Translations under genes and position numbers: made by a program | Notes under the pieces: model-generated | Database searches by the model: none | Seen by the model: only the letters and a program-made list of their open reading frames with translations | Told to the model about the DNA's origin: nothing | Shown: one piece after another, positions 1 to 64,000 of the stretch | How the letters are laid out: the number at the start of each line of letters is the position of its first letter | How positions within the stretch are numbered: position 1 is the stretch's first letter | Assembly (NCBI GenBank): GCA_049695115.1 | Contig: JBAVRP010000070.1 | Coordinates: 63 to 64,062 of the forward strand | Direction: 5' to 3' | Length of the DNA: 64,000 bases | From: Burkholderiales bacterium | GTDB lineage: Bacteria > Pseudomonadota > Gammaproteobacteria > Burkholderiales > JBEEJL01

Positions 1-85
1 TCGGCGTGTTGGAAGGCGCGTCGTCCTTGCGTCTGGCGGGGCGGCGCGCAACTTTTTTCTCGCCTTTTTTAGCCCAGAGCGGCAT
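1..85 (-). CDS. possible 5' end of ftsQ (partial, runs off left edge)
   Basis: ATG at 85-83 (minus) overlaps the ddl 3' end. It opens a frame reading MPLWAKKGEKKVARRPARRKDDAPSNTP to the window edge. The call rests only on dcw gene order (ddl is normally followed by ftsQ). No diagnostic motif is visible in 28 aa. Confidence 0.3.
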   Translation of the reverse strand, partial: MPLWAKKGEKKVARRPARRKDDAPSNTP

Positions 86-992
86 CGTGCAAAATCCTTA
101 AACATAAATCTTCAAATGAAAGCCCGGCCTGCTTCGCCGCCATCGGCACCAAACTGTGACCGGTCATGCCGGGCGAGGTATTCATTTCCAAAAATGAAAA
201 TGTGCCGTCGGGGCGCAGCATCACATCCGCGCGGCCCCAGCCGCGACAGCCCAAGACCTGAAATGCTTTCAGCGCCGCCGCACGGATTTGCGTTTCCGTT
301 TCGGTGCGAACACCCGCAGGGCTGTAGTACTTCACCTCGTCGGTGAAATATTTATTCTGGTAATCGTATTTGCCTTCCGGCGCTTCAATGCGCACCAGCG
401 GCAAGGTATCGTCGCCGAGAATCGCGGCAGTCAATTCCTGCCCGGCAACGAATTCTTCCGCCAACACCAGTGAATCGAATTTCGCTGCGAGTCCATACGC
501 CGCTTGCAACTCGTTGGCTGTATTAACTTTGCTAATGCCGATACTCGAACCTTCGTGCGCCGGTTTGACCATCAACGGCAAGCCGAGCGTGTGCAAAACT
601 TTTTTCCAGTCCGAACTGGCGTCGAGCAACATACATTTCGGCGTCGGGATGCTGGTTGCTTGCCACACCAGTTTGGTGCGCCACTTGTCCATCGACAACG
701 CGGAGGCCATCACACCGCTGCCGGTATAAGGAATGCCCATCAACTCGAGCGCGCCTTGCACTGTGCCGTCTTCGCCAAGCCGGCCGTGCAGCGAAATCAT
801 CGCGCGTTGAAATCCTTCCCGCGGCAGATCAAAAATGCTGCGCAATTTCGGGTCGAACGCGTGCGCATCGACGCCTTTGGCTTGCAAGGCTTTCAATACT
901 GCGTTGCCGCTGAGCAAAGAAATCTCGCGCTCGGCGCTGGTGCCGCCTAGTAACACCGCTACTTTGCCGAAATTGTAATTATTTGATTTCAT
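69..992 (-). CDS. ddl: D-alanine--D-alanine ligase
   Basis: 307-aa ORF. N-terminus GKVAVLLGGTSAEREISLLSG and an ATP-grasp body (EEFVAGQELTAAIL, LEMNTSPGMT). It is the last mur-type gene of the dcw cluster. Confidence 0.95.
   Translation of the reverse strand: MKSNNYNFGKVAVLLGGTSAEREISLLSGNAVLKALQAKGVDAHAFDPKLRSIFDLPREGFQRAMISLHGRLGEDGTVQGALELMGIPYTGSGVMASALSMDKWRTKLVWQATSIPTPKCMLLDASSDWKKVLHTLGLPLMVKPAHEGSSIGISKVNTANELQAAYGLAAKFDSLVLAEEFVAGQELTAAILGDDTLPLVRIEAPEGKYDYQNKYFTDEVKYYSPAGVRTETETQIRAAALKAFQVLGCRGWGRADVMLRPDGTFSFLEMNTSPGMTGHSLVPMAAKQAGLSFEDLCLRILHDAALG
976..988 (-). repeat. AT-rich junction element, IHF-consensus core AATCAAATAATTA
   Basis: Spans the murB stop / ddl start. The surrounding 30-mer 973-1002 is 28/30 identical to 52141-52170. 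Confidence 0.8.
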
Positions 993-1927
993 TGAATATT
1001 TTTACCAATAATTCTTACTTCACGAATCAGGTTTACACCTTGTTTTGCCAGCACTTGCGCTTGTACGTGATCGATTACTTGTTCGATGTCTGCTGCCGTC
1101 GCATCGCTGATATTCACAATAAAATTCGCATGCATGCGTGATACTTCTGCGCCGCCGATGCGAAAACCTTTCAGGCCGCAGGCTTCGATCAAGTGCGCCG
1201 CGTGATCCCCGATCGGGTTGCGGAACACCGAGCCGGCATTCGGCTCGCTTATCGGTTGAGTCGCGATGCGTTTGGTCAACAGCTCTTTGATTTTCAGTTT
1301 GGCGATTTCACCGTCGCCTGCGGGCAACACCAAGCTTGTGCTGACAAACCATTCCTCATTTTTCTCGCGCAACTCAACGTGTCGATAACTGATATCGAAA
1401 TCTTTTGGCGTGCGCTGACGAATCACGCCTTGGAGATCTATGGTTTTCACGCCCTCGACTATTTGCCAGGTGTCCCAGCCATAACAACCCGCATTCATCG
1501 CCAATGCGCCGCCCATGGTGCCGGGAATGCCGGCGAGAAATTCTGCGTTGGCTAAATCATGCCGCGCGGCGAAGCGCGCAACCTTCGGTGCGGCGACGCC
1601 GGCTTCGACTTCAATGTGGGTCGGGTCGGCAAGGCGGATTTGATCCAATACGGCGTGAGTGAATATCACCGTCGCATTGACGCCACCGTCGCGCACCAGG
1701 AGGTTGCTGCCAAGGCCGACAAAATAAATTTCTTCGTGGGCTTCGCGCGTGCGCAAAAATATTGCGAGATCGTCAAGGTCAGCCGGAATATAAGCGCGTA
1801 CTGCGTGGCCGCCCGCGCGCCAGCTCACGTGCCTTGCCATCGGCTCATGCAAGCGCAATTCGCCGCGCAGCGTATGGGCTTGCGCTGTTTTATCCGGCGG
1901 AAATTTTTTCGTTTCGCTCATAAGCAT
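989..1927 (-). CDS. murB: UDP-N-acetylenolpyruvoylglucosamine reductase
   Basis: The ORF track gives 989..1963. I prefer the ATG at 1927 (MLMSETKK), 7 nt after the murC stop. FAD-binding MurB motifs are present (GLGSNLLVRDGG, AGIPGTMGGALAMNAGCYG). The stop overlaps the ddl start (4-nt overlap). Confidence 0.92.
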   Translation of the reverse strand: MLMSETKKFPPDKTAQAHTLRGELRLHEPMARHVSWRAGGHAVRAYIPADLDDLAIFLRTREAHEEIYFVGLGSNLLVRDGGVNATVIFTHAVLDQIRLADPTHIEVEAGVAAPKVARFAARHDLANAEFLAGIPGTMGGALAMNAGCYGWDTWQIVEGVKTIDLQGVIRQRTPKDFDISYRHVELREKNEEWFVSTSLVLPAGDGEIAKLKIKELLTKRIATQPISEPNAGSVFRNPIGDHAAHLIEACGLKGFRIGGAEVSRMHANFIVNISDATAADIEQVIDHVQAQVLAKQGVNLIREVRIIGKNIQ

Positions 1928-1934
1928 TCTTGTT

Positions 1935-3320
1935 TCACGCTTTCGCCAACAGACCGGGCACACTGCCGATGGAACCTGCGCCCATGGTCAGTACCACATC
2001 GCCGGGTTTTACCGCGGCGCGAACTGCATCGGCCATGTCGCCGATGGCCTCGACGAAAATCGGTTCGATCTTGCCTTGCACCCGTAACGCTCGTGTCAGC
2101 GCACGGCCGTCGGCGGCGACAATGGGCGCTTCGCCTGCCGCATAGACTTCGGCCAGCAGCAGCACATCCACCGTGCCGAGGACTTTGACAAAATCTTCGA
2201 ATAAATCGCGTGTGCGGGTATAGCGGTGCGGCTGAAACGCCAGCACTAGACGTTTGTCGGGAAACGCGCCGCGCGCCGCGGAGATGGTCGCCGCCATTTC
2301 GACCGGATGGTGTCCATAGTCGTCGATCAGTGAGTAGCTGCCGCCGGGGATGGCGACTTCGCCGTAGCGCTGGAAGCGGCGGTCCACGCCTTTGAATTCC
2401 GCCAGCGCTTTTACAATAGCTTTATCGCTCGCGCCGACTTCCTGGCTCACGGCGATCGCCGCCAGCGCGTTCAACACATTATGGTCGCCAGGCAGATTAA
2501 GTGTAACGGGCAGAGTTTTGCTGCTGCCGTTTTTAATTACGCAATCAAAATGCATCTGCCCGTCGCTGTGGCGGATATTTTTCGCCTGCAACTGCGCGCC
2601 GTCGCTCACGCCATAGGTGATGATAGGTTTAGTCACTCGCATCATGATCTCGCGCACGTTCTCGTCATCGGCGCAAAGCACGGCCATGCCGTAAAAAGGA
2701 AGGTGTTCAATAAAATCGACGAACGCCTGTTTCAGCTTGTTGAAATCATGGCCGTAGGTTTCCATGTGATCGGCGTCGATATTGGTCACTACCGACACAA
2801 CCGGCTGCAAATATAAAAACGACGCGTCGGATTCGTCGGCTTCCGCCACAATGAATTCGCCAGAACCCAAGCGTGCATTTGCGCCGGCGCTATTCAATCG
2901 TCCGCCGATCACAAACGTTGGGTCCATGCCTGCTTCGGCAAGAATGCTTGCGACCAAACTGGTAGTCGTAGTTTTGCCGTGGGTACCGGCGATGGCGATA
3001 CCTTGCTTGAGGCGCATCAGTTCTGCCAGCATCATCGCGCGCGGCACAACGGGAATATGTTTTTCCCGAGCCGCGATCACTTCCGGGTTATCGTTTTTCA
3101 CCGCGGTTGAGGTCACTACCGCATCGGCGCCGGCGATATGACTTGCGCTATGACCGTGACGGACTTGTATTCCCAATGATGCAAGGCGTTGCGTCGTAGC
3201 GTTATCAGCGAGGTCAGAACCGCTCACGCGAAATCCCTGGTTGAGCAATACTTCGGCGATGCCGCTCATGCCAGAGCCGCCGATGCCTACAAAGTGAACG
3301 TGTTTAACTTTGTGTTTCAT
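1935..3320 (-). CDS. murC: UDP-N-acetylmuramate--L-alanine ligase
   Basis: 461 aa. N-terminus [17 protein letters not shown], Mur ligase central motif [10 protein letters not shown], and dcw context. Confidence 0.96.
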
Positions 3321-3385
3321 TTAGTTGCTTTTCCTGGGTTTGGCTTTCCGATGCGCCAAGGAATCTCGGTGATTGGTTTTTTGTT

Positions 3386-4492
3386 TCATGCCGCAACTTT
3401 CATACAAGCCTCAGCGGCGATTTGGGTCGCATCGGGTTTCGCTAATTCGCGCGCTGCTGCCGCCATGGCCAATAATTTCTCCCGCGACATACTACTTAAG
3501 ATGTCCGCCAGTTTTTGCGGCGTGGCTTCTGCCTGCGGCAACAAAATCGCCGCGCCTGCATTGCTTAAAAATTTTGCGTTGCCGGTCTGGTGGTCATCCA
3601 CAGCAAAGGGAAAGGGCACCAGTACGCTGGCGACGCCGGCAGCGGTAATTTCGGCAATAGTGAGCGCGCCGGCGCGGCACACCAGCACATCGCACCAGGC
3701 GTAGCGCTCTGCCATGTCATCAATAAATGGAAGTACCTCGGCTTTTACTTCTGCCGACTTATACCCAGCCTTTACCGCTTCGATATGCGCAGCGCCGGCC
3801 TGGTGCACGACTTCCGGCCGTTGTGCAGCAGGAATCAACTTGAACGCCTCAGGCAATGCTTCATTCAGCGCTTTTGCACCTTGGCTGCCGCCGATGACAA
3901 GCACGCGCAGATTGCCTTCGCGTGATGCGAATCTTTTTCCCGGTTCAGGTAAGGCGGCGATGTCGTCGCGTACCGGATTGCCGCACCATTGCGCAGATTT
4001 ATTTTTTGGTAACAGTTTGCCGAGCGGATTGCTGGTCGCGGCGGAAAAAGCATCGGGGAAGCCGACCAGGATTTTGTCGGCGATTACTGCGAGCAAGCGA
4101 TTGGTAAGGCCGGCGACGGAATTTTGTTCATGCAATACCAAGGGCTTGTTCAGCAGCGACGCCATCATGCCGCCGGGAAACGATGCGTAACCGCCCATGC
4201 CCAACACCACATCAGGTTTGCGTTGGCGTATCACCGAGAATGCTTGCCTGAATGCCAGCAACAAACTGAACGGCAGCATCAATATTTTTACTATGCCTTT
4301 GCCGCGAACGCCGGACATGCTCACCCATTCCATGTCGTAACCGCGCACGGGAACCAACTTTGCCTCCATGCCGTTTTGTGTACCGAGCCAGACCACATTC
4401 CATTGGCGTGCGTGCAAATAATCGGCGACGGCGAGAGCGGGGAACACATGTCCGCCGGTGCCGCCTGCCATGATGAGTATGGTGTGGCTCAT
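3386..4492 (-). CDS. murG: undecaprenyldiphospho-muramoylpentapeptide beta-N-acetylglucosaminyltransferase
   Basis: 368 aa. N-terminus IMAGGTGGHVFPALAVA, and GT28 C-terminal domain (RAGALTIAEITAAG). Confidence 0.96.
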   Translation of the reverse strand: MSHTILIMAGGTGGHVFPALAVADYLHARQWNVVWLGTQNGMEAKLVPVRGYDMEWVSMSGVRGKGIVKILMLPFSLLLAFRQAFSVIRQRKPDVVLGMGGYASFPGGMMASLLNKPLVLHEQNSVAGLTNRLLAVIADKILVGFPDAFSAATSNPLGKLLPKNKSAQWCGNPVRDDIAALPEPGKRFASREGNLRVLVIGGSQGAKALNEALPEAFKLIPAAQRPEVVHQAGAAHIEAVKAGYKSAEVKAEVLPFIDDMAERYAWCDVLVCRAGALTIAEITAAGVASVLVPFPFAVDDHQTGNAKFLSNAGAAILLPQAEATPQKLADILSSMSREKLLAMAAAARELAKPDATQIAAEACMKVAA

Positions 4493-4630
4493 ACCGAACG
4501 GCCTTTTTTCATATGCCTATTGTGGCTCCGACTAACATTGGCTGCGCCAATATTAGTCTCCACCGAAACCGCCAAACTGTAAAAGTGTGGGCAGGCGCTT
4601 TTCATACTGACCGCCCTTTTTTCATATGCC
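4489..4630. repeat. 29-bp direct repeat pair (4489-4517 and 4602-4630, 26/29 identical, 113-bp period) flanking an 84-bp insert with a hairpin
   Basis: Both copies encode the ftsW C-terminal tail HMKKGRSV plus a stop on the minus strand. Copy 1 keeps the ATGA overlap with the murG start. The insert carries a 12-bp imperfect stem (4530-4541 / 4547-4558). Confidence 0.85.
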
Positions 4631-5777
4631 GGTTTTCGTAATCCACACGCAGCAGCAAGGCAACAGCGATGCAATTAGCGACTATGCCACTGCCGCCAAA
4701 GCTGAGAAACGGCAGCGTCAATCCCTTGGTAGGCAAAATGCCCATGTTGACGCCCATATTGATCACGGATTGCACCGCAAGCCAGACGCCGATACCTTGC
4801 GCGACCAATGACGAGTAGTAGCGCTCCAATGTGGCTGCTTCGCGGCCGATGCTGAATGCGCGCATGATTAAAAATACAAACATCGCGAGCACGGTGATCA
4901 CACCGGCGAAGCCCAACTCTTCCGCGATCACGGCTAACAAAAAGTCTGTATGCGCTTCCGGTAAATAAAATAATTTTTCCACGCTGGCGCCAAGGCCGAC
5001 GCCAAACCATTCGCCGCGGCCGAAGGCGATTAGCGCATGGGACAACTGGTATCCCGTGCCGAACGGGTCTGCCCACGGATCCATGAAATTCAACACGCGC
5101 TGCATACGGTAAGGCGAAGTAATAATCAACACCACAAATGCCGCCAGTAACATCAATATCAAGCCGAGGAATAAACGCCAGTTGAGCCCACCCAAAAATA
5201 ATATCGACATAGCTATACAACTGATCACCACCAACGCGCCGAAATCCGGCTCGCGCAACAGCAGCGCACCGACCAGGAACATAACGCCGAACATCGGCAA
5301 AAATCCTTTTTTGAAACTGTGCATGGCCTTGAATTTACGCACTGTGTAATCGGCAGCGTAAAGCACTGCGAACAGCTTCATGAATTCCGACGGCTGGATG
5401 GTGAATGCTACGAGGGAAATCCAGCGACGGCTGCCGTTGACTTCACGGCCGATGAATGGAATGAGCACCAATATCAGCGCCATCAATCCGGCAGTGAAAA
5501 TGACCGGCGCTAATTTTTGCCATTGGCGCATGGGCAAGCGGAATGCCGCATAGCCGGCGCAAATTCCACCGATAAGATAAATGCTGTGGCGGGCAAGAAA
5601 ATAGGCGGAACGGTGGCCGGTCATGCGCTCGGCATCGGCCATGGCGATGGAGGCGGAATACACCATCACCAAGCCGAATGACAGCAGCAGCAAGGTGACC
5701 CACACCAAACCCTGGTCGTAGTCCGCTCTTTCCTGCGGACGCGCGATGCTGTTTGAATAAAAGCCGGCGTTTATCAT
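4602..5777 (-). CDS. ftsW: cell division lipid II flippase / SEDS glycosyltransferase FtsW
   Basis: 391 aa, polytopic. SEDS motifs are present ([40 protein letters not shown]). dcw context. Confidence 0.95.
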
Positions 5778-7171
5778 AAACGCGCTCCCGTCGCCACTTT
5801 GGGTTTAAGCGAGAGCACGGCTTGAATGAACATTTCAGCGCGCTGAACATAATTGCGGAACATATCGAAACTGGCGCAGGCGGGTGACAGCAACACCGCG
5901 TCGCCGGGCTGCGCGGCGGCGAAACTTTTATTCACTGCATCGGGCATATCGCTGGCCCGCGACAGCGGCACGCCGCTGGTTTTCAGCGCAGCGGCTATGA
6001 GTTCGGCATCGCGGCCGATAAGCACGACTGCGCGGGCGTGGTTTTTAACCGGTTCGTTCAGCGGTGTAAAATCCTGCCCCTTGCCGTCGCCGCCGGCGAT
6101 CAACACCACAGGTTGTGACATACCGTTCAACGCCGCGACGGTTGCACCGACGTTAGTACCTTTGGAGTCATCGTAGAAAATAACGTCGCTGATCCGCGCG
6201 ACTTCTTGCACGCGATGGGGCAAACCTTTGAAATTTTTCAGCGCGGCGATAAGAGGCGCAGGTGCCAAATTGATCGCGCGACACAACGCCAAAGCAGCTA
6301 ATGCGTTCACTGCGTTGTGTAAGCCGTTTATATGTAACTCATTGATTATAATTAATTTTTTATATCCTTGATAAAGGCCTTTAATGCCTTCAACTTCGCT
6401 GATGCCGAATTCATTTTCATTTTTCGCTTTGTCTAATCCGAAAGTCACAGCGCGCTGTGTGCTCACCCGCATGCTCATGGTCAGCGCGTCATCGCGATTC
6501 AAAACTTGCGTGGTGCAATGGCGAAAAATCCGCGCTTTCGCCATCGCATAGTCGGCGATGTCGGCGTAGCGATCCATGTGATCCTGGCTGATGTTGAGTA
6601 CAGTGGCAGCATCGATTTTCAAATTAGCTGTGGTTTCCAATTGAAAGCTCGATAGTTCCAACACGTAAACATCGGGCTGGCCGCTCACTTCCGCTTCCAT
6701 TAGCGCATCGAGCACCGGCAAGCCGATGTTGCCTGCAACCACGGTTTTCAAACTCGCGGCTTGGCACATTTCGCCGACCAAAGTAGTGACGGTCGTTTTG
6801 CCATTGCTGCCGGTGATAGCGAGGACTTTTGGCCGCGCCGCCAATGCATTCAGTGCTTGTGCGAACAATTCTACGTCGCCGACTACCGGCACTTTAGCGG
6901 CAATGGCTTTTGCCAACAGCGGTTCGGAAAGCGGTACACCGGGGCTGATGGCGATGAGGTCAATACCAGTGAAACTGGAGGCTTTAAACGGGCCGGTGTC
7001 GAGCGGGGTCGAAGGGACAAGCTTGCCCAGCTCGCGCGCCAGCGGCGGATTGTCGCGCGAGTCGGCGACGCGCACATGCGCGCCGCGCGCATACAACCAG
7101 CGTGCCATCGACAGGCCGGTGTCGCCGAGACCCAACACTAACACGCGTTTATTTTTCAGTTCCAATGTCAT
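5774..7171 (-). CDS. murD: UDP-N-acetylmuramoylalanine--D-glutamate ligase
   Basis: 465 aa. [11 protein letters not shown]-terminus, [11 protein letters not shown]-loop, [15 protein letters not shown] overlaps with mraY (7171) and ftsW (5774-5777). Confidence 0.95.
6335..6347 (-). repeat. AT-rich element core AATCAATGAGTTA inside the murD coding sequence
   Basis: The 17-mer TATAATCAATGAGTTAC (6334-6350, minus) is identical to 46850-46866 (+). Confidence 0.75.
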
Positions 7172-8262
7172 CAGCGCAATTTCAAAGTCGATAAACCGAT
7201 CAATACCAAAATCATGGTGATAATCCAGAAGCGGACCACCACTTGGGTTTCTTTCCAGCCTTTTAATTCGTAATGATGGTGTAGCGGCGCCATACGGAAT
7301 ACGCGCTTGCCGGTGAGCTTGAAACTCGCAACTTGTATGATGACCGACAGGGTTTCCACCACGAAAACACCGCCCATAATCAGCAACACAATTTCCTGAC
7401 GCACGATCACGGCGACCACGCCGAGTGCGCCGCCAAGCGCCAGCGCGCCAACGTCGCCCATGAACACTTCAGCCGGATAAGCGTTGAACCAGAGAAAGCC
7501 GAGACCCGCGCCGCCTAGGGCGGCGCAAAAAATCATCAACTCACCCGCGCCGGGTATATAAGGCAAGAATAAATATTTGGAATAATCGACGCGGCCGGTG
7601 ACATAGGCGAATACCGCGAGACCGCTGGCGACCATGACAGTCGGCATAATGGCGAGGCCGTCGAGACCGTCGGTGAGATTGACCGCGTTGCTGGAGCCGA
7701 CTATGACAAAAAAAGCCAGGATGATAAAACCGATGGGTCCCAAAGGGATGGCCACGGTTTTGATAAATGGCAATATGAGTTCCGTGTGCTGCGGCAGCTT
7801 GGCGCTATAGGCAAGAAATGCCGCGACCGACACGCCGATCATCGTTTGCCACAGCAGTTTGGAGCTTGCCGACAAACCCTTGGGGTTGCGGTACACAACT
7901 TTGCGGTAGTCATCGACCCAGCCGATGGCGCCAAAACCGAGTGTAGTGATTATCACCGCCCATACGTAATGGTTGGTAAGGTCGCACCAGAGCAAAGTCG
8001 CGGCGGCGATGGAAACCAGGATAAGCGCGCCGCCCATGGTCGGCGTGCCGGCTTTGGTGAGATGGCTTTGCGGCCCGTCGTCGCGTACCGACTGGCCGAT
8101 TTTCATTTGCGCCAGTTTGCGGATCATGTACGGGCCGACGAGGAAGGAAATGATCAACGCCGTCATCATCGCCAATACCGCGCGCAGAGTAATGTAGTTG
8201 AATACATTGAATGCGCGGATGCCGTGTTCTTTAGCCAGCCATTGGAATAGTTCGAGCAGCAT
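7171..8262 (-). CDS. mraY: phospho-N-acetylmuramoyl-pentapeptide transferase
   Basis: The ORF track starts at 8328. I prefer the ATG at 8262 ([10 protein letters not shown]), directly after the murF stop. MraY motifs are present ([38 protein letters not shown]). Confidence 0.94.
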
Positions 8263-8263
8263 G

Positions 8264-9703
8264 TTATTTGCTTTCCTTGGCGTCGAGAGTGCCAACAGCC
8301 GCGCTGAGATTGGGCCGGGCGATGGCATCGACCACCCGTTCCATATGCATAAAGCGCGAACCTTTCACCAGTACCACCGTGTTTGCATCGAGCAAGGGCG
8401 ATAGTGTGGCGACCAATTCATCCAGGTCGGCGAATTTTTTGGCACCCATGCCGAATGCTCTTGCCGCATTGATACTCAGTTCACCTAATGTGAACAACAC
8501 ATCGATGCCGGCTTTTTTGGCATCTCTTCCTATTTGTTCCGTCAATTTCACGCCATCCGCGCCCAACTCGCCCATATCGCCCAACACCAGGATTTTTTTC
8601 CCGGCGGATTTGGCCAGTACGGCGATGGCGGCGTGGGCCGAATCTGGATTGGCGTTATAGGTGTCGTCAATGATGTCGGCGCCGTTAATGCCGGGCTTGC
8701 GCTGCAGGCGGCCTTTGACGCCGCTAAACTGCGTCAACCCGCGCGCGATGGATGGCAGGGGAACTTCAAGCGCGATGGCAGCGGCGCAGGCGGCGAGGGC
8801 ATTACGCGCGTTGTGTTCCCCCGGCACCATCAGTAATGTGGAAAAATCTCCGCGCGGCGTGTGTACCTGGATCGGCGTTCCCGTGGCATTGAGCTGAAAT
8901 TTCGCCGTGATGTCTGCAGGCTGCGTGAGGCCGAAAGTCAACTTGCGGTATTTGCGCGCCTGCGATTTCCACAGGGGTTCACTCGGATCGTCGGCATTGA
9001 TGATGGCCGTGCCATCCATTTTGAGACCGGAAAAAATTTCGCCTTTGGCGCGAGCTACAGCCTCGAGCCCGCCGACTTCGCCTACATGCGCGCGCTGTGC
9101 GTTATTTACCAGCGCTACCTGCGGCTTTGCGATATTGGTGAGATAGTTTATTTCGCCCTCGTGATTCATTCCCATTTCAATCACTGCGTAGCGATGCTGC
9201 GGGCGTAATTTCAGCAGGGTGAGCGGCATACCGATGTGATTATTGAGATTGCCTTCTGTTGCGAGTACTCCGCCTTCGCTATCGCAATGAATGCGCAAAA
9301 TGCCGGCGAGCATTTCTTTCACCGTAGTCTTGCCATTGCTGCCGGTGAGCGCGACCAGCGGCAAGCCGAATTTACCGCGCCAGTACGCGGCGAGCTGGCC
9401 GAGCGCGGCGAGGGTATCTTTGCAGATGATGAGCGGAATCGGGCTGTCGGCAACCGGCTTGTGCACCAGGGCAGCGACCGCTCCGCTTTTTGCTGCGGTA
9501 TCGAGGTAATCATGGCCGTCGAATTTTTCGCCGGCGAGGGCGACGAACAAATCGCCGGGATTTAGTTTGCGGCTGTCAGTGCTCACGCCGCTGAACGGTG
9601 TGTTGGTGCCGCGCAACTCGGCGTGTAACGCGGTAGCGGCTTCGCTCAACTTCATCATGGTCGTTTCTGCTTGCTCAGCCATATCAAATATTTCCCGTTT
9701 CAT
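8264..9703 (-). CDS. murF: UDP-N-acetylmuramoyl-tripeptide--D-alanyl-D-alanine ligase
   Basis: 479-aa [17 protein letters not shown]-loop and Mur ligase C-terminal domain. The start could instead be the internal MMKLSEA (9658). Confidence 0.92.
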
Positions 9704-9705
9704 TT

Positions 9706-11217
9706 TCAGTGGCCATATTTTTTTTGCAATGCTGCCGCTGCGTGTTGCACATCGCTGAACGGCGTTTTCACGCCAGCGATTTCCTGTGTTTCTTCGTGGC
9801 CTTTTCCGGCAATTAATAAAATATAATTTTTATCAATATAATCAATAGCTTGTGATATAGCGCTTGCTCGGTCAGATTGGATTTTTTTTTTCGCGTTACC
9901 CATTCCAGCGACGATTTGTTCCATGATCTGCGCAGGATTTTCGCTGCGCGGGTTATCGCTGGTGATAATGCTGATGTCGGCCAACTTCGCGCTGATTGCG
10001 CCCATTAATGGACGCTTGCCTTTGTCGCGATCGCCGCCGCAACCGAACAGGCAAACCAGCTGGCCGTTCGCAGGAACAATTTTGCGCAAAGTTAGTAAAA
10101 CTTTTTCCAGCGCGTCTGGCGTATGCGCGTAATCGACTACGACCAAAGGTTTATCGCCACCGCCGAGTTGTTGCAGGCGGCCGGGCGGCGCATCGAGTTG
10201 CGCCAGTGCGTGAATTGCGTCGCTGAACGAAACGCCCCCGGCGAGCAACACGCCCATTACGCCCAGCAGGTTCGATGCGTTGAATGCGCCGAGCAAGCGC
10301 GATTTCAAACGGCCATTACCCCAGCGCGAGGTAATATCAAGTTCCATGCCGTTAAGCGTCAAGGACAAATGGCTGCCACAAATGTCCCCTAGCTTGAGAC
10401 TGTAGGTAATGACTTCAAGATTTTCACTTTTGAGCTCCTGCACTAGCCGTGCGCCATATTCGTCGTCGATATTGACCACGGCAGTTTTCAGCTGCGGCAT
10501 GTGGAATAGCCTATGTTTGGCTTTTGCGTAGCTTTCCATATCGCCGTGATAATCCAGATGGTCGCGCGTGAGGTTGGTAAACAGCGCGACGTCGAATTTC
10601 ACCCCGTTCACGCGTCCCTGTTCAAGGCCGTGGCTGGAAGCTTCCATTGCTACGTGAGTTGCGCCTTGTTGCAAAAAATCTCTCAACATCGCTTGAAGGC
10701 CGATAGCTTCAGGTGTGGTGTGTGTCGCTTCAGTCAGTTGTTGCGCGCTACCGGCCAATCCATTACCGACCGTGCCGATGACAGCAGATTTTTTACCCAG
10801 GAACGAAAACGCGCTGGCGATCCAATGGCTGCAAGAAGTTTTGCCGTTAGTGCCGGTGACTCCAGCGACCCATAATTTTTGCGACGGATTGCCATACACA
10901 TGGCTGGCGATGCTGCCGATGTATTGCTGCAAATTGGCGATGCCGAGATTGGGCACTTGCCAATGTGCGGGCCAGGAAAAATTGTCTGAGTCCCACAACA
11001 CCGCCTTTGCGCCGCGTGAAATCGCGTCGGCAATATAGTTGCGGCCATCCACCGCTTCGCCGCGGAAGGCTGCGAAAGTCATGCCTTGAGTTACTGTGCG
11101 GCTATCGGCGGTGAGCGAACTGATACCCACGCCTAACTTATGCAGCTTGCTGATATCAAACGGCGATGGCGTACTAGTTTTCAAGCGCAGCGCCCTGTGG
11201 ATAATGGCGGCATTCAC
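9706..11217 (-). CDS. murE: UDP-N-acetylmuramoyl-L-alanyl-D-glutamate--2,6-diaminopimelate ligase
   Basis: 503 aa. VTGTNGKTS P-loop, and DNPR motif (SDNPRSENP) typical of meso-DAP-adding MurE. Confidence 0.95.
   Translation of the reverse strand: MNAAIIHRALRLKTSTPSPFDISKLHKLGVGISSLTADSRTVTQGMTFAAFRGEAVDGRNYIADAISRGAKAVLWDSDNFSWPAHWQVPNLGIANLQQYIGSIASHVYGNPSQKLWVAGVTGTNGKTSCSHWIASAFSFLGKKSAVIGTVGNGLAGSAQQLTEATHTTPEAIGLQAMLRDFLQQGATHVAMEASSHGLEQGRVNGVKFDVALFTNLTRDHLDYHGDMESYAKAKHRLFHMPQLKTAVVNIDDEYGARLVQELKSENLEVITYSLKLGDICGSHLSLTLNGMELDITSRWGNGRLKSRLLGAFNASNLLGVMGVLLAGGVSFSDAIHALAQLDAPPGRLQQLGGGDKPLVVVDYAHTPDALEKVLLTLRKIVPANGQLVCLFGCGGDRDKGKRPLMGAISAKLADISIITSDNPRSENPAQIMEQIVAGMGNAKKKIQSDRASAISQAIDYIDKNYILLIAGKGHEETQEIAGVKTPFSDVQHAAAALQKKYGH
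9840..9852 (+). repeat. AT-rich element core AATCAATAGCTTG inside murE (antisense)
   Basis: Preceded by the exact 11-mer AATATAATCAA (9835-9845). Confidence 0.7.
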
Positions 11218-12950
11218 ACTTCCTCCTTGATCAGCGGGTGTTCTTGCGGGATAAGCGGGCCTTCAGGTAAAGGCGCATCCTGTGGAATGCCCATGTGGCG
11301 CAAGCTGTCGCTCATCACGGCGGAAAAAACCGGCGCGGCGACAAGGCCGCCGAAATGCTCACCACTATTTGGCTCGTCTATCATCACCGCGATAATCAAC
11401 CGGGGATTCGATGCCGGGGCGAAACCGACAAAAGATGACACAAACTTATCCGGCGAATACACGCCATCATCCAGTTTGTGCGTTGTGCCTGTCTTGCCTG
11501 CGACTCGATAACCGGGAACCTGCGCCTTGATGCCGGTGCCGCCGACCTGTGTCGCCATTTCCAGCATCTTCGTCACAGCCGATGTCGTTTTTGCGGAGAA
11601 CACGTGCTGACCTTTCGGTGATGTGTCGGTCTTGAGCAGCGTAACGGGCAGAATTTCACCGTCGTTGGCGAACACGGTGTAGGCGCGCGCCAGTTGCAAC
11701 AAGCTGACAGTAACGCCGTGTCCGTAGGCCATTGTGGCTTGTTCGATGGGACGCCAGGTTTTGAACGGGCGCAAACGACCGCTGACTTCACCGGGAAAGC
11801 CGGATTTCGGCGCGGTGCCGAAACCTGCGTGGTTGAAAACATTCCATAAATATTCCGCCGGCAGCGCCAGCGCCATTTTCGCCGCACCGACGTTGCTGGA
11901 TTTTTGTATTACTTGCTCAACCGTCAAGCGGCCTTCTTTATGTGCGTCGTGGATGGTTGCCGGGCCGATGGTCATAGTGCCGCCGCCGGTTTCGATAAAA
12001 GTTCCGGGAGAAAATTTCCCCGTTTCCAGCGCAGCGGCTGCGGTAAACGGCTTCATGGTCGAGCCGGGTTCGAAGGTATCGGTCATTACGCGGTTGCGCG
12101 TTTGCGCTGCAGTCAATTTCTCGCGGTTATTCGGATTGAAGTCGGGCAGATTCGCCAGCGCCAGCACTTCGCCGGTCTTGGCGTCGAGCACCACGATTGC
12201 GCCGGCCTTGGCTTTGTTTCTCAGCACCGCATTTTTGAGTTCTTTATGCGCGGCGTGTTGAATGCGTTCGTCAATACTCAGCATCAGGTCGTGCCCGGGC
12301 TGCGGCGCCTTGATGGTCTCCACGTCTTCGATAATCTGGCCCTTGCGGTCCTTGATCACGCGGCGACTGCCGGATTTACCCGACAATAATTTTTGCTGCG
12401 CCAATTCGATACCTTCTTGTCCGTTGTCGTCCGCGCCGGTAAATCCGAGCAAATGAGACGTTTCCGCGCCGAGCGGATAGTAGCGGCGGTATTCGCGCGT
12501 CTGGAAAATGCCGGGTATTTGCAGTGCCATGATTTTTGCCGCATCTTCTTTGGGTATTTGGCGTTTTAGATAAACAAAATTCTTGTCATCGGTATTCAAT
12601 TTTTTATTCACGTCGCTACGCGTCATGCCCATCAGCCTGGCGAGTTTTTCGGTTTGCTGCGGCGAGGCTTCCACGTCATCCGGGCTGGCCCAGATGGATT
12701 CGACCGGCGTGCTGATGGCGAGCAATTCGCCGTTACGGTCTTTCACCATGCCTCGGTTTGCCGGCAGTTCCATCACGCGGCTGTAACGGGCTTCGCCTTT
12801 TTGTTGCAGAAAATCCTGTTTCATCCCTTGCAAAAAAACCGCGCGGCCGCTGAGCACCACGAACAATCCCAGCAGGCCGAACATCACCACATGCGCGCGC
12901 CAGCCTTCGAGCCTGAGCCTAAGTTCGCGATTAGGGGCGTAATTATTCAT
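11214..12950 (-). CDS. ftsI: peptidoglycan D,D-transpeptidase FtsI (PBP3)
   Basis: 578 aa. N-terminal TM segment, and transpeptidase motifs STMKP, SSN and KTGT. Confidence 0.95.
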   Translation of the reverse strand: MNNYAPNRELRLRLEGWRAHVVMFGLLGLFVVLSGRAVFLQGMKQDFLQQKGEARYSRVMELPANRGMVKDRNGELLAISTPVESIWASPDDVEASPQQTEKLARLMGMTRSDVNKKLNTDDKNFVYLKRQIPKEDAAKIMALQIPGIFQTREYRRYYPLGAETSHLLGFTGADDNGQEGIELAQQKLLSGKSGSRRVIKDRKGQIIEDVETIKAPQPGHDLMLSIDERIQHAAHKELKNAVLRNKAKAGAIVVLDAKTGEVLALANLPDFNPNNREKLTAAQTRNRVMTDTFEPGSTMKPFTAAAALETGKFSPGTFIETGGGTMTIGPATIHDAHKEGRLTVEQVIQKSSNVGAAKMALALPAEYLWNVFNHAGFGTAPKSGFPGEVSGRLRPFKTWRPIEQATMAYGHGVTVSLLQLARAYTVFANDGEILPVTLLKTDTSPKGQHVFSAKTTSAVTKMLEMATQVGGTGIKAQVPGYRVAGKTGTTHKLDDGVYSPDKFVSSFVGFAPASNPRLIIAVMIDEPNSGEHFGGLVAAPVFSAVMSDSLRHMGIPQDAPLPEGPLIPQEHPLIKEEV

Positions 12951-13243
12951 TGGCTGCCTGCTTTGTTGTCGTCGCGTAGCGGTGTCACAATGCGTACCCG
13001 GGCAGGTTCAGGGACGCGCATGTGCAAGGATTTGGTCGCGATATTTTCCACCCGCGCATGGGTCGCCCAGGTGCTCAATTCGAGCTGTAATTGGCCCCAC
13101 TCAGTGTCAATTTGTTTCGTCAGCTCTTTTTCGTTTTGCAATGCGCTGAATAATTTGCGGGCCTTATGCTGCGTCGTCACTACGGACAACGCGCAACCGA
13201 TCAGGACAAGCAACAACAAAATATTCAGTCGGGTAGCAAACAT
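12947..13243 (-). CDS. ftsL: cell division protein FtsL
   Basis: 98 aa. Single TM segment plus a coiled-coil-like region. It sits between rsmH and ftsI and overlaps the ftsI start by 4 nt. Confidence 0.8.
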   Translation of the reverse strand: MFATRLNILLLLVLIGCALSVVTTQHKARKLFSALQNEKELTKQIDTEWGQLQLELSTWATHARVENIATKSLHMRVPEPARVRIVTPLRDDNKAGSQ

Positions 13244-13253
13244 TACCGTCTCA

Positions 13254-14192
13254 TCAGATTAATTTTTCCGCCACGCGTAAGACAGCGCTGCGTGAACGGG
13301 GATTGGCAGAAATTTCAGTATCGCTGGCCTTGATGGCGCGGCCTATCAACTCAAATCTTGCACTCGCTACTTCTGCGGCACGAACCGGCAGCCGCGATGG
13401 CAGGTGATCGGACTTGGCGGCGCTTTGCATAAAGCGTTTCACTATCCTGTCTTCGAGCGAATGAAAACTGATCACAGCGAGCCGGCCTCCAATATTGAGT
13501 AACTCAAGCGTTTGCGGTAACACTAGCGACAACTCCTCAAGTTCCTGGTTAATGTGAATCCGGATAGCCTGAAAGGTACGCGTTGCCGGATCCTGCCCAG
13601 GTTCCCGGGTGCGTACCGTATTTGCGACGAGGGCCGCGAGCTCGCGGGTGGTAGTAAGGGGTCGCCCGCCTCTTGTCGCAACAATCTTTCTTGCAATCTG
13701 CCCAGCAAACCGTTCTTCGCCATATTCTTTTATTACTCCCTTTATTTCTGATTCTTCTGCCGTGGCTAACCACTCTGCCGCAGTCAGGCCGCGACTGGTA
13801 TCCATGCGCATATCCAACGGTGCATCGAAGCGAAAACTGAATCCGCGCGCCGCGTCGTCGATTTGCGGCGACGAGACACCAAGGTCGAGCAAAATGCCGT
13901 CAGCACTTTTAATTCCCAGCTTGTGCAGCGCTGTCTGCAGCGAACTGAAGCCAGCGTGCAGGATGGAAAAACGCTTGTCGCTGATATTTTTTGCGTTTTC
14001 AACCGCTGCCGGATCTTTATCCAGCGCAATCAAGCGACCCCTGGGTCCTAAATTTTGCAAAATGGCGCGGCTATGGCCGCCGCGGCCAAAAGTTGCATCT
14101 ATATATAGGCCATCGGGGCGGATGTTCAGCGCGGCGACGGCTTCCTGCAATAAAACCGAAATGTGTTCCGAGCGAGCTGGCCGCTCGCTCAC
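13254..14192 (-). CDS. rsmH: 16S rRNA (cytosine1402-N4)-methyltransferase
   Basis: 312 aa. [28 protein letters not shown] and SFHSLEDR motifs. Confidence 0.95.
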
Positions 14193-14641
14193 AAAGAGAA
14201 ATTCTCCATGCCCGCAGGCAACACCGGATTGCCACCGGCGGTTAACAATTCAAGATGTTTGTTCCATGCAGCGCCATCCCATATTTCGAAATGACTGCCT
14301 TGTCCGACCAACATCACGTTTTTTTCGATCTTGGCGAAGTTGCGCAACTCGGGCGAAATCAGCAGACGGCTGGCGGCGTCCAGTTCCACGTCCTCGGCAA
14401 AACCAACCAACAGCCGTTTCCACAAACTGGCCTGGCGATCGAGGCTGGGGAAGCCCATGACTTTGGTGCGTATGGGTATCCAGTCAGCGAGCGGGTAGAG
14501 TAGGAGGCAGGAATCAGGATGCGCAGTGAGCACTAACCCGCCATTGCCATTGGGCGACAAGGTGTCGCGATGGCGAGTGGGCACTGCCATACGGCCTTTA
14601 GCATCCAGATTTATGGCGGACGCGCCTTGAAACATGGACAT
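14189..14641 (-). CDS. mraZ: transcriptional regulator MraZ
   Basis: 150 aa. [20 protein letters not shown]-terminus and duplicated SpoVT/AbrB-like halves. First gene of the dcw cluster. Confidence 0.95.
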
Positions 14642-14666
14642 ATATCTCCCTGAAAAATCAGAACTA

Positions 14667-14691
14667 CCCAGTTTTTACTACATTTTCCCAC
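14667..14691 (-). promoter_or_regulatory. candidate MraZ operator (three 10-bp-spaced GTGGG-like repeats)
   Basis: The minus strand reads GTGGGaaaatGTAGTaaaaaCTGGG, 26-50 nt upstream of the mraZ ATG. This resembles the TGGGN direct-repeat architecture described for E. coli MraZ. The middle repeat is degenerate. Confidence 0.35.
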
Positions 14692-14993
14692 TGTAGAGCA
14701 AACAAAAAGGTAGGTCAAGCCTGTATTTCAGGGAATTTTCTATGTGGAACAGGTACTTACGTGCGATTCTGCATGTCGCGTGAGGGAAAAAATCCCAATA
14801 AATTGAATGGGATAGCGGCGACACTCAAAGTGATTTGCTAAGTAGAGAGCGGCAAAAAAGACTTTTGCGGAATCGCAACAAAAGGAAGATTACGAAAACA
14901 AATGTGAAACTAGTGGTTTGGCAGGCGAAGCATTATTTTTTTCGCGACGACGTATTGCGCCGACATTGAGCTAAAACAGAGCTTAAAGAAAAT

Positions 14994-15304
14994 GTGAAGC
15001 AGGCCGATAAGCCGGGTTCTGTTACGGGGTCGCCCCTATGACAGTCATTCATCTGGGCGGGCGATTGCTCGCACGCTCAAGCCACCTACCCGCAAGCTTA
15101 CGCGAGCCGCGTCAATGCTTGCCTATTTGGTGTTGCTCCGGATGGAGGTTGCCGCGTTTCACCCGCAGCTTGCGCCGCGACTCGTCTCTGTGGCCCTGTT
15201 CCTCGCCTCACGGCGTACGGCCGTTAGCCGTCATCCTGCTCTGCGGAGCCCGGACTTTCCTCCACGGAAATGAATTTCCGCAGCGACTGTCTGGCCTGCT
15301 TCAC
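14994..15304 (-). ncRNA. rnpB: RNase P RNA, bacterial type A
   Basis: The reverse complement reads GAAGCAGGCCAGACAGTCGCTGCGG...GGAGGAAAGTCCGGGCTCCGCAGAG...ACAGAACCCGGCTTATCGGCCTGCTTCAC. It includes the universally conserved GGAAAGTCCGGGCTCC and ACAGAACCCGGCTTA blocks and P1 pairing between the ends. Confidence 0.92.
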
Positions 15305-15470
15305 GCTTTGATTTTAACAGTTTGTTGGCAGGGGAATGGAAATAGTGCCGGCAGAAGGCGGCCATGCCAGGCTAGCATTTCTTACTTGACGGTATCACTA
15401 CGACACAAACTTTGAAGCTCAGGCTGAGAGCGTAAGTACGTTCAGTGAACTGGTAGAGATTCTTTCGTGC

Positions 15471-17309
15471 TCAGTCAAGCTCATATTCAAGCTTGTAATC
15501 AGCTTTCAGATTTTCTGATTGGGTTTCTTTAACCATTATAGAACCGCCGACCACTAATACTTCTAACCCTGTTCCCATAAAACATCTAAATGCATCTTCA
15601 GGCGTACAGACGATGGGTTCGCCTCTGACGTTAAACGATGTATTGACCAGTACTGGGCAGCCAGTAAGTTCTTTAAATCGTTTGATCAGCTTGTAATAAA
15701 GGGGATTGGTCTGCTGATGCACTGTTTGGACTCTTGCCGAATAGTCCACATGGGTAACCGCAGGAATTTCGGAACGCGGCACATTCAGTTTTTCTATTCC
15801 GAATAGTGCTTGTTCTTTTTCAGTCATCTGACGACGTTTGGACTCCACTACATCTGCAACAAGCAACATGTACGGACTGTCTGAGTCCATTTCAAACCAT
15901 TCGGCGACGTCTTCGCGCAATACGCTTGGTGCAAATGGCCTGAACGACTCTCTGTATTTGACTTTAAGATTCAGAAGTTTTTGCATCGAAGGGGATCGTG
16001 GGTCTGCCAGGATGCTTCTGCCACCCAAGGAACGCGGGCCAAATTCCATACGGCCATTGAGCCATCCTACAGCCTTACCATTTGCGAGCGCCTGGGCAGT
16101 GGCCTCTATCATCTCCTCCTCGCTATGGGAGGTGAACACTGCTTCAACTGCCGTCAGCCGCTTTTCAATTTCACTTTGGCTGTACTGAGGCCCCAGATAA
16201 GAACCTTTCATACCATCCAGTCCATCAGCCACTTTGCGCGGCTGATTTAGCATAATGTGACACGCCCCCAGGGCAGCGCCAATTGCGCCCCCCGCATCTC
16301 CAGCCGCAGGTTGTATCCATATCCGATCAAATATGTTTTCTCTTAACAGTTTGCCGTTTGCTACGCAGTTGAGCGCTACACCGCCTGCAAGACAAAGATT
16401 TCTTTGCCGTGTCGACTTTTCCACGCCTCTGGCAAGCTTAATGACTACTTCCTCTGTGACTGCCTGGATTGAAGCGGCCAAATCCATCTCGCGCTGACCA
16501 AGCTGTGATTCTGCCTTGCGTGGCGGGCCACCAAAGAGTCGATCGAATTTTTCATTGGTCATGGTCAGACCGGTGCAGTAATTGAAGTAACTCATATCCA
16601 ATGCATATGAGCCGTCTTCTTTGATGTCAATCAGATGGTCTTTGATGAAGCTTGCATACTTGGGCTCACCATATGGGGCTAACCCCATCACTTTGTATTC
16701 GCCAGAGTTGACCTTAAAACCCGTGTAGTAAGTAATGGCTGAATAGAGCAATCCCAGCGAATGGGGAAAGTGAATTTCTTTTTCGACAAAAAGCTTATTG
16801 CCGCTACCCATTGCCAATGACGTTGTCGTCCATTCACCCACACCATCCATGGTCAATATGGCCGCTTCATTAAATGGTGATGGGAAAAAGGCACTTGCGG
16901 CGTGACTCAGGTGATGCTCGGAGAACAGCAGGCGACTTGTCCAATCTGTGTCTTTGCCCCAAAGCTGTTTTAGCTCATTGGCAATGACAGTCTTTTGGAA
17001 GAGTTTGTCTTTGAGCCAGACGGGAAGTGAAGTGATAAAACTTTGCAGGCCCTTTGGCGCAAAGGCCAAATAAGTCTCAAGCAGTCGCTCAAACTTCAGA
17101 AACGGCTTGTCATAAAAGACAATATAGTCCACTTGCTGGGGAGAGATTTTCGCCTCGGCAAGACAGTAATCGATAGCGCTTACTGGAAATCTAGAATCGT
17201 GTTTCTTCCTGCTGAAACGCTCTTCTTGAGCGGCTGCCAGGATTTCCCCGTCTCTAACGAGACAAGCGGCAGCATCATGGTAATAGGCTGAAATACCAAG
17301 TATGTTCAT
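15471..17309 (-). CDS. carbamoyltransferase (NodU/CmcH/SxtI-type)
   Basis: 612 aa. N-terminus MNILGISAYYHDAAACLVRDGEILAAAQEERFSRKKHD (Kae1/ASKHA-like carbamoyltransferase N-domain) and C-terminal domain VLVNTSFNVRGEPIVCTPEDA. Codon usage is visibly AT-richer than in neighbouring genes. Confidence 0.9.
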   Translation of the reverse strand: MNILGISAYYHDAAACLVRDGEILAAAQEERFSRKKHDSRFPVSAIDYCLAEAKISPQQVDYIVFYDKPFLKFERLLETYLAFAPKGLQSFITSLPVWLKDKLFQKTVIANELKQLWGKDTDWTSRLLFSEHHLSHAASAFFPSPFNEAAILTMDGVGEWTTTSLAMGSGNKLFVEKEIHFPHSLGLLYSAITYYTGFKVNSGEYKVMGLAPYGEPKYASFIKDHLIDIKEDGSYALDMSYFNYCTGLTMTNEKFDRLFGGPPRKAESQLGQREMDLAASIQAVTEEVVIKLARGVEKSTRQRNLCLAGGVALNCVANGKLLRENIFDRIWIQPAAGDAGGAIGAALGACHIMLNQPRKVADGLDGMKGSYLGPQYSQSEIEKRLTAVEAVFTSHSEEEMIEATAQALANGKAVGWLNGRMEFGPRSLGGRSILADPRSPSMQKLLNLKVKYRESFRPFAPSVLREDVAEWFEMDSDSPYMLLVADVVESKRRQMTEKEQALFGIEKLNVPRSEIPAVTHVDYSARVQTVHQQTNPLYYKLIKRFKELTGCPVLVNTSFNVRGEPIVCTPEDAFRCFMGTGLEVLVVGGSIMVKETQSENLKADYKLEYELD

Positions 17310-17321
17310 GCTGTTGCCAGG

Positions 17322-17471
17322 TTAAAAGAGCGTATAAATGAATGGCGCTAAGACTGATCCTTGTGCGAGTATAAGCAGACCCCCAAGCAGAACCATCAAA
17401 ACGATCAGGGGCAACAGCCAAAGTTTCTTCCTGCCACTTAAAAAAACCCAAAGCTCTTTTAGAAATTCCAT
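17322..17471 (-). CDS. small membrane protein, DUF5989 / SxtK-like (49 aa, below the ORF-track cutoff)
   Basis: Read by hand: MEFLKELWVFLSGRKKLWLLPLIVLMVLLGGLLILAQGSVLAPFIYTLF followed by a stop. It lies between the SxtJ-like gene and the carbamoyltransferase, which is the usual position of this family. Confidence 0.6.
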   Translation of the reverse strand: MEFLKELWVFLSGRKKLWLLPLIVLMVLLGGLLILAQGSVLAPFIYTLF

Positions 17472-17478
17472 AACATCC

Positions 17479-17889
17479 TTAAAACTGATTTTTAAATGAA
17501 TCTGCGGGCGGGCCTACCGGGTCTCTGACCACCCAGTACGAAGCAACATCACGTTTTTTCATCAGAAGTACGTCTCGGCCGCCCAAACGGGTCAAAAGCG
17601 CGATGGGAGTGATCAATAAGAAAAAAATAGCGCCCAACACAATAGGGCTGACAATACGACCAATTAAAAGCCCTAATTTAAACCATAATTTATTTGGCGT
17701 GCGCAGAGATTGAGGAAAAAATAAGGCGAGTGCCGCGAGAGCAATCGAGGAGAGAAATAGGCCGATGGCGACAGCGCTTGCCCCGACCCAAAACGCATAG
17801 CAAGCACCAACCACAAACACGAATGTAAACAACAATCCAAACTTGCGCTCAGACGGCAACGCGGGGTGGCTATCAAAATTTTGTGACAT
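17479..17889 (-). CDS. SxtJ-like membrane protein
   Basis: 136 aa. ERKFGLLFTFVF... with three predicted TM helices and a C-terminus of WVVRDP. Typical partner of carbamoyltransferase genes. Confidence 0.7.
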   Translation of the reverse strand: MSQNFDSHPALPSERKFGLLFTFVFVVGACYAFWVGASAVAIGLFLSSIALAALALFFPQSLRTPNKLWFKLGLLIGRIVSPIVLGAIFFLLITPIALLTRLGGRDVLLMKKRDVASYWVVRDPVGPPADSFKNQF

Positions 17890-18196
17890 TTTTTCTCTGT
17901 TGCATAAAATTTTTCAGATTAAACATAATTTTACGTTGTACAGGTGCTTTTGTATAGAGTATAGGAGTAGTGGTGGGGTGTAGAAAATGGGGAAAAGTAC
18001 TGTAACTTTACAAATTAAGTACATTATCCGTTCGCGTAATGCAAAAGGTCGGTTAACTTGAAAAGACACGTAAAATCAAAATATTACAAATATTCCTGGG
18101 AATGCAATTACTGCTATGGCAAACAGATACTTTTCAGCAATTTGGAAAGATTTTAATTTTATCACTTCCGTAAGCCGCTGATTTTAGGAAATACTG

Positions 18197-18209
18197 TAAC
18201 TAATTGATT
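18197..18209 (-). repeat. AT-rich element core AATCAATTAGTTA
   Basis: Lies in the AT-rich intergenic region upstream of the SxtJ-like gene. The core is identical to 43111-43123. Confidence 0.7.
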
Positions 18210-18278
18210 ATTATAAATAAAATTATTAAGGTTTGACTATCTATTTAGATAAAGTAGAGCTATAAAGAATAGAGAGTA

Positions 18279-18321
18279 CAGTTGTTGAATGAAATGAGAA
18301 CAACTGGCACTTTTTGTTTTT
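18279..18321 (+). terminator. orphan hairpin plus T-tract in an AT-rich intergenic region
   Basis: CAGTTGTT (18279-86), 12-nt loop, AACAACTG (18299-306), then gcacTTTTTGTTTTT. No plus-strand gene lies upstream. The stem is AT-rich and weak. Confidence 0.3.
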
Positions 18322-18369
18322 GTACTAATCCAATAGTTATTCACTTCTCATTTCGAGCGGAGGTGTGAC

Positions 18370-18882
18370 ATGCGACGCAGACTCTATTTTGTTCTCCCCA
18401 ATATTCTCAGTGCGCGGCAGACCATGAACGACCTGTTGCTGGCGCGTATCGAAGAAAAGCATATTCACTGCCTGGCGCGGCGCGATGTGCCGCTCACAGG
18501 TCTGCACGAAGCGAACGCGCTGCATTCAACCGATGTTGTGCATGGCGCGGAATTAGGATTGATCATGGGCGCTGTCGGTGGCGCAGTGCTGGGCGTTTTC
18601 CTGATCATGTTTCCGCCACAGGGCGTTGAACTGCAAATGGTCACGCTGTTGATCAGCGCGCTGCTCGGTGCGTTGTTCGGCGCGTGGGTGTCGAGTCTGG
18701 CGGCTGCGGGCGTGCCCAATTCGCGGCTGCAGATGTTTGCTCAGGATATTGCAGACGGCAAAATCCTGATGATGGTGGATGTGCCTCTACACAAAGTGGA
18801 AGCCATCCGTTCGTTAGTGGAAACGCGCCATCCCGAAGCGGCGCAAGGGGGAATAGAGCCAACCATACCAGCCTTTCCATGA
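18370..18882 (+). CDS. membrane protein of unknown function (DUF1269-like topology)
   Basis: 170 aa. GGAGG lies 7 nt upstream of the ATG. Two Gly-rich TM helices (GLIMGAVGGAVLGVFLIMF, LLISALLGALFGAWVSSLAAAG) are flanked by soluble domains. Confidence 0.6.
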   Translation: MRRRLYFVLPNILSARQTMNDLLLARIEEKHIHCLARRDVPLTGLHEANALHSTDVVHGAELGLIMGAVGGAVLGVFLIMFPPQGVELQMVTLLISALLGALFGAWVSSLAAAGVPNSRLQMFAQDIADGKILMMVDVPLHKVEAIRSLVETRHPEAAQGGIEPTIPAFP

Positions 18883-18956
18883 GGTGCGCAGAACATCGCG
18901 CGTGACGCAGTTTTTACTGCCCAGAGTACGCCGTACCTTAACGGCGATGCAACTCA

Positions 18957-18981
18957 AAAGCCCCGCGATGCGGGGCTTTTT
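18957..18981. terminator. bidirectional Rho-independent terminator
   Basis: AAAAGCCCCGCgatGCGGGGCTTTTT lies between the convergent genes 18370..18882 (+) and pyrC (-). GC-rich 8-bp stem with an A-tract and a T-tract on either side. Confidence 0.75.
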
Positions 18982-19037
18982 CAAAGGCATAATTAACAAT
19001 CGACGCAGTAATGCGAAACAAACGGACGTGAAGTTTA

Positions 19038-20066
19038 TTATGCCAACAATTTCCAATTCACAGACTCGCTGGCACGCATTGGAACCAGTGTGTTGTCGCC
19101 GAATTTTATTTCGTCTGCCACCTTCAACGTAGTTTTTTCCAGCGTAATTTTTTCCGTATTGCGCGGCAGTTTATAAAAATCCGCGCCGAAAAAACTGGCG
19201 AAGCCTTCCAGTTTATCGAGGGCGTTGGCTTGTTCAAATACTTCGGCATACAATTCTATGCCTGCATGTGACGTGTAAAGTCCCGCACAGCCGCAGGCGT
19301 TTTCTTTGGTGTGTTTGGCGTGCGGCGCGCTGTCGGTGCCGAGAAAAAATTTTGGGTTGCCGCTGGCCGCTGCTTTCACCAACGCAAGCCGATGGCTTTC
19401 ACGCTTGAGTATCGGCAGGCAATAATTATGCGGGCGGATGCCGCCCTGGAAAATGGCGTTGCGGTTGAGCAATAAATGATGCGCGGTAATCGTGGCGGCA
19501 ATATTTTTCCCGGCGGCGAGTACGTAATCGACTGCGTGCGAGGTGGTGATGTGTTCCAGCACAATTCTCAGTGCGGGGAATTTATTCGCCAACGGTACAA
19601 GAATCGTCTCGATAAAAACTTTTTCCCGGTCGAATACATCGACATTTGCATCCGTCACTTCGCCATGAAGCAACAAGGGCATATCGTGCCGGTGCATGGC
19701 TTCAAGCACGGCGTAAGTTTTTTCCAGCGCCGTCACGCCGGAATCGGAGTTGGTAGTCGCGCCGGCCGGATAATATTTCACCGCATGGATAAATCCGCTG
19801 GCCTTGGCTTTGGCAATTTCCGACGGCATCATATTGTCGGTTAAATACAAAGTCATCAGCGGTTCAAACTTCATGCCTTTGGGAATCGCATCGATAATCC
19901 GCCGCCGATATTCCGCCGCCGCTTCCACCGTGGTAATCGGCGGTTTCAGATTGGGCATGATGATGGCGCGGGCGAAACGTTTTGCCGTATCGGGCAACAC
20001 ATCGCGCATCAGTTCGCCATCGCGCAGGTGTAGATGCCAGTCATCGGGGCGTGTAATTGTTATCAT
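19038..20066 (-). CDS. pyrC: dihydroorotase, homodimeric type (class II)
   Basis: The ORF track starts at 20189. I prefer the ATG at 20066 ([17 protein letters not shown]), the canonical class II PyrC N-terminus. Later motifs are also present ([22 protein letters not shown]). Confidence 0.93.
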
Positions 20067-20078
20067 AATTATTTGATT
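20066..20078 (-). repeat. AT-rich junction element core AATCAAATAATTA
   Basis: Fills the 23-bp hslO/pyrC spacer and touches the pyrC start codon. The core is identical to 976-988. Confidence 0.8.
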
Positions 20079-20089
20079 ATATTGAGTTT

Positions 20090-20962
20090 TTAGTGTTTTA
20101 TCGGCGGTGCGGGTGTAATCGCATCGCTGGCAAATAATTGTTCGGCGTCTACTGCGTCGAACTGATATTGCCGATTGCAAAACTGGCAAGTGACTTCCAC
20201 TTTACCTTCCTGTTTCAATGTCGCGGTGACTTCATCGCGTCCGATCATACGCAGCATACCGACTACGCGCTCGCGCGAGCAAGTGCAACGAAAACTGACG
20301 GCAATCGGTTCGAACAAACGCACATCTTCTTCATGATACAAGAGATGCAGAATTTTTTCCGGTGGCAATAATAGTTCAGCGGATTTTACCGTGGAGGCGA
20401 GATGCACGGCGCGGTTCCACGCATCGACATCCATTTCCAGTTCGCCCGGCAACTTTTGTAACAACAGCCCCGCCGCTTGATTGTTTGCCGTGGTGAGCCA
20501 CAAGCGCGTGGCAAGCTGTTCGGAAGTTTCCATATAATGCTGCAACGTTTCTGCCACTGTCTCGCCGGTTAGTTCCACAATGCCCTGGTACGTCTGGCGG
20601 CTGTCCTTCGGATCGATGGTAATGACAAAGCGCCCGCTGCCGGTGAGTTCGCGCAAACTGGTCAGTCCATCAAGCGAAGCTTCGTCCCATTGCGCCATCG
20701 CGCGCAACGTGAGATCGGAATTGCATTCGACAACCAGCAGTTTTACAGCGCCGTCTCCCTGGATTTGCATAATCAGACTGCCGTCGAATTTAAGCGTGGT
20801 GGCAAGCAGTGCGACCGACGCCATCAATTCGCCCAGGATATTTTTTATCGATGGCGGATAATGGTGGCGTTCCAGAACGGCCTGCCAGGTCGCGCCGAGT
20901 TGCACAATACTGCCGCGGATGTGCGCGTGTTCGAAAATAAATTTTTGCAAAGAATCAGCCAT
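20090..20962 (-). CDS. hslO: redox-regulated chaperone Hsp33
   Basis: 290 aa. The C-terminal zinc centre is CTCSRE...CQFCN. Confidence 0.93.
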
Positions 20963-21833
20963 CCGTTTTTTCAGCCATTAATTTAAGCGCCAGTTCGTAC
21001 AAGGCATTGCGCTTCGCGCCGGTGATTTGTGCTGCCAGCGCCGACGCTTGTTTTTGCGGCAGTTCAACCAGCAGCAAGCGCAGCACCCGCTCACTTTCAG
21101 CCCCGCTATCCGGCTGCGCGGCCGCGCCTTCCACCAATACGACAAACTCGCCGCGCTGATGGTTCACATCCGTTTCGAGCCAAGCCTGCGCATTTGCGAG
21201 ATTACACGCATGAATTTGCTCGAATAATTTGGTCAGCTCGCGCGCGAAGGTAATTTTGCGCTCGCCGCCGAATACTGCCAGACAGTCTCGCGTGAATTCA
21301 ACTATCCGGTGCGGCGCTTCGTAAAAAATCAGCGCGTGAGGAAAGTTCGCCAATTGTTTTAGCATTTTTTTGCGCGCGCCGGCTTTTGCCGGCATAAAAC
21401 CGGCAAACAAAAATCCGCCTTCGCCCATGCCCGCAGCGCTCAGCGCGGCGACGGCCGCGCAGGCACCAGGAATCGGAATGACTGGGAATCCCGCTTCACG
21501 CACTACTTTTACGCACAGCGCCCCGGGGTCTGACACGGCGGGCGTACCTGCGTCGCTCACCAGCGCGACGGATTTATTTTCGCGCAGCAGAGCAATAATT
21601 TTTTGCGCTGCTCGGCTTTCGTTATGCTGGTGTAAGGGCATTAATCGCGTGCTGATACCGTGGGCGCCGAGCAAGCGTCGCGTATTGCGCGTATCCTCGG
21701 CGGCAATGGCTTCTACGCTGCCCAATATATCCAGTGCGCGTAGCGTAATGTCGCGCAGGTTTCCAATCGGCGTGGCCACCACATATAATGCAGCTGGATT
21801 CTGAGAGGGCAAATTTTCGTGCGACACGAACAT
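20955..21833 (-). CDS. rsmI: 16S rRNA (cytidine1402-2'-O)-methyltransferase
   Basis: 292 aa. LYVVATPIGNLRDITLRAL...AAEDTRNTRRLL (tetrapyrrole-methylase fold RsmI signature). Confidence 0.93.
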   Translation of the reverse strand: MFVSHENLPSQNPAALYVVATPIGNLRDITLRALDILGSVEAIAAEDTRNTRRLLGAHGISTRLMPLHQHNESRAAQKIIALLRENKSVALVSDAGTPAVSDPGALCVKVVREAGFPVIPIPGACAAVAALSAAGMGEGGFLFAGFMPAKAGARKKMLKQLANFPHALIFYEAPHRIVEFTRDCLAVFGGERKITFARELTKLFEQIHACNLANAQAWLETDVNHQRGEFVVLVEGAAAQPDSGAESERVLRLLLVELPQKQASALAAQITGAKRNALYELALKLMAEKTDG

Positions 21834-21913
21834 TTTCAGTTAAAAGCGAATGGTGCATTTTCGGTTGCTGCGCACAGCAAAGCAAGTCAATTATTTACCG
21901 GGCCGAGAGCTTA

Positions 21914-22282
21914 GTGAATATTTTCGGCCTAAAATCGACGCAAAAATCTGGCGCAGCGGCGGAAGACCTTGCTGCGGACTATTTGCTCGGGCACAAACTG
22001 AAAATCGTTGGGCGCAATTACCGTTGCCGTCATGGCGAAATAGACCTGATTGCAAAAGACGGCGCAACGCTGGTATTTGTTGAGGTACGATTGCGCAGCC
22101 CTGGCAGCTTCGGTGGCGCGGCGGCCAGCATTACGCCGGCGAAGCAACAGAAAATTCTCGCCACTGCGCGGCACTATCTGTCGGGAAAGGCCGGCTTGCC
22201 AGCCTGCCGCTTTGATGTTTTACTCCTTGATAGCCTGAGTGCTGATAAAATCGAGTGGATTAAAAATGCTTTTGGAGAATGA
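21914..22282 (+). CDS. yraN: YraN family endonuclease-like protein (UPF0102)
   Basis: The ORF track starts at 21788. I prefer the GTG at 21914 (VNIFGLKSTQKSGAAAEDLAADYL), which gives a typical 122-aa protein. The GEIDLIA...VFVEV motif is present. Divergent from rsmI, as in E. coli. Confidence 0.85.
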   Translation: MNIFGLKSTQKSGAAAEDLAADYLLGHKLKIVGRNYRCRHGEIDLIAKDGATLVFVEVRLRSPGSFGGAAASITPAKQQKILATARHYLSGKAGLPACRFDVLLLDSLSADKIEWIKNAFGE

Positions 22283-22900
<618 letters not shown>

Positions 22901-23677
22901 ATGCATAAATTATTGATTATATTAAGTATTTTTAGCATCTCTTTGTTGCAGGGATGTGTGCCTGCCGCAGTCGGCGGACTGGTAGCAGGCGGTTTGGTAG
23001 CGGAAGATCGTCGCTCAGTAGGCACGCAGGCCGACGACCAGGCCATCGAAATCAAAGCGCTGAATCGCATTGCCGAAGCATTCAAAGGCAAACATCACAT
23101 CAACGTCACCAGTTACAACAAACAAGTGCTGCTCACCGGCGAAGCGCCGACGGAACAAGACAAGGCAGGCATAGAAGCCGTGGTGCGTGGAGTCGAGTAT
23201 GCCACGCAAGTGCAAAACGAAATCGTCGTCATGCCCAATACTGAACTCGGCTCGCGCAGCAACGACACGCTGATCACCGGCAAAGTTAAAACCCGCTTCG
23301 TCAGCTCCGGCCGTGGCGCGTTTTCTCCCAACCACGTTAAAGTGGTCACCGAAAACGGAGTCGTCTATCTGATGGGCCTGGTCACCAAGGAAGAAGGCGA
23401 TGCCGCAGCAAACATCGCCGCCAGTACCGGTGGCGTCACGCGCGTAGTAAAAGTATTTGAATACCGCCCAGCGGCAGCCGTCGCCCCAGCGGGGGCTACG
23501 CGTACCGATGCAGGTGCCGCGCCGGCGAATGTAGCGCCTGCTCCTGCCGTGCCTGCACCTGCGCCATTGCCGGTACCGGCACAAGTTCCAGCCACAACAC
23601 CCGGATACACGCCACCCGACGCACCCATCCAGCCGCCGCCGCAAGCGCCAGCGCCCGTGCCGATTCCGAAATCGTAG
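22901..23677 (+). CDS. BON-domain lipoprotein (DolP/YraP-like) with Pro/Ala-rich C-terminal tail
   Basis: 258 aa. Lipobox LLQGC, two BON repeats, then about 80 aa of PA-rich low complexity. Positioned after diaA as in the E. coli yraN-diaA-yraP cluster. Confidence 0.85.
   Translation: MHKLLIILSIFSISLLQGCVPAAVGGLVAGGLVAEDRRSVGTQADDQAIEIKALNRIAEAFKGKHHINVTSYNKQVLLTGEAPTEQDKAGIEAVVRGVEYATQVQNEIVVMPNTELGSRSNDTLITGKVKTRFVSSGRGAFSPNHVKVVTENGVVYLMGLVTKEEGDAAANIAASTGGVTRVVKVFEYRPAAAVAPAGATRTDAGAAPANVAPAPAVPAPAPLPVPAQVPATTPGYTPPDAPIQPPPQAPAPVPIPKS
22906..22918 (-). repeat. AT-rich junction element core AATCAATAATTTA
   Basis: Overlaps codons 2-6 of the BON lipoprotein gene, right after the diaA stop. 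Confidence 0.75.
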
Positions 23678-23696
23678 TTCGTGACTTTCGTAATCT

Positions 23697-23731
23697 GTAG
23701 GCTGGGCTGATTAGCTCAGCCTATATTTTTT
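23697..23731 (+). terminator. REP-like hairpin probably acting as terminator of the BON gene
   Basis: GTAGGCTGGGCTgattAGCTCAGCCTAT is followed by ATTTTTT. It belongs to the same GTAGGCTGGGCT...AGCCCAGC family as 56436-56459. Confidence 0.5.
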
Positions 23732-23741
23732 AGTGGTGTAG

Positions 23742-25238
23742 GTGAGAATTACCTGTTGCAAGGTAAGGCCTAACTTTTTTTATCGGCCCAATACGCAAAG
23801 GCTGTTTAACTTGACCGCTCTCTACACTACTTCTCTTTGCTGGTTTCGCCGCGATCTGCGCAGCCATGACCACGCGGCACTCCACCAAGCGTTGACGCAA
23901 TCGCGTAGCGTGCATTGCGTATTTGTTTTTGACACTGGAATTCTGGATAAACTCGCCCGCAAGGACGACCGACGCGTGGAGTTCATTTGGCACAGCATCG
24001 TTGAGTTACAAGAGTCGCTCGAAAAAATGGGCGGCGGCTTAATTGTGTTGCATGGAAATGCAGAACAAGAAATTCCCCAGCTGGCTCACGAACTGGGAGT
24101 AAACGCTGTGTTCGTCAACCATGATTACGAAGCGAATGCGCTTACGCGAGACGAGTATGTCGCCGAGGAGTTGCGTCAAAGTGGCATTGATTTTCATAGC
24201 AGCAAAGACCAAGTAATTTTTGAAAAACACGAAGTGCTGACGCAAAACAACAAACCGTTCACCGTATTTACGCCATATAAAAATGCCTGGTTGAAACGTT
24301 TTACCGATGACGATATGGCGCCTTACGAAATTGAAAAATATAAAAAACACTTCGCGCGGCCGACGCAAAAAGGGCTACCGTCCTTGGAGCAAATAGGGTT
24401 TGAAAAAACAAATATAATCAAATATATACAAAGCGGCGCATCAGGGGCGCAAGGGCTGCTCGCAGACTTCCAAAAACGTATGGCTGATTACAAAGACGCG
24501 CGTGATTTTCCTGCCGTGCGCGGCGTGTCGTATCTTTCTGTGCATTTACGCTTCGGCACTATTTCGATTCGCGAACTGGTGCGCGCGGCGCGCGCAAAAA
24601 CCAATCGTGGTGCAGAGTGTTGGCTGTCAGAATTAATTTGGCGTGAATTCTATTTCAACATCCTGCATCATTTTCCGCATGTGGCTGAGCGTTCATTTCG
24701 CCCGGAATATGATTTGATTCAATGGGAAAACAATCAGGCTCTATTTGCCGCATGGTGTGAGGGGAAAACCGGCTATCCGCTGGTTGATGCCGCTATGCGT
24801 CAGATAAACCAAACTGGTTATATGCATAATCGTTTGCGTATGATTGTGGCGAGTTTTTTGACCAAAGATTTGCACATCGATTGGCGCTGGGGCGAAAATT
24901 ATTTTGCTGATAATCTGAATGATTTCGACCTCGCCGCCAACAACGGCGGCTGGCAATGGGCGGCGTCAAGCGGCTGCGACACGCAACCTTATTTCCGTAT
25001 TTTTAATCCGGTCACGCAGTCTGAGCGTTTCGATGCGGAGGGAAAATTCATTCGCAAATATATTCCCGAGCTGACTCATTGCGATAACAAACGCATTCAC
25101 GCTCCGTGGTTGATGACGCCGCTAGAACAACAGGCCGCAGGTGTCGTTATAGGAAAAGATTATCCAGCGCCGGTGGTGGACCATGCAGTGGCGCGGGAGA
25201 AAACATTGAGGATGTATGGTGCGGTAAAAAAAACGTAG
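23742..25238 (+). CDS. phrB: deoxyribodipyrimidine photolyase (class I CPD type)
   Basis: The 498-aa ORF starts at a GTG. The conserved region begins at LCWFRRDLRSHDHAAL, so the real start may be the TTG at 23811. FAD-binding C-terminus motifs are present (WREFY, GYMHNRLRM, DLAANNGGWQWAAS). Confidence 0.92.
   Translation: MRITCCKVRPNFFYRPNTQRLFNLTALYTTSLCWFRRDLRSHDHAALHQALTQSRSVHCVFVFDTGILDKLARKDDRRVEFIWHSIVELQESLEKMGGGLIVLHGNAEQEIPQLAHELGVNAVFVNHDYEANALTRDEYVAEELRQSGIDFHSSKDQVIFEKHEVLTQNNKPFTVFTPYKNAWLKRFTDDDMAPYEIEKYKKHFARPTQKGLPSLEQIGFEKTNIIKYIQSGASGAQGLLADFQKRMADYKDARDFPAVRGVSYLSVHLRFGTISIRELVRAARAKTNRGAECWLSELIWREFYFNILHHFPHVAERSFRPEYDLIQWENNQALFAAWCEGKTGYPLVDAAMRQINQTGYMHNRLRMIVASFLTKDLHIDWRWGENYFADNLNDFDLAANNGGWQWAASSGCDTQPYFRIFNPVTQSERFDAEGKFIRKYIPELTHCDNKRIHAPWLMTPLEQQAAGVVIGKDYPAPVVDHAVAREKTLRMYGAVKKT
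24411..24433 (+). repeat. degenerate AT-rich element copy inside phr
   Basis: AATATAATCAAATATATACAAAG. It has the exact 11-mer, but the TTR part of the core is ATA. Confidence 0.5.
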
Positions 25239-25243
25239 GTGGA

Positions 25244-25492
25244 TCAATCAGAGTTCGGCGAGCCGGCCAGAGGATCATAGAGCGCATCAATTTGTATGTT
25301 TTCCAGCTTTTCAAATATTCGAATTGAAAAACCATCATCAGCGACCACCAACCCCCGTGTAGCATCGCCAATCATTTGGATGACGGTCCATTGATCTCGT
25401 GCATCTGCATTACTATTTAGCAAGTGAAGTAATGGCGCAACTTCATTCGCCTCAATTTCGCTGTCCATTAACAGGGATAATTCTTCGTTCAT
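25244..25492 (-). CDS. anti-sigma-E factor, RseA N-terminal-domain-only (82 aa, no TM segment)
   Basis: MNEELSLLMDSEIEANEV...QWTVIQMIGDATRG resembles the RseA/MucA N-domain (LSALMDGE...W..YHLIRD). The start lies 1 nt after the sigma gene stop. The stop is 5 nt from the convergent phr stop, so there is no room for a longer protein. Confidence 0.65.
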   Translation of the reverse strand: MNEELSLLMDSEIEANEVAPLLHLLNSNADARDQWTVIQMIGDATRGLVVADDGFSIRIFEKLENIQIDALYDPLAGSPNSD

Positions 25493-25493
25493 C

Positions 25494-26135
25494 TCACCAT
25501 CTCCTGTCGCGCTTGGGTTCGAGTAAAGGTTTTAATGCCAGCGCAACATGCTCACGCGCGCGGAATTTGCGCGAGCGAACCGTACCAACTGGGCAATTCA
25601 TGATCGCGGCGATTGATTCGTAACTCTCTCCCTCCAATTCGCGCAGCACAAGAGCAGTCCGCTCATTTTCCGGCAAGGTATTCATGGCAGCAACGACCGC
25701 TTCGCCAATTTGCCGCGTTAACAGTAAGCGTTCGGGATCCTCCATATTTGCGCCGGCCAATGACGTCTCTTGCCAATCGGTATCTTCTTCGTCGCTTTTA
25801 AGTCTGTAGTCGGGCAATTTGCGCTTTTGCGCGACCAGATAATTTTTTGCCGAGTTGATAGCAATCCGATGCAGCCAAGTGGAAAACGAACTCTCGCCGC
25901 GAAATGATTTTAAGCCTCGATAGGCTTTGATAAAGGCTTCCTGGGTGACGTCTTCCACTTCTTGCGGGATACGAATAAAGCGCGAAATCGCATTCGCCAA
26001 TCGACGTTGATGACGAACTACCAATGCATTGAATGCCACACGCTCGCCGTTTTGCGCGCGCGTGACTAGCTCGAAGTCCACATCAACTTTTCTCGTGGGC
26101 TCCGACTGTTCGGGAGGGGTTGCCTTATTGTTCAT
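25494..26135 (-). CDS. rpoE: ECF sigma factor, RpoE/AlgU-like
   Basis: The ORF track starts at 26237. I prefer the ATG at 26135 (MNNKATPPE), giving 213 aa. Close RpoE-type blocks are present: VTQEAFIKAYRGLKSFRGESSFSTWLHRIAINSAKNYL and SYESIAAIMNCPVGTVRSRKFRARE. Confidence 0.88.
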   Translation of the reverse strand: MNNKATPPEQSEPTRKVDVDFELVTRAQNGERVAFNALVVRHQRRLANAISRFIRIPQEVEDVTQEAFIKAYRGLKSFRGESSFSTWLHRIAINSAKNYLVAQKRKLPDYRLKSDEEDTDWQETSLAGANMEDPERLLLTRQIGEAVVAAMNTLPENERTALVLRELEGESYESIAAIMNCPVGTVRSRKFRAREHVALALKPLLEPKRDRRW

Positions 26136-26234
26136 TGGGGCAAGGTGTAGCCGCTTTCCGCTAATGGATGAAGAATTTGCTAATACGGTCGTGGACATAT
26201 GCCAGCTTTCATAGGCATGGAATTTACTTTTATC

Positions 26235-26261
26235 CAAGACTATGACGCGCCTGATTAGTTC
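26235..26261 (-). promoter_or_regulatory. candidate sigma-E-type autoregulated promoter
   Basis: The minus strand reads GAACTA, 16 nt, TCTTG, about 100 nt upstream of the sigma start. It resembles the GGAACTT-N16-TCNAA pattern of RpoE promoters. Both halves match imperfectly. Confidence 0.3.
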
Positions 26262-26271
26262 GCGGCTTTAA

Positions 26272-26295
26272 AAACATCTGATATTGCTGATGTTT
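26272..26295 (-). terminator. weak hairpin/T-run after the last gene of the litR operon
   Basis: The minus strand reads AAACATCagcaatatcaGATGTTTTT, directly downstream of the 26335 stop. The stem is AT-rich. Confidence 0.3.
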
Positions 26296-26334
26296 ATTCG
26301 TCTACATTATTCAAGTGCTTGGCGGATAAAAAAA

Positions 26335-26763
26335 TTAGCCTACGCGTTTTTTCAGAAAGCGCATCAGACCGCCCACCAGCGGTAATTTTTCATACAGTTC
26401 TTCCGCCGCGTCCCAATAGTCACGGTGGTAATTCACTTTGCCTTCAGCGTTAAAGCGAATATGGCTGACGCCGCGAATGCGTTGTTGAATGCCAGGCTTG
26501 TATTTTTTGATACGGAAAGTGAAATCCCATACTAGCACCACGTCTGCATCTTGCGCGATGGTTTCGCTTACGTCGAATTTCACGTCGCTTAACGAAACAA
26601 ACATGTGACGAAAAATTCTTTGAATATCGGCGAGTTCATTGACCTCGTTAAACGGATCTTTGAAATAGGCATCATGCGCGTAAAACTCGCTCATGCGCGC
26701 AACGGCTTCCGGCGTGAGCAGGTGATAAAAATCGATTAGCTTGGTAATGCGTGCGTCGGTCAT
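26335..26763 (-). CDS. NTF2/SnoaL-like family protein
   Basis: 142 aa. Small alpha+beta cone-type sequence (YAHDAYFKDPFNEV..., NYHRDYWD). 4-nt overlap with the upstream SDR gene. Confidence 0.7.
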   Translation of the reverse strand: MTDARITKLIDFYHLLTPEAVARMSEFYAHDAYFKDPFNEVNELADIQRIFRHMFVSLSDVKFDVSETIAQDADVVLVWDFTFRIKKYKPGIQQRIRGVSHIRFNAEGKVNYHRDYWDAAEELYEKLPLVGGLMRFLKKRVG

Positions 26764-27536
26764 AGTCCGGTAAGTTTATGAATTAAATAAAAATAAATTC
26801 GATAGGGCAACATGCGCAAAAGTTTCAGCCAAAAGGTAAATCGCTTGGGAAAGTGAATTTCAAAATTGCCGCGCTCCAAGCCGCGAATTATTTCACTCGC
26901 TGCTTCTTCCGCCGACACCAGCGCGGGCATATTAAAAGTATTTTTATCCGTCAGCGGGGTTTTTACAAAGCCTGGGTTGATTAGCGTGACAGCGATATTT
27001 TTTCTCTCTAAATCAATATACATTGTCTCGGCCAGATTGATACACGCCGCTTTGGTCGCGCCGTAGATCAAAGCTTGCGGCAAGCCGCTATAACCACCAA
27101 CGCTGGCAACGATAGCGATGTGGCCTTTTGGCTGTTTGAGTAATTGCGGAATGGCAACAGACAAGCCATTGACGACGCCCATAAAATTTATTTCAACCAG
27201 ATGGCGTGCGTCGTCAAGTTCGAAATCCCATGCGTGCATCGGTTTGTGGTCGCCCGCAATGTACAACACTAAATCGAAGCCTCCCCAAGCTTTCACCAAT
27301 TCGTTTTGTGCCACGCTGATTTGCTCGGTGACGGTCAGGTCAAGCGGCAATACTAAAGAATTTGTTTCGTGGCCTGCGACGAGAGTTTGTAAAACCTCTG
27401 CTTTGCGAGACGACACAGCGACGCGCGCATTTTTTTTCAGTAGCGCGGTTGACAGTGCCGCGCCGATGCCTGTGCTCGCGCCGATAATCCACACGCGCAA
27501 GTTGTCCCAGTCGGTAATCGGCGGGTTAAGCGGCAT
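26760..27536 (-). CDS. short-chain dehydrogenase/reductase
   Basis: The ORF track starts at 27596. I prefer the ATG at 27536 (MPLNPPI). WIIGASTGIGAAL Rossmann motif and YGATKAA catalytic motif. Confidence 0.88.
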   Translation of the reverse strand: MPLNPPITDWDNLRVWIIGASTGIGAALSTALLKKNARVAVSSRKAEVLQTLVAGHETNSLVLPLDLTVTEQISVAQNELVKAWGGFDLVLYIAGDHKPMHAWDFELDDARHLVEINFMGVVNGLSVAIPQLLKQPKGHIAIVASVGGYSGLPQALIYGATKAACINLAETMYIDLERKNIAVTLINPGFVKTPLTDKNTFNMPALVSAEEAASEIIRGLERGNFEIHFPKRFTFWLKLLRMLPYRIYFYLIHKLTGL

Positions 27537-27549
27537 AAATTTTTTCTGC

Positions 27550-28074
27550 TTAGCGCTTTTTGAATGATAACGTGACTTCGCCCAGCTTGAAACCAAATTT
27601 GCTCATCTCGGCGCGGTTGAGCATGACCTTGTCGTCCATCAAATACATCCAGTCATTGAAGTTGACGTGGTAGTTCGATTCGCCGACTTTCAGGTCGAGC
27701 ACGTAACGCCAATTGAGCGCGTTGCCATACGCTTCGCCCACTGGGCTGCCGATTACATCGCCCGCTTTTCCACTGTATTCATTCGGCCCGAGTTTGGTGA
27801 TGGTCCACACGCGGCGGTCTTTTGTGCCGTCGGAGTAAGTGAAGTCTTCGTCGAGCGTGCCGATGTTGCCATTCCATTTCGCGTCGATGACGACGGTGAA
27901 GCGCTTGACCACTTTGCCCGAGCGATCTTGAAACATTCCCCATGCATCAATGGTGCCGTTGAAATATTGCGCGAGATCGAGCACAGGTTTTTCTGCTGCG
28001 TAATCTTTCGGCACGACGCTGGCGCAACCTGATAAAAAAACTAATAAAAACAAATAGATATGTTTATGTCGCAT
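27550..28074 (-). CDS. DUF3833 lipocalin-like lipoprotein
   Basis: 174 aa. Lipobox FLSGC. Family assignment is by recall of its usual co-occurrence with CFA-synthase/DUF1365 clusters. Confidence 0.65.
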   Translation of the reverse strand: MRHKHIYLFLLVFLSGCASVVPKDYAAEKPVLDLAQYFNGTIDAWGMFQDRSGKVVKRFTVVIDAKWNGNIGTLDEDFTYSDGTKDRRVWTITKLGPNEYSGKAGDVIGSPVGEAYGNALNWRYVLDLKVGESNYHVNFNDWMYLMDDKVMLNRAEMSKFGFKLGEVTLSFKKR

Positions 28075-28092
28075 AACGGCTCCGGAAGATAA

Positions 28093-29466
28093 TTAAGAAT
28101 GATGAATAGACAATAAACGCTTGGCATGCGTTGCTTGCGGAACAAATATCAACATCACCGCTGCTGAAATTTTAAGCAGCGACGGCAACAAAGCGTAAAT
28201 TGCCGCGAGAGCGGTAAGTGAATAGGCGCTGGCGTCAGTGGCGTTCGGCACATAACCCAACCGACTGAGCAGCGGCAGCGCAATCCCTGCCGCTAACGCA
28301 AGATTCAGTTTGGTTACCAGATTCCATAAACCAAAATACGCGCCTTCGTTACGCGCTTTGCCATCGGCTTGGTCGCGGTCGATCACATCGGCGAGCATTG
28401 ACGGTGGCAACGCGAGGTCGGCGCCGAGGCCGAGGCCGGACAAAATGCAAATCAACATAAATGGCGTGACATCCCCGCGCGATAAATTAAACGCCCAGAC
28501 AAACGACAACACCGACACGACAATGCCAACCAGCCACGCGCCGCGCTTGCCGATGCGTCGTGCCAGCCAGACCCACAGCGGCATGCCGAGCGCACCAGCG
28601 AGAAAATATACGATAAGAAACGCGGCGCTCAAATCGCTGCGGCCAATCACGTCCTGGACAAAGAATAAAACCAGCGTGGCCGGAATTGCGGCAGCGATGC
28701 CGTTAAGTAAAAATGCGGCGAGCAAAAAACGGAACGAGCGGTTATTGAATGGAATGACGAGCCGACCCAGAAAGCTGTTATTTTCGTTGAAAAACATTAT
28801 ATAGGCTGGCGGCCGAGGCGCTAACAAAAGTATGACCGCGCAGCAGCCAATCGCCAGCGGCACATATAACGTAGCGAATTGAGTAAAGCCTTCACGCATG
28901 CCCACTTGCCGTGAAAAGATTTCCGGTAACGCTGCTGCAAGCAATACACCGATGACCGACAAACCTTCGCGCGCGGCGGTAATGCGCGTGCGCTCATGCG
29001 GGTCGGTAGCAAGCTCGGCGCCATAGGCCTGATAACTCACCGTCGCCATGCTGAAGCCGAGATAGACAACGGACAATGAAACAACCAGCCAGACCGAAAG
29101 CGAAAAAACATTTGTCATTGGATTAAATAACGCCCACATGCCGATAGCGAGCAGAGGCACGCCGATACCGATAAACCCTAGCCGACCAAAAACTGAACTG
29201 CGTGCACGATCACTCCACAGGCCTAGCAAAGGATCGATCAGCGCATCAGCCAAGCGAGCAATGAGTAATATCGCACCGACGGCAGCCAGATCCAGGCCGA
29301 GATCGGAATAAAATTTGGGGACGTGCACATAAATTGGCAGCGCTGCCATGGCGAGCGGCAAACCCAAAATGCCGTAAGCCAATAAGCGCGGAAAAGAAAT
29401 CTGGTTCAAGGAAGACCCAGCAGCTTTTTCCGCATCGATTGTTCGCTTGTGTTGTTGCCAAGCCAA
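28093..29466 (-). CDS. MFS transporter (GPH/MelB-like)
   Basis: 457 aa, about 12 TM helices, with a DPLLGLWSDR loop motif. The annotated start overlaps the upstream gene by 61 nt, so the true start is uncertain. Confidence 0.85.
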   Translation of the reverse strand: MAWQQHKRTIDAEKAAGSSLNQISFPRLLAYGILGLPLAMAALPIYVHVPKFYSDLGLDLAAVGAILLIARLADALIDPLLGLWSDRARSSVFGRLGFIGIGVPLLAIGMWALFNPMTNVFSLSVWLVVSLSVVYLGFSMATVSYQAYGAELATDPHERTRITAAREGLSVIGVLLAAALPEIFSRQVGMREGFTQFATLYVPLAIGCCAVILLLAPRPPAYIMFFNENNSFLGRLVIPFNNRSFRFLLAAFLLNGIAAAIPATLVLFFVQDVIGRSDLSAAFLIVYFLAGALGMPLWVWLARRIGKRGAWLVGIVVSVLSFVWAFNLSRGDVTPFMLICILSGLGLGADLALPPSMLADVIDRDQADGKARNEGAYFGLWNLVTKLNLALAAGIALPLLSRLGYVPNATDASAYSLTALAAIYALLPSLLKISAAVMLIFVPQATHAKRLLSIHHS

Positions 29467-29954
29467 ATGGAAAAAAACGCTTCGGAAAATTCGATGTCAT
29501 TCACAACACCGAGCAATTTGTCCTGGTTATAAAAATGCGCGCCCTTACCTGGAAGGTGCACGCCGACCAGGCGATCGCCATCTTTCACGTCGGGGAATAA
29601 TTTTTCCATGACGTCGCCCCATTTTTTACGTTTGGTGTCGTCGCCTGCATTAACGCGCTCCATTTCTTCGACGCTTTTTTGCGCCAGTGCGCTGCCCTTT
29701 ATATTGCGTGCATAGCGAATATCGAGCGCGAACGGTGATAGCCACGACCATTTTCCTGCGGTCGCCCACAGGTTCGCGTCATAGACATGAAAGCCGAATT
29801 TGCGAAAACGTACCGCGCCTAAAGGTGCTAGTTCTGCTTGGGTTCTCTGCAGCATCAGGGCCGGAAGTGGTGGCGCGGTGTCAGCGGCTGCCGCAGTCAA
29901 AAAAATAATCAGCGAAGCCAACAGTGAAAAAAATGAAAACCTTTTGCTTAACAC
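29406..29954 (-). CDS. chalcone-isomerase-like (CHI fold) periplasmic protein
   Basis: 182 aa with a signal peptide. The family call is by recall of sequence pattern and cluster context, and is moderate. Confidence 0.6.
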   Translation of the reverse strand: MLSKRFSFFSLLASLIIFLTAAAADTAPPLPALMLQRTQAELAPLGAVRFRKFGFHVYDANLWATAGKWSWLSPFALDIRYARNIKGSALAQKSVEEMERVNAGDDTKRKKWGDVMEKLFPDVKDGDRLVGVHLPGKGAHFYNQDKLLGVVNDIEFSEAFFSIWLGNNTSEQSMRKKLLGLP

Positions 29955-31222
29955 CGGCTTTCCTTGATTAATTCAATTTGCATCACATTGGTTCGGCCGC
30001 TACGAAAGCCTGCTTCGCAGTAGCAAAAATAAAAGCGCCAAATGCGCTGGAATGCGTCGTCGAAACCAAGTTTCACCAAGTCCTGTGCAATGTCATCGTA
30101 GCGCGTGCGCCAACGACGCAGCGTTTCGGCATAATCGAAACCGAATTCGTATTTGCGAGTTTCAGTCAGGCCCGCCTGGTTTGCCAAACCGACAAACACA
30201 GGCACCGAGGGCAGCATACCCCCGGGGAAAATAAACTGACGAATAAAATCGCTCGACTTACGGTAGTAATCAAAAGCGTCGGCCGCGATGGTAATAGTTT
30301 GCACTATGGCTTTGGCGCCTGGTTTCAGCGTGCGCTCAACCACTTTGAAATAACCCGGCCAAAATTTTTCGCCGACCGCTTCAAACATTTCAATCGACAC
30401 GACGGCGTCGAATTCGCCGCACACATCGCGGTAATCCTGCATGCGCAGTTCGACCAGATGATTCAAACCAGCGTTCAGTATTCTTTGTTGCGCAAAATCA
30501 AATTGCGCTTGCGAAATAGTGATGCCGGTAATCTTTAATCCGCGTGTTTTCGCGGCATATTCGGTAAAGCCGCCCCAGCCGCAGCCGATTTCCAGAATAT
30601 GCTGTGCAGGCTGTAGATTTAAGCGGGTCAAAATTCGCTCATATTTTGCTTGTTGTGCTGAGTCGAGACTTTGAGAAAAATTGTTATTAAACAAAGCACT
30701 GGAGTAAGTCATGCTGGGGTCGAGCCAGCGCGAATAAAACTCGTTACCCAAATCATAGTGCGCATGAATATTTTTTTTACTGCCTGCGCGCGTGTTGGCG
30801 CGGAACGCATGCACGATGCGATAAACGAAGTTGAACAAGCGATTACCAAAAAATATTTTTTCAATTGCCTGGCTATTCGCCACCGCGAATTCCAGCAGCA
30901 CAGATAAGTCACTTGTATCAAAAAGTTTATCGCGATAGGCTTCGGCGAATCCGATTTCTGCTGAGTGCAAAACCTTATTCGCCACACGCCAGTCATGCAT
31001 ATGGATATCCGCCGACGGTCCAGATTCAGCACCGGTGAAATTAACGCGGGTGCCGCTCGGCGTTATCAAAGCCAATTTGCCGTGCTGAAGACGATGTAGC
31101 AGTTGGATGAGCAATTTTGCCGAACGTGGCAAAGCGTGTATTTTCTGTTGCTCCGGATGGGCAGCCTTTCGTGCGCCTGAAAGTCTCGCTTCGTTTACTG
31201 TGATCAATTGTTGCTGTGACAA
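29948..31222 (-). CDS. cyclopropane-fatty-acyl-phospholipid synthase family SAM methyltransferase
   Basis: 424 aa. HYDLGNEFY, ILEIGCGWGG (SAM motif I) and YCEAGF C-terminal motif. Confidence 0.9.
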   Translation of the reverse strand: MSQQQLITVNEARLSGARKAAHPEQQKIHALPRSAKLLIQLLHRLQHGKLALITPSGTRVNFTGAESGPSADIHMHDWRVANKVLHSAEIGFAEAYRDKLFDTSDLSVLLEFAVANSQAIEKIFFGNRLFNFVYRIVHAFRANTRAGSKKNIHAHYDLGNEFYSRWLDPSMTYSSALFNNNFSQSLDSAQQAKYERILTRLNLQPAQHILEIGCGWGGFTEYAAKTRGLKITGITISQAQFDFAQQRILNAGLNHLVELRMQDYRDVCGEFDAVVSIEMFEAVGEKFWPGYFKVVERTLKPGAKAIVQTITIAADAFDYYRKSSDFIRQFIFPGGMLPSVPVFVGLANQAGLTETRKYEFGFDYAETLRRWRTRYDDIAQDLVKLGFDDAFQRIWRFYFCYCEAGFRSGRTNVMQIELIKESRC

Positions 31223-31237
31223 AATAGCCTCCTGAAT

Positions 31238-32008
31238 TTAGCGTGTTGTTTCAAGCAGTGGCGGCGCAGGCTTGGTGCGATAACCTGCGCCTTTCAGCCA
31301 CAGCCTGAGTGCTTGCCAATGAATCCGTGCCACTACGCCAATTGTCATCAGCGGATAACGAAAAAAGGCATATAGCAGGCGCTTAGCCGTGATAGCGATA
31401 GATTGCCCGCTGACGCTAGTGGCAAGTAAAAGGCCTTCCGCGTCGTGATAATCAATGCGAACGCGTTGCAGGCCGTCAAGTTGCGAAAAACAAAATCGAT
31501 AGTCCCCCGCCACATCGAGAAACGGTGACACATGAAAGACTTTTCTGGATTGCAACCACGCATCATTTTCGATCGGTCGGCCATCTTCGTGCGCGATAAG
31601 ATAATTGTGTTGTTCGCCGAAGGTATTACGCACTTCGCACAACACCGCGCGCAGGCCGCCTTGTTTGTCATGACAAAACCAGAAACTTACCGGATTGAAT
31701 ACGTAGCCCAATACTCGCGGGAATGCCTGCAAGATAATCTCACCGTCGGCAGTGTGAATATTTTCATGGTGCAATAATTTGCGTAGCCAAATTTCAAGAT
31801 CGCTACCGTCTTTCGGACCGTGGTCATGTCGGTGGAAACTGATTAAGTTCCATTTATCGATGGAGAAAAACCAACAGCTTGGGTTTGAAAGTTGAGACAG
31901 CGACATGCGCAAAAAAAAGACGCTATAATGAAAGCGATGCCGCTTTGGACGCATGCGGGCGTGCATCACGCTACCAAAGCCAAGGGAAATTAGTGTGGTT
32001 TTAGGCAT
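31238..32008 (-). CDS. DUF1365 family protein
   Basis: 256 aa. G.VMH.R..P..H.F.Y N-terminal pattern. The canonical neighbour of CFA-synthase-like and amine-oxidase-like genes. Confidence 0.8.
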   Translation of the reverse strand: MPKTTLISLGFGSVMHARMRPKRHRFHYSVFFLRMSLSQLSNPSCWFFSIDKWNLISFHRHDHGPKDGSDLEIWLRKLLHHENIHTADGEIILQAFPRVLGYVFNPVSFWFCHDKQGGLRAVLCEVRNTFGEQHNYLIAHEDGRPIENDAWLQSRKVFHVSPFLDVAGDYRFCFSQLDGLQRVRIDYHDAEGLLLATSVSGQSIAITAKRLLYAFFRYPLMTIGVVARIHWQALRLWLKGAGYRTKPAPPLLETTR

Positions 32009-32014
32009 GGGGCG

Positions 32015-33289
32015 TTAATATTTCATTTCAGTTCGCCATTTTGAAACGGCACCAAAAAATGACGCAACACGCAATCCCGACATCAAGCCGTCTTCGTGAA
32101 AGCCGTAGCGGGTCCAGGCACCGCAGTACCATGTATTGCGCCGGCCTTGGATAGATTCAATTTTTTTCTGCGCAGAGATAGTTGCTTCATCAAACAGCGG
32201 GTGCGAATATTCCAGTCGCTGAATTATTTTATCGACCCTAGGTTCACGATGCGGGTTAAGCGTCACCATCACCGGTTGGGTAAAAGGCAATGGTTGGAGC
32301 TTGTTGATCAGATAAGTCACCGCAATCGGGCGCTGATTATCTTCGCCATACCCGGCGTGGAAATTCCATGCGGCATGGACGATTTTGCGACGCGGTAAAA
32401 AACTTTCGTCTGTGTGCAATATCGCTCGGTTCGGCTGGTATTTAATCGCACCCAATAATTTAATTTCGTCAGCGTCAGCATCAGCCAACAGCGCCAACGC
32501 TTGGTCGCTGTGATTGGCTAAGATAACGTGATCAAATTTTTCAACACCATTTTTTTTGGTATATAGTTCAATATAATTTGTATGGCGGCGGATTTTTTTT
32601 ACGGGTGTGTCTAAACGGATGTCGCTAATAGTCTGCGCCATACGGCGCACGTACTCGCGCCCGCCGCCAATCACTGTGTGCCATTGCGGCCGGTCATTTA
32701 ATTGCAAGAGTCCGTGGTTGATGCAAAAACGTAAAAAAGTTTTGAGTGGAAACGCCATGATTTGCTGCATCGGCGATGACCAAATAGCCGCCGCCATGGG
32801 TAACAGATACCAGTTGCGAAAAGCGTCGCTGTATTGATGCCGATCAAGATATTCCTGCAACGTACCGCTTATGGCGGCTTCGAATTTCATCAATTGCATC
32901 GTCTCGCGGTTGAACCGAACGATATCCTTTACCATACGCAGAAAACTCGGCCGCATTAAATTACGCTTCTGCGCGAACACACTGGCAAGATTGGTGCCCG
33001 CCCATTCAAGCCCATTGTTTTCCATGCGGAAACTGAATGACATGTCCGACGCCACGGTGCGCACACCAAGCAATTCGAATAGCTGTATCAAATTAGGATA
33101 AGTACGGTCGTTGAAAACCAGAAACCCTGTATCAACGGGGTGAGTGACGTTACCCAAGGTGACATCCACTGTGTTGGTATGGCCGCCTAAGCGATTGTCT
33201 GCCTCAAACAAGGTAACGCGCTGTTGAGATGAAAGCAGCCAAGCAGCCGCGAGGCCGGAAATGCCGGAACCGATAACCGCAATATTCAT
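32015..33289 (-). CDS. NAD(P)/FAD-dependent oxidoreductase (COG2907 amine-oxidase-like)
   Basis: 424 aa. N-terminal dinucleotide fold IAVIGSGISGLAAAWLL...LFEADNRLGGH. Confidence 0.88.
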   Translation of the reverse strand: MNIAVIGSGISGLAAAWLLSSQQRVTLFEADNRLGGHTNTVDVTLGNVTHPVDTGFLVFNDRTYPNLIQLFELLGVRTVASDMSFSFRMENNGLEWAGTNLASVFAQKRNLMRPSFLRMVKDIVRFNRETMQLMKFEAAISGTLQEYLDRHQYSDAFRNWYLLPMAAAIWSSPMQQIMAFPLKTFLRFCINHGLLQLNDRPQWHTVIGGGREYVRRMAQTISDIRLDTPVKKIRRHTNYIELYTKKNGVEKFDHVILANHSDQALALLADADADEIKLLGAIKYQPNRAILHTDESFLPRRKIVHAAWNFHAGYGEDNQRPIAVTYLINKLQPLPFTQPVMVTLNPHREPRVDKIIQRLEYSHPLFDEATISAQKKIESIQGRRNTWYCGAWTRYGFHEDGLMSGLRVASFFGAVSKWRTEMKY

Positions 33290-34245
33290 ATTGGCTGTAT
33301 TACGATTTGCAAGTGATGACGTTTGCGCCAGTCGGCAATTTTGTTTTCCATCACAGTTAAGTCACCGATAACCCCATCGTGATTTTTTTGCATGCGGATA
33401 CGCTGGGCACCTGCGCCGCCGAGCCAGATAGCCGTACGTTCGTCAATGCGCTTGCGCAATTCATTTACCTGGTTTTGCGCCTCGGCTGTCGGGTATGCTC
33501 CGCTTATTGATAGCGCGACGATATTGGCTTTACTCGCTTTGCAAGCGGAAACAATTTCAGATACCGGCATTTGCATGCCTGGCGCAATACAGTCCGCGCC
33601 TTGTATTGAAGCAAGCGCCTGTACCATTAAAAGACCGATACCATGTTGTTCCCCGGGTAGCGAGGTGAGCAGAATGCGCGGAGCGGCGATATTGGCTTCA
33701 ATACGTTTGGCATTCGACATGGCGATACGCAATTCTGTTTGCAGTGCCTCGGAATATAGATGTTCATCAAAAATAGTGAGCGCGCCGCGTTGCCATTCCT
33801 GGCCTATAAATTGGTTCAGAGGCACGACAATTTGTTTAATGACACGCTGCAAACCCAATTGCCCCAATAGTTTTCGGAACTGGTGTTTGAAGTTTTCCGT
33901 ATCGTGGGTGCGAACACATTTAGCCAGGTCGTCTATAGCGGCATAAGCTTGGGCGCCCATTTTGATTTTTTTTTCGGAGACCAGCGCGGTAGTAGAGGTG
34001 GCAAGAGTTTGCCAGTCCAGCTCCTTGAATATGTGCCCGGGCCGCGAACCGCTATCAACCTTGCGCTTTACCAAATGCAATACGTCGATCTGCTCGCGTG
34101 AATACCTTCGATCACCCTGTGAGTCACGCAAGGGCAGAGGAAATCCATAACGCATTTCCCAGGCGCGCAAGGTTTCCTTGGTCAAGCCGGTTTCGCGCGA
34201 CACGGCGCTAATCGATTGTGAGTGATCAGGGTCATTTTTTAACAT
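33286..34245 (-). CDS. MerR-family, cobalamin-binding light-sensing regulator (CarH/LitR type)
   Basis: The ORF track starts at a TTG (34251). I prefer the ATG at 34245. N-terminal MerR HTH (ISAVSRETGLTKETLRAWEMRYGFP). Four-helix-bundle signature W-x9-EH (WQRGALTIFDEH). B12-binding ExHxxG (GEQHGIG) plus a downstream GG (WLGGAG). Confidence 0.85.
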   Translation of the reverse strand: MLKNDPDHSQSISAVSRETGLTKETLRAWEMRYGFPLPLRDSQGDRRYSREQIDVLHLVKRKVDSGSRPGHIFKELDWQTLATSTTALVSEKKIKMGAQAYAAIDDLAKCVRTHDTENFKHQFRKLLGQLGLQRVIKQIVVPLNQFIGQEWQRGALTIFDEHLYSEALQTELRIAMSNAKRIEANIAAPRILLTSLPGEQHGIGLLMVQALASIQGADCIAPGMQMPVSEIVSACKASKANIVALSISGAYPTAEAQNQVNELRKRIDERTAIWLGGAGAQRIRMQKNHDGVIGDLTVMENKIADWRKRHHLQIVIQPI

Positions 34246-34256
34246 GAACAAAATAA

Positions 34257-34269
34257 TAACTGATTGATT
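34257..34269 (-). repeat. AT-rich element core AATCAATCAGTTA
   Basis: Lies 12 nt upstream of the litR start in the divergent promoter region. Confidence 0.65.
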
Positions 34270-34288
34270 AATATCAATAAAAACAATA

Positions 34289-34301
34289 TTGTATTATACA
34301 A
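34289..34301. promoter_or_regulatory. palindrome TTGTAT-T-ATACAA in the litR / ferritin-like divergent promoter region (candidate operator)
   Basis: Perfect 6-bp inverted repeat, preceded by the palindrome CAATATTG, in the 204-bp divergent intergenic region. The link to LitR is an inference. Confidence 0.3.
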
Positions 34302-34449
34302 AATACTGGAATTTTTCGATATAATCAAGTACTTTCACTGGAATATTATTTCTGGCTGAAATGGCTGTTGAACGCTAAGCTATAGTTATTTTTGAACAAA
34401 CTATAAATTCGCTTTCAATGCCATTCGATCCATTTCGATAGGAAGGTTT

Positions 34450-35277
34450 ATGCTTTATCCAGAATTATTCAAGTCACTCGAAAAAGCCCGCTGGGATTTA
34501 ACTCAGGATGTGCCGTGGGATGAATTCAACCCGGCGCTACTCTCCGACGAGCAGGCGCAAACGGTGAGAATGAACGCCATCACCGAATGGTCGGCGCTGC
34601 CGGCAGTGGAAATGTTTTTGCGCGATAATCAAGATGACAGTGATTTTTCCGCCTTCATGTCCATCTGGTTTTATGAAGAGCAAAAACATTCGCTGGTGTT
34701 GATGGAATATCTGCGCCGCTTTCGCCCGGAACTTGTGCCAACCGAAGAAGAGTTACATGCGGTGCGTTTTGAGTTCGACCCCGCGCCGCCGCTGGAAACC
34801 CTGATGCTGCATTTCTGCGGTGAACTGCGCCTGACGCAATGGTATCGCCGCGCGTCGGAATGGCACACCGAACCGCTGATTAAAAAAATCTACGAATTGA
34901 TTTCCAAAGACGAAGCCCGTCACGGCGGCGCTTATCTCAAATACATGAAGCGTGCGATAGAAAAATCCGGTGATGCCGCGCGCGCCGCGTTCGCCAAGGT
35001 AGGTGTGCTGATGGCGAGTAGCGGACGCAGCGGCAAACCGCTGCACCCGACCAATTTGCATGTGAACGAAAAATTATTCCCCAACGACACGGTGCAAAGC
35101 CGCTTGCCTGATCCGGATTGGCTGGAACATTGGCTGGATAAACAGATACAATTCGACAAGGATTGCGAGCAACGCGTGGTCGGCGGCATTTTGCGCAACT
35201 TGTCCAGCTTGTTCGGCCGCCCATTTGAAACTGTCGCTGACCTCAATCGCTTTCGCAAAGAATTGAAACCAGCATGA
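34450..35277 (+). CDS. ferritin-like diiron-carboxylate protein (acyl-ACP-desaturase-like fold)
   Basis: 275 aa with two ExxH motifs (YEEQKH, DEARH). Divergent from litR. Confidence 0.7.
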   Translation: MLYPELFKSLEKARWDLTQDVPWDEFNPALLSDEQAQTVRMNAITEWSALPAVEMFLRDNQDDSDFSAFMSIWFYEEQKHSLVLMEYLRRFRPELVPTEEELHAVRFEFDPAPPLETLMLHFCGELRLTQWYRRASEWHTEPLIKKIYELISKDEARHGGAYLKYMKRAIEKSGDAARAAFAKVGVLMASSGRSGKPLHPTNLHVNEKLFPNDTVQSRLPDPDWLEHWLDKQIQFDKDCEQRVVGGILRNLSSLFGRPFETVADLNRFRKELKPA

Positions 35278-35762
35278 ATTTCCCTGTACCGGAATTTGAA
35301 AAAAAAATCTGCGAGCCTGGGCAGATCCCATCGCAGCTGGTGGAAATGAAACGGCCGCTGGTTTTCACCAATGGTTGTTTTGATATTTTGCATCGCGGCC
35401 ATGTGACGTATCTCGCGCAGGCGGCGGCTCTTGGCGTGTCTTTAGTTGTGGCGTTGAATACCGATGCATCGGTAAAACGCCAGGGCAAGGGTGATGACCG
35501 GCCGATCAACCCGTTGGAAGATCGCCTGGCCGTGATTGCCTCTCTTGACAGCGTGTCGCTGGTCACCTGGTTCGATGAAGATACGCCGTTGAATGTCATT
35601 CTGGCCACTAAGCCCGATATATTGGTCAAAGGCGGCGACTGGTCAACGGAAAAAATCGTCGGCGCCAGGGAAGTGCAGGCATGGGGCGGCAAGGTTTATT
35701 CGATTCCCTTCCGGCATGCCCGCTCGACAACAGCGACGCTGAATAAAATCCGCTCCCCTTAG
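35274..35762 (+). CDS. hldC: D-glycero-beta-D-manno-heptose 1-phosphate adenylyltransferase (RfaE domain II / HldC)
   Basis: 162 aa. Cytidylyltransferase motif NGCFDILHRGHVTYL. ATGA overlap with the upstream gene. Confidence 0.9.
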   Translation: MNFPVPEFEKKICEPGQIPSQLVEMKRPLVFTNGCFDILHRGHVTYLAQAAALGVSLVVALNTDASVKRQGKGDDRPINPLEDRLAVIASLDSVSLVTWFDEDTPLNVILATKPDILVKGGDWSTEKIVGAREVQAWGGKVYSIPFRHARSTTATLNKIRSP

Positions 35763-35840
35763 CCTTTTCCCTGCGCGCTTTCGCCTGCGCCGCCCATCCT
35801 TTACAATGCGTCATCAATCAAGTTGATTCATTGGAGTTTC

Positions 35841-37064
35841 ATGCCCGTTAATTTGCCACCGTTGCACGCCGCCGATTTGCTTCCCGTCAAGGGCGTCACG
35901 CTCGGCTTCGCCGAAGCTCATATCAAAAAGCCGAACCGCAAAGATTTGCTGGTGATTTCCTTGGCGCAAAATGCAACGGTTAGCGGCGTGTTCACGCAAA
36001 ACCGTTTTTGCGCCGCGCCGGTGACGCTGTGCCGCGAACACCTGAAATCAGGCAACATCCGTGCGTTGGTGATCAATACTGGCTGCGCTAACGCAGGCAC
36101 AGGCGAGGAGGGCATTCACAACGCGCGTAGCGTATCTACGGAAGTGGCGAGGTTGGCGGGTTGCAAGCCAGAGCAAGTGTTGCCGTTTTCCACTGGCGTG
36201 ATTCTGGAACAATTGCCATTGCAGAAAATTATCGCCGGTTTACCCGCCGCAATCGCGGGACAAAAACCCGACAACTGGTTTCACGCTGCGCACGCCATCA
36301 TGACCACGGACACGGTGCCCAAAGCTGTGTCGTGCCAGATTAAAATCGGCGGCGAGTCGATCACGATTACCGGCATGAGCAAAGGCGCAGGGATGATACA
36401 CCCGAACATGGCGACCATGCTGGGCTTTGTGGCTACCGATGCGACCATCAGCCAATCATTATTAAATGACATTACCAAACATGCCGCTGACCGCTCATTC
36501 AATCGCATCACTATAGACGGTGATACATCGACCAACGATTCATTCATCGTCATGGCAACAGGACAAACAGGCAAACCCATTATTGATGCGAGTAGCGCGG
36601 AATGTGGCGCGTTGAAAGATGCGCTGACCAAAGTCGCGATACAGCTCGCGCAGGCCATCGTGCGCGATGGCGAAGGCGCGACCAAATTCATGACGGTACA
36701 AGTTGAAGGCGGCAAGAACGAAGATGAATGCGCCAAGATTGCTTTTGCTATCGCGCACTCACCGCTGGTGAAGACCGCGTTCTTTGCGTCCGATCCGAAT
36801 CTGGGCCGCATTCTCGCCGCAATCGGTTATGCAGGTGTCGATGATCTCGATGTGAACAAAATGGAACTTTATTTGGGTGACGTATTGGTGGCGGAAAAAG
36901 GCGGCCGCGCGTTGAGTTACAGCGAAGACCAGGGACAGCGCGTTATGAAGGAAGCAGAAATTTTGATTCGGGTAAAATTAAACCGCGGCAAGGCAGAAAC
37001 CAAAGTATGGACCTGCGATTTTTCCTACGATTACGTGAAAATCAACGCCGATTATAGAAGTTGA
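35841..37064 (+). CDS. argJ: bifunctional ornithine acetyltransferase / N-acetylglutamate synthase
   Basis: The ORF track starts at 35823. I prefer the ATG at 35841 (MPVNLPP). Autoprocessing site [11 protein letters not shown] and C-terminus [16 protein letters not shown]. Confidence 0.95.
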
Positions 37065-37076
37065 ATAATTTAATAT

Positions 37077-37089
37077 AATCAAATGCTTA
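37077..37089 (+). repeat. AT-rich junction element core AATCAAATGCTTA
   Basis: Lies in the 29-bp argJ/DUF815 spacer, in the context TTTAATATAATCAAATGCTTACAAT. Confidence 0.8.
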
Positions 37090-37093
37090 CAAT

Positions 37094-37957
37094 ATGCCTG
37101 CCAATGTAGAAAAACTTATTTCCCGCGCCGAAAAACTCATCGATAAACTCGAAGCGTTAATCCCGGCTGAAGCGCCACAGCCAGATTGGAAAGCGTCGAT
37201 CGCGTTTCGCTGGCGGGTAAAAAATAATCGCGGCTTTATCCAGCCAGTAAAAAACCCGCATCACATCATGCTCGATGATTTGTGCGATATCGATGAACAA
37301 AAAAAACGCATAACACAAAACACCAAACAGTTTGTGCAAGGCAAACCCGCCAACAACGTGTTGCTCACGGGTGCGCGCGGCACGGGCAAGTCATCGCTGA
37401 TCAAAGCGCTATTGAACCATTTCGGCAAACAGGGTTTGCGCTTGATTGAAGTGGAGAAATCTCATTTGGTGGATTTGCCCGACATCGTCGACATAGTCAG
37501 CGCACGGCCGGAAAAATTCATTTTGTTCTGCGATGACTTGTCTTTTGATGAAGGCGAATCCAGCTACAAAGCGCTGAAGACAGTGCTCGACGGCTCCATC
37601 GCCGCCCAGTCGGAAAATATACTTATATATGCCACGTCGAACCGCCGCCACTTGATGCCCGAATACATGGCGGAAAACCTGGAATACAAGCACATAGACG
37701 GCGAAATCCACCCGGGCGAAGGCATGGAGGAAAAAATTTCCCTGTCCGAACGCTTCGGACTGTGGTTATCGTTTTATCCATTCACTCAAGACGAGTATCT
37801 CGACATTGTGCGCCATTGGGCCGCGCATTTCGGTGTAAAGAAAATCAACTCAGCCGAGTTGCAATCTGCTGCCCTGCTATGGGCCATCGAACGCGGCTCC
37901 CGCAGCGGCCGTGTCGCCTGGCAGTTCGCGCGCGATTGGGCGGGAAAACAAAAATAA
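37094..37957 (+). CDS. DUF815 AAA-type ATP-binding protein
   Basis: 287 aa. Walker A LLTGARGTGKSS and Walker B ILFCDDLSF. Confidence 0.8.
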   Translation: MPANVEKLISRAEKLIDKLEALIPAEAPQPDWKASIAFRWRVKNNRGFIQPVKNPHHIMLDDLCDIDEQKKRITQNTKQFVQGKPANNVLLTGARGTGKSSLIKALLNHFGKQGLRLIEVEKSHLVDLPDIVDIVSARPEKFILFCDDLSFDEGESSYKALKTVLDGSIAAQSENILIYATSNRRHLMPEYMAENLEYKHIDGEIHPGEGMEEKISLSERFGLWLSFYPFTQDEYLDIVRHWAAHFGVKKINSAELQSAALLWAIERGSRSGRVAWQFARDWAGKQK

Positions 37958-37960
37958 TTT

Positions 37961-38899
37961 ATGCCTGAGAACGAAGTCGCCGTTGCCGTCGCCATCCTGA
38001 TCAAACCAAACGGCGAGTTCCTGCTGGCGCAACGGCCCCAGGGAAAAGTTTATGCCGGTTGGTGGGAATTTCCCGGCGGCAAAGTCGAGCCCGACGAAAG
38101 TATTCTCGACGCGCTTCAACGTGAACTGCATGAAGAACTGGGCGTCGATATCGAGCGCGCCTATCCGTGGCTGACTATCCGCCATTTGTATGAGCACGCC
38201 AGGGTGCGCCTGCATGTATACCGCGTCACGCAATGGCGCGGCGAACCGCACGGCAAGGAAAACCAGGCGTTTCGATGGCAATCAATCGATAACCTGACAG
38301 TCACGCCCTTGCTTCCCGCCGCCGCGCCGATGATCAAAGCCCTGGCATTACCGCCGGTTTACGCGATCACTAACGCCACTGAACTCGGCCAGGCGGATTT
38401 TTTTCAACGGTTGGATCGGGCGCTCGCAAACGGGCTGAAGTTGATCCAGGTGCGCGAGAAGAGTTTTTCCCCAGAGCAATTAAAAAAGTTTGCCCAGGGC
38501 GTTATCGTCAAAGCGCATGCGCATAATGCAAAAGTGCTCATCAACTCCAATTCGGTTTTGGCGCAATCCCTCAATGCGGACGGCATGCATCTCACTTCAG
38601 CGCAACTTCTGGCGCTTCAAGAGCGGCCGGATTTCGCCCTTGTTGGCGCGTCGTGCCACAATCAAAACGAACTACAACAAGCTGAAAAACTAGGCTGTGA
38701 TTTTGTGGCGCTTGGGCCGGTTAAGCAAACGCAATCACATTCTTATGCAAAAATATTGGATTGGGAAAACGCAACTAAACTCATTCAAGACTATTCTTTG
38801 CCGGTTTATGCGCTAGGTGGGATGCGGCAATCTGATATGGAAACTGCGTTGACACATAATTTTCATGGCGTGGCGATGCAGCGGGCAATTTGGCAATGA
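37961..38899 (+). CDS. Nudix hydrolase (MutT-like) fused to a thiamine-phosphate-synthase-like domain
   Basis: 312 aa. Nudix box GGKVEPDESILDALQRELHEELG in the N-terminal half. The C-terminal half is TIM-barrel ThiE-like (LIQVREK..., ALGGM). Confidence 0.85.
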   Translation: MPENEVAVAVAILIKPNGEFLLAQRPQGKVYAGWWEFPGGKVEPDESILDALQRELHEELGVDIERAYPWLTIRHLYEHARVRLHVYRVTQWRGEPHGKENQAFRWQSIDNLTVTPLLPAAAPMIKALALPPVYAITNATELGQADFFQRLDRALANGLKLIQVREKSFSPEQLKKFAQGVIVKAHAHNAKVLINSNSVLAQSLNADGMHLTSAQLLALQERPDFALVGASCHNQNELQQAEKLGCDFVALGPVKQTQSHSYAKILDWENATKLIQDYSLPVYALGGMRQSDMETALTHNFHGVAMQRAIWQ

Positions 38900-38910
38900 T
38901 GGGAGATAGG

Positions 38911-39483
38911 ATGTATTTATTTTTCGACACAGAAACGACCGGCATTCCAAAAAATTACAAAGCGCCTGCGTCAGACTCGCGCAACTGGCCGAGGCTGGTG
39001 CAGCTTGCATGGCTGTTGGTGGACAAGGACGGTAATGAGCAAAAAAGCGTTGAACATATTATCAAGCCAAATGGGTTTTCCATTCCCGCCGATGCAGCAC
39101 GCATCCATGGCATTACCAACGAAGTAGCAGCGCAAAAAGGCGTGGAATTAAAGCTTGCGCTGGAACAAATTACGGCAGATTTCGCCGGGGCAAAAATTTT
39201 GATTGCACACAATATGTCATTCGACGAAAAGATACTCGGCGCGGAATTGCTGCGTACGGGATTTGCCAATCAAGTGGAAAGCATGAAAAGAAAATGCACC
39301 ATGCTGGCGTCTGTCGACTTGTGCGCAATACCCGGCAACTACGGTAATAAATGGCCGAAATTGCAGGAACTTTACAAAAAACTATTTCAACAGGAATTCG
39401 CCGATGCGCACAATGCGCTGGCGGATGTACGCGCATGCGCGAAATGTTATTTTGAGTTGAAACGACTTGGTGTGATGAAGTAG
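38911..39483 (+). CDS. DEDDh 3'-5' exonuclease (DnaQ/epsilon-like)
   Basis: The ORF track starts at 38890. I prefer the ATG at 38911 (MYLFFDTETTG). Exo motifs are DTETTG, AHNMSFDEK and HNALADVRA. Confidence 0.85.
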   Translation: MYLFFDTETTGIPKNYKAPASDSRNWPRLVQLAWLLVDKDGNEQKSVEHIIKPNGFSIPADAARIHGITNEVAAQKGVELKLALEQITADFAGAKILIAHNMSFDEKILGAELLRTGFANQVESMKRKCTMLASVDLCAIPGNYGNKWPKLQELYKKLFQQEFADAHNALADVRACAKCYFELKRLGVMK

Positions 39484-39721
39484 TGGAAATTCCTCACACT
39501 TCAATGCGGGCGCTGGTCAGCCTTGACCACCGCGCCGGTTTGCGTTGACCAGCGTGTATTGGAATGAAAATCGCGCCTGAATTATTAGGCTCGGCTGTCC
39601 GCTTTAATCGATTGGCGCGCTCAAACTGCTAAATTCGCCCCAAAGCTGCCCGTCGCTCCCCGAGGAAAGCGGACATTCCGGCGGTAGTACTCAGCGCCCC
39701 GGGCGCTACAATCGTAAGCGG

Positions 39722-40663
39722 TTACAACCGATCCAGCGGGCTGGTGACATGCCGTGTTACCTCTAACACGTGGGTGTAAATCATGGTCGTTTGCAGATTG
39801 CGGTGCCCGAGCAAGAGTTGAATTGTCCGAATATCCGTCCCCGATGCGAGCAGTTGAGTTGCGAACGAATGGCGCAGCGTGTGAACCGTCGCGTGTTTCA
39901 AAATTCCCGCCTTCGCCACCGCCTGACGAAACGCGCGCTGGATTGTGGCAGGCGAAATGTGCCAACGGGCAAGACGCCCGCTTTGTCCCCAAGGTCGACA
40001 TACCGAAGACGGAAACGCGAACTGCCAAGCGAGGGATTCGGACGCCTTCGGATATTTTCGTTCAAGTGCGCCGGGAAGCGGTGCAAGGCCAGCGCCACGT
40101 GCTCGGTCATCGGTATGTAATTGTGCAACTTGCAGCAGGTGCCCTTGCAATCCTGCTTGTAATCGGCTGGGAAGCACTGTTGCGCGGTCTTTCCCGCCCT
40201 TGCCACCGCGAACATTAATGGTCGAGGAGACAAAATCAACATCTTTTACCCGTAGCGTGCAACACTCCTCAACGCGCAGGCCCGAACCAAACATGACCTG
40301 TGCCATCAATGCCGTCATGCCAGACATCTGCGATAGCACGGCGGATACCTCGCTTGAGGCCATCATCACCGGAATTCGCTTGCGCTGCTGCACACGATTC
40401 AGGTTACCCGTCTCGCCCAGTGGCGTAACGAGCACATCTCGATAGAGAAACACAATAGCGTTAAGTGCCTGGGTTTGCGTTGATACGGCGACGTGGCGCT
40501 GAACGACCAGGTGATTGAGAAACTGCGTAACCTCCCCCTCGCGCAGTTCGCGGGGATGATGTTTGCCATGGAAGAAAATATACTGCCGAATCCAATACCG
40601 ATAGGCTTCTTCGGTGCGCGGGCTGAGATGCCGGCGTCGACAGACCGCATGGACTTGATCCAT
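39722..40663 (-). CDS. intI: integron integrase
   Basis: 313 aa tyrosine recombinase. N-terminus RRRHLSPRTEEAYRYWIRQYIFFH. The IntI-specific extra segment is present (ALERKYPKASESLAWQFAFPS). Catalytic residues are intact (GLRVEE, HTLRHSFAT, LLGHRNLQTTMIYTHV). Confidence 0.9.
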   Translation of the reverse strand: MDQVHAVCRRRHLSPRTEEAYRYWIRQYIFFHGKHHPRELREGEVTQFLNHLVVQRHVAVSTQTQALNAIVFLYRDVLVTPLGETGNLNRVQQRKRIPVMMASSEVSAVLSQMSGMTALMAQVMFGSGLRVEECCTLRVKDVDFVSSTINVRGGKGGKDRATVLPSRLQAGLQGHLLQVAQLHTDDRARGAGLAPLPGALERKYPKASESLAWQFAFPSSVCRPWGQSGRLARWHISPATIQRAFRQAVAKAGILKHATVHTLRHSFATQLLASGTDIRTIQLLLGHRNLQTTMIYTHVLEVTRHVTSPLDRL

Positions 40664-40822
40664 CAGGCGAGGCGGGGAACCGGGGTTAAAGTGAGGGGTT
40701 GGGCGAATTGGACCCCATAAGTGTCGCTCCTAGTTGAGGGTTAAATTCGCCACACTACATCAAAAGGCGCGATCTGTATTATCATTACATATGCGGACCC
40801 ACTGCCAAGCAAAATGCCAATG

Positions 40823-40835
40823 AATCAAATCGTTA
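40823..40835 (+). repeat. AT-rich element core AATCAAATCGTTA in the integron attI region
   Basis: CAATGAATCAAATCGTTACAGT. It overlaps the candidate Pc -35 box. Confidence 0.65.
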
Positions 40836-40860
40836 CAGTGAAACGACAAGTTTCTAGAAT
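40833..40860 (+). promoter_or_regulatory. candidate cassette promoter (Pc-like)
   Basis: TTACAG, 16 nt, TAGAAT, reading toward the cassette and 36 nt upstream of the attI core. Sequence inspection only. Confidence 0.3.
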
Positions 40861-40895
40861 ATTAATATCCAGATCGACGGATCCGGTGAATAACT

Positions 40896-40902
40896 GTTGG
40901 GC
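40896..40902 (+). other. attI recombination core GTTGGGC (GTTRRRY)
   Basis: Matches GTTRRRY and lies 12-18 nt upstream of the cassette ORF start. It is the perfect reverse complement of GCCCAAC at 41491-41497, as expected for the two ends of one cassette. Confidence 0.55.
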
Positions 40903-40919
40903 GCTCTGAAAAAGTGAGG

Positions 40920-41465
40920 ATGGCGGTGATCCGCTTCGGACTACTTGTTATTGCTGGTCTGTTCTGGACGCCATGTCTGGCAGAACCTCTTGTGACCATT
41001 GCATGCCACGAGCCCAAGGGCTCCCGTATGGAGTACGGTGCGTCGGCTCGGGAGCGTGTGCGCGCGGAGATTGACAAAAAGTCCGAGCCAAAGCCCCAAT
41101 TGAGGGGACCGACGAAAGATGGTTATGACATGAACCCCACTTTTGTCGTTGATTCTGGCAAAAAGAAACTTACTGTTACTTGGTCCGAGTCGGCGTCTGA
41201 CGTGAAGTTGAGAAAGCAACTCAAGGCAGCGAATTTGCCGGCGCCATCGTTGCCACCCACTGTTGAAGCCGATATCGTTTTGTTCGAGCCCGATCAGATT
41301 TCCGCGCTTCAGGTTACTCCGCCCAACGCGGTAACCATGTACTCGTTTTTTCCAAAGCTTGGCACCGCGTTTTTCACTACTCAAGCCCACGAGTTGAGCG
41401 GCAAAAATTCGCAACAGATGTCGGTGTTTTCAGCCTGTGAGTTCTCGTGGAACCGTCCACGGTAA
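40920..41465 (+). CDS. integron cassette ORF: secreted protein of unknown function
   Basis: The ORF track starts at GTG 40914. The ATG at 40920 has AGTGAGG just upstream. Signal-peptide-like N-terminus AVIRFGLLVIAGLFWTPCLAEP. No family recognised. Confidence 0.7.
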   Translation: MAVIRFGLLVIAGLFWTPCLAEPLVTIACHEPKGSRMEYGASARERVRAEIDKKSEPKPQLRGPTKDGYDMNPTFVVDSGKKKLTVTWSESASDVKLRKQLKAANLPAPSLPPTVEADIVLFEPDQISALQVTPPNAVTMYSFFPKLGTAFFTTQAHELSGKNSQQMSVFSACEFSWNRPR

Positions 41466-41490
41466 GGTGCAAGCGCCTTCGAGTAGGCGC

Positions 41491-41560
41491 GCCCAACCCG
41501 GCGCCGCACACGGACGCGCGCCATAAAGCCGGCGCGCGCCGGTGGGCTCTACGGTTGAAC
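41491..41560 (+). other. attC site (candidate)
   Basis: GCCCAAC (RYYYAAC) is at 41491-97 and GTTGAAC (GTTRRRY) at 41554-60, 70 bp apart. The internal arms GCCCA-AC-CCGGCGC (41491-504) and GCGCCGG-TGGGC (41536-47) pair with a 2-nt bulge. An alternative, degenerate R' is GGTGGGC at 41541-47. Confidence 0.5.
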
Positions 41561-41783
41561 GGCGGGTTTTCGGTAGGGTCCAGAGGATCATTTCAATGGC
41601 CGCAATTGGCCGGTTTTGTCGGCGACACAAAATCTCAATTGCAGACGTTGGAATGTTATTAACTAAAGATGGTCGGAACAAGCTGGGTATCGAAAAGGGG
41701 TCAATCCAAACCGGCACTGGTGGTCAACTGCGTCGGAATACGCACTTCAAGGGCGGGGATAGAACCACTTGTGCAGCCTGCAC

Positions 41784-42626
41784 CTATTTCGCCACGAGTT
41801 TATAGCGATGCACATCACACACCGCTTGATAGCCGATACTTAAATACATTTTATTGCTGACAGGATTCCCCACTTCGGCAAACAGGCAGGCGTAGCGTTT
41901 GCCGCTATCCAGAATGATTTGCGCCAATGCGGCGTTGGCGGCTGCGCCGTAGCCTTTGCCGCGTTTATCCGGCGGCGTGTAAACTACGGACACGCGTTCG
42001 GCATTAGGCGTCGGCTGGTTGCGCAATAACATGGAAACCGCTCCGCCGTCGTCCCACAAATACAGGCGCCTCTCTTCCAGCGCAATCAGCACCATGTCCC
42101 TGATGCCTTGCGCGTCGCCAAAATCCACTTCGCTGTCGAATGCTTCCGCCCAATCAGCAGCCTGTTTTGCATCGGCACGATCCGCGAGGCGAAGCTCACC
42201 CGTCACTGGCCGCGGAACGATGATTTTTTGCAATTGATAAATTCTTAGCGGGTAATCTTCAATGAAATCCACATTGCTTGCTTTACTCCAGCGGGCGGCA
42301 AATTCGCGCGCAGTCTGTTCATCGGCGGATAAATCGTCCGGCGACAGATTTCTCCGCTGCATGTCGTCGATCAGCAAATCAATCATCGCTGGCGACATGG
42401 ATGTCGCGTGCATCGGCTTGTTCGCTGCGAAAAATGCAGAGGCAACCGTCTGATCGTTGCGTTGGATGCTGGCGAAATAGGCGCAGCTGTCGTTCCTGCC
42501 GGGTTTGTCGCGCAAGCGCATGGAACTACCCAGCATGACGCAATGGGCGATTTCATTCTGCAGCAGAAATTCGCCGCAGGCGTTGAGAAAATCGGCGGCG
42601 CTTGGATGGTTAAGCAGCTTTAGCAA
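41784..42626 (-). CDS. GNAT family N-acetyltransferase
   Basis: 280 aa. The C-terminal acetyl-CoA motif is PPDKRGKGYGAAANAAL. Confidence 0.85.
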   Translation of the reverse strand: MLKLLNHPSAADFLNACGEFLLQNEIAHCVMLGSSMRLRDKPGRNDSCAYFASIQRNDQTVASAFFAANKPMHATSMSPAMIDLLIDDMQRRNLSPDDLSADEQTAREFAARWSKASNVDFIEDYPLRIYQLQKIIVPRPVTGELRLADRADAKQAADWAEAFDSEVDFGDAQGIRDMVLIALEERRLYLWDDGGAVSMLLRNQPTPNAERVSVVYTPPDKRGKGYGAAANAALAQIILDSGKRYACLFAEVGNPVSNKMYLSIGYQAVCDVHRYKLVAK

Positions 42627-42643
42627 TGAGGGAAAGAATTCGT

Positions 42644-43084
42644 TTATTTGCGCAATACGTTAGCCTGCACGTCCAGTTCGAGAGTTTCGGCGCCGCGTTT
42701 GATGCTGAGTTTGAGAGGGACTTTTTCCCCAGGCTTTAGCGGCTGCTTCAGGTCCATCAGCATAATATGATAGCCGCCGGGCGCGAGATTAACGATATGG
42801 AATTCCGGCAAATCCAGGGTTTCGACTTCGCGCATTACCATCACGCTTTCCTTCATTTCCATGTTGTGAATTTCTGCGCGTTTCGCCGCAGACGTTTCCA
42901 CTTTCACCAGCTTTGCGGCTTTGTCGCTGGTGATAGTCATGTACGCCACGCCGGTTAACTGGCCCGGATGCGTTGCGCGCACCCACGCATCGGTGACTCG
43001 GATGCCTTCAACAGGACCTGCAGCCAGCGCAAGGAGGGGCGAAATCAGCAGAAATAACGCAAATATATAAGTCTGTCGCTTCAT
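42644..43084 (-). CDS. periplasmic copper chaperone PCu(A)C (DUF461)
   Basis: 146 aa with a signal peptide. H/M copper motif EIHNMEM...GGYHIMLM. Confidence 0.85.
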   Translation of the reverse strand: MKRQTYIFALFLLISPLLALAAGPVEGIRVTDAWVRATHPGQLTGVAYMTITSDKAAKLVKVETSAAKRAEIHNMEMKESVMVMREVETLDLPEFHIVNLAPGGYHIMLMDLKQPLKPGEKVPLKLSIKRGAETLELDVQANVLRK

Positions 43085-43110
43085 CGTAGAATCCTTAAAT
43101 ATATTAATAT

Positions 43111-43123
43111 AATCAATTAGTTA
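43111..43123 (+). repeat. AT-rich junction element core AATCAATTAGTTA
   Basis: Lies in the 41-bp bioC/PCu(A)C spacer. Confidence 0.8.
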
Positions 43124-43125
43124 TA

Positions 43126-44004
43126 TTATTTTAAGCTTTGAAAGCTTTTATTGCGGCGAAACTCGATGACTTGTCTGCCGTCTTGCGTGAGCTTTTGTTG
43201 TTCGCCTTTCCACGCGTGGCCATAAACGATTTCATAAGTAGCGGGCAGTTTACCATCGGCGCGAAACCCTTCGTACCGGTGAGTAACGTTTGTGAGGTGA
43301 TTCTGGTTTGCAGCGTGACGTAACATTTCCGGCAGCAGGTTTTCCTCACCCGTGCGATGCAAATCCTGCAACAGATCATCCACCTTGGCATAAGTCAGCG
43401 TCAGGGTTTCCATGTCCATGACCGGCGCGGTGAATCCGTTATGCGACAACACATCGCCGACATCATGCATGTCGATCAGGCGTTTCATATTTGCATCGCC
43501 ACTGGCGGCGCGCAATTCTTTCAATGTGTCCGGCCCGAGCAGGCTGAACATCACCAGCCCGCCGGATTTCAATACCCGTTGCGCTTCCTTGAATGCTGTA
43601 TCGGGATCGTGATGATGCAGGGCAAGATTGGACCAAATCATGTCGACGCTGGCGGCGCGTAGCGGCAAACGGGTGAAATCGCTGCAAGCGCATTGAGTCG
43701 CTGATTTTTCCAACCCCAGCCAGCGTTTCCATTTTGCAATCGGCGGAAAAGCTTGCGACAAAATTTGCGGCTGTGTTTCCAGCGCAATAATCGACGCAGC
43801 CGGATAATGTTGTTGCAACAAACCCGTGCCGAAGCCGGTGCCGGCGCCAACGTCGATGATGAGCCTGGGCGCGTGTTTCAGATAAGCCAGACGTTCGGAC
43901 ATGCGTTGGGCGACTTCGCGCTGCAATACTGTGGCTTCGTTGTACGCGGCCGCAGAAAGAATATTTATTTGAAGGGAGGGCGGACGGAAAGGCTTATCTG
44001 GCAT
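43126..44004 (-). CDS. bioC: malonyl-ACP O-methyltransferase BioC-like SAM methyltransferase
   Basis: 292 aa. SAM motif IIDVGAGTGFGT. The N-terminal region is typical of BioC (Y.E.A.LQREVA.RM.ERL). Close to bioB. Confidence 0.72.
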   Translation of the reverse strand: MPDKPFRPPSLQINILSAAAYNEATVLQREVAQRMSERLAYLKHAPRLIIDVGAGTGFGTGLLQQHYPAASIIALETQPQILSQAFPPIAKWKRWLGLEKSATQCACSDFTRLPLRAASVDMIWSNLALHHHDPDTAFKEAQRVLKSGGLVMFSLLGPDTLKELRAASGDANMKRLIDMHDVGDVLSHNGFTAPVMDMETLTLTYAKVDDLLQDLHRTGEENLLPEMLRHAANQNHLTNVTHRYEGFRADGKLPATYEIVYGHAWKGEQQKLTQDGRQVIEFRRNKSFQSLK

Positions 44005-44031
44005 GGCGCCATTTTACCTGAAGCGGCTGGG

Positions 44032-45012
44032 TCAGAACCTGGTGGTCAAGCCCAATACCGCCGACCAGTCGCTGGTGAGTTGCACGCCGTTCACGTCTTG
44101 GTACAGCGGTTTTTGCACAAAGCCATAGAACTGCCAATCCCTGCCGAATAAATAACTCGCGCCAGGGCTGATAGAAAGTGAGCGGCCGCCGCTCAGGTCC
44201 GGCTCGGCCTTGTTGCCGCTATCTCTGTTCCTGGCGCTGTAATTAAGCTGCAACATTAAACCCCAGTTGCGCGCCACTTGGCGCAAATAGCCCATATCCA
44301 GATTCAAGCGCCTGCCGGGTTTGAAGTCATCGCGCTCGTTCAACGGCGCTTGCAATTGCGCTTGTGCGAACCAGGAAGTATTTCGTTCGAACTGGGTATT
44401 GCGATAATAAGCACCCAGCACGACATCAGTCGTGCCGCTGCCGGGCTGCAGAGAACGTTCGGCCAACTGCCCCTGGTCATTGCTGACATTGATTTGTCCC
44501 GTCGGCAGCTTGAGTCCAAACGTCATGCCGGCCTGCGCGCCGCTTTGTTTGCCTGTGGCCGGCAAATTGTAGCGGCCGAGCACCCGCGCGTCGCCGAGTT
44601 TGCTGAAATTCCATTCCTCTGTCACAGGCCCGGTCGTGCCGTTGAAAGCATGCGCGTGATTTCGTTTTACAAAAGGCATGGAGAAGCTGATCCCCCATGA
44701 GCGGGAGAGATTGTAATCCCATGTTGCCACTGCATTCTGATTGCGGGTTTTGATTTCGTCTTCTGCGCCCGGTATTTGCAGCGGGGAAATGGTGCTTGTG
44801 CCGGAGCGAAGTTGATTCAGGTTGATATATTCGTAGCGCAAATCAAAACGGCCGCCGCTGTCCGCCCACTCGCCTTGTATATCCCAGTCGGTATTGACGC
44901 TGCAAAAAGACGCGCCGCAGCCCGCGAAAGCCGGCAGAGTAAATACGCTGACGCCGAAAGCGGCGAGAGCAAAGATTATTTTTTGACCGGAGGTTTTGCG
45001 GAACGGGGACAT
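44032..45012 (-). CDS. outer-membrane beta-barrel protein (MetA-pathway/transporter-like family)
   Basis: The ORF track starts at 45039. I prefer the ATG at 45012 (MSPFRKT). Signal peptide, alternating beta-strand pattern and a terminal F (LGLTTRF). The family name is tentative. Confidence 0.6.
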   Translation of the reverse strand: MSPFRKTSGQKIIFALAAFGVSVFTLPAFAGCGASFCSVNTDWDIQGEWADSGGRFDLRYEYINLNQLRSGTSTISPLQIPGAEDEIKTRNQNAVATWDYNLSRSWGISFSMPFVKRNHAHAFNGTTGPVTEEWNFSKLGDARVLGRYNLPATGKQSGAQAGMTFGLKLPTGQINVSNDQGQLAERSLQPGSGTTDVVLGAYYRNTQFERNTSWFAQAQLQAPLNERDDFKPGRRLNLDMGYLRQVARNWGLMLQLNYSARNRDSGNKAEPDLSGGRSLSISPGASYLFGRDWQFYGFVQKPLYQDVNGVQLTSDWSAVLGLTTRF

Positions 45013-45087
45013 GGCTACAATATAGCAAAAACCAGCCAAATTACAAGTCTTTGGGCAACTATCGGGGTTATACAGCAGGAACCCATG

Positions 45088-46080
45088 CTACAAGCTTTGT
45101 GCATGCAGCCCTAATTTTTCCATCAGCAATTTATCGCACGCAGCTTCCGGGTTGCCAGTGGTGAGCAATTTGTCGCCGTAAAAAATCGAATTGGCACCGG
45201 CGAGAAAACATAAAGCCTGCGTCGATTCGGACATTTCCTGCCGGCCTGCAGATAAACGCACATAACTTTTCGGCATGGTAATACGCGCGACGGCGAGCGT
45301 GCGCACGAATTCCAGCGGATCGAGTTTATCGGTGCCATATAATGGTGTGCCTTCGATTTGCACCAGATTATTGATCGGCACAGATTCCGGTTGCGGACTC
45401 ATGTTCGCCAGTTGCGCAATCAAACCGGCGCGCGCGCGCCGCGTTTCGCCCATGCCGACTATGCCGCCGCAACATACGTGGATGTCAGCGCTGCGGACTT
45501 TATCGAGAGTATCGAGGCGATTTTGATATTCGTGGGTGGTGATAATGTCGCCGTAAAATTCCGGCGCAGTGTCGAGATTGTGATTGTAGTAATCGAGACC
45601 GGCAGTTTTCAATTGCTCGGCTTGGCCGTCACGCAACATGCCCAACGTGGCGCAAGTTTCCAGCCCCAGTGATTTCACCGCTTTCACCATTTCCAGCACT
45701 GGCTCCAAATCTTTTTGTTTCGGCCCGCGCCACGCCGCACCCATGCAAAAACGCGAAGCGCCATTGGCTTTCGCGGCTTTGGCGGCGTTGAGCACTTCCT
45801 GCAACGGCAAAATTTCTTGATTGGCGACGCCGGTATCGTAACGCGCGGCCTGCGGGCAATAGCCGCAATCTTCCGGGCAGCCGCCTGTTTTGATCGACAG
45901 CAAAGTGGAAAGCTGCACCGCGTTCGGCTCGAAATTTTCGCGGTGTATGGTCTGCGCCCGAAACAGCAAATCGTTGAACGGCAGGTCGAATAATCTTTCA
46001 ACCGCCTCAACGGAAATATTTCCAGCTCCCGCGCGGGCGGGTTTGGCTGCAATCACTTCGCGTATGGGAATCGGGTTCAT
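45088..46080 (-). CDS. bioB: biotin synthase
   Basis: 330 aa. Radical-SAM CxxxCxxC ([12 protein letters not shown]) and YNHNLDT motif. Confidence 0.96.
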
Positions 46081-46134
46081 AGTGCTGGCCGCAGTCAGGT
46101 AAAATGATTTGTATCTTCAGCGAATCGCGCTTCG

Positions 46135-46854
46135 ATGTCAATTTCAGCCGCTATCAGCCGCATATTCAATAAGTCAAAAATCGCCTTGCCGCAGGATTGT
46201 CTTTTGTGCGCGGCGCGGGCCCACGTGCAGCCCCTGTGCGAAGCGTGCGAGCAGGCATTGCCTTATCATGACGCACCCGCATGCCCACAGTGCGCGCTTG
46301 CTACCACTGCCGCCCGCGTATGCGGTGAGTGTCTGCGCCACCCACCGGTATTTGATGCGACATTGGCAGCGTTCGACTATCGCTTTCCCGTCGATATCCT
46401 GGTGCATCAGATCAAATACCATAGCAATCTCGCACTGGTCAATTTCGTCGCTAACAGTTTATTGCGCAAACTGCGCAATGCTGAGAAGCCGGTTCTGATT
46501 CTGGCGATGCCCTTGCACAGCGCACGGTTGCAACAGCGCGGATTTAATCAATCGGCGGAAATTGCCAAGCAGTTAACGCGACTATGGAGCGTGCCGTTGC
46601 AATTGGACGGCTACCAGCGCATCCGCCATACCGAGGAGCAAGCTGGCTTGCCGTGGAAAGAACGTCACGCCAATGTGCGCGGCGCGTTCTCCTGCGATCT
46701 TGATTTGCGCGGTAAACATGTGGCAGTGATTGATGATGTCATGACCACCGGCGCGACGCTGAACGAATTTGCCAGCACGCTCAAAAAATCCGGCGCGGAA
46801 AAAATATCTGCCTATGTAGTAGCCAGAACGTTAAAAAAAGAATTTTCAATATAA
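46135..46854 (+). CDS. comF: ComF family protein (phosphoribosyltransferase-like)
   Basis: 239 aa. N-terminal Cys pairs (CLLC...CEAC, CPQC...CGEC) and PRTase motif VAVIDDVMTTGATL. Confidence 0.85.
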   Translation: MSISAAISRIFNKSKIALPQDCLLCAARAHVQPLCEACEQALPYHDAPACPQCALATTAARVCGECLRHPPVFDATLAAFDYRFPVDILVHQIKYHSNLALVNFVANSLLRKLRNAEKPVLILAMPLHSARLQQRGFNQSAEIAKQLTRLWSVPLQLDGYQRIRHTEEQAGLPWKERHANVRGAFSCDLDLRGKHVAVIDDVMTTGATLNEFASTLKKSGAEKISAYVVARTLKKEFSI

Positions 46855-46865
46855 TCAATGAGTTA
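46853..46865 (+). repeat. AT-rich junction element core AATCAATGAGTTA
   Basis: Fills the 3-bp comF/trmL gap. The trmL ATG (46858-60) lies inside the core. Confidence 0.8.
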
Positions 46866-47325
46866 CGATTTAGTCCTCTATCAGCCGGAAATCCCCGGCA
46901 ACACCGGCAACATCATCCGTCTGTGCGCCAACACCGGCGTAGGTTTGCATTTAGTGAAACCGTTAGGATTCGACCTCGAAGACAAACAAATGAAACGCGC
47001 CGGCTTGGATTACCGCGAATACGCCGATTTGGAATTGCATGAAGATTGGCCGGCATGTGTCGCGTATTTTTCGGGTAGAAGAATGTTCGCCGTCACCACC
47101 AAAGGTGCGACGCGTTACAGCGATGTGCAATTCAAAATCGATGACGTGTTTGTGCTCGGGCCGGAAACGCGCGGATTACCGCCGGAAATTATCCAGAGTT
47201 TTCCGCCGGAGCAACGCTTGCGTATGCCCATGCAAGCGCAAAGCCGCAGCCTGAATTTATCCAATACCGCTGCGGTCTTGGTTTATGAGGCATGGCGGCA
47301 AATAAAATTTAGCGGCGGCGTCTAA
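46858..47325 (+). CDS. trmL: tRNA (cytidine/uridine34-2'-O)-methyltransferase
   Basis: 155 aa. SPOUT motifs EIPGNTGNIIRLCANTG and LNLSNTAAVLVYEAWRQ. Confidence 0.92.
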   Translation: MSYDLVLYQPEIPGNTGNIIRLCANTGVGLHLVKPLGFDLEDKQMKRAGLDYREYADLELHEDWPACVAYFSGRRMFAVTTKGATRYSDVQFKIDDVFVLGPETRGLPPEIIQSFPPEQRLRMPMQAQSRSLNLSNTAAVLVYEAWRQIKFSGGV

Positions 47326-47369
47326 CTGGATGCACTACGTACGATGAACCGCAAGCATCGGCAAAAAAA

Positions 47370-48359
47370 TCAGCGCAACGCTTCCGGTTTGGCGTCGCGC
47401 GAGAGCAGGGCGTCGAGGGCGGCGGCAGGCTCAGCCGTGCCTTCAAGAACGCGGTTTACCGCTGAAGTAATCGGCATATCGATTTGATATTTTTCCGCCA
47501 GCCGTGCCGCTTCGCGCGCAGTGGACACGCCTTCCGCCACATGGCCGAGATCATGCAGGATTTTTTCCAGCGGTTTGCCTTGCGCCAGTTCCAGGCCGAC
47601 TTTGCGGTTGCGCGACAAATCGCCGGTGCAGGTCAACACCAGATCGCCGAGGCCGGTGAGGCCCATGAAAGTTTCCATGCGCCCGCCAAGCTTGACGCCA
47701 AGGCGCGAAATTTCCGCCAGGCCGCGGGTGATAAGCGCAGCGCGGGCGTTGTAGCCGAGTTGCATGCCGTCGCTGATGCCGGCGGCGATGGCCATGACAT
47801 TTTTCAGTGCGCCGCCAAGTTCGACGCCGACCACATCGGTGCTGGAATACACGCGCAGGCGCGGTCCGTGCAGTTGTTGCGAAATTTTTTGTGCAAAGGA
47901 CGCGTCGCGGGAGGCGAGGGTAAGCGCGGCAGGTTTTCCCTGCGCGACCTCGACGGCAAAGCTGGGGCCGGATAGCACGCCGCAAGTAATATCACCGCAA
48001 ATTTCCGCGACGATTTCATGCGGCAATTTGCTCGTGCCGGCTTCAAAGCCTTTGCACGCCAAAACGATGGGTACCAGGCAGTTTAATTTTTTTATTTGTT
48101 CCAGCGTGGCGCGCAAACCATTGGTCGGCACCACGGACAAAATCAATTCGCATTCGCGTAGCGCGGCAGTGAGATTGGCTTCGATACGAACACTGGCCGG
48201 CAATTTACAGCCGGGGAGATAGCGTTTATTTTCCCGCGTGCTGGAGAGTTGCGTGAGTAGAGTTTCGTCGCGGCCCCATAGCGTGATGCTGTGTTGCTGC
48301 GCCAGGTTGATTGACAGCGCGGTGCCCCATGCGCCTGTGCCGAGGACGGTGATGTTCAC
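47370..48359 (-). CDS. gpsA: NAD(P)H-dependent glycerol-3-phosphate dehydrogenase
   Basis: 329 aa. VLGTGAWGTAL N-terminus, plus GALKNVMAIAAGI and NRKVGLELAQG. Confidence 0.95.
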   Translation of the reverse strand: MNITVLGTGAWGTALSINLAQQHSITLWGRDETLLTQLSSTRENKRYLPGCKLPASVRIEANLTAALRECELILSVVPTNGLRATLEQIKKLNCLVPIVLACKGFEAGTSKLPHEIVAEICGDITCGVLSGPSFAVEVAQGKPAALTLASRDASFAQKISQQLHGPRLRVYSSTDVVGVELGGALKNVMAIAAGISDGMQLGYNARAALITRGLAEISRLGVKLGGRMETFMGLTGLGDLVLTCTGDLSRNRKVGLELAQGKPLEKILHDLGHVAEGVSTAREAARLAEKYQIDMPITSAVNRVLEGTAEPAAALDALLSRDAKPEALR

Positions 48360-48392
48360 GGAAAGATTTTCGGCATGGGCGGAGAATTCAAC

Positions 48393-48836
48393 TTACTGCC
48401 CCCAGATTTGTTCAACTTTCACATAACCCATCTGGCCGTCGCGATGTTTCACTTTCACCCAGCCCTTGGCGGCGGCTTCGAGCGGTTCCAGCACGACGTT
48501 GCGCTCGGCGAGGATCACCATGCCGCTCGCCGCGTCGGGCGCCGCATAGACTTCCGCCTGTGCGGCGATCACTATGACGGTACGTTTGTCGCTCAGATTC
48601 TTCGTCTCCACCCAGCCCATGTCGCCAAGGTAATCGCGCACTTTCACCCAGCCGCTTAACTTGACCATCACTTCAAATGGATAATAACGGCTGGCGACAA
48701 AAATCTTGTTCGCCTTGAGTGATTGCGCGTCGTAAATAACGGCAGGGTTCGCCACCGACATATATTCAGCCGCGCTGATTTTCCCGCCGTAAACCAGCGC
48801 GGAAAAAATCATGGCGGCATGGATAAATCGACGCAT
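48393..48836 (-). CDS. SH3b-domain periplasmic protein
   Basis: 147 aa with a signal peptide. Two repeats have the GWVKV..D..G..GWV/GYV pattern. Confidence 0.7.
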   Translation of the reverse strand: MRRFIHAAMIFSALVYGGKISAAEYMSVANPAVIYDAQSLKANKIFVASRYYPFEVMVKLSGWVKVRDYLGDMGWVETKNLSDKRTVIVIAAQAEVYAAPDAASGMVILAERNVVLEPLEAAAKGWVKVKHRDGQMGYVKVEQIWGQ

Positions 48837-48838
48837 GT

Positions 48839-49291
48839 TTAGTGTTTAGCAGCATGGTCAGCTTGCGACTGTTGCGCCTGGGCCTGATACAGCGCCTCGA
48901 AATTCACCGGATTGAGCAACACCGGCGGGAAGCCGGCGCGGGTCACTAAATCGGAAATGGTTTCGCGCGCGTAAGGGAAAATAATGTTGGGGCAGGCAAT
49001 GTTTAATATTGCCGGCAAGTCGGATTCGGGCACATTGCGAATCTGGAAAATGCCGGCTTGGGATACTTCAGTCAGGAACAAAGTCTTGTCGCCGATTTTC
49101 GCCGTCACCGTCACGGTTAGCACTGCTTCGTAATAACCTTCGTTGATGGGCGATGACGAGTTGTGCAATTGCACGTCGATTTGCGGCGGGTCGCGCTCCA
49201 GAAAAATTTGCGGCGCATGGGGAATTTCCAGCGAGGCGTCTTTGGTATAAAGCTTTTCAATCGAAAAAAGAGGTTGTTTCTCTTCAGCCAT
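48839..49291 (-). CDS. secB: protein-export chaperone SecB
   Basis: 150 aa. F.IEK.Y.KD.S.E.P.AP pattern and [11 protein letters not shown]. Confidence 0.93.
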
Positions 49292-49301
49292 GATATTTAC
49301 C

Positions 49302-49314
49302 TAAGTTGTTGATT
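49302..49314 (-). repeat. AT-rich junction element core AATCAACAACTTA
   Basis: Lies in the 42-bp grxC/secB spacer. The 15-mer TTGATTATAATTAAT (49309-23) is identical to 6343-6357. Confidence 0.8.
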
Positions 49315-49333
49315 ATAATTAATAATTTATGAA

Positions 49334-49588
49334 CTATTTGAGCAGCGATACAAGCTCGCCGACGTGATCCAATTCCGCCAGTTCTTCGTAGCCGCCGACA
49401 TGACGTTCACCTATATATATCTGCGGTACCGTACGGCGGCCGGTTTTTTGCATCATGATCTGGCGCTCCGTCGGGTCAAGATCGACACGGATTTTTTCAA
49501 TATCGTTTACGCCGCGGGACTTTAACAATTGTTCCGCCCGAACGCAGAACGGACACATGCCAGTAGAATACATTCTTACTTTAGCCAT
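49334..49588 (-). CDS. grxC: glutaredoxin 3
   Basis: The ORF track starts at 49726. I prefer the ATG at 49588 (MAKVRMYSTGMCPFCVRA), giving 84 aa. CPFC active site and TVPQIYIGERHVGG. Confidence 0.93.
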   Translation of the reverse strand: MAKVRMYSTGMCPFCVRAEQLLKSRGVNDIEKIRVDLDPTERQIMMQKTGRRTVPQIYIGERHVGGYEELAELDHVGELVSLLK

Positions 49589-49590
49589 GA

Positions 49591-50022
49591 TTATGCTTTC
49601 GAGCGTTCCAAGGGCAGGCTGGCTTCTTCCCACGCGCCGATGCCGCCGCGCAGGACGTAGATCTTGCTGAACTGATTTTTTTCCAGTATCTGCACGGCTT
49701 TGCCAGAACGGTTGCCCGATTGGCAACTGACTATGACGGGCCTGTCCTTGAATTTTGTCAGTTCATTCAAGCGTCCGTCCAAACCCGAAAGAGGAATATG
49801 GCGCGAATTGGGAATATGCATCAATGCGTATTCGTGGTCTTCGCGAACGTCGAGAACGAGTGCGTTTTCGCGGTTGATGAGATGCGTCGCATCAATCGTG
49901 CCGATTTCCCGCCCGGTGCCAAAACCGCCGCTGAGAATCGGCCATAGCAGCATACCGCCGCTGATGACGAAAATGGCGACCATGAAAATATTATCGATTA
50001 GAAACTGCAGAAACACGGGCAC
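49591..50022 (-). CDS. rhodanese-like sulfurtransferase domain protein with N-terminal TM anchor
   Basis: 143 aa. The active-site loop is CQSGNRS. Confidence 0.88.
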   Translation of the reverse strand: MPVFLQFLIDNIFMVAIFVISGGMLLWPILSGGFGTGREIGTIDATHLINRENALVLDVREDHEYALMHIPNSRHIPLSGLDGRLNELTKFKDRPVIVSCQSGNRSGKAVQILEKNQFSKIYVLRGGIGAWEEASLPLERSKA

Positions 50023-50151
50023 TTTCCTTCATAACGATCTCGAATTGCGCATTTTATCAGATTGGCCCCGTCAAGGCCTACTCACCAAGCGGCGTAAATC
50101 GCTTAGAATAAAGACTCTTTGCGCAGGTTTTCAAAGCTAACAGGCATTTAT

Positions 50152-50901
50152 ATGAAAAAGATCGTATTTATCCGCCACGGCGAAAGTGTCTGGAATAAGG
50201 AAAACCGTTTCACCGGCTGGACTGACGTGGACCTCACCGCCAAAGGCGTCGGGGAGGCCCGCGCTGCCGGACGTATGCTGACAGAAAACGGTTTCACCTT
50301 TGATCTGGCTTACACGTCGGTGTTGAAACGCGCCATTCGCACTTTATGGCTGGTGCTGGAAGAAATGGATTCGATGTGGATTCCCGTCATTCCCGACTGG
50401 CGCCTGAACGAGCGCCATTACGGCGCTCTTCAGGGGCTGAACAAAGCCGAAACCGCGGCGAAGTTCGGCGACCAGAAAGTGCACATCTGGCGTCGCAGCT
50501 ACGACGTTCCGCCCAATCCGTTAACAAAAAATGACGATCGTTATCCCGGTAAAGATCCCCGTTACGCGCATCTCACAGAAAGACAAATACCGCTGACCGA
50601 ATGCTTGAAAGATACCGTCGAGCGCGTCGTGCCGTATTGGGAAAGCGTCGTTGCACCGCAAGTCAAAGCGGGCAAAAGCGTGGTCATTGCCGCGCATGGC
50701 AACTCGCTGCGTGCGTTGATCAAATATCTCGACCACATCGGCGACAACGACATAGTGAATCTCAATATTCCTACTGCCGCGCCGCTGGTGTACGAACTCA
50801 CCGACGATTTGAAACCGATACGCAACTATTATCTCGGCGACCCGGCGGCCATCGAAGCGGCGATAAAAGCGGTGGCGAATCAGGGCAAAGCATTGAAGTG
50901 A
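50152..50901 (+). CDS. gpmA: 2,3-bisphosphoglycerate-dependent phosphoglycerate mutase
   Basis: The ORF track starts at 50119. I prefer the ATG at 50152 ([23 protein letters not shown]). RHGES catalytic motif. Confidence 0.95.
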
Positions 50902-52139
50902 TTTTCGTTCAGAGCGCACTCATTTTTCTTATTACGGCTCTTGTGTTGGCAGCCTCGCCCGCCGAAGCCGCGCGCAAAAAACCCCCGCCGAGCGAAGAAC
51001 TCAAAGCCTTGCGCGGGCGCATCAACGAGCTGCAAAAAGACATCGCCAAAAAAGAAAGTTCCAAGTCCGAAGTAGCCGACGATTTGCGCGAGTCGGAAAA
51101 AGAAATTTCCGAAACCAATCGCACTTTATCCGAACTGGCGCTGGAGCTAAAGGAGGCATCAGGCGAACTCGTCGCGCTGCAAGCCAAAACCGGCACGCTC
51201 AAAACCAATGTAGCCAAGCATCAGGCGGACCTGGAAAAAGTCATCAAGAGCCAGTATCAATCCGGCAGCGATGACGCGCTGAAATTATTACTCAACGGGA
51301 AAGACCCGGCGCAAGTGTCGCGCCATATGCACTACTACTCGTATCTCGCTAAAGCGCGCGCTGAATCCATTCAGGGTTTAAAATCCGATATTGCCCAGTT
51401 GAAGCTGGCGGAAAACGACACTCGCGCCACGGCAAAAGAGCTGGCAGATTTGCAAGCGGAAGAAGCGCGGCAAAAAACGAAACTGCTCACCGAGCGGCAA
51501 AAACGCAAAAACCTGCTGGATAAAATCTCCGGCCAGATCAAAACGCAAAAACGCGAAGTCGGTAAATTGAAACAGGATGAGGCGCGAATAACGCAGCTGG
51601 TCGAGCGCTTGGCGAAAATGCTGGCGCAGAAAAAGAAAAAGCCCGCCAAGTCTGCCGCTAAACCGCCTGCACCGGACAACGCCAAACCCGGGGCGCCCGT
51701 TATTCAAAACGACGAAGAACCAGATGATAGTTTCAGGGGAACTACGTTCGCATCATTGCGCGGAAAATTAAAGTTACCGGTAAGGGGGGAACTAGCCAGC
51801 CGCTACGGCAGTCCACGAGAGGGTGGGGGTCTTACCTGGAAAGGCCTATTTATCCGCGCCGCCGAAGGGGCCGCAGTCAAAGCCGTTGCTGAGGGGCGTG
51901 TAGTGTATGCAGATTGGTTGCGCGGCTTCGGCAATTTGATGATACTGGATCATGGCGGCGGCTATATGAGCCTCTATGGAAACAACGAATCCCTGCTGAA
52001 ACATTTGGGCACCAACATCAAGCCCGGCGACACGATAGCCAGCGTGGGAAACAGCGGCGGCAATCCGGAATCGGGCTTATACTTTGAAATAAGGCATCAA
52101 GGCAAAACCCTCGACCCATTACCTTGGGCCGGGCGTTAG
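50898..52139 (+). CDS. envC: murein hydrolase activator EnvC-like (coiled coil plus M23/LytM domain)
   Basis: The 512-aa ORF-track frame overlaps gpmA for 300 nt. I start it at GTG 50898 (GTGA overlap with the gpmA stop), which gives a signal peptide [25 protein letters not shown] long coiled coil precedes the C-terminal M23 fold ([46 protein letters not shown]). Confidence 0.85.
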
Positions 52140-52143
52140 TTTG

Positions 52144-52156
52144 TAATTAGTTGATT
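52144..52156 (-). repeat. AT-rich junction element core AATCAACTAATTA
   Basis: Lies in the 40-bp envC/S41 peptidase spacer. Confidence 0.8.
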
Positions 52157-52179
52157 TTATTGAATATTTTGGAGCAGCT

Positions 52180-53643
52180 ATGAGCGGGAAAAACGGCAAT
52201 AAATGGAAACAGGCCAGTCTGATCGGCATTGGCTTAGTGGTAGGCGTGTCCCTCAGCTTGAATTTCACCGCCAGCGCGGAGCGTCGCTCGCCGCTGTTGC
52301 CGCTGCCTTATGAAGACATGCGTGTGTTCAGCGATGTGTTCAACCGCATCAAAACCGATTACGTCGAGCCGGTGGAAGACAAAAAACTGCTCAAAGAAGC
52401 CATCAATGGCATGCTCGCTGGATTGGATCCGCACTCCGCTTATCTTGACAAGGACGCCTACAAAAACCTGAACGAAAGCATGGAAGGCCAGTTCGAAGGC
52501 CTCGGCATACAAGTGGACATGGACGAGACCGGCTTCGTCAAAGTGGTGTCGCCGATTGAAGGCACGCCCGCAGCGCGCGCCGGCATCAAGCCCGGCGATT
52601 ACATTATCAAACTCGACGACACCGCCGTCAAAGGACTCAAGCTCGACGAGGCGGTGAAAAAAATGCGCGGCCCGCGCGGCACCAGCATCACACTGACGGT
52701 GATGCGTAAAACGGAACCCAAGCCGCTGATCATCACGCTCACGCGCGAACCCATCCGCACGCAAAGCGTGATTTCCAAACAAATCGAGCCCGGCTTCGCG
52801 CACATCCGCGTGACGCAATTCCAAAAACCTACCGGCCCTGATCTCGCTGCTGCATTAGAAGACGCGTACAAAAAAAATCCTGGCGGCTTAAAAGGTTTAG
52901 TGTTGGATTTACGTAATGATCCGGGCGGTTTATTGCCGACCGCAATCGGTGTGTCCGCAGCTTTCTTGCCGGAGAATGCCTTGGTTGTCACTTCCGACGG
53001 ACAAGTGGACGACGCCAAAGCCAAATATTTAGCCAACCGCAAATATTATCAGCCGGGTTTCGCCAACGATTACCTCAGTCGCATTCCAGCTGCGGTGAAA
53101 ACCGTGCCGATGGTGGTGTTGGTGAATAACGGCTCGGCGTCTGCCTCGGAAATTGTCGCCGGCGCGTTGCAGGACCACAAGCGCGCTGTGGTGATTGGTA
53201 CGCAAACTTTCGGCAAAGGCTCAGTGCAAACCATCGTGCCGCTGAATGACGAAACCGCCATCAAGCTCACCACCGCGCGTTACTTCACGCCGAATGGCCG
53301 CTCCATCCAAGCCAAAGGCATTACGCCGGATTATCTGGTAGAAGAAGCCAATCCCCGCATCGGCGCGATACGCGAAGCGGATCTTGAGCGTCACTTGAGC
53401 AATCCAGCCGATGGTAAAACTGATCCTGTTGCTGAAGCTGCCGCAAAAGCTATTCGTCTCGAGGCCGCCAAAATAGAGGCCGCGAAAGCTGACGCCGCTA
53501 AGGCAAAAGAAGTCGTAGAAAAAAACCCTGACGGAACCGACAAAGAAAAGCCTGATCTGCAATTGGAACAGGCGATGAATTATTTGAAAGGTCTGCCGGT
53601 GGTTGCCAGCAGCGTTGCGAAAACGAGTAGTTTGGTTAAATAA
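52180..53643 (+). CDS. S41 family carboxy-terminal processing peptidase
   Basis: 487 aa. PDZ domain (GIKPGDYIIKLD) and catalytic region (LDLRNDPGGLL, NNGSASASEIVAGALQD, GTQTFGKGSVQ). Confidence 0.93.
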   Translation: MSGKNGNKWKQASLIGIGLVVGVSLSLNFTASAERRSPLLPLPYEDMRVFSDVFNRIKTDYVEPVEDKKLLKEAINGMLAGLDPHSAYLDKDAYKNLNESMEGQFEGLGIQVDMDETGFVKVVSPIEGTPAARAGIKPGDYIIKLDDTAVKGLKLDEAVKKMRGPRGTSITLTVMRKTEPKPLIITLTREPIRTQSVISKQIEPGFAHIRVTQFQKPTGPDLAAALEDAYKKNPGGLKGLVLDLRNDPGGLLPTAIGVSAAFLPENALVVTSDGQVDDAKAKYLANRKYYQPGFANDYLSRIPAAVKTVPMVVLVNNGSASASEIVAGALQDHKRAVVIGTQTFGKGSVQTIVPLNDETAIKLTTARYFTPNGRSIQAKGITPDYLVEEANPRIGAIREADLERHLSNPADGKTDPVAEAAAKAIRLEAAKIEAAKADAAKAKEVVEKNPDGTDKEKPDLQLEQAMNYLKGLPVVASSVAKTSSLVK

Positions 53644-53674
53644 ATAGTTAATTAAATAAAATAGTTACATAGAG

Positions 53675-53708
53675 CGGCCATGATGATAAATCATGGCCGT
53701 TTTTATTT
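53675..53708 (+). terminator. Rho-independent terminator after the S41 peptidase gene
   Basis: CGGCCATGAtgataaaTCATGGCCG followed by TTTTTATTT. Confidence 0.75.
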
Positions 53709-53729
53709 CACGCCTGCTAAAATACCTAC

Positions 53730-54476
53730 ATGAAAAAAATAATTCTCATCACCGGCGGCAGCCGCGGTATTGGCGCAGCAACCGCAAAACTCGCAGCACA
53801 ACGCGGTTACATCGTTTGCATCAGTTACGTTGCCAATCAGGCTGCGGCTGATGCCGTCGTGAATGACATTATTGCTACAGGTGGTCAAGCGATGGCGATC
53901 CAAGCCGACGTCGCCAGCGAAATTGACGTCGTCAACATGTTTCAGCAAGTCGATCAAACTTTCGGCAAGCTCACCGCGCTGGTCAACAACGCGGGCATAC
54001 TTGAAATGCAAAGCCGTATTGAAGAGATGAGCGCCGCCCGACTTAATAAAATATTCGCCACCAACATCACCGGCTCCTTTATTTGCGCACGAGAAGCAGT
54101 CAAACGCATGTCGAGCAAACACTGCGGTGCAGGTGGTGCGATAGTGAATATGTCGTCCGCCGCATCACGCATCGGCTCGCCCGGCGAATACGTCGATTAC
54201 GCCGCCTCAAAGGGTGCAATCGACACGTTCACTTTAGGACTGTCGAAAGAAGTCGCCGCCGAAGGCATACGCGTCAACGCTGTGCGCCCGGGCGTGATTT
54301 ACACCGACATACACGCCAGCGGAGGCGAACCGGGGCGGGTCGATCGCGTGAAAGATGCCGTGCCGATGAAGCGCGGCGGCACCGCACAAGAAGTCGCGCA
54401 GACGATCATGTGGTTGTTGTCTGACGAGGCGTCGTACACCACGGGTGCGATTGTCGATGTGACGGGCGGTAGATAA
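53730..54476 (+). CDS. short-chain dehydrogenase/reductase
   Basis: 248 aa. TGGSRGIGAA, NNAG and YAASKGA motifs. Confidence 0.9.
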   Translation: MKKIILITGGSRGIGAATAKLAAQRGYIVCISYVANQAAADAVVNDIIATGGQAMAIQADVASEIDVVNMFQQVDQTFGKLTALVNNAGILEMQSRIEEMSAARLNKIFATNITGSFICAREAVKRMSSKHCGAGGAIVNMSSAASRIGSPGEYVDYAASKGAIDTFTLGLSKEVAAEGIRVNAVRPGVIYTDIHASGGEPGRVDRVKDAVPMKRGGTAQEVAQTIMWLLSDEASYTTGAIVDVTGGR

Positions 54477-54530
54477 AATTTTCTGCGTTGGTCTAATCTG
54501 AATTCATTCGCAGCTTTATTTCCGAGCACA

Positions 54531-54570
54531 CTCCTTCCCCCTTGACGGGGGAAGGCTGGGATGGGGGTGA
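54531..54570 (+). repeat. intergenic hairpin repeat, C-rich/G-rich family, copy 1
   Basis: CCTTCCCCCttgacGGGGGAAGG followed by CTGGGATGGGGGTG. Confidence 0.7.
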
Positions 54571-54648
54571 CAATGTTGTGGATCACAAATGGTAAGGTTC
54601 GCGATTGTTTAAATGCTGCTAGGCTTAACAGCGCCAGCCTACGACATC

Positions 54649-54692
54649 ACTTCCCCTCCCCTTCAAGGGGATGGTTAGGGTGGGGATGGGTG
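54649..54692 (+). repeat. intergenic hairpin repeat, C-rich/G-rich family, copy 2
   Basis: CCCCTCCCCTTcaAGGGGATGG followed by TTAGGGTGGGGATGGGTG. Same architecture as copy 1. Confidence 0.65.
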
Positions 54693-54850
54693 TAAGTTGT
54701 TCACTCCAGCCTGTTACTTTTGCGCTCAGACGACCAAAAAAGGCGAACCCGCCGCGCTGCTTTTTTGTTTTTTGTTTTGTTGTCGCTGAAGGGTGAATCG
54801 CCACTTTTCGAGGGATCATTATTGTGTTGTAAATGGAGCGCGCAATTTTC

Positions 54851-54934
54851 GGTGCGCCGTGAGCACGCGTTACGCTCTCATATTCCTCACCACTCGCCGG
54901 AACAAGCCTTACGCGTGCGCACGGCGCACCCTAC
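54851..54934. repeat. REPIN-like inverted pair of GTAGGGTGCGCC...GCGCACGCG REP units
   Basis: GGTGCGCCGTGAGCACGCG lies at 54851-69 (+). Its near-complement CGCGTGCGCACGGCGCACCCTAC lies at 54912-34. The left unit lacks the GTAG head. Confidence 0.7.
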
Positions 54935-55060
54935 TTGACTATGGCGCTAACAGTCTTCATAACAAAATATATAACTATTTGATTGCATGGAATTTTTTTA
55001 ACGAAAAAATAATTCTTCATGCGACACAAGCCAAGCAACAATTTCTGTCAAAATAAAAAC

Positions 55061-55810
55061 ATGAACGATAACCAACTCCTCCGTTATTCCCGTCACATCT
55101 TACTCAACCAACTCGGCATCGAGGCGCAAGAAATTTTACTTGCATCGAAAGCCTTGATCATCGGCGCAGGCGGACTCGGTTCACCTTCCGCTTTATATCT
55201 CGCGTCAGCCGGAGTCGGCACAATAACAATTTGCGACGGCGACACCGTCGATCTCACCAACCTGCAACGGCAAATCGCACATCGCAACGATTCAGTCGGC
55301 ATCAACAAAGCCGTGTCGGCCAAAGCGACGATGCAAACCATCAACCCCGACATCAACATCATCGCGATTGAACGCCGGCTCGAAGGCGACGACTTAGAAA
55401 ATGAAATCAGCAAAGCCGACGTCGTGCTCGATTGCTCCGACAACTTCGCCACGCGCCACGCCATCAACCGCGCCTGCGTAAAATATCGCAAGCCCTTAGT
55501 CTCCGGCGCAGCGATCCGTTTCGACGGCCAAATTTCCGTGTTCGACCTGCGCGACGCAACCAGCCCGTGCTATCACTGCCTGTTCCCCGAACAAGCCGCC
55601 AGCGAAGAAATGCGCTGCGCCGTCATGGGCGTCTTCGCGCCGCTAGTCGGTATCGTCGGCGCGACGCAAGCGGCGGAGGCGATCAAAGTGCTGGCGAAAG
55701 TCGGCGACAGTTTGAACGGAAGATTGTTGCTGCTCGATTCACTCAACATGGAATGGAATAGCATTCAGTTGAGAAAGGATCCGGGCTGTGGGGTTTGTGG
55801 AAAGCATTGA
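55061..55810 (+). CDS. moeB: molybdopterin-synthase adenylyltransferase MoeB (ThiF/E1-like)
   Basis: The ORF track starts at 55019. I prefer the ATG at 55061 (MNDNQLLRYSRHILL). IIGAGGLGS nucleotide loop and CxxC pairs (CYHC, CGVCG). Confidence 0.9.
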   Translation: MNDNQLLRYSRHILLNQLGIEAQEILLASKALIIGAGGLGSPSALYLASAGVGTITICDGDTVDLTNLQRQIAHRNDSVGINKAVSAKATMQTINPDINIIAIERRLEGDDLENEISKADVVLDCSDNFATRHAINRACVKYRKPLVSGAAIRFDGQISVFDLRDATSPCYHCLFPEQAASEEMRCAVMGVFAPLVGIVGATQAAEAIKVLAKVGDSLNGRLLLLDSLNMEWNSIQLRKDPGCGVCGKH

Positions 55811-55891
55811 TATGCTCCGACCGAGATTCGTTTGACCAATTTAATCTAAAAGCAAAATAATTAAAGTTATAGTTAATTAGCGGATATCTAT

Positions 55892-56359
55892 ATGTTAGAA
55901 CTTCCCCAACTTATACTTTTACTAACTGCACTTTTTGCTGGTGGATTGTCGCTACATGTCCATCAGCTTAATGCTTACCGAACTGCCTCGGCAAAATTTC
56001 GAGCTGCTGTACTGACTGCTCTGGAAGGTTTATACCCAGTACCCGCTAATTGGCCTATGGAAGCAGGCCGTATCAATATTATATTGCGCGAGGCTTTCCC
56101 TGCTTTGCAGATCGCTACAGCAGAATTCAAACCATTCGTCCCTTGGTGGCGTAAGCGTTCATTCGAAAATGCTTGGTACATATATCGTCTTGGTAAAGAA
56201 GGGCGAGCAATTGATTTGCAAGATTACTGGCAATATATTCCAACAATTGGATTTGGTATTGAAAACGGTATTCAAGTTAGAAATGACAATACTGCAACAT
56301 ACAAAAATGATTTCAAAACAAATGTTGATCGTCTTCTCAGTCATGCAAAGTCAGTCTGA
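55892..56359 (+). CDS. hypothetical protein, N-terminal TM helix, no recognisable family
   Basis: 155-aa ORF in a visibly AT-richer segment bounded by repeat-rich intergenic DNA. No motif recognised. Confidence 0.5.
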   Translation: MLELPQLILLLTALFAGGLSLHVHQLNAYRTASAKFRAAVLTALEGLYPVPANWPMEAGRINIILREAFPALQIATAEFKPFVPWWRKRSFENAWYIYRLGKEGRAIDLQDYWQYIPTIGFGIENGIQVRNDNTATYKNDFKTNVDRLLSHAKSV

Positions 56360-56395
56360 TTTTTGCTTGTAGTTTCGTAAAGGAAATTTTAGATA

Positions 56396-56489
56396 ATGGT
56401 CTATATTTAATGGGTAGTTTGTCATCGCCAAAAACGCTGGGCTTATCAGCCCAGCCTACGAAAAAATCAAAGTGGATGGTCTATATTTA
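56396..56489. repeat. REP hairpin insert flanked by a perfect 14-bp direct repeat
   Basis: ATGGTCTATATTTA occurs at 56396-409 and 56476-489. Between them, 56436-459 is GCTGGGCTTATCAGCCCAGCCTAC, the complement of the GTAGGCTGGGCTGA.AGC.CAGC unit seen at 23697. Confidence 0.8.
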
Positions 56490-56530
56490 GAGTGCAGTTT
56501 TCATTCACGAATTTTCAAAGGAGGATTCAA

Positions 56531-56941
56531 ATGAATAAAAAATTCTTCATCTCAACCTTGATTTTATTCGTCGTGTGGATGGTCGGCGGAATCGTGGTGC
56601 ATGGCGTGTTGTTGGGGGCGGATTACGCCGGCCTGACGAGCTTGTATCGCCCCGAGGCGGATCAACAGAAATATTTCCCTTTTATGTTGATCGCTCATCT
56701 CATCGTTGCCGGTGCGTTCGTGTGGATTTACACGCGCGGCGTGGAGGCCAAGCCTTGGTTGAATCAAGGTTTGCGTTTCGGTTTTGCTGTCGCGCTGTTG
56801 ACCATCGTGCCGACTTATATGATTTATTATGCTGTGCAGCCTTTGCCGGGCATGATGGTGGTGAAGCAGATTATTTTTGATGGAATTTGGACGTTGCTGC
56901 TTGGTGTGCTGGTGGCGTTTTTGTATCGGAACCAACAGTAA
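56531..56941 (+). CDS. inner-membrane protein of unknown function (4 TM helices)
   Basis: The ORF track starts at 56492. I prefer the ATG at 56531 (MNKKFFISTL), preceded by AAAGGAGG. Confidence 0.7.
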   Translation: MNKKFFISTLILFVVWMVGGIVVHGVLLGADYAGLTSLYRPEADQQKYFPFMLIAHLIVAGAFVWIYTRGVEAKPWLNQGLRFGFAVALLTIVPTYMIYYAVQPLPGMMVVKQIIFDGIWTLLLGVLVAFLYRNQQ

Positions 56942-56953
56942 TCTGGGAAAAAT

Positions 56954-57040
56954 GTAGGGTGCGCCGCGCGCACGCGTGAGGTGAGTTCGGCAAGTTGTAG
57001 CGATATCGAAAGTGTAGCGCGTGCGCATGGCGCAGCCTAC
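56954..57040. repeat. REPIN-like inverted pair of REP units
   Basis: GTAGGGTGCGCCGCGCGCACGCG lies at 56954-76 (+). CGCGTGCGCATGGCGCAGCCTAC at 57018-40 is the complement of GTAGGCTGCGCCATGCGCACGCG. The pair lies between convergent gene ends. Confidence 0.8.
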
Positions 57041-57047
57041 GAAAATT

Positions 57048-58082
57048 TCAAGTCAGCTCAGCCAAATCCCATCTCGGCTTAACGCTAAAACTTCCGTCCG
57101 TCTTCAGTCCTTCAACACCCATTTTCTGCAAACGTAAAGCACCCGCAAACGCGATCATCGCGCCGTTGTCGGTGCAGAATTCCAGCGGCGGATAAAAAAC
57201 TTCGCAGCCGATTTTTTGCGTGCGTGAAGTGAGCGCTTCGCGCAATTGCTTGTTGGCGCCGACGCCGCCTGCGACGACTAATTGTTGGTGGCCGGTTTGT
57301 TTTAATGCGCTAAGTGATTTCGCCACCAGCACTTCGACGATGGCTTCTTGAAACGCTAAACAAATATCGGCGCGGGTTTGCTGGTCGATATTGCCGTCGG
57401 TATTTTTGTTTTGGTTCACTAAGGTCAGCACGGCGGTTTTAAGTCCGCTGAAACTGAAGTTGAGGTCGCCGCTGTGGAGCATGGGGCGTGGCAACTTAAA
57501 TTTCCCCGGTGTGCCTTGCATCGCTAGTTGAGATAATGCAGGTCCGCCGGGGTAGCCTAGGTCGAGTAGTTTGGCGGTCTTGTCGAAGGCTTCACCGGCT
57601 GCGTCATCGAGCGTGTCGCCGAGTAACTTATAGTCACCGACGCCGGCAACTTCCATTAATTGTGAATGCCCGCCGGAAACCAGTAGTGCGACAAACGGAA
57701 AAGCCGGCGCAGGGGTGGCGAGCAAGGGCGAGAGCAAATGGCCTTCGAGATGATGAATGCCGATGGCAGGGACATTGAGAGCAAGCGCTAACCCGCTCGC
57801 TACGCCTGCACCGACCAGTAACGCGCCTGAAAGTCCCGGGCCTTGTGTGTACGCTATAGCATTGATTTCATTTATATTTCTGTGCGCCTGTGCTAGGACT
57901 TGTCGCGTCAGCGGTAAAACGCGGCGAATGTGATCGCGCGACGCCAGCTCGGGCACGACGCCGCCGTATTCAGCGTGCATGGAGACCTGCGAGTAAAGCG
58001 CGTGTGCGAGCAAACCTTGCTCGCCGTCATAAAGGGCGAGGCCGGTTTCGTCGCAGGAAGATTCGATTCCCAGTACGAGCAT
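57048..58082 (-). CDS. tsaD: tRNA N6-adenosine threonylcarbamoyltransferase
   Basis: 344 aa. [15 protein letters not shown]-terminus, plus HHLEGH and GGVGAN motifs. Confidence 0.96.
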
Positions 58083-58186
58083 ATATATAGTATGGCGAAG
58101 GGGAAACGCGGCTTTTACTTAAATGCCGTGGGCTGATATAATGCACAGTTTACCAGCTTCACCGCCCTAACTTTTACGGAGTCCGC

Positions 58187-58399
58187 ATGCCGAGTGTACG
58201 TGTTAAAGAAAATGAACCATTTGACGTTGCACTGCGCCGCTTTAAGCGCGCTGTAGAAAAAACCGGTCTGCTGACCGAATTGCGTGCCCGCGAGTTTTAC
58301 GAAAAGCCCACCGCTGAGCGTAAGCGCAAAATGGCCGCCGCTGTGAAACGCCGTTATAAGCGTCTGCGCAGCCAGATGTTGCCGCCCAAGCTTTACTAA
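58187..58399 (+). CDS. rpsU: 30S ribosomal protein S21
   Basis: 70 aa. [21 protein letters not shown]. Confidence 0.97.
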
Positions 58400-58497
58400 A
58401 CCTACATAACTTCACGCTTAGACGTGGGGTTTTTCGCCGAATTGAAATGCGTCACGCGCGGCTCGATTCGGCGTTTGCATTTTTAGACGGAGTAATC

Positions 58498-58941
58498 ATG
58501 AGTCTGCGCGAACAAATTACTGAAGACATGAAATCCGCCATGCGCGCGAAGGAAACTGAGCGGCTGAACGCGATTCGCCTGCTGCTGGCTGCGCTGAAGC
58601 AAAAAGAAGTCGACGAGCGCGTGACTTTGAGCGACGCCGATGTGATTTCGATTATCGAAAAAATGCTCAAGCAAAGACGCGACTCCATTTCGCAATTTGA
58701 AGCGGCCAAGCGCCAGGATCTCGCTGACAAAGAAAAATTTGAAGTCAGCATACTCGAAGCTTACATGCCCAAAGCCATGAGCGAAGCAGAAGTGGCGGCG
58801 GCGATAGACGAAGCGATTAAATCTTCCGGTGCAGCGGGAATGAAAGACATGGCTAAAGTCATGGCGACGCTGAAACCGATTTTGGCTGGACGCTCAGATA
58901 TGGCGAAAGTGTCCGGTTTGATCAAAGCCAAGCTCAATTAA
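58498..58941 (+). CDS. GatB/YqeY domain-containing protein
   Basis: The ORF track starts at 58447. I prefer the ATG at 58498 (MSLREQITEDMKSAMRAKE), preceded by GACGGAG. It sits between rpsU and dnaG, as is common. Confidence 0.9.
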   Translation: MSLREQITEDMKSAMRAKETERLNAIRLLLAALKQKEVDERVTLSDADVISIIEKMLKQRRDSISQFEAAKRQDLADKEKFEVSILEAYMPKAMSEAEVAAAIDEAIKSSGAAGMKDMAKVMATLKPILAGRSDMAKVSGLIKAKLN

Positions 58942-58952
58942 AAATTAAATAT

Positions 58953-58965
58953 AATCAAATAGTTA
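58953..58965 (+). repeat. AT-rich junction element core AATCAAATAGTTA
   Basis: Lies in the yqeY/dnaG spacer, in the context ATTAAATATAATCAAATAGTTACAAT. Confidence 0.8.
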
Positions 58966-59026
58966 CAATTATAAATTATTCATTATTTTTACTCTCCGGG
59001 CAGCGGTACACTAACGCTTGCCGACT

Positions 59027-60787
59027 ATGATTCCCCAGGATTTTATTCAAACTCTGCTCGACCGCGTCGATATTGTCGATGTGGTCGAACGCTACGTGCC
59101 GCTGAAAAAAGCCGGCTCCAACCTTAAAGCCTGTTGCCCGTTTCACAACGAAAAATCGCCGTCGTTTAACGTCAGTCAGACCAAACAGTTCTATCACTGC
59201 TTCGGTTGCGGCGCCCACGGCACGGCGATTTCATTTTTGATGGAATACGCGGGCATGGGTTTTATCGAAGCGGTCAAAGATCTGGCCGACAGCGTCGGGA
59301 TGCAAATGCCGGCGCTGGAAATACGCCGCGACGCGAATCGCGGCGACGCAGCGCCGGGGGCGGGCGATTCCGGCAATATCCAACATCTGTACGAAACGCT
59401 ATATCGTGCCATGCAGTTTTACCGCGAAGAATTAAAGACAGCGCCGCATGCCATCGCGTATCTTAAACAGCGTGGATTATCGGGCGAAATCGCCGCGCGT
59501 TTCGGCATCGGCTACGCGCCCGCGGGCTGGCAGAATCTGGAAAAAATTTTTCCTGATTACCCATCGAAAAATTTAATCGATGCAGGCTTAGTCATTAAAA
59601 ACGAAGAGGGCAAACATTACGACCGTTTCCGCGATCGGGTGATGTTTCCGATTATCAATGCCAAGGGCAATATCATCGGCTTCGGCGGCCGCGTGTTGGA
59701 CAAGGGCGAGCCGAAATATCTCAATTCGCCAGAGACGCCGGTGTTTGACAAAGGGCGCGAGTTGTATGGCTTGTACCAAGCACGCAAATCCATACGCGAG
59801 AAAGGCCGCGTGATGGTGGTCGAAGGTTATATGGACGTAGTCGCGCTGGCGCAACACGGCGTCGAATACACCGTCGCCACGCTCGGCACAGCGACTACGC
59901 CCACGCATATCCAGAAATTATTACGCACGACGCAGAATGTGGTGTTTTGTTTCGACGGCGACAAAGCCGGGCGCGCGGCGGCGTGGCGCGCGCTTGAAGT
60001 GGCGTTGCCGTACCTTACCGACGGCGCCAATGTGAGTTTTTTGTTTTTGCCGTCGGAACACGACCCGGACAGCTATGTGCGCGAATTCGGCCGTGAGGCG
60101 TTGGAGAAATTATTGGCTGATGCCCCGTCGTTGTCCACTTACATGCTGCGTGAACTGACTGCCCAAGTGGATTTGAAAAATGAAGAGGGCCGTGCGCGTT
60201 TGCTGCAACACGCCAAGCCCTTGATAAGCCAAATCACCGCCCCGACATTAAGCTTACTGCTGCGAAATCGACTAACGGCATTAACCGGCGTGAGTCGTGC
60301 GGAAATCGATTCGTTGTTTCAATTGCAGCCTATCCGCGAGGAACGGCAAAGGGGCCCGGCCAAAGCGCCGCGCAACGCGCCGTCACTCGAAGGAAAAATG
60401 ATAGGCATGGTGCTGCATCATCCGCCGTTGGCGCATGAATTCGGCGGTGAAGCGAACTACGGCGTGACGCCGGAAGCCAAAACCCTGGCTGAATTAGTGC
60501 GCATAATCGTCGAAAAAAGACCGCAAAAGTCGGGGAATGTAATGGAATATTTTCGCGACACCCCCTATGAAAAGATATTGCAGGAGCGGGCGGCTGAAGG
60601 TTTGAAGCAAGCGGAAAATTTTTCCGCAAACGAATTGGAGCAGGAATTCCGGGGAGCTTTGGCTCAATTGCGCGAACTGAATCGCAAATATGAAATAAAT
60701 GATTTGTTGAAAAAATCCCAACGTGAAGCATTAAGCGAAAGCGATAAAGCGCGCTACCTCGAATTAACCAAGCAGCATAATAGTTAA
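59027..60787 (+). CDS. dnaG: DNA primase
   Basis: The ORF track starts at TTG 59018. I prefer the ATG at 59027 (MIPQDFIQTLLDRVDIVDVV). Zinc ribbon CCPFHNEKSPSF...YHCFGCGAHG and TOPRIM domain (VVEGYMDVV, FDGDKAG). Confidence 0.96.
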   Translation: MIPQDFIQTLLDRVDIVDVVERYVPLKKAGSNLKACCPFHNEKSPSFNVSQTKQFYHCFGCGAHGTAISFLMEYAGMGFIEAVKDLADSVGMQMPALEIRRDANRGDAAPGAGDSGNIQHLYETLYRAMQFYREELKTAPHAIAYLKQRGLSGEIAARFGIGYAPAGWQNLEKIFPDYPSKNLIDAGLVIKNEEGKHYDRFRDRVMFPIINAKGNIIGFGGRVLDKGEPKYLNSPETPVFDKGRELYGLYQARKSIREKGRVMVVEGYMDVVALAQHGVEYTVATLGTATTPTHIQKLLRTTQNVVFCFDGDKAGRAAAWRALEVALPYLTDGANVSFLFLPSEHDPDSYVREFGREALEKLLADAPSLSTYMLRELTAQVDLKNEEGRARLLQHAKPLISQITAPTLSLLLRNRLTALTGVSRAEIDSLFQLQPIREERQRGPAKAPRNAPSLEGKMIGMVLHHPPLAHEFGGEANYGVTPEAKTLAELVRIIVEKRPQKSGNVMEYFRDTPYEKILQERAAEGLKQAENFSANELEQEFRGALAQLRELNRKYEINDLLKKSQREALSESDKARYLELTKQHNS

Positions 60788-60797
60788 TATATTGATT
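60785..60797 (-). repeat. AT-rich junction element core AATCAATATATTA
   Basis: Overlaps the dnaG stop codon. Confidence 0.7.
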
Positions 60798-60957
60798 ACA
60801 TTGATTTTTTTATTAAAACGAAGTACAATCTTTTAAAATAATATTTATCTGTTTTCGGGCGTTCGCATAACAAAACGCAGCTTAAGTAGTCTAAAGTTCT
60901 GATATACTTAACGGCTTTTTTCAACGCCTTTTTCACTCAGTTTTCACTGGAACCGAC

Positions 60958-62832
60958 ATGGCTCACGAAAAACCCGAACGCATTATTCCCGACGTCGAAG
61001 CGCAACGCCTGAAGCTCAAAAACCTGATTGTGATGGGTAAGGAGCGCGGCTTTCTGACTTACGCCGAAATCAATGATTCACTGCCGGACGAAATGCTCGA
61101 CGCCGAGCAAATCGAAGGCATTATCAGCATGATCGGCGACATGGGCATCATGGTGTATGACATTGCGCCGGATGCCGAAACGCTGTTGATGACCGAAGCG
61201 GCGCCCCCGGTCGCCGATGAAGACGCTGTAGAAGAAGCTGAGGCCGCGCTGTCGACGGTGGATTCCGATTTTGGCCGCACCACCGACCCCGTGCGTATGT
61301 ATATGCGCGAAATGGGCACGGTGGATTTGCTCACGCGCGAAGGCGAAATTGAAATCGCCAAGCGTATCGAGGACGGCTTGAAACACATGATTTACGCCAT
61401 CTCGTCCTGCCCTACGACGATTGCCGAAATTCTGACTAAAGCGGAAATGGTCGAGCGCGACGAAATGCGCATCGACGAGCTCGTCGATGGTTTGATTGAT
61501 CCGAACGAAGAAGAAGTCGTCGAAACGGAAATAGAAGCCGCCGAAGAGGAAGAAGAGCTCGAAGAGGAAGAGATTGACGAGGATGAAGACGGCGCCATTG
61601 CCAGCGCCAATCTGGAAATCCTCAAGCAGGGCGCGCTGGTGCGTTTCGCGCACATACGCAAGCTGTATAAAAAAATGCGCAAAGGGCTGGCGGAAAAAGG
61701 TTCGCGCAGCCGTGCGTACAAAGATTTGCAGGAAGAAATTTCCAACGAACTTATGTGGATTCGTTTTTCCGCCAAGCAAGTCGAAGCGCTGTGCAGCAGC
61801 TTGCGCAGGCTGGTGGATAATGTGCGCCTGCAGGAACGCCAGATCATGGAGCTATGCGTCACCAGTTCCGGCATGCCGCGCTCCCACTTCATCAAATCCT
61901 TCCCCGGCAATGAAGTGAACCTGAAATGGGTGAACGACGAAATCGCCCATGGCAAGGGCTATTCTGCGGCCCTCACGCGCTATAAGCACGCTATTGTCGA
62001 GCGGCAGGATAATTTGCTCAACATCCAAAAAGATGTTGGCCTGCCGATTAAAGACCTGAAAGAAATTTCGCGCCAGCTCAGTACTGGCGAAGCCAAGGCG
62101 AGGCGCGCCAAGCGCGAGATGATCGAGGCCAACCTGCGCCTGGTGATTTCGATCGCAAAAAAATATACCAACCGTGGTTTGCAATTCCTCGATTTGATAC
62201 AGGAAGGCAACATCGGCCTGATGAAAGCCGTGGATAAATTCGAATACCGTCGCGGTTACAAATTTTCGACCTATGCGACCTGGTGGATACGCCAGGCGAT
62301 TACGCGTTCCATCGCCGATCAAGCCCGCACCATTCGCATTCCGGTGCACATGATCGAAACGATTAACAAAATGAATCGCATTTCGCGCCAGATTTTGCAG
62401 GAAACCGGACAAGAACCAGACGCCGCAACATTGGCTGTGAAAATGGAAATGCCGGAAGAAAAAATCCGCAAAATACTGAAAATTTCCAAAGAGCCGATTT
62501 CCATGGAAACGCCGATCGGCGACGACGACGATTCGCATTTAGGCGATTTCATCGAAGACTTGGCGACCTTGGCGCCGTCGGATTCCGCCATTTTCGCCAG
62601 CCTGCGCGAAGCGACCAAAGAAGTATTGGATTCGCTCACGCCGCGCGAAGCGAAAGTGTTGCGCATGCGTTTCGGTATCGAAATGAACACCGACCACACG
62701 CTGGAAGAAGTCGGCAAGCAGTTCGATGTCACACGCGAGCGTATTCGTCAAATTGAAGCCAAGGCCTTGCGCAAATTGCGTCATCCCACACGCTCGGAAA
62801 GATTGCGTAGTTTTCTCGATAACGAGGCTTGA
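60958..62832 (+). CDS. rpoD: RNA polymerase sigma factor RpoD (sigma-70)
   Basis: 624 aa. Acidic region 1.1 and spacer. Regions 2-4 are present ([88 protein letters not shown]). Confidence 0.97.
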
Positions 62833-62855
62833 GGCTCGATGTAACAACTAAATAG

Positions 62856-62868
62856 TAAATAGTTGATT
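62856..62868 (-). repeat. AT-rich junction element core AATCAACTATTTA
   Basis: Lies 24 nt after the rpoD stop. Confidence 0.7.
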
Positions 62869-62890
62869 ATTATCGTATTTCTGTAAATAT

Positions 62891-62911
62891 TTGGCCGGGT
62901 TTCCCGGCCAA
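62891..62911 (+). terminator. GC-rich hairpin downstream of rpoD (no clear U-tract)
   Basis: TTGGCCGGGtttCCCGGCCAA. It may be a terminator or a processing/stability hairpin ahead of the tRNA cluster. Confidence 0.45.
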
Positions 62912-62920
62912 ATAACATCC

Positions 62921-62997
<77 letters not shown>

Positions 62998-63082
62998 TGA
63001 TTCTTACGACTGATTCATTAGGCGTTACGATTGCAGCGCGTTGACACCTCTGGCTAAAAGACAGATAATTGTCAGTTTCGTC

Positions 63083-63171
<89 letters not shown>

Positions 63172-63285
63172 TATTAAATAAGGAAACGGCAGGATCGAAT
63201 CTGCGTACGCTGGCCCCGCGAATTCAAGGATGCGACCCCGAAGCGAGTTGCGGAACCCGAGTAGCGGAAGTTTGTGAAGGAGCAG

Positions 63286-63337
63286 GCGGGTGTAGCTCAA
63301 TGGTAGAGCTGAAGCCTTGCAAGATTTTGATGAGGGT
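63286..63337 (+). pseudogene. degenerate tRNA-Gly-like 5' duplicate
   Basis: Over its first 33 nt (63286-63318, GCGGGTGTAGCTCAATGGTAGAGCTGAAGCCTT) it is identical to the first 33 nt of the real tRNA-Gly 144 bp downstream. The anticodon loop then reads CTTGCAA, the 3' anticodon stem does not pair, and the T arm and acceptor 3' strand are missing. Confidence 0.65.
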
Positions 63338-63429
63338 GCGCGAGTGGAGGGCGGAGCAGGGCCCGCGAAGCGGGATGTGACCCGGAAGCGAGCGCGGAAC
63401 CCGAGTAGCGGAAGTTTGTGAAGGAGCAG

Positions 63430-63503
63430 GCGGGTGTAGCTCAATGGTAGAGCTGAAGCCTTCCAAGCTTATGACGAGGGTTCGATTCCCTTCACCCGCT
63501 CCA
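63430..63503 (+). tRNA. tRNA-Gly (TCC)
   Basis: Acceptor GCGGGTG/CACCCGC, anticodon loop CTTCCAA, T arm GAGGG-TTCGATT-CCCTT and encoded CCA. Confidence 0.95.
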
Positions 63504-63628
63504 GCAAAGTTGATGTGGAATTGCAGTAAGGCAGATGTTATCAGAAAACGATTATTTCTTTGCCAGGCCAAGCGCAAAGCGGCGCCGCACTTAAGTTGAA
63601 GAGTAAAGTTTTACGAGGGAAGCTAGGC

Positions 63629-63734
63629 CATAAAACGTATATTTGGTTGCGATGCTGCGTTACTCAATCGCTTGTGTGCATTAGCACACGGCGCAATTTC
63701 GCGCCTTGCCTAGCAACCAAATAGGCGTTTTATG
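63629..63734. repeat. 22-bp inverted repeat (20/22) enclosing two small hairpins, abutting the tRNA-Thr 5' end
   Basis: CATAAAACGTATATTTGGTTGC lies at 63629-50. GCAACCAAATAGGCGTTTTATG lies at 63713-34. The interior contains GTGTGCattaGCACAC. Confidence 0.75.
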
Positions 63735-63808
63735 CCCATGTAGCTCAGTGGCAGAGCACTCCCTTGGTAAGGGAGAGGTCACCAGTTCAATCCTGGTCAT
63801 GGGCTCCA
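63734..63808 (+). tRNA. tRNA-Thr (GGT)
   Basis: Acceptor GCCCATG/CATGGGC, anticodon loop TTGGTAA, T loop TTCAATC and encoded CCA. Confidence 0.95.
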
Positions 63809-63819
63809 GATTTTGGTAA

Positions 63820-64000
<181 letters not shown>

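Follow-up and report, generated by a model that had tools for sequence, protein, structure and literature searches.

The window analysed here is the whole 64-kb stretch of DNA from an uncultured betaproteobacterium. Copies of an AT-rich element of ~35 bp recur along it, and the genes neighbouring them are functionally unrelated housekeeping genes. The copies are listed below with their scores under the family PWM, which spans -16..+19 in core coordinates; L081, L084, L085, L167, L168 and L169 denote loci of relatives, followed by position and strand of the orthologous copy.

969..1004, minus: murB/ddl junction, sense to both, containing the murB stop and ddl ATG (ATGA overlap); 43.8 bits; L167 20229+, and L168 20085+, decayed (AAACAA)
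6328..6363, minus: inside murD, sense; 43.7 bits
9824..9859, plus: inside murE, antisense; 31.9 bits
18058..18093, plus: weaker copy located between divergent genes (intergenic region 17890-18369) and directed at the gene at 18370; 27.9 bits
18190..18225, minus: same region, pointing towards the SxtJ-like gene 17479-17889; 39.0 bits; counterpart L168 5943+, in the corresponding region upstream of mraZ
20059..20094, minus: fills the hslO/pyrC spacer, hslO stop within the A tract, TTA abutting the pyrC ATG, no Shine-Dalgarno sequence; 39.4 bits; L168 2264+, with ATTCAA
22899..22934, minus: diaA/BON-lipoprotein junction, antisense to both, covering the first lipoprotein codons (MHKLLIILSI); 39.6 bits
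24400..24435, plus: intragenic degenerate copy (ATA in place of TTA), in the photolyase linker that separates its two domains; 26.2 bits
28032..28067, plus: degenerate copy (AAACAA...ATA) that overlaps the start of the minus-strand DUF3833 gene (27550-28074) and lies a little below the MFS gene end (28093); 29.9 bits
34250..34285, minus: divergent intergenic region, directly upstream of the B12-binding MerR-type regulator gene (33286-34251); 28.6 bits
37061..37096, plus: fills the argJ/DUF815 spacer, argJ stop in the 5' flank, TTA then ATG after 4 nt, no Shine-Dalgarno sequence; 39.7 bits
40807..40842, plus: weaker copy between the xerC/D-like recombinase gene and the divergent gene at 40914; 22.6 bits
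43095..43130, plus: methyltransferase (bioC-like)/PCuAC junction, antisense to both, flanked by a stop codon and a Shine-Dalgarno sequence; 44.1 bits
46837..46872, plus: comF/trmL junction, containing both the stop codon of comF, as the TAA of TATAAT, and the ATG of trmL, within N4; 42.8 bits
49295..49330, minus: grxC/secB spacer, sense, secB ATG 10 nt downstream; 36.7 bits; L085 2539-
52137..52172, minus: envC/ctp spacer, antisense to both; 38.9 bits; place and orientation kept in L081 1918-, L084 2067- and L085 5414-
53639..53674, plus: degenerate copy (AATAAA) between the ctp stop and the SDR gene; 25.3 bits; degenerate orthologue L081 3427+
54965..55000, minus: upstream of the ThiF-family gene (55019), antisense; 40.8 bits; L081 4870-, L084 5672-
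58937..58972, plus: best copy, yqeY/dnaG spacer, sense; 46.8 bits
60778..60813, minus: dnaG end, antisense, its TTA being the dnaG TAA stop codon on the gene strand; 36.2 bits; L081 11770-, L084 11756-, not detected in L085
62849..62884, minus: after the rpoD stop, antisense to rpoD, before the rpoD terminator hairpin and tRNA cluster; 31.6 bits; L081 13816-, L085 13822-

Size and placement of the family

Both strands of the window together hold 20 matches to WATCAANNNNTTR, where dinucleotide shuffles lead one to expect about 3.3 (3.26 +/- 1.89, maximum 9). Eighteen of these matches and three to five degenerate copies make up the family. The matches at 17871(+) and 60214(-) are not members, being TATCAA...TTG sequences without the shared flanks; the latter lies inside dnaG, recurs in the dnaG of relatives and looks like conserved coding sequence. 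The most enriched 11-mer of the window is AATATAATCAA, with eight copies against 0.01 expected, and it leads the ranking at 10-mer length as well. A PWM scan gives 20 hits above 25 bits, including the degenerate copies 24416(+), 28048(+) and 53655(+), and weaker copies are found at 17921(+), 34323(+) and 57855(-). Above 15 bits there are 29 hits (overlapping secondary hits counted), compared with 1.9 (maximum 6) after shuffling inside 60-bp blocks, which keeps local AT-richness. As the block shuffles give far fewer hits, the enrichment is not a by-product of AT-rich spacers.

A first-pass annotation of this DNA had listed 16 core sites, and a both-strand pattern count finds all 16 to be correct, although the list was incomplete, missing two good copies at 18074(+) and 54972(-). 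Its eight exact AATATAATCAA positions (9835, 20073, 22913, 24411, 37072, 43106, 46848 and 58948) and their rarity by chance hold up, as do the 28/30 identity between the 30-mers 973-1002 and 52141-52170, the degenerate copy near 24411-24433 and the mixed orientation relative to genes. It had also placed most copies at gene junctions, where ~80% do lie, preferentially in tiny spacers, but this needs correction for at least four copies within or overlapping coding sequence: murD 6335, murE 9840, photolyase 24416 and the BON lipoprotein signal peptide 22906. Between co-directional gene pairs, about 11 copies are sense and 5 clearly antisense, and element orientation is independent of gene direction. 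The copies are spaced at ~3 kb, more evenly than random (CV 0.60 vs 0.96, P about 0.01).

Anatomy, recoded genes and conservation

The element reads, 5' to 3', as an A/T tract, tTcAATAT, AATCAA, wtAg, TTA and caattt. The information profile of 19 copies extends over -16..+19, with an A tract of 4-6 bp at -14..-9 and, at -5/-4, an AA step whose distance to the AA of ATCAA is exactly 9 bp. In that profile AATCAA is invariant and TTA/G occurs in 18/19 copies, while A is found at -5 in 16/19 and at -4 in 13/19. Counted over 21 copies, WATCAA and TTR are each present in 19, AA at -5/-4 in 13 and an A run of at least four in 11; by strict criteria, all four IHF elements are present in just 6/21. The canonical IHF site is 34 bp long with four consensus elements (PMC1874591; consensus and site size also from 10.1101/382655), and the four published recognition elements are found here in the correct register (compared with PMC1874591). 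Both tTcAATAT (-8..-1) and the caattt tail are conserved in the family and lie outside the IHF consensus. The register of the lambda H' site, which we take to be A6-N8-WATCAA-N4-TTR, is identical to that of the element, and under the family PWM H' reaches just 6.4 bits, its low score being due to the tTcAATAT block. More than generic IHF recognition therefore shapes the family.

Each copy is unstructured DNA, almost purely A/T. No hairpins or inverted repeats were found in the copies (most MFE values 0, mean z +0.24), nor REP palindromes, any secondary structure or terminal repeats in the element, and there is no target-site duplication (flanking direct repeats 3.39 vs 3.25 in controls).

Two copies lie within mur genes. 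L167 and L169 retain the murD codons AAA ATC AAT GAG TTA, and L168 differs from them by one substitution. At the murE copy, the gene strand encodes QAIDYIDKNY, and I, D, Y, K and N have taken the place of other residues; AT content of the segment is 79% in the window and 74-77% in the clade (74-79% taken together), whereas 80 outgroup MurE genes, against which there is no indel, average 34%. Its antisense orientation is kept in L167 and L169, and L168 has one core substitution. Both copies keep AT-ending codons clade-wide and neither has indels relative to relatives. The alignments indicate that MurD and MurE are recoded into AT-rich codons at the element.

PWM hits above 25 bits occur at 0.31 per kb in the window and at 0.24 per kb across six related loci, and other beta- and gammaproteobacterial loci, 2.17 Mb in all, yielded none; the element is specific to one clade. 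Relatives whose proteins are 71-85% identical keep the position and orientation of the copies, and in a four-genome alignment of the yqeY/dnaG spacer the element columns are conserved while the flanks vary. Pairwise identity between orthologues is highest in WATCAA (0.94) and TTR (1.00), and is 0.76 in N4, 0.69-0.72 in the 5' half and 0.51 in the 3' tail, with T-7, T-3 and A+8 as conserved as the core. In L168, 4/5 orthologous copies carry a core substitution, so the element is dispensable in at least that lineage. Recently acquired islands, such as an ICE in L081 and a type I R-M island in L167, have no copies, and no copy clusters were found in viral contigs.

A proposed architectural role and its alternatives

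The leading reading, with about equal chances of being right or wrong, is that the family consists of architectural sites of the IHF type, of high affinity and under maintenance at the level of DNA. It agrees with the first-pass annotation, which had IHF-type sites among its possible readings and whose interpretation as a whole is partly supported; judged by sequence, the four elements are in register, with WATCAA and TTR the most constrained. The candidate binder would be IHF or a close DNABII-type DNA-bending protein. The ihfA and ihfB genes, absent from the window and the related loci, are general in Proteobacteria and are assumed to be present in the genome. IHF, bound as a heterodimer, would bring each site into a U-turn, with the two AA steps 9 bp apart as predicted positions of proline intercalation and kinking, and bending would be the putative selected function. 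Spacer copies in both orientations and recoded genic copies argue that the maintained property is DNA-level and orientation-independent. Where an operon offers no spacer, the copy may have been placed inside a gene rewritten with AT-rich codons. Even essential genes have the element written into them, so it probably serves as a maintained signal for chromosome folding rather than as a promoter or mobile element, and its role could lie in nucleoid folding or as a supercoiling barrier or punctuation between genes. To our knowledge, no bacterium has been described with such a lattice of IHF sites or with essential genes recoded for one.

The first-pass annotation had also considered a DNA uptake signal. 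The element would then be the preferred substrate of the clade's uptake machinery, or reflect another molecular drive, accumulating through biased uptake and recombination like the USS of Pasteurellaceae and the DUS of Neisseriaceae; its likeness to an IHF site would come from selection for a sequence that kinks easily and is flanked by A tracts. This is unlikely, though several observations fit it. The motif is clade-specific and strongly over-represented, occurs in both orientations with even spacing, persists at orthologous positions and is missing from recently acquired islands, while its intragenic copies arose by substitution with remodelling of the protein. The window includes comF, and the extended Haemophilus USS is similar in extent (~30-35 bp) and has A/T tracts. 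Against this, density is only about 0.3 per kb, and known uptake signals are roughly three times denser; ~80% of copies sit at gene junctions, and the exact four-element IHF register would need coincidence or convergence. Known DUS/USS words are absent or near-absent from the window (0-2 occurrences each), and we know of no competence phenotype in this uncultured clade.

It is less likely again that the element is a site for another clade-specific DNA-binding protein, a nucleoid-associated protein or global regulator, with the IHF-like core only part of its recognition sequence. Such a protein would account for what the IHF consensus leaves unexplained, namely the preferred N4 (wtAg) and tTcAATAT, the most family-specific block, as well as for the restriction to one clade and the core-like conservation of T-7, T-3 and A+8. 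However, no candidate protein was found, all four IHF elements are in register and the unrelated housekeeping neighbours argue against a specific regulon.

An expression signal is improbable, whether a promoter with TATAAT as the -10 hexamer or an AU-rich mRNA leader or processing site that replaces the Shine-Dalgarno sequence at tightly coupled junctions. Most copies do contain a perfect TATAAT, the element is unstructured and sense copies directly precede the pyrC, trmL, DUF815 and ddl starts without a Shine-Dalgarno sequence. However, there is no conserved -35 region (about 0.2 bits at -26..-21), and a sigma-70 scan called 21 sites against 16.8 +/- 4 expected, with no element called in its own TATAAT orientation. 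The spacing between TATAAT and ATG ranges from 2 to about 60 nt, the trmL start following after just 2 nt. At least five copies are antisense in co-directional pairs or inside genes; the antisense envC/ctp copy keeps its orientation in all three relatives and the antisense murE copy in L167 and L169, with the one core substitution in L168. An RNA-level signal cannot demand the same sequence in both orientations. Canonical promoter, RNA element and mini-transposon are all disfavoured. The last of these, a relic or solo end of a miniature mobile element inserted at AT-rich junctions, as in the first-pass suggestion of a tiny insertion-prone element, is very improbable: mobile elements can carry IHF sites (PMC2229807), the copies share sequence beyond the IHF consensus as common descent predicts and they sit at stop/start junctions rich in TAA and TTA, but inverted repeats, hairpins and target-site duplications are lacking, the intragenic copies show no indel against relatives or the 80 outgroups, positions are stable in the clade without clean presence/absence indels, viral contigs have no clusters, and the yqeY/dnaG spacer measures 76-86 nt, inside the outgroup range (median about 80) and no longer than there.

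Comparison with known systems

In layout, the element resembles the H' site of lambda attP, which also extends over ~34-35 bp, has an A tract of 4-6 in its 5' half and a pair of AA/TT steps separated by 9 bp, and carries WATCAA with a TTR 4 bp downstream. H' is a single site in a recombination complex, whereas the element has about 20 near-identical copies per 64 kb, and here the 8 bp from A tract to core are conserved as tTcAATAT, which is no IHF requirement.

The RIB/RIP (BIME-1) repeats of E. coli, in which an IHF site lies between two REP palindromes, are likewise dispersed, reiterated intergenic IHF-consensus sites, considered architectural and located mostly between genes that share a transcription unit or belong to convergent ones. 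The first-pass analogy to BIME/RIB is functional at best, as the element has no REP palindromes or secondary structure. Unlike these extragenic repeats, it is also much denser, overlaps stop and start codons, occurs inside genes and is limited to one uncultured betaproteobacterial clade.

USS and DUS resemble the element in being lineage-specific, over-represented and asymmetric, in occurring in both orientations and in having conserved orthologous sites and coding copies acquired through substitution and protein remodelling. DNA uptake signals are likewise characterised by even spacing and by recoded copies inside genes, and the extended USS also has phased A/T tracts. The element differs in its core, which is entirely AT-rich, its about threefold lower density, its strong junction bias and its full match to the IHF consensus.

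The Correia elements (NEMIS/CREE) of Neisseria and the QMITE of Coxiella are, like the element, small dispersed repeats with an IHF consensus, according to PMC5896051 and PMC2229807, and are found in (beta)proteobacterial genomes, often adjoining genes. These MITEs measure at least 100-150 bp and show terminal inverted repeats, TA target duplication and presence/absence polymorphism, whereas the element is 35 bp, has neither terminal inverted repeats nor TA duplication and is positionally stable.

Layout and abundance of the element

Aligned across 19 copies, the element has an information profile that exceeds background from −16 to +19, counted from the first A of AATCAA, and its length is therefore set at ~35 bp; outside this interval the aligned copies display no conservation. 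The consensus is ww-AAAAAA-tTcAATAT-AATCAA-wtAg-TTA-caattt, with A/T at ≥80% at nearly all positions, the exceptions being −6, +3, +9 and +13. The C at −6, +3 and +13 each opens a CAA, resulting in three CAA motifs spaced 9–10 bp. Secondary structure is absent from most copies (MFE 0; mean z against shuffles +0.24). Direct repeats at the flanks match controls in length (3.39 vs. 3.25 nt), with no target-site duplication. An Rfam scan returned RNase P RNA and tRNAs only, with no match at element copies.

Across both strands of the window there are 20 matches to WATCAANNNNTTR, compared to 3.26 ± 1.89 (maximum 9) in dinucleotide shuffles. The first-pass annotation had listed 16 core matches; the enrichment holds, but the list was incomplete, with 18074(+) and 54972(−) overlooked. 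Two further sites among the 20, 17871(+) and 60214(−), match but carry TATCAA...TTG without the shared flanks and are not members of the element family; 60214 lies inside dnaG and recurs as coding sequence in relatives. The 11-mer AATATAATCAA, the commonest 10-mer and 11-mer across the whole window, occurs eight times against 0.01 expected, in exact agreement with the earlier count and positions. The 28/30 identity reported between 973-1002 and 52141-52170 is likewise correct.

Scoring with a weight matrix (PWM) of the copies over −16 to +19 identified 20 sites above 25 bits in the window, including the degenerate copies 24416, 28048 and 53655. A comparison of PWM hits with shuffled controls had also been proposed. 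It was run on the window using shuffled 60-bp blocks, a control that keeps local AT-richness; above 15 bits, the shuffles gave 1.9 hits (maximum 6) and the window 29. The element recurs approximately every 3 kb, and from 34 kb onward most gaps between copies in the window are 1.3–4 kb. In post hoc tests on this one window, the spacing of 21 copies was more regular than chance, with a CV of 0.60 vs. 0.96 under uniform placement (P ~0.01), and P was ~0.05 against random gene junctions.

The canonical IHF site is 34 bp long and has four elements (PMC1874591; 10.1101/382655). These are WATCAA, a TTR four bp downstream, an A tract of 4–6 in the 5' half, and two proline-intercalated base pairs, usually AA, separated by nine bp (PMC1874591; 10.1101/382655). 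For E. coli IHF, the Kd of binding to lambda H' and H1 is in the picomolar range (10.1101/382655). The ~35-bp extent found here agrees with the canonical size. AATCAA is invariant in all 19 aligned copies, and WATCAA is present in 19/21 when degenerate copies are counted. Four bp 3' of it lies TTA in 17/19 and TTG in 1/19 aligned copies, at +10 to +12, with TTR in 19/21 overall. The first AA step falls at −5/−4 (A in 16/19 and 13/19 aligned copies, respectively) and the second, 9 bp away, at +4/+5 within ATCAA; strict AA occurs at the kink position in 13/21 copies, the remainder being mostly AT. The A tract has the consensus AAAAAA at −14 to −9 and is 100% A/T at −12 to −10, with a run of at least four A in 11/21 copies and a T tract or mixed A/T in several others. 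All four IHF elements are present in register in the consensus, in keeping with the earlier proposal of an IHF consensus with an upstream A tract.

The lambda H' site, which we take to be AAAAAA-GCATTGCT-TATCAA-TTTG-TTG, has spacing identical to that of the element. Scored with the element PWM, H' in this form receives only 6.4 bits: the A tract contributes +9.9, the core +6.4 and the tTcAATAT block −12.9. This block and the 3' tail are conserved in the element, yet are not IHF requirements. The extra conservation could reflect common descent, a preference of the clade's own IHF, or an overlapping second signal. No IHF/HU genes were found by tblastn in the window and the six related loci of the same clade.

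Placement at gene junctions and inside genes

The window comes from a betaproteobacterial contig, has ~52% GC and carries the dcw cluster, hslO-pyrC, argJ, comF-trmL, grxC-secB, envC-ctp and rpsU-yqeY-dnaG-rpoD. Its further features are:

14992-15302 (−), RNase P RNA (Rfam)
62921-63805 (+), cluster of four tRNA genes directly 3' of rpoD (Rfam)
15038-15415 and 63025-63444, spurious ORFs from mechanical calls, overlapping the RNase P RNA/tRNA genes
23742-34251, cluster of light or photo-oxidative-stress type: photolyase, ECF sigma factor, SnoaL, SDR, DUF3833, MFS, chalcone-isomerase-like protein, CFA synthase, DUF1365 and amine oxidase, ending with a B12-binding MerR-type regulator
55892-56359 (+), ORF in the thiF-tsaD segment with third-position GC of 0.28 vs. 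~0.6 elsewhere

The photo-oxidative-stress cluster has a lower GC of 0.48–0.52 and contains degenerate element copies only (24416, 28048). The gene content of the thiF-tsaD segment differs among relatives, and ORF 55892-56359 is probably recently acquired DNA.

Approximately 80% of copies are located at gene junctions, and most fill very short spacers, with both a stop and a start codon 0–25 nt away. In spacers of less than 35 bp the element runs into the gene ends:

969-1004, copy containing ATGA, the joined murB stop and ddl start
46837-46872, copy containing both the comF stop and the trmL start
dnaG stop, the element's TTA read backwards
22899-22934, copy whose antisense forms the first ten codons of a BON lipoprotein

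Gene callers should be treated with caution here, since the element supplies stops, starts, and N- or C-terminal tails. The junction placement and mixed orientation described by the first-pass annotation were both recovered. About 11 copies share the direction of the next gene downstream, and at least five are antisense in co-directional pairs or genes (9840, 22906, 43111, 52144, 60785). No recognisable Shine-Dalgarno sequence fits between the sense copies and the genes pyrC, DUF815, trmL and ddl, whose start codons (20056, 37094, 46858 and 992, respectively) lie inside or right after the copy. Translation of these four genes presumably proceeds via coupling or an unstructured AU-rich leader. 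Junctions with antisense copies (ctp, PCuAC) retain a Shine-Dalgarno GGAG or AAGGA.

Intragenic copies occur in murD (sense) and murE (antisense, matching QAIDYIDKNY), both within a 17-kb operon without spacers. Neither is associated with an indel relative to related genomes, and the whole clade keeps their AT-ending codons, TTA for Leu among them. Over 13 aligned codons the murE segment shows no gaps against 80 outgroup MurE genes; its AT content is 74–79% in the clade vs. a mean of 34% in those genes. Where the outgroups favour A, R and G, the clade has I, D, Y, K and N. The element therefore arose here by substitution within pre-existing codons, paid for in amino-acid changes, and the murD and murE copies are decisive against insertion. 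A half-conserved intragenic copy, AATCAATGCTATA, is also found in tsaD at 57855-57867 (−), ~215 nt into the gene and with ATA in place of TTR. Two of the related loci have it at the corresponding place (L081 8817, L085 8722).

Conservation within the clade

GTDB species representatives include no close relative of the source organism, with a best DnaG identity of 56%. The motif was found in 0/80 of the DnaG-based GTDB loci, which were used as a negative control only. A metagenome scan with MurE recovered relatives at ≤55% identity only, and these served as outgroups. Protein searches led to uncultured relatives at 71–85% identity, whose contigs provided the six related loci. MAGs of the clade include GCA_043744215.1, GCA_049698095.1 and JGI bins, and the JGI samples 3300080919, 3300080920 and 3300081914 contain it. 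The element occurs in these at 0.24 per kb, compared to 0.31 per kb in the window, while 2.17 Mb of other proteobacterial loci contained no PWM hits above 25 bits.

Copies occupy the same junction in the same orientation in relatives at envC/ctp, upstream of thiF, at yqeY/dnaG, and at the dnaG and rpoD stops. Position and orientation are also shared upstream of secB, at murB/ddl and hslO/pyrC, and inside murD and murE. Alignment of yqeY/dnaG shows almost no variation in the element columns but a variable surrounding spacer, whose length lies within the outgroup range. Identity in 39 orthologous pairs reaches 0.94 in WATCAA and 1.00 in TTR, compared to 0.76 in the N4 between them, 0.69 at −8 to −1, 0.72 in the A/T tract and 0.51 at +13 to +19; these values are subject to some ascertainment bias, since the motif itself served to find the copies. 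This is a real and non-trivial finding: a clade-specific, positionally conserved, DNA-level 35-bp element laid out in full like a strong IHF site.

One related locus, L168 (GCA_049698095.1, locus GC 57%), departs from this pattern. A copy is detectable at 5/5 orthologous sites; 4/5 carry one core substitution with flanks retained, and the fifth (5943+) keeps an intact core. The substituted cores are:

2264, ATTCAA
11363, AATTAA
14869, AATCAG
20085, AAACAA

The pattern points to a loosening of constraint or a shift in specificity in the L168 lineage.

The mobile islands of the relatives (an ICE and a type I R-M island) contain no element copies. The former is an integrative conjugative element downstream of rpoD in L081 (14164-21556), with no copy inside, which carries a PIN/Phd toxin-antitoxin pair, a tyrosine integrase, TraG/TrwB and TraI. 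A separate block, TAGTCTAAAGTTCTGATATACTTAACGGCTTTTTTCAACG, lies upstream of rpoD in the dnaG-rpoD spacer (window 60900-60957; about columns 250-300 of the spacer alignment) and is conserved in four of four genomes. It looks like an rpoD promoter or leader unrelated to the element.

Proposed architectural sites, rival readings and known repeats

Copies are placed wherever sequence constraint is lowest. Orientation independence, this low-constraint placement, the lack of RNA structure and the peak of constraint at WATCAA and TTR are what one would expect of a bending site that a protein recognises in the DNA itself, and an IHF-type architectural reading is therefore favoured. IHF would bind and bend the copies, giving them an architectural role. 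That they form a family of high-affinity IHF-type architectural sites is, from the sequence, about an even call.

The main rival, a DNA uptake-type signal, is unlikely. It would leave the same marks: regular spacing, intragenic copies made by recoding, and mobile islands free of copies. Over-representation, both orientations and copies within genes, as in such lineage-specific motifs, are likewise observed here. However, the density of only ~0.3 per kb and the ~80% of copies at junctions speak against it, and known DUS and USS words occur only 0–2 times each in the window. A version of this idea that we consider quite improbable is a third, previously unknown type of uptake or molecular-drive signal. 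Here an all-AT, kinkable 35-mer would owe its IHF likeness to sharp bending as uptake begins, and its even spacing and intrusion into essential genes to biased uptake and recombination, not to selection on architecture.

The earlier suggestion of a tiny insertion-prone element is not supported, as orthologous positions are stable, the intragenic copies show no indel, and there are no inverted repeats or target duplication. A MITE or Correia-type origin is rejected on the same features and the absence of hairpins. A canonical sigma-70 promoter was rejected: TATAAT is present in the element, but the information profile lacks a conserved −35 hexamer. A scan of 43050-63000 found 21 sites vs. 16.8 ± 4 expected and called no element in its own TATAAT orientation. 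Distances to ATG are also incompatible with a promoter, as are the conserved antisense copies, at least five in number. A leaderless mRNA was rejected because the TATAAT-to-ATG distance ranges from 2 to about 60 nt, and an RNA-level element because the same sequence is retained in both orientations. The 90 single matches in viral contigs are consistent with chance and form no clusters, giving no sign of phage origin. Partial resemblances seen by eye to the FNR box (TTGAT-N4-ATCAA vs. TTCAATATAATCAA), the Fur box, the H-NS nucleation motif and the E. coli Ter core (some copies, when reverse-complemented, contain TTGTAACTA) were dropped.

If IHF binds, the clade would be a natural case of architecture, as regularly placed U-turns, visibly under sequence-level selection. 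The nucleoid role of specific IHF sites, a long-standing question, would then become directly testable. Should the copies turn out to be a drive-type signal, uptake-signal biology would extend past the two families known for such signals. On either reading it is a practical marker motif for an uncultured lineage.

Full-text literature searches on motif strings and IHF-site repeats returned no description of the element, in agreement with the first-pass annotation. The element would work like the IHF-site repeats of E. coli, RIB/RIP (BIME-1). The resemblance proposed earlier would be functional at most: no REP palindromes or hairpins flank the element, MFE is mostly 0 and nothing is conserved beyond −16 to +19. 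The element is not a member of RIB/RIP or of any MITE family. To our knowledge, dispersed IHF-site repeats occur only within larger elements such as REP/BIME and MITEs. The novelty here is that a bare and, by its predicted layout, complete IHF-type site is itself the repeat.

Follow-up and report, generated by a model that had tools for sequence, protein, structure and literature searches.

Why does the interior of murD, an essential cell-wall gene, contain exact words of 15 to 17 nt that recur at the borders of other genes in the same genome? The original prediction for this DNA (64,000 nucleotides from a Burkholderiales bacterium, referred to below in its entirety as the window) read these words as an element that had either entered open reading frames by insertion or gene conversion or was under selection as a site in its own right. 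The DNA belongs to an uncultured MAG. An exact copy of the 17-mer TATAATCAATGAGTTAC was confirmed at 6334–6350 (minus strand, the sense strand of murD) and at 46850–46866 (plus strand), where it supplies the trmL start codon (ATG, 46858) in a frame different from that of murD, as had been noticed, and also contains the comF stop codon (TAA, 46852–46854). The 15-mer TTGATTATAATTAAT is likewise identical to 49309–49323, its murD copy being located at 6342–6356 rather than at 6343–6357 as first given, and the description of such words as AT-only was mistaken, the 17-mer including two G and two C. The further copy reported in murE is present as well (AATATAATCAATAGCTTG on the plus strand, 9835–9852, antisense to the gene, which encodes ...AIDYIDKNY... 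at this place). The argument that identities of this length are hard to obtain by chance holds for the words as a family and not for the single 17-mer pair; an unrelated exact 17-mer pair also occurs in the window (5235/11798), so that a lone pair is not decisive.

The family is heavily over-represented in the window. Its core, AATATAATCAA, was detected eight times where an order-4 Markov model predicts 0.12, and it ranks first among over-represented words for each k between 8 and 11, while TTGATTATAAT with at most one mismatch has 14 matches (1.09 expected) and TATAATCAATGAGTTAC with at most three mismatches has six (0.05 expected). The consensus derived from 15 sites reads aAAaaatT.AATATAATCAA.tA.TTAc, and the 17-mer, the 15-mer and the murE match are all members; their exact identities follow from shared membership in the family together with a few coincident spacer bases. 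We found approximately 18 sites in the 64 kb, or about one per 3.6 kb (Table 1), with a length of ~31 bp and an information content of ~33 bits over 31 bp (17 sites). Most are located at gene junctions and in short spacers, with ~70% of sites in the ~10% of the DNA that is spacer, and most spacer sites begin 0–30 nt past a stop codon. Relative to the flanking genes, eight sites have the same orientation and eight the opposite one, which fits an architectural site rather than a promoter or an RNA signal. Sites are spaced more evenly than expected at random (CV 0.51), with P = 0.002 for a uniform null and P = 0.009 for a junction null. An Rfam search of the window returned no family at the motif, with matches only to RNase P RNA and tRNAs.

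Table 1. The 18 sites listed for the window, with positions counted from its first nucleotide and scores in bits from the 31-bp position weight matrix (PWM).
Site	Position	Strand	Score (bits)	Context
murB stop / ddl start overlap	974..1004	-	37.4	
murD interior	6333..6363	-	39.0	Sense; codons ~269-281; WATCAANNNNTTR match at 6335-6347
murE C-terminal domain, weaker site	9824..9854	+	22.5	Antisense; AIDYIDKN; AATCAATAGCTTG at 9840-9852
Divergent intergenic region	18195..18225	-	34.2	AATCAATTAGTTA
hslO-pyrC spacer	20064..20094	-	38.6	Fills spacer; pyrC ATG overlaps TTA element
5' end of dolP-like lipoprotein gene	22904..22934	-	34.4	Antisense in first codons (signal peptide MHKLLIILSIF), directly past gmhA stop
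Photolyase interior	24400..24430	+	32.8	Sense; KTNIIKYIQ
5' end of gene 27550-28074 (-), weak candidate	28032..28062	+	25.2	Core AAACAA; without full consensus match
Divergent region between CarH-like regulator gene and gene 34450-35277	34307..34337	+	32.9	Second consensus match at 34257-34269 (-) in the same region
argJ / downstream gene	37061..37091	+	41.1	Fills spacer
Spacer after bioC	43095..43125	+	42.1	Opposite to both flanking genes
comF/trmL junction	46837..46867	+	32.8	Spans comF stop and trmL ATG
grxC-secB spacer	49300..49330	-	37.7	Spacer of 42 bp; TTA runs into secB RBS (TTAGG)
envC-ctpA spacer	52142..52172	-	39.7	Opposite to genes; abuts ctpA RBS
Upstream of moeB-like gene	54970..55000	-	28.8	AATCAAATAGTTA
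Upstream of dnaG	58937..58967	+	43.8	Window's best; directly past stop of gene 58447-58941
dnaG-rpoD spacer	60783..60813	-	33.0	Straddles dnaG stop (60785-60787)
Past rpoD	62854..62884	-	28.8	Upstream of tRNA cluster

Insertion of an element into MurD or MurE is unsupported by orthologue alignments, which run column for column through the patch, with no indel at the site in MurD against 18 orthologues or in MurE against five. Recent gene conversion, also suggested in the original prediction, is neither needed nor supported, as the murD, murE and photolyase sites lie at the same codons in relatives of 75–88% protein identity. By comparison, its other suggestion, selection for the site itself, gains support from synonymous shuffles, from the invariant rare codons TTA and ATA, and from synonymous conservation. 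Gene-wide synonymous shuffles led to an expectation of 0.07 coding matches at ≥28 bits, compared to three observed, and the score of the murD site, which equals that of the best intergenic sites, was reached in 0 of 1,000 shuffles (P < 0.001), showing that protein sequence and codon usage are insufficient to explain it. When shuffling was restricted to ±30 codons, P values were 0.014 for murD, 0.007 for murE, 0.034 for phr and 0.008 for dolP. At the codon level, K271 (AAA), N277 (AAT), L279 (TTA) and I281 (ATA) of murD are invariant in 8/8 sequences, compared to an invariant codon in only 40 of the 274 amino-acid-invariant columns of the gene, and in the window TTA accounts for 11.7% of Leu codons and ATA for 15.3% of Ile codons. 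In murE, CAA nnn ATT GAT is invariant in 6/6 relatives. In both genes the site windows rank among the highest in synonymous conservation; that of murE is the most conserved internal window of the gene, and that of murD is only tied for the top.

Conservation extends to the noncoding sites and is confined to close relatives. The murD site is kept in seven relatives (75–88% MurD identity), with scores of 25–36.6 bits in six of the seven, and in the seventh (L083) the score is under the reporting threshold but the core is retained. Ordinary conserved coding sequence would, as the original prediction pointed out, be expected to persist in relatives that lack the intergenic element; we found that relatives carrying the murD sequence also have the intergenic family, and that distant relatives without the motif family are also without the murD site (0 of 70 murD genes at the homologous place). 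These distant genes came from a scan of a genome collection for murD relatives, which yielded only sequences of ≤64% identity, without the motif, that served as a negative control. The window and its close relatives have the consensus at a density of 2.2–3.1 per 10 kb, versus a density in 80 distant loci of 0.26 per 10 kb, which is no more than expected. The photolyase codons AAT ATA ATC AAA are retained in L093 (29.7 bits), the sole relative fetched for this neighborhood, which is not syntenic there, such that the photolyase site alone is comparable and the dolP, pyrC and hslO sites are not. Orthologous conservation among relatives is also seen for a site within a fimbrial usher gene. At comF/trmL, the orthologous site including the trmL ATG was recovered in L088–L091, and spacer sites are conserved in four relatives each at grxC/secB (20–41.5 bits) and envC/ctpA (26–42.6 bits). 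Upstream of dnaG, L091 has an orthologous site of 40.1 bits, the spacer flanking bioC has corresponding matches in L088 and L090, and the murB/ddl junction has a weaker match at the same place in L083. Core variants among relatives comprise AAAATCAA, TTAATCAA and AAAAACAA.

The canonical binding site of IHF comprises four elements, namely WATCAA, TTR, a pair of AA steps separated by 9 bp (the positions of proline intercalation or kinking), and a 5'-half tract of 4–6 A (PMC1874591), and the motif consensus has all four at canonical spacing. Among the 18 listed sites, the WATCAA element, which is near-invariant in the consensus, is AATCAA in 16, and the TTR located 4 bp 3' of it gives an exact WATCAANNNNTTR in 15. 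This literature consensus occurs 20 times in the window, compared to 3.26 ± 1.89 expected, and 0 of 100 shuffles reached 20. The A-tract (aAAaaa) ends 8 bp ahead of AATCAA, an offset shared with the A6-N8-TATCAA of lambda H', and 9 bp separate the AA in ATCAA from the conserved AA of '.AATAT' on its 5' side. The same four recognition elements, with identical spacing, are found in the IHF sites of Escherichia coli and lambda (attP H', H1 and H2; cos I1). In a cross-check, a PWM trained only on the intergenic sites of the window was scanned over 96,944 lambda positions, bearing in mind that AT-rich matrices favor AT-rich regulatory DNA. With the attP and pL sites at the positions that we take to be theirs, the top three matches comprised one upstream of pL, one in the attP H2 region and one at cos I1, placing lambda IHF sites at the very top of the lambda genome; the second-best match is offset by 9 bp from the H2 register, and the attP sites in register rank 12 (H2), 19 (H') and 49 (H1). 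The position of cos I1 was taken from the literature (PMC4669245).

Based on these sequence comparisons, we consider it probable that the motif family represents IHF-type binding sites under selection rather than an inserted element. The original prediction missed this probable IHF-type nature of its "element", as opposed to a mobile or repetitive one. IHF occurs generally among Proteobacteria and would be the binding protein, with the sharp bend (>160°) that the IhfA/IhfB heterodimer introduces perhaps serving local DNA architecture or nucleoid organization. However, the sites are far more uniform than those of E. coli, for which the IHF matrix holds 8.4 bits over 13 bp and high-scoring IHF sites are not in excess across the genome (PMC6397444), compared to ~33 bits for the motif here, and the perfect IHF consensus is enriched 5- to 6-fold in this clade only. 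Behavior here is thus atypical for IHF, and another lineage-specific protein of similar preference is possible.

Such a protein could belong to a different recognition system, either an uptake-like signal or an abundant DNA-binding protein, with a likeness to IHF that is coincidental or partial. We regard this as rather unlikely, although a good deal agrees with it, including the very high information content of a stereotyped site, clade-specific enrichment, gene-independent orientation with copies in coding sequence, and spacing more even than random, all of them atypical of E. coli IHF sites (PMC6397444), as well as the presence of comF in the window. A chance match to four spaced IHF elements is nonetheless improbable, as the 13-bp consensus alone amounts to 16 bits. 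Uptake sequences are known for clade specificity, over-representation, orientation independence, copies in ORFs and even spacing, and those of the Neisseriaceae (DUS) and Pasteurellaceae (USS) resemble the motif in all of these respects, their ORF copies using compatible codons. Known uptake sequences also have a near-invariant core and a density of ~1 per kb. Over-representation, both orientations and coding copies are present in our family, whereas sites occur at ~1 per 3.6 kb, a density 3–4 times lower, the core varies among relatives, and most sites are confined to spacers. Moreover, the motif has no sequence similarity to DUS or USS and decomposes exactly into IHF elements.

Transcription, translation, mobility and chance account for the family less well than IHF-type binding. 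Sigma-70 −10 elements (TATAAT) with an A-rich UP-like tract, the murD copy then serving as a promoter within the dcw cluster (of ftsW, for instance), would explain why the core in the window holds a perfect TATAAT preceded by an A-tract and why the pyrC, secB, dnaG and gene 37094 sites lie 10–20 nt upstream of starts in the correct orientation. We rejected this as improbable because neither a −35 hexamer (at 16–18 bp) nor a TG extension is conserved, half of the sites are oriented away from or against flanking genes, and the hexamer decays in relatives (TAAAAT, TTTAAT, TTAAAT) while AATCAA-N4-TTA is fixed; furthermore, a promoter scan was unenriched (21 matches versus 15.5 ± 4.5), the trmL ATG comes 2 nt after the hexamer, and the ddl ATG precedes it. 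Conservation at the level of mRNA or translation, through an AU-rich RNA signal or a rare-codon cluster slowing translation near the boundary of MurD domains 2 and 3, agrees with the invariant rare TTA and ATA codons of murD and its locally AT-rich patch (GC 0.38). It is very unlikely, however, since murE and dolP conserve the motif in antisense and spacers conserve it in either orientation, for which an RNA or codon-pace signal cannot account, and since the motif is a specific sequence beyond a mere set of rare codons. If a small mobile or repetitive element had entered ORFs by insertion or been copied there by gene conversion, exact 15–17-mers common to coding interiors and spacers would result, but we consider this highly improbable. 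Apart from the missing indels, the sites have neither terminal repeats nor target duplications beside them, flanks diverge immediately beyond the 31 bp, and the coding sites are orthologous across relatives and therefore old; one would also expect identical variable spacer bases for some pair among the ~18 sites. A MITE- or REP-like element was rejected on the same grounds, together with the lack of an Rfam family. Least credible of all is a chance likeness of AT-rich Lys, Ile, Asn and Leu codons to an AT-rich spacer word. The peptide KKLIIINEL does predispose to the motif, with local murD shuffles reaching a mean best score of 26 bits from the amino-acid sequence alone, and the unrelated 17-mer pair would agree with coincidence; word statistics and both kinds of synonymous shuffle nevertheless reject it, the four local P values (0.007–0.034) being independent, and so do rare codons conserved in 8/8 sequences and the absence of the site from 70 distant orthologues.

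Other known boxes were also compared with the motif and rejected. An IHF-assisted sigma-54 promoter (TGGCAC-N5-TTGCW) has 31 matches with ≤2 mismatches in the window, compared to 47.5 expected, and none beside sites. For an FNR/CRP box (TTGAT-N4-ATCAA), conservation is limited to ATCAA on the right, and on the left the motif has T.AAT, lacking the G. Fur, DnaA and ArcA boxes, Ter/Tus and dif, judged by eye against consensus sequences, have only ATCAA or AT-richness in common with the motif.

Under the preferred reading of IHF-type sites under selection, this uncultured Burkholderiales clade would use one site type of ~31 bp (an A-tract, 8 bp with an ApA step, AATCAA, 4 bp and TTA(C)) in unusually stereotyped form and in either orientation. 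In long stretches without spacers, such as the dcw cell-wall cluster, sites would be written into coding sequence, as they may be elsewhere in the photolyase interior and at the dolP 5' end. Coding sites could be built by the use of AT-rich amino acids (K, I, N, L) together with synonymous codons that are AT-rich and in part rare, after which purifying selection on the DNA site would retain them. A more speculative and rather doubtful extension is a quasi-regular, genome-wide "punctuation" by high-affinity IHF-type sites, or else an undescribed clade-specific recognition system, for instance for DNA uptake, with an IHF-like sequence. In the case of punctuation, a site every 3–4 kb, usually just past stop codons, would fix sharp bends or loop anchors, and the need for spacing would reshape amino-acid and codon choice in murD and murE where a long operon is without spacers.

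IHF-type sites repeated between genes are likewise found in enterobacteria as RIB/RIP elements, the IHF sites in BIME-1, which are high-affinity sites typically located just past the 3' end of a gene. BIMEs are intergenic repeats and possible domain barriers (PMC6907758). In contrast to RIB/RIP, the motif is without flanking REP palindromes or a larger repeated unit, and some of its copies are in coding sequence. Intragenic sigma-54 and FliA sites are similarly protein-binding motifs that overlap coding sequence and are conserved between species, while most intragenic binding sites have been argued to arise by chance (PMC6397444); here, by contrast, the shuffles and the conserved rare codons speak for selection acting on the site.

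In annotation, the motif serves as a marker of gene junctions and is not to be confused with a mobile element or a promoter. The coding sites would provide an example of dual coding, in which a DNA–protein recognition site, probably of IHF type, constrains codons and amino acids of essential genes for the cell wall, with rare codons that do not vary between species as its visible trace. Among uncultured betaproteobacteria, at least one clade has a site of presumably IHF type that is stereotyped (~33 bits) and conserved in position, whereas the E. coli paradigm is degenerate (~8 bits), and this contrast may render the function, spacing and evolution of IHF sites computationally tractable in this lineage.

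The words shared between murD and the spacers belong to an AT-rich motif family, for which a high-affinity IHF-type architectural site is the best-supported reading on sequence grounds. Exact copies of a 17-mer were confirmed in murD and at the comF/trmL junction, where the comF stop and trmL start codons both fall inside the motif, and the murE copy is present as originally predicted. The 15-mer also recurs exactly, with its murD copy one base to the left of the position first reported; the words are not AT-only, as had been claimed. The murD patch is translated (23 residues). Because a second exact 17-mer pair, unrelated to the motif, occurs in the same window, a lone pair is weak evidence by itself; that inverted pair looks like chance. 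The 17-mer and 15-mer are identical because their sites belong to one family and happen to agree at a few spacer bases, and a minor variant, AATTATAATCAA, is common to the murD and secB sites.

Coordinates of motif sites, repeats and other features (window positions unless a relative locus is named)
Feature	Location	Coordinates	Strand
17-mer TATAATCAATGAGTTAC	murD, sense strand	6334-6350	-
17-mer TATAATCAATGAGTTAC	comF/trmL	46850-46866	+
comF stop (TAA)	comF/trmL	46852-46854	
trmL ATG	comF/trmL	46858	
15-mer TTGATTATAATTAAT	murD	6342-6356	
15-mer TTGATTATAATTAAT		49309-49323	
AATATAATCAATAGCTTG	murE, antisense	9835-9852	+
Divergent region	CarH-like regulator gene/unannotated gene	34251-34450	
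IHF-type consensus match	divergent region	34257-34269	-
IHF-type consensus match	divergent region	34307-34337	+
Usher-gene site	relative L088	14034	
Usher-gene site	relative L089	10854	
Usher-gene site	relative L090	14069	
Usher-gene site	relative L091	14016	
29-nt direct repeat (copies 113 bp apart, 90% identity)	ftsW/murG	4489-4517; 4602-4630	
Inverted exact 17-mer AGCCGGATTTCGGCGCG	ftsW; ORF 11214-12950 (presumed ftsI)	5235-5251; 11798-11814	
Exact 19-mer	murD; murE	6798-6816; 9330-9348	
RNase P RNA, bacterial class A (255.7 bits)	just upstream of mraZ	14992-15302	-
Spurious mechanical ORF	over RNase P RNA	15038-15415	+
Perfect 20-bp palindrome CATCGACGAGCTCGTCGATG	rpoD coding sequence	61470-61489	
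~70-nt exact direct duplication	tRNA-Gly(TCC)	63250-63319; 63394-63463	

With three mismatches allowed, the 17-mer had six matches in the window against 0.05 expected, and TTGATTATAAT with one mismatch had 14 against 1.09. An unbiased word analysis under an order-4 Markov model returned AATATAATCAA as the top word at all lengths from 8 to 11 (eight observed, 0.12 expected). The aligned instances give the consensus aAAaaatT.AATATAATCAA.tA.TTAc, with an information content of ~33 bits across 31 bp. A position weight matrix trained on ten purely intergenic sites found about 18 sites of at least 22 bits in the 64 kb and scored the murD site at 39.0 bits, inside the training range (28.8–43.8). The majority occupy short spacers or span overlaps between genes (murB/ddl, hslO/pyrC, gmhA/dolP, argJ/next gene, after bioC, comF/trmL, grxC/secB, envC/ctpA, before dnaG, dnaG/rpoD and after rpoD); fully intragenic sites lie in sense orientation in murD and the photolyase gene, and antisense in murE and the dolP signal-peptide codons. 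The 18 sites (983 to 62863) are more evenly spaced than random, with a mean of 3.64 kb and CV of 0.51; for this site list, chosen post hoc in one window, P is 0.002 under a uniform null and 0.009 when gene junctions are drawn at random. Two consensus matches in opposite orientations occupy the divergent region beside a CarH-like (B12/light-type) regulator gene, ~9 kb from the photolyase gene.

Inside genes, the evidence points to selection on the DNA site. When synonymous codons were permuted within each of 63 genes, preserving proteins and codon usage, 0.07 coding matches of at least 28 bits were obtained against three observed, and none of 1000 shuffles reached the murD score. A conservative local shuffle (±30 codons), which preserves the locally AT-rich codon pool, gave P values of 0.014 for murD, 0.007 for murE, 0.034 for photolyase and 0.008 for dolP. 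The window is from a MAG labelled Burkholderiales bacterium. In all seven metagenomic relatives compared for murD (MurD identity 75–88%, GC 53–59%), AAA AA(A/C) ... AT(C/A) AAT GA(G/A/C) TTA.A. ATA is kept at the same codons. K271 AAA, N277 AAT, L279 TTA and I281 ATA are invariant across the eight sequences; just 40 of 274 amino-acid-invariant MurD columns have an invariant codon, and across the window TTA accounts for 11.7% of Leu and ATA for 15.3% of Ile codons. Within the dcw (cell-wall gene cluster) loci of six of the seven relatives, the top or sole matrix match is the murD site (25–36.6 bits); in relative L083 it falls under the 20-bit reporting threshold and still keeps the core AATCAATGAGTTA. 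In murE, CAA nnn ATT GAT, the consensus YAANNNNTTGATW as seen on the sense strand, is invariant in six of six relatives. The murE site is that gene's top internal window for synonymous conservation (0.86 versus 0.60 overall), the murD site is joint top (0.82 versus 0.57), and the photolyase site has identical codons in relative L093.

Conservation extends to the spacers; the analysis covered the 64-kb window and about 150 kb from relatives. Four relatives found via GpsA (75–83% identity) all have orthologous matrix matches in the grxC/secB and envC/ctpA spacers and at the comF/trmL junction, there including the trmL ATG; the corresponding bioC-flanking spacer has a match in L088 and L090, and L091 has one in front of dnaG. 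A conserved site inside a fimbrial usher gene (GTAAAATAGTATTTATAATCAA..ACTTG) is common to all four; their SCPU-PapD-usher operon lies between gpsA and trmL and is absent from the window. In the window and its close relatives the perfect consensus has a density of 2.2–3.1 per 10 kb, compared with 0.26, equal to expectation, in 80 more distant loci (at most 64% MurD identity), where ATATAATCAAT was found in none. At the homologous place in murD, the consensus is missing from all 70 distant genes compared, and distant MurD proteins read LM..(A/S)EL rather than KKL..INEL. The original prediction allowed that the murD patch might be ordinary conserved coding sequence, kept by relatives without the intergenic family; no such relative was found, since the two are present together and absent together.

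Insertion of an element into genes had also been proposed, yet MurD aligned with 18 orthologues and MurE with five are gap-free at the patch, and copy-to-copy similarity ends at ~31 bp. A promoter would be expected to show a conserved -35 or TG extension, and neither is present; a consensus promoter scan of the window showed no enrichment, the trmL and ddl start codons sit within the motif, and the TATAAT hexamer decays in relatives while AATCAA-N4-TTA is fixed. Sigma-54 promoter patterns were not associated with the sites. Motif orientation relative to flanking genes (eight with, eight against) speaks against both a promoter and an RNA element, and Rfam gave no match at the sites.

Canonical IHF sites comprise WATCAA, TTR four bases on, two AA steps nine bp apart and an A4-6 tract in the 5' half (PMC1874591), and all four elements are found in the consensus. 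The lambda H' site (A6-N8-TATCAA-N4-TTG) has identical element spacings. The literature consensus WATCAANNNNTTR, defined independently of the window, occurs 20 times versus 3.26 ± 1.89 in shuffles. On phage lambda, the window-derived matrix places its top three of 96,944 positions at cos I1, within the H2 region of attP and upstream of pL, with attP H2, H' and H1 in register at ranks 12, 19 and 49. Because the second-best match lies 9 bp off register with H2, this cross-check is supportive rather than decisive of the IHF reading. I1 lies between R3 and R2 (PMC4669245). Since intragenic binding by regulatory and nucleoid proteins (PMC6397444) and abundant E. coli IHF motifs, about 3000 per genome (PMC6907758), are already described, the feature is of a known kind. 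However, the E. coli IHF matrix holds 8.4 bits (PMC6397444) against ~33 here; this uniformity, the clade-only enrichment of the perfect consensus and the even spacing are unusual, and all three would allow a more novel interpretation.

The 29-nt repeat duplicates the ftsW-stop/murG-start junction (GGCATATGAAAAAAGG.CG.TC.GTATGA), and these genes overlap directly in relative L082, so an ~84-bp insertion seems to separate the two junction copies in the window. The ~70-nt duplication spans 36 nt upstream and the 5' half of tRNA-Gly(TCC). As a result, tRNA-Tyr and tRNA-Gly of a Met-Tyr-Gly-Thr tRNA cluster are separated by a truncated pseudo-tRNA fragment. The murD/murE 19-mer presumably reflects paralogy at nucleotide-binding motifs (GSNGKT/GTNGKT), and the rpoD palindrome also appears as a hairpin in the terminator scan.

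The putative IHF-type sites would be maintained in spacers and, where needed, within coding sequence, by the use of amino acids with codons able to form the site and of synonymous codons that are AT-rich and in part rare. As to biological purpose, the sites may, for instance, shape promoter architecture locally, loop the nucleoid or act as barriers between domains.

Follow-up and report, generated by a model that had tools for sequence, protein, structure and literature searches.

A small integron with a single captured cassette, very probably a recent acquisition, between housekeeping genes of a Burkholderiales bacterium

In the sense of IntegronFinder, a complete integron is an intI gene accompanied by at least one attC site, and integrons are present in about 10% of beta-proteobacterial genomes (Cury et al. 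2016, PMC4889954). The locus described here is of this ordinary, textbook type, and standard software would call it. It has the integron-specific insertion in IntI, a divergent attI, a crossover point at GTTRRRY, an apparently promoterless cassette, a structured attC and a beta-proteobacterial type of genome. It differs from complete integrons not in kind, but in being unusually small, with one cassette, and in an L'-R' spacer of 6 nt, not 5, within its attC. Within the window, which is the whole stretch of 64,000 nucleotides that was analysed, we consider it very probable that the locus is a complete integron, made up of an intact intI, a divergent attI and one captured cassette, and that it was recently acquired within a 2.3-kb insertion (Table 1). 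An earlier note, made by eye, had called a complete mini-integron here; every component named there is verified, the promoter and the IHF element as sequence matches only, and neither an unscored attC in an invariant locus nor a core gene shared with intI-free relatives was found. The confirmation mainly validates that by-eye annotation.

Table 1. Coordinates of the integron and its surroundings in the window
Feature	Position	Strand	Basis
Left filler of the insertion, outside the platform	39487-39635		missing from the empty sites of L095 and L097
intI-distal (left) platform end, (T)CGMCCCAAAGC	39636-39721		homology start common to all copies
intI, integron integrase, 313 aa, intact ORF	39722-40663	-	TIGR02249, Pfam, alignment to 2A3V
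attI region with divergent promoter candidates	40664-40896		breakpoint comparison among copies
Candidate intI promoter, TTGGCA-16-(TG)AATGAT	40781-40808	-	consensus scan
Candidate cassette promoter Pc, GTTACA-17-TAGAAT	40832-40860	+	consensus scan, 9/12 matches
Single gene cassette, 658 bp	40897-41554	+	homology to L087
Cassette ORF, likely start GTG, stop end 41465	40926-41465	+	homologue alignment
attC, R'' GCCCAAC (41491-41497), R' GTTGAAC (41554-41560)	41491-41560	+	covariance models, bottom-strand fold, blastn
Conserved right platform end	41555-41612		GTTGAAC to GGCCG (59 nt) shared unchanged by L178 and L179
Right filler of the insertion	41613-41790		missing from the empty sites of L095 and L097

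The minus-strand ORF is an integron integrase. Its product scores 378.5 bits against TIGR02249, the curated integron-integrase model with a cut-off of 265, contains the Pfam domains Phage_integrase and Phage_int_SAM_4, and aligns over its full length (E 3.5e-68) with VchIntIA (PDB 2A3V), the closest solved integrase. In this alignment the motifs GSGLR, GKGGK, HTLRHS, LGH and IYTH are kept and the integron-specific additional segment ALERKYPKASESLAWQFAFPS lies against the corresponding insertion of VchIntIA, so that the intact gene, the IntI-specific segment and the full set of catalytic motifs stand as first described. Sister copies of the gene are damaged, being frameshifted in L001, L004 and L005 and interrupted in L003; frameshifts in MAGs may be assembly errors.

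Comparison of the copies places the point at which cassettes enter. The intI-attI unit is conserved in all close copies as far as ...GAATAACTGTT, after which they continue with GGGC, AGGC or ATGC and pass into unrelated DNA, and in seven of them (L001, L002, L003, L004, L005, L178 and L181) the homology ends at GTT|RRRY, 40896-40902. These breakpoints fall exactly on the GTTGGGC that had been proposed as attI core and 5' boundary, 233 nt from the intI start and followed 17 nt further on by ATG 40920, as the earlier note had it; by sequence comparison they confirm a predicted crossover between G40896 and T40897. The first cassette differs in every close copy, the variation among relatives that had been anticipated, which points to recent attI activity in the lineage. 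A 32-nt block, 40773-40805, is invariant even in L002, a copy of 83% identity. A second GTTGGGC, at 40698 within GGGTTGGGCG (40696-40705, complementary to the R'' region at 10/10 positions), was considered as an alternative 5' boundary and rejected; all relatives have GTTTGGC there, and we read it as a chance match.

The cassette with both its ends recurs elsewhere. Nucleotides 40896-41553 of the window match 6378-7035 of L087 with 93.8% identity over 658 nt, and the match runs from GTTGGGC to CTCTACG, stopping at the predicted cassette ends. L087 is an unrelated cassette array of 14 co-oriented small ORFs and 12 attC hits, in which the shared cassette has different neighbours; homologues of the cassette protein likewise lie beside attC hits there and in L085, L090 and L081/L083. 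Breakpoints in independent sequences coincide exactly with both predicted ends, and by these comparisons the cassette is to be regarded as a discrete mobile unit that has the same ends elsewhere. The single circularisable cassette of about 660 bp that was first suggested corresponds to this 658-nt unit, with one attC in 64 kb. Its GCCCAAC (41491-41497), said to be the exact complement of the 5' boundary, in fact extends to a complementarity of 9/9, GTTGGGCGC (40896-40904) against GCGCCCAAC (41489-41497).

Covariance models built only from attC sites of other integrons, with no window sequence among them, recognise the 3' end of this unit. Model R2 finds one significant match in 64 kb, 41489-41561 on the plus strand (56.6 bits, E 2e-13), the next best reaching 17.3 bits and the opposite strand of the site 10.1 bits; model R1 again finds this site only (37.5 bits, E 3e-9). 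Of two attC alignments, A1 was discarded for A2 because L076 was mis-registered in it. Folding of the bottom strand gives -24.2 kcal/mol (z = -2.7), 95% of cells in the family alignment are paired with compensatory changes in 18 of 23 pairs, and by blastn homologous attCs lie near other intI genes, in the arrays of L076, L020, L048, L059, L031 and L080. A search with an attC model, here R1 and R2, and a bottom-strand fold had been proposed as checks, and both agree with attC; the imperfect palindrome ending in GTTGAAC lies where it had been placed. Could the ORF be an ordinary chromosomal gene, and the palindrome a terminator or REP-like element that resembles attC by chance? That the palindrome is GC-rich, begins 25 nt after the stop of the ORF and folds with a z of only about -2.7 on both strands would suit such a reading, yet no run of T follows the stem, the site matches the attCs of other integrons on the correct strand, and ORF and palindrome are together missing from relatives with an empty site. 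The L087 unit, the R2 score and the empty site of L097 refute it, and we give it next to no credence; the element after the ORF is treated as attC in what follows.

Two relatives, L095 and L097, show the site in its empty state. Their neighbouring proteins are 82-84% identical to those of the window, and in both the exonuclease and GNAT genes abut, with neither intI nor the cassette ORF between them; for the earlier note, a conserved core gene with the same flanks in genomes lacking intI would have refuted the cassette, and here the ORF is missing along with intI. L097 is collinear with the window on either side, window 35002-39486 corresponding to L097 4092-8576 and window 41791-42168 to L097 8579-8956, in the gene order exonuclease, GNAT, PCuAC, bioC, OMP and bioB. 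Since the integron is absent from these empty sites, the window bears a 2.3-kb insertion, 39487-41790, which lies where the exonuclease and GNAT genes converge with their 3' ends. The housekeeping flanks described before thus hold, and their reading is refined: set against its relatives, the integron is best understood as a recent acquisition and no old resident of the region. Filler DNA borders the platform on both sides. The left filler is related to L093 4328-4456 (score 67), the right filler has no significant similarity to L093, and each carries one arm of an inverted repeat, imperfect and about 60 nt long, whose right arm is at 41699-41759.

A question arises, is this placement genuine? 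Over 38903-41619 the window is matched at 100% identity by another MAG contig, L182, which then continues with different genes (SelR, FAA hydrolase and TctC), the right filler being replaced by other DNA from 41620 onward. At the right end of the integron, a rearrangement or a chimeric join may be present in one of these assemblies. The exonuclease/GNAT placement as a whole could then be an assembly chimera, with the integron really elsewhere, for example on a plasmid; the platform is common to several co-occurring organisms, a setting in which assemblers mis-join, and L181 carries it in a plasmid-like context. Against this, the left junction with the exonuclease gene is the same in both assemblies, from 41791 on the window lines up with the empty site of L097, a few bases apart at most, and the fillers of 149 nt and 178 nt are unique to the locus and share the inverted repeat. 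We regard a misplaced integron as improbable and keep to the insertion between the exonuclease and GNAT genes.

The attI region offers candidates for transcription in both directions. The outward promoter of the earlier note, TTACAG-16-TAGAAT, is present as a motif (in Table 1 with its -35 box shifted by one nucleotide); its -10 varies, being TGGAAT in L005 and TCGAAT in L002, which weakens the case for it as Pc. The -10 of the candidate intI promoter falls inside the invariant block 40773-40805. A LexA box (CTGT-N8-ACAG, one mismatch allowed) was not found in 40664-40900, and the CTGTATTATCATTACA stretch, tried as one, was rejected, its right half being wrong and three relatives having CCGT. 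The IHF-consensus element AATCAAATCGTTA at 40823-40835 is there as reported; the window has 20 occurrences of this consensus where 3.3 would be expected, so that it is not specific to attI. The cassette itself would be promoterless, its transcription would start at a promoter of the attI region, and translation would use its own Shine-Dalgarno sequence.

How the cassette came into place can be proposed from the behaviour of the integrase family. IntI would bind attI as a duplex and attC as its folded bottom strand, strand exchange would occur between G and TT of GTTRRRY, and a circular 658-bp cassette (...CTCTAC(G)G|TTGGGCGC...) would have been inserted at G40896|T40897, leaving the ancestral right half of attI (TTGAACGGCGGG...) behind the attC of the cassette. 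In L178 and L179 the conserved 59 nt of the right end come after the last attC of another array, one with two cassettes, and the window and these two sequences diverge beyond GGCCG; 41555-41612 is probably that ancestral right half. Whether cassette exchange continues is a separate matter. The window attC has one extra G (41553) before R', absent from the L087 copy and from all related attCs, and its present R' pairs with R'' at 5/7 positions only, so that excision may be impaired. With a single cassette, attI x attC is the only route of excision, the damage to sister intI copies suggests that the lineage often decays, and the promoter region has no LexA box. All this would agree with an integron that is real but frozen, in which the platform was acquired, cassette exchange stopped and the single cassette became effectively a fixed gene. 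Yet the window intI is intact with all catalytic motifs, IntI clusters of at least 89% identity contain mostly full-length proteins of 313 aa, the frameshifts of the sister copies may stem from MAG assembly, and each close copy has a different first cassette, a sign of recent attI activity. On balance we think a frozen integron rather unlikely, and we continue with the reading of a recently acquired, complete integron.

What does the cassette encode? The signal-peptide ORF first read as 181 aa from ATG 40920 keeps its signal peptide; its length is likely 179 aa, with GTG 40926 as start codon, because in alignment this GTG falls on the ATG of homologues, and GAGGA lies 5 nt before it. The family is small, with only 24 close homologues recovered and, at 50% identity, 186 clusters from 1.84 billion representatives; C29 and C173 are invariant across homologues. 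The AF2 model is a confidently predicted, beta-rich fold (pLDDT 88.9, pTM 0.78). That the protein fits no family, as had been said of it, is borne out by profile, sequence and structure searches: sequence matches are absent from Pfam, NCBIfam, PHROGs and PDB, and the best Foldseek matches of the model to PDB are weak, with TM 0.33-0.39 and rmsd 6.5-8 A. A closed, 8-stranded beta-barrel of lipocalin or TbpB-NHBA type was rejected on these values, which lie below a TM of 0.5. To judge by these searches, the protein represents a small uncharacterised family of putatively exported proteins travelling as an integron cassette, and the product would be exported, disulfide-bonded and beta-rich.

The intI-attI unit itself is present, almost unchanged, in several unrelated contexts. 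Five to eight near-identical copies are found (92-98% nt). In every copy of the platform (L001, L002, L004, L005, L178-180 and L181) the homology begins at 39636, and its fixed outer ends are (T)CGACCCAAAGC (left) and ...CAATTGGCCG (right). Platform identity is 83-98% across six distinct intI-distal flanks, the window counted, with L004 and L181 taken as one flank and L178-180 as another. None of the intI-distal flanks of L001, L002, L004 and L005 has an attC site, and these flanks are therefore not cassettes. Next to the platform, L181 encodes RepA_C, KorA and an antirestriction protein, a plasmid-like setting. The unit appears to move between genomes, and these contexts suggest that it circulates among environmental genomes of Betaproteobacteria-like type, at least once on plasmid-like DNA. 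Searches for further copies gave weak integrase matches at best among PLSDB plasmids and a best identity of 68% in a JGI metagenome scan. Transposon-type ends were considered and rejected: there is no target-site duplication at either platform end (two contexts), and clear terminal inverted repeats are absent, the ends matching at 11/20 by hand count. Neither tni nor transposase genes are present on the platform. A bolder reading, which we offer as tentative and on the doubtful side, is that the 1.3-kb platform (39636-40896 plus 41555-41612) would represent a mobile integron lineage, so far unclassified, of environmental bacteria resembling Betaproteobacteria. Integron and array would then move together in a way that is not known from other integrons, with mobilisation in trans and recombinase-mediated insertion as candidates.

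Of the known systems, the sedentary chromosomal integrons, such as the Vibrio cholerae superintegron, share with the window integron a chromosomal location and cassettes without assigned function. They hold tens to hundreds of cassettes, whereas here there is one; and in place of a long array of homogeneous, species-specific attCs that is inherited vertically, the window has a single attC in 64 kb, of a type common to many genera, in an integron missing from the syntenic L095 and L097. Mobile integrons of classes 1-3 (class 1 In0/In2 on Tn402-type transposons; IntI3) are a second comparison. Like them the window integron has few cassettes and a nearly invariant intI-attI platform with fixed outer ends and many flanks, and in the functional sense of a mobile integron, one platform in several contexts with a mobile-element association, it has six flanks, that of L181 being plasmid-like. 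Unlike them, it lacks tni or transposase, clear terminal repeats, target-site duplication and a resistance cassette, and its integrase is not nearly identical to IntI1, IntI2 or IntI3: it is 48.9% identical to IntI3 and less than 60% to any plasmid-borne IntI in PLSDB, and it scores 281 bits against the 435-bit cut-off of the narrower integrase model NF011946. On chromosomes of environmental Betaproteobacteria, class 1 integrons reportedly carry a near-identical integrase-attI module in various contexts with different cassettes; the pattern here may be a similar one, with an integrase that would be of a different lineage. Empty site, occupied site, probable ancestral right attI half and a second copy of the cassette, in another array, can all be made out by sequence comparison, so that cassette capture is documented step by step outside clinical integrons, and an integrase-attI unit with fixed ends in unrelated contexts points to an environmental mobile integron lineage.

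The window contains a genuine and complete one-cassette integron, which bears out the earlier note, and all of the elements which that note listed are found where it had placed them.

Features of the one-cassette integron (window positions)
Feature	Position	Strand	Details
intI	39722-40663	minus	ORF, 313 aa, contains ALERKYPKASESLAWQFAFPS
Candidate intI-facing sigma-70-like site	40808-40781		TTGGCA-16-AATGAT
Candidate cassette-facing sigma-70-like site	40832-40860		GTTACA-17-TAGAAT
GTTGGGC, 5' cassette boundary	40896-40902		233 nt from intI start codon
Cassette ORF	ends 41465	plus	
R'' GCCCAAC	41491-41497		start of GC-rich imperfect palindrome after cassette ORF
R' GTTGAAC	41554-41560		end of palindrome

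The product of intI scores 378.5 bits against TIGR02249, the curated integron-integrase model of NCBIfam (cut-off 265), and stays below threshold for XerC, XerD and other recombinase models; it also fails the narrower model NF011946 (281 bits vs 435). Pfam detects a SAM-like N-terminal domain and the catalytic domain, and the nearest solved structure is the integron integrase of Vibrio cholerae (2A3V; E 3.5e-68, full length), relative to which the motifs GSGLR, GKGGK, HTLRHS, LGH and IYTH are kept. Given that every plasmid-encoded integrase in PLSDB is less than 60% identical to the window IntI, and IntI3 48.9% identical, the enzyme falls outside mobile classes 1-3.

Close copies of the intI-attI unit, hereafter the platform, were obtained from an IntI scan of the genome collection and from later look-ups. 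Their nucleotide identity to the window is 96-98% (loci L001, L003, L004, L005 and L181), 92.5% (L178-180) or 83% (L002). Several copies of intI are damaged, being frameshifted in L001, L004 and L005 and broken up in L003 by about 3.4 kb coding for tandem tyrosine recombinases; despite this, the majority of members of the IntI protein clusters at 89% identity or above are full-length. The insertion in L003 (10794-14251, in a copy 96% identical) maps to window 39870-39874, where the sides of the junction overlap by 5 nt. Its ORFs of 750 and 317 aa have Phage_integrase domains, and it is similar to elements of the recombinase-in-trio type.

In all pairwise comparisons, homology with each copy spans window 39635/6 to 40902/3 and ends there. 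Read base by base, all copies have in common ...GGTGAATAACTGTT, followed by GGGC, AGGC or ATGC and then by unrelated DNA. This is the picture expected if a single attI, with crossover in G/TTRRRY, had received another first cassette in each host, and the breakpoints thus back the GTTGGGC next to the cassette as the point of crossover. A second GTTGGGC, at 40698, was rejected as a boundary; because GTTTGGC stands there in all relatives, it is a chance match.

The 3' end of the cassette was judged with covariance models built without the window sequence. By blastn, 41491-41553 resembles, on the correct strand, sites in arrays adjoining other intI genes (in L076, L020, L059, L031 and L080, and twice in L048). 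Model R1, made from six such sites with a hand-drawn R''/L''/L'/R' structure, picks 41490-41560 on the plus strand with 37.5 bits (E 3e-9; runner-up 14.7 bits). Likewise, model R2, made from 77 R1 hits in the retrieved loci, the L087 orthologue among them, and run with filters off, picks 41489-41561 (plus) with 56.6 bits (E 2e-13), the runner-up reaching 17.3 and the opposite strand 10.1 bits. In the 77-site alignment, which is itself fitted to the model, 95.1% of cells pair, as against 79% when shuffled and 28-42% with partners slid, and 18 of the 23 pairs have compensatory changes. The bottom strand has a folding energy of -24.2 kcal/mol (z = -2.7), and those bases that stay unpaired are on the R''-L'' arm. 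The palindrome proposed as attC is recognized by both models. One base is out of place: the window has an extra G at 41553 (CTCTACG-GTTGAAC, vs CTCTAC-GTTRRRY in L087 and all related attCs), an insertion under R2, which could be either a true 1-nt insertion with an effect on recombination or a miscalled homopolymer in the MAG.

The cassette itself recurs elsewhere. L087, a 7.3-kb contig with 14 small co-oriented ORFs lacking Pfam hits and with 12 attC hits, matches window 40896-41553 at its positions 6378-7035 (blastn; 93.8% identity, 658 nt). The match opens at GTTGGGC, upstream of which lies the end of the preceding attC, and closes at ...CTCTACG, after which L087 continues with the TTGGGC of the next cassette; the ends of the match coincide with those of the cassette, and therefore a cassette with identical limits stands between different neighbours in two arrays. 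The exact complementarity claimed for the 5' and 3' boundaries proves longer than supposed, 9/9 (GTTGGGCGC vs GCGCCCAAC). Distant homologues of the gene also lie in cassettes, attC hits following or flanking them in L085/L086 (Sideroxydans) and L090-92; in L081-84 the homologue is part of a two-gene cassette, with ICE-like surroundings in two cases. This homologue (L081-L084:5411-7612, 70% identical) has lost its own attC and lies together with a 277-aa ORF in a single cassette, the attC hits there being 6001-6071 and 7518-7612. Two settings were seen for the unit, one chromosomal (AFOR/MarR) and one beside TraG_N and integrase genes. An IS110-family transposase gene (L090:4039-5142, L091:5779-6882) lies within the array bearing a 71%-identical homologue.

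The cassette protein had been described as a 181-aa signal-peptide ORF without family. The ORF and signal peptide stand; the length probably becomes 179 aa, because homologues begin at the position of GTG 40926, which has GAGGA 5 nt upstream. The protein carries a signal peptide (…FWTPCLA/EPLV) and two invariant cysteines. Its family is small, with 24 close homologues; in a set of 1.84 billion representatives it amounts to 186 clusters (50% identity). Pfam holds no family of their own for the window protein or the nine distant members scanned, and NCBIfam, PHROGs and a PDB sequence search gave nothing significant for the window protein, in accordance with the earlier lack of assignment. AlphaFold2 with a 23-sequence alignment yields, with confidence, about ten strands and two helices (pLDDT 88.9, pTM 0.78). 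Foldseek against PDB returns weak matches only (TM 0.33-0.39), to TbpB/NHBA-type surface lipoprotein barrel domains and to lipocalins; membership of either group is unsupported. Our best guess, of low confidence, is that the protein may be an exported small ligand-binding barrel.

Between intI and the cassette, the proposed outward promoter stands as a sigma-70-like match, and its -10 is not kept in L005 (TGGAAT) or L002 (TCGAAT). In L004, a 91-nt MITE- or REP-like insertion (2320-2411) with two GGCAAGCTRCGGGGWATYGAAC-like repeat copies lies in attI at window 40861, directly 3' of the putative -10 TAGAAT. The 32-nt block 40773-40805, TCTGTATTATCATTACATATGCGGACCCACTGC, is the same even in the 83%-identical L002, one T/C position differing in three copies. 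The block, probably a regulatory site, overlaps the candidate intI promoter at its -10. A LexA box was looked for between intI and attI, and none was found. The IHF consensus is present at 40823-40835 and is preserved in L002 though free positions changed; it is not specific to attI, since WATCAANNNNTTR has 20 sites in the window vs 3.3 expected from shuffles (0/100 reached 20), mainly as AATCAA-N4-TTA (e.g. 37077, 40823, 43111, 46853, 58953). On these counts the motif is a trait of the genome, not of attI.

Is the ORF instead a core gene, with the same flanks in genomes lacking intI? No such case was found: L095 and L097 (exonuclease 82-84% identical) have argJ, DUF815, NUDIX/ThiE and exonuclease, then GNAT on the opposite strand, continuing in L097 to PCuAC, bioC, OMP and bioB, and contain neither intI nor the cassette gene. 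Window 35002-39486 aligns with L097 4092-8576 and 41791-42168 with 8579-8956; therefore the convergent ends of two genes are separated in the window by 2304 bp of inserted DNA (39487-41790). Because the closest relative, L093 (88%), holds another island downstream of the exonuclease gene, the site, which varies between close relatives, looks like an insertion hot spot. That island (650-8650) encodes a Peptidase_C14 (caspase-like) protein and large unannotated ORFs; in L094, an IS200-like Y1 transposase gene (1128-1664) separates NUDIX/ThiE from the exonuclease gene. The insertion exceeds the integron by fillers of 149 nt (left, related to part of the L093 island) and 178 nt (right). They have in common an imperfect inverted repeat of about 60 nt (39491-39550 and 41699-41759), outside the platform and bracketing the 2.3-kb insertion, scoring 44 vs 23.9 +/- 4.6 for shuffles and reached by 2/300. 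It contains TTGACCACC...GCCGGTTTG..TTGACC, and related TTGACCA repeats occur at L093 4283-4360.

A second assembly, the MAG contig L182 (GCA_049693875.1, 1-6563), is 100% identical to window 38903-41619, covering the exonuclease gene, intI, cassette and attC. Beyond 41619, where the window has GNAT, PCuAC and bioC, this contig carries genes for SelR, FAA hydrolase and TctC; either the DNA at the right end of the integron has been rearranged, or one of the two assemblies is joined chimerically there. The sequences differ over the next 13 nt and then agree once more over 15 nt (window 41633-41647, TCTCAATTGCAGACG).

In the standard model, cassette insertion at attI leaves the old attI right half behind the array. 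L178/L179 have, without a difference, the 59 nt that run in the window from GTTGAAC to GGCCG (41554-41612); there they follow the last attC of another, two-cassette array, and the sequences part immediately after GGCCG. This confirms that R' is 41554-41560 and places the platform's right end at 41612, a pattern that fits an old right half (TTGAAC...) left 3' of the array. The intI-distal end, (T)CGACCCAAAGC, is the same in all copies, with six kinds of DNA beyond it; in L181 genes for RepA_C, KorA and an antirestriction protein lie in this flank, and 105 nt of it are common to L004. No transposase or target duplication was found for the platform, and a manual count gave only 11/20 for an inverted match between its two ends. 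These findings are evidence that a fixed-end integrase-attI platform circulates among unrelated contexts. That evidence is the most interesting residue of the analysis; the one-cassette integron itself belongs to a well-known kind.
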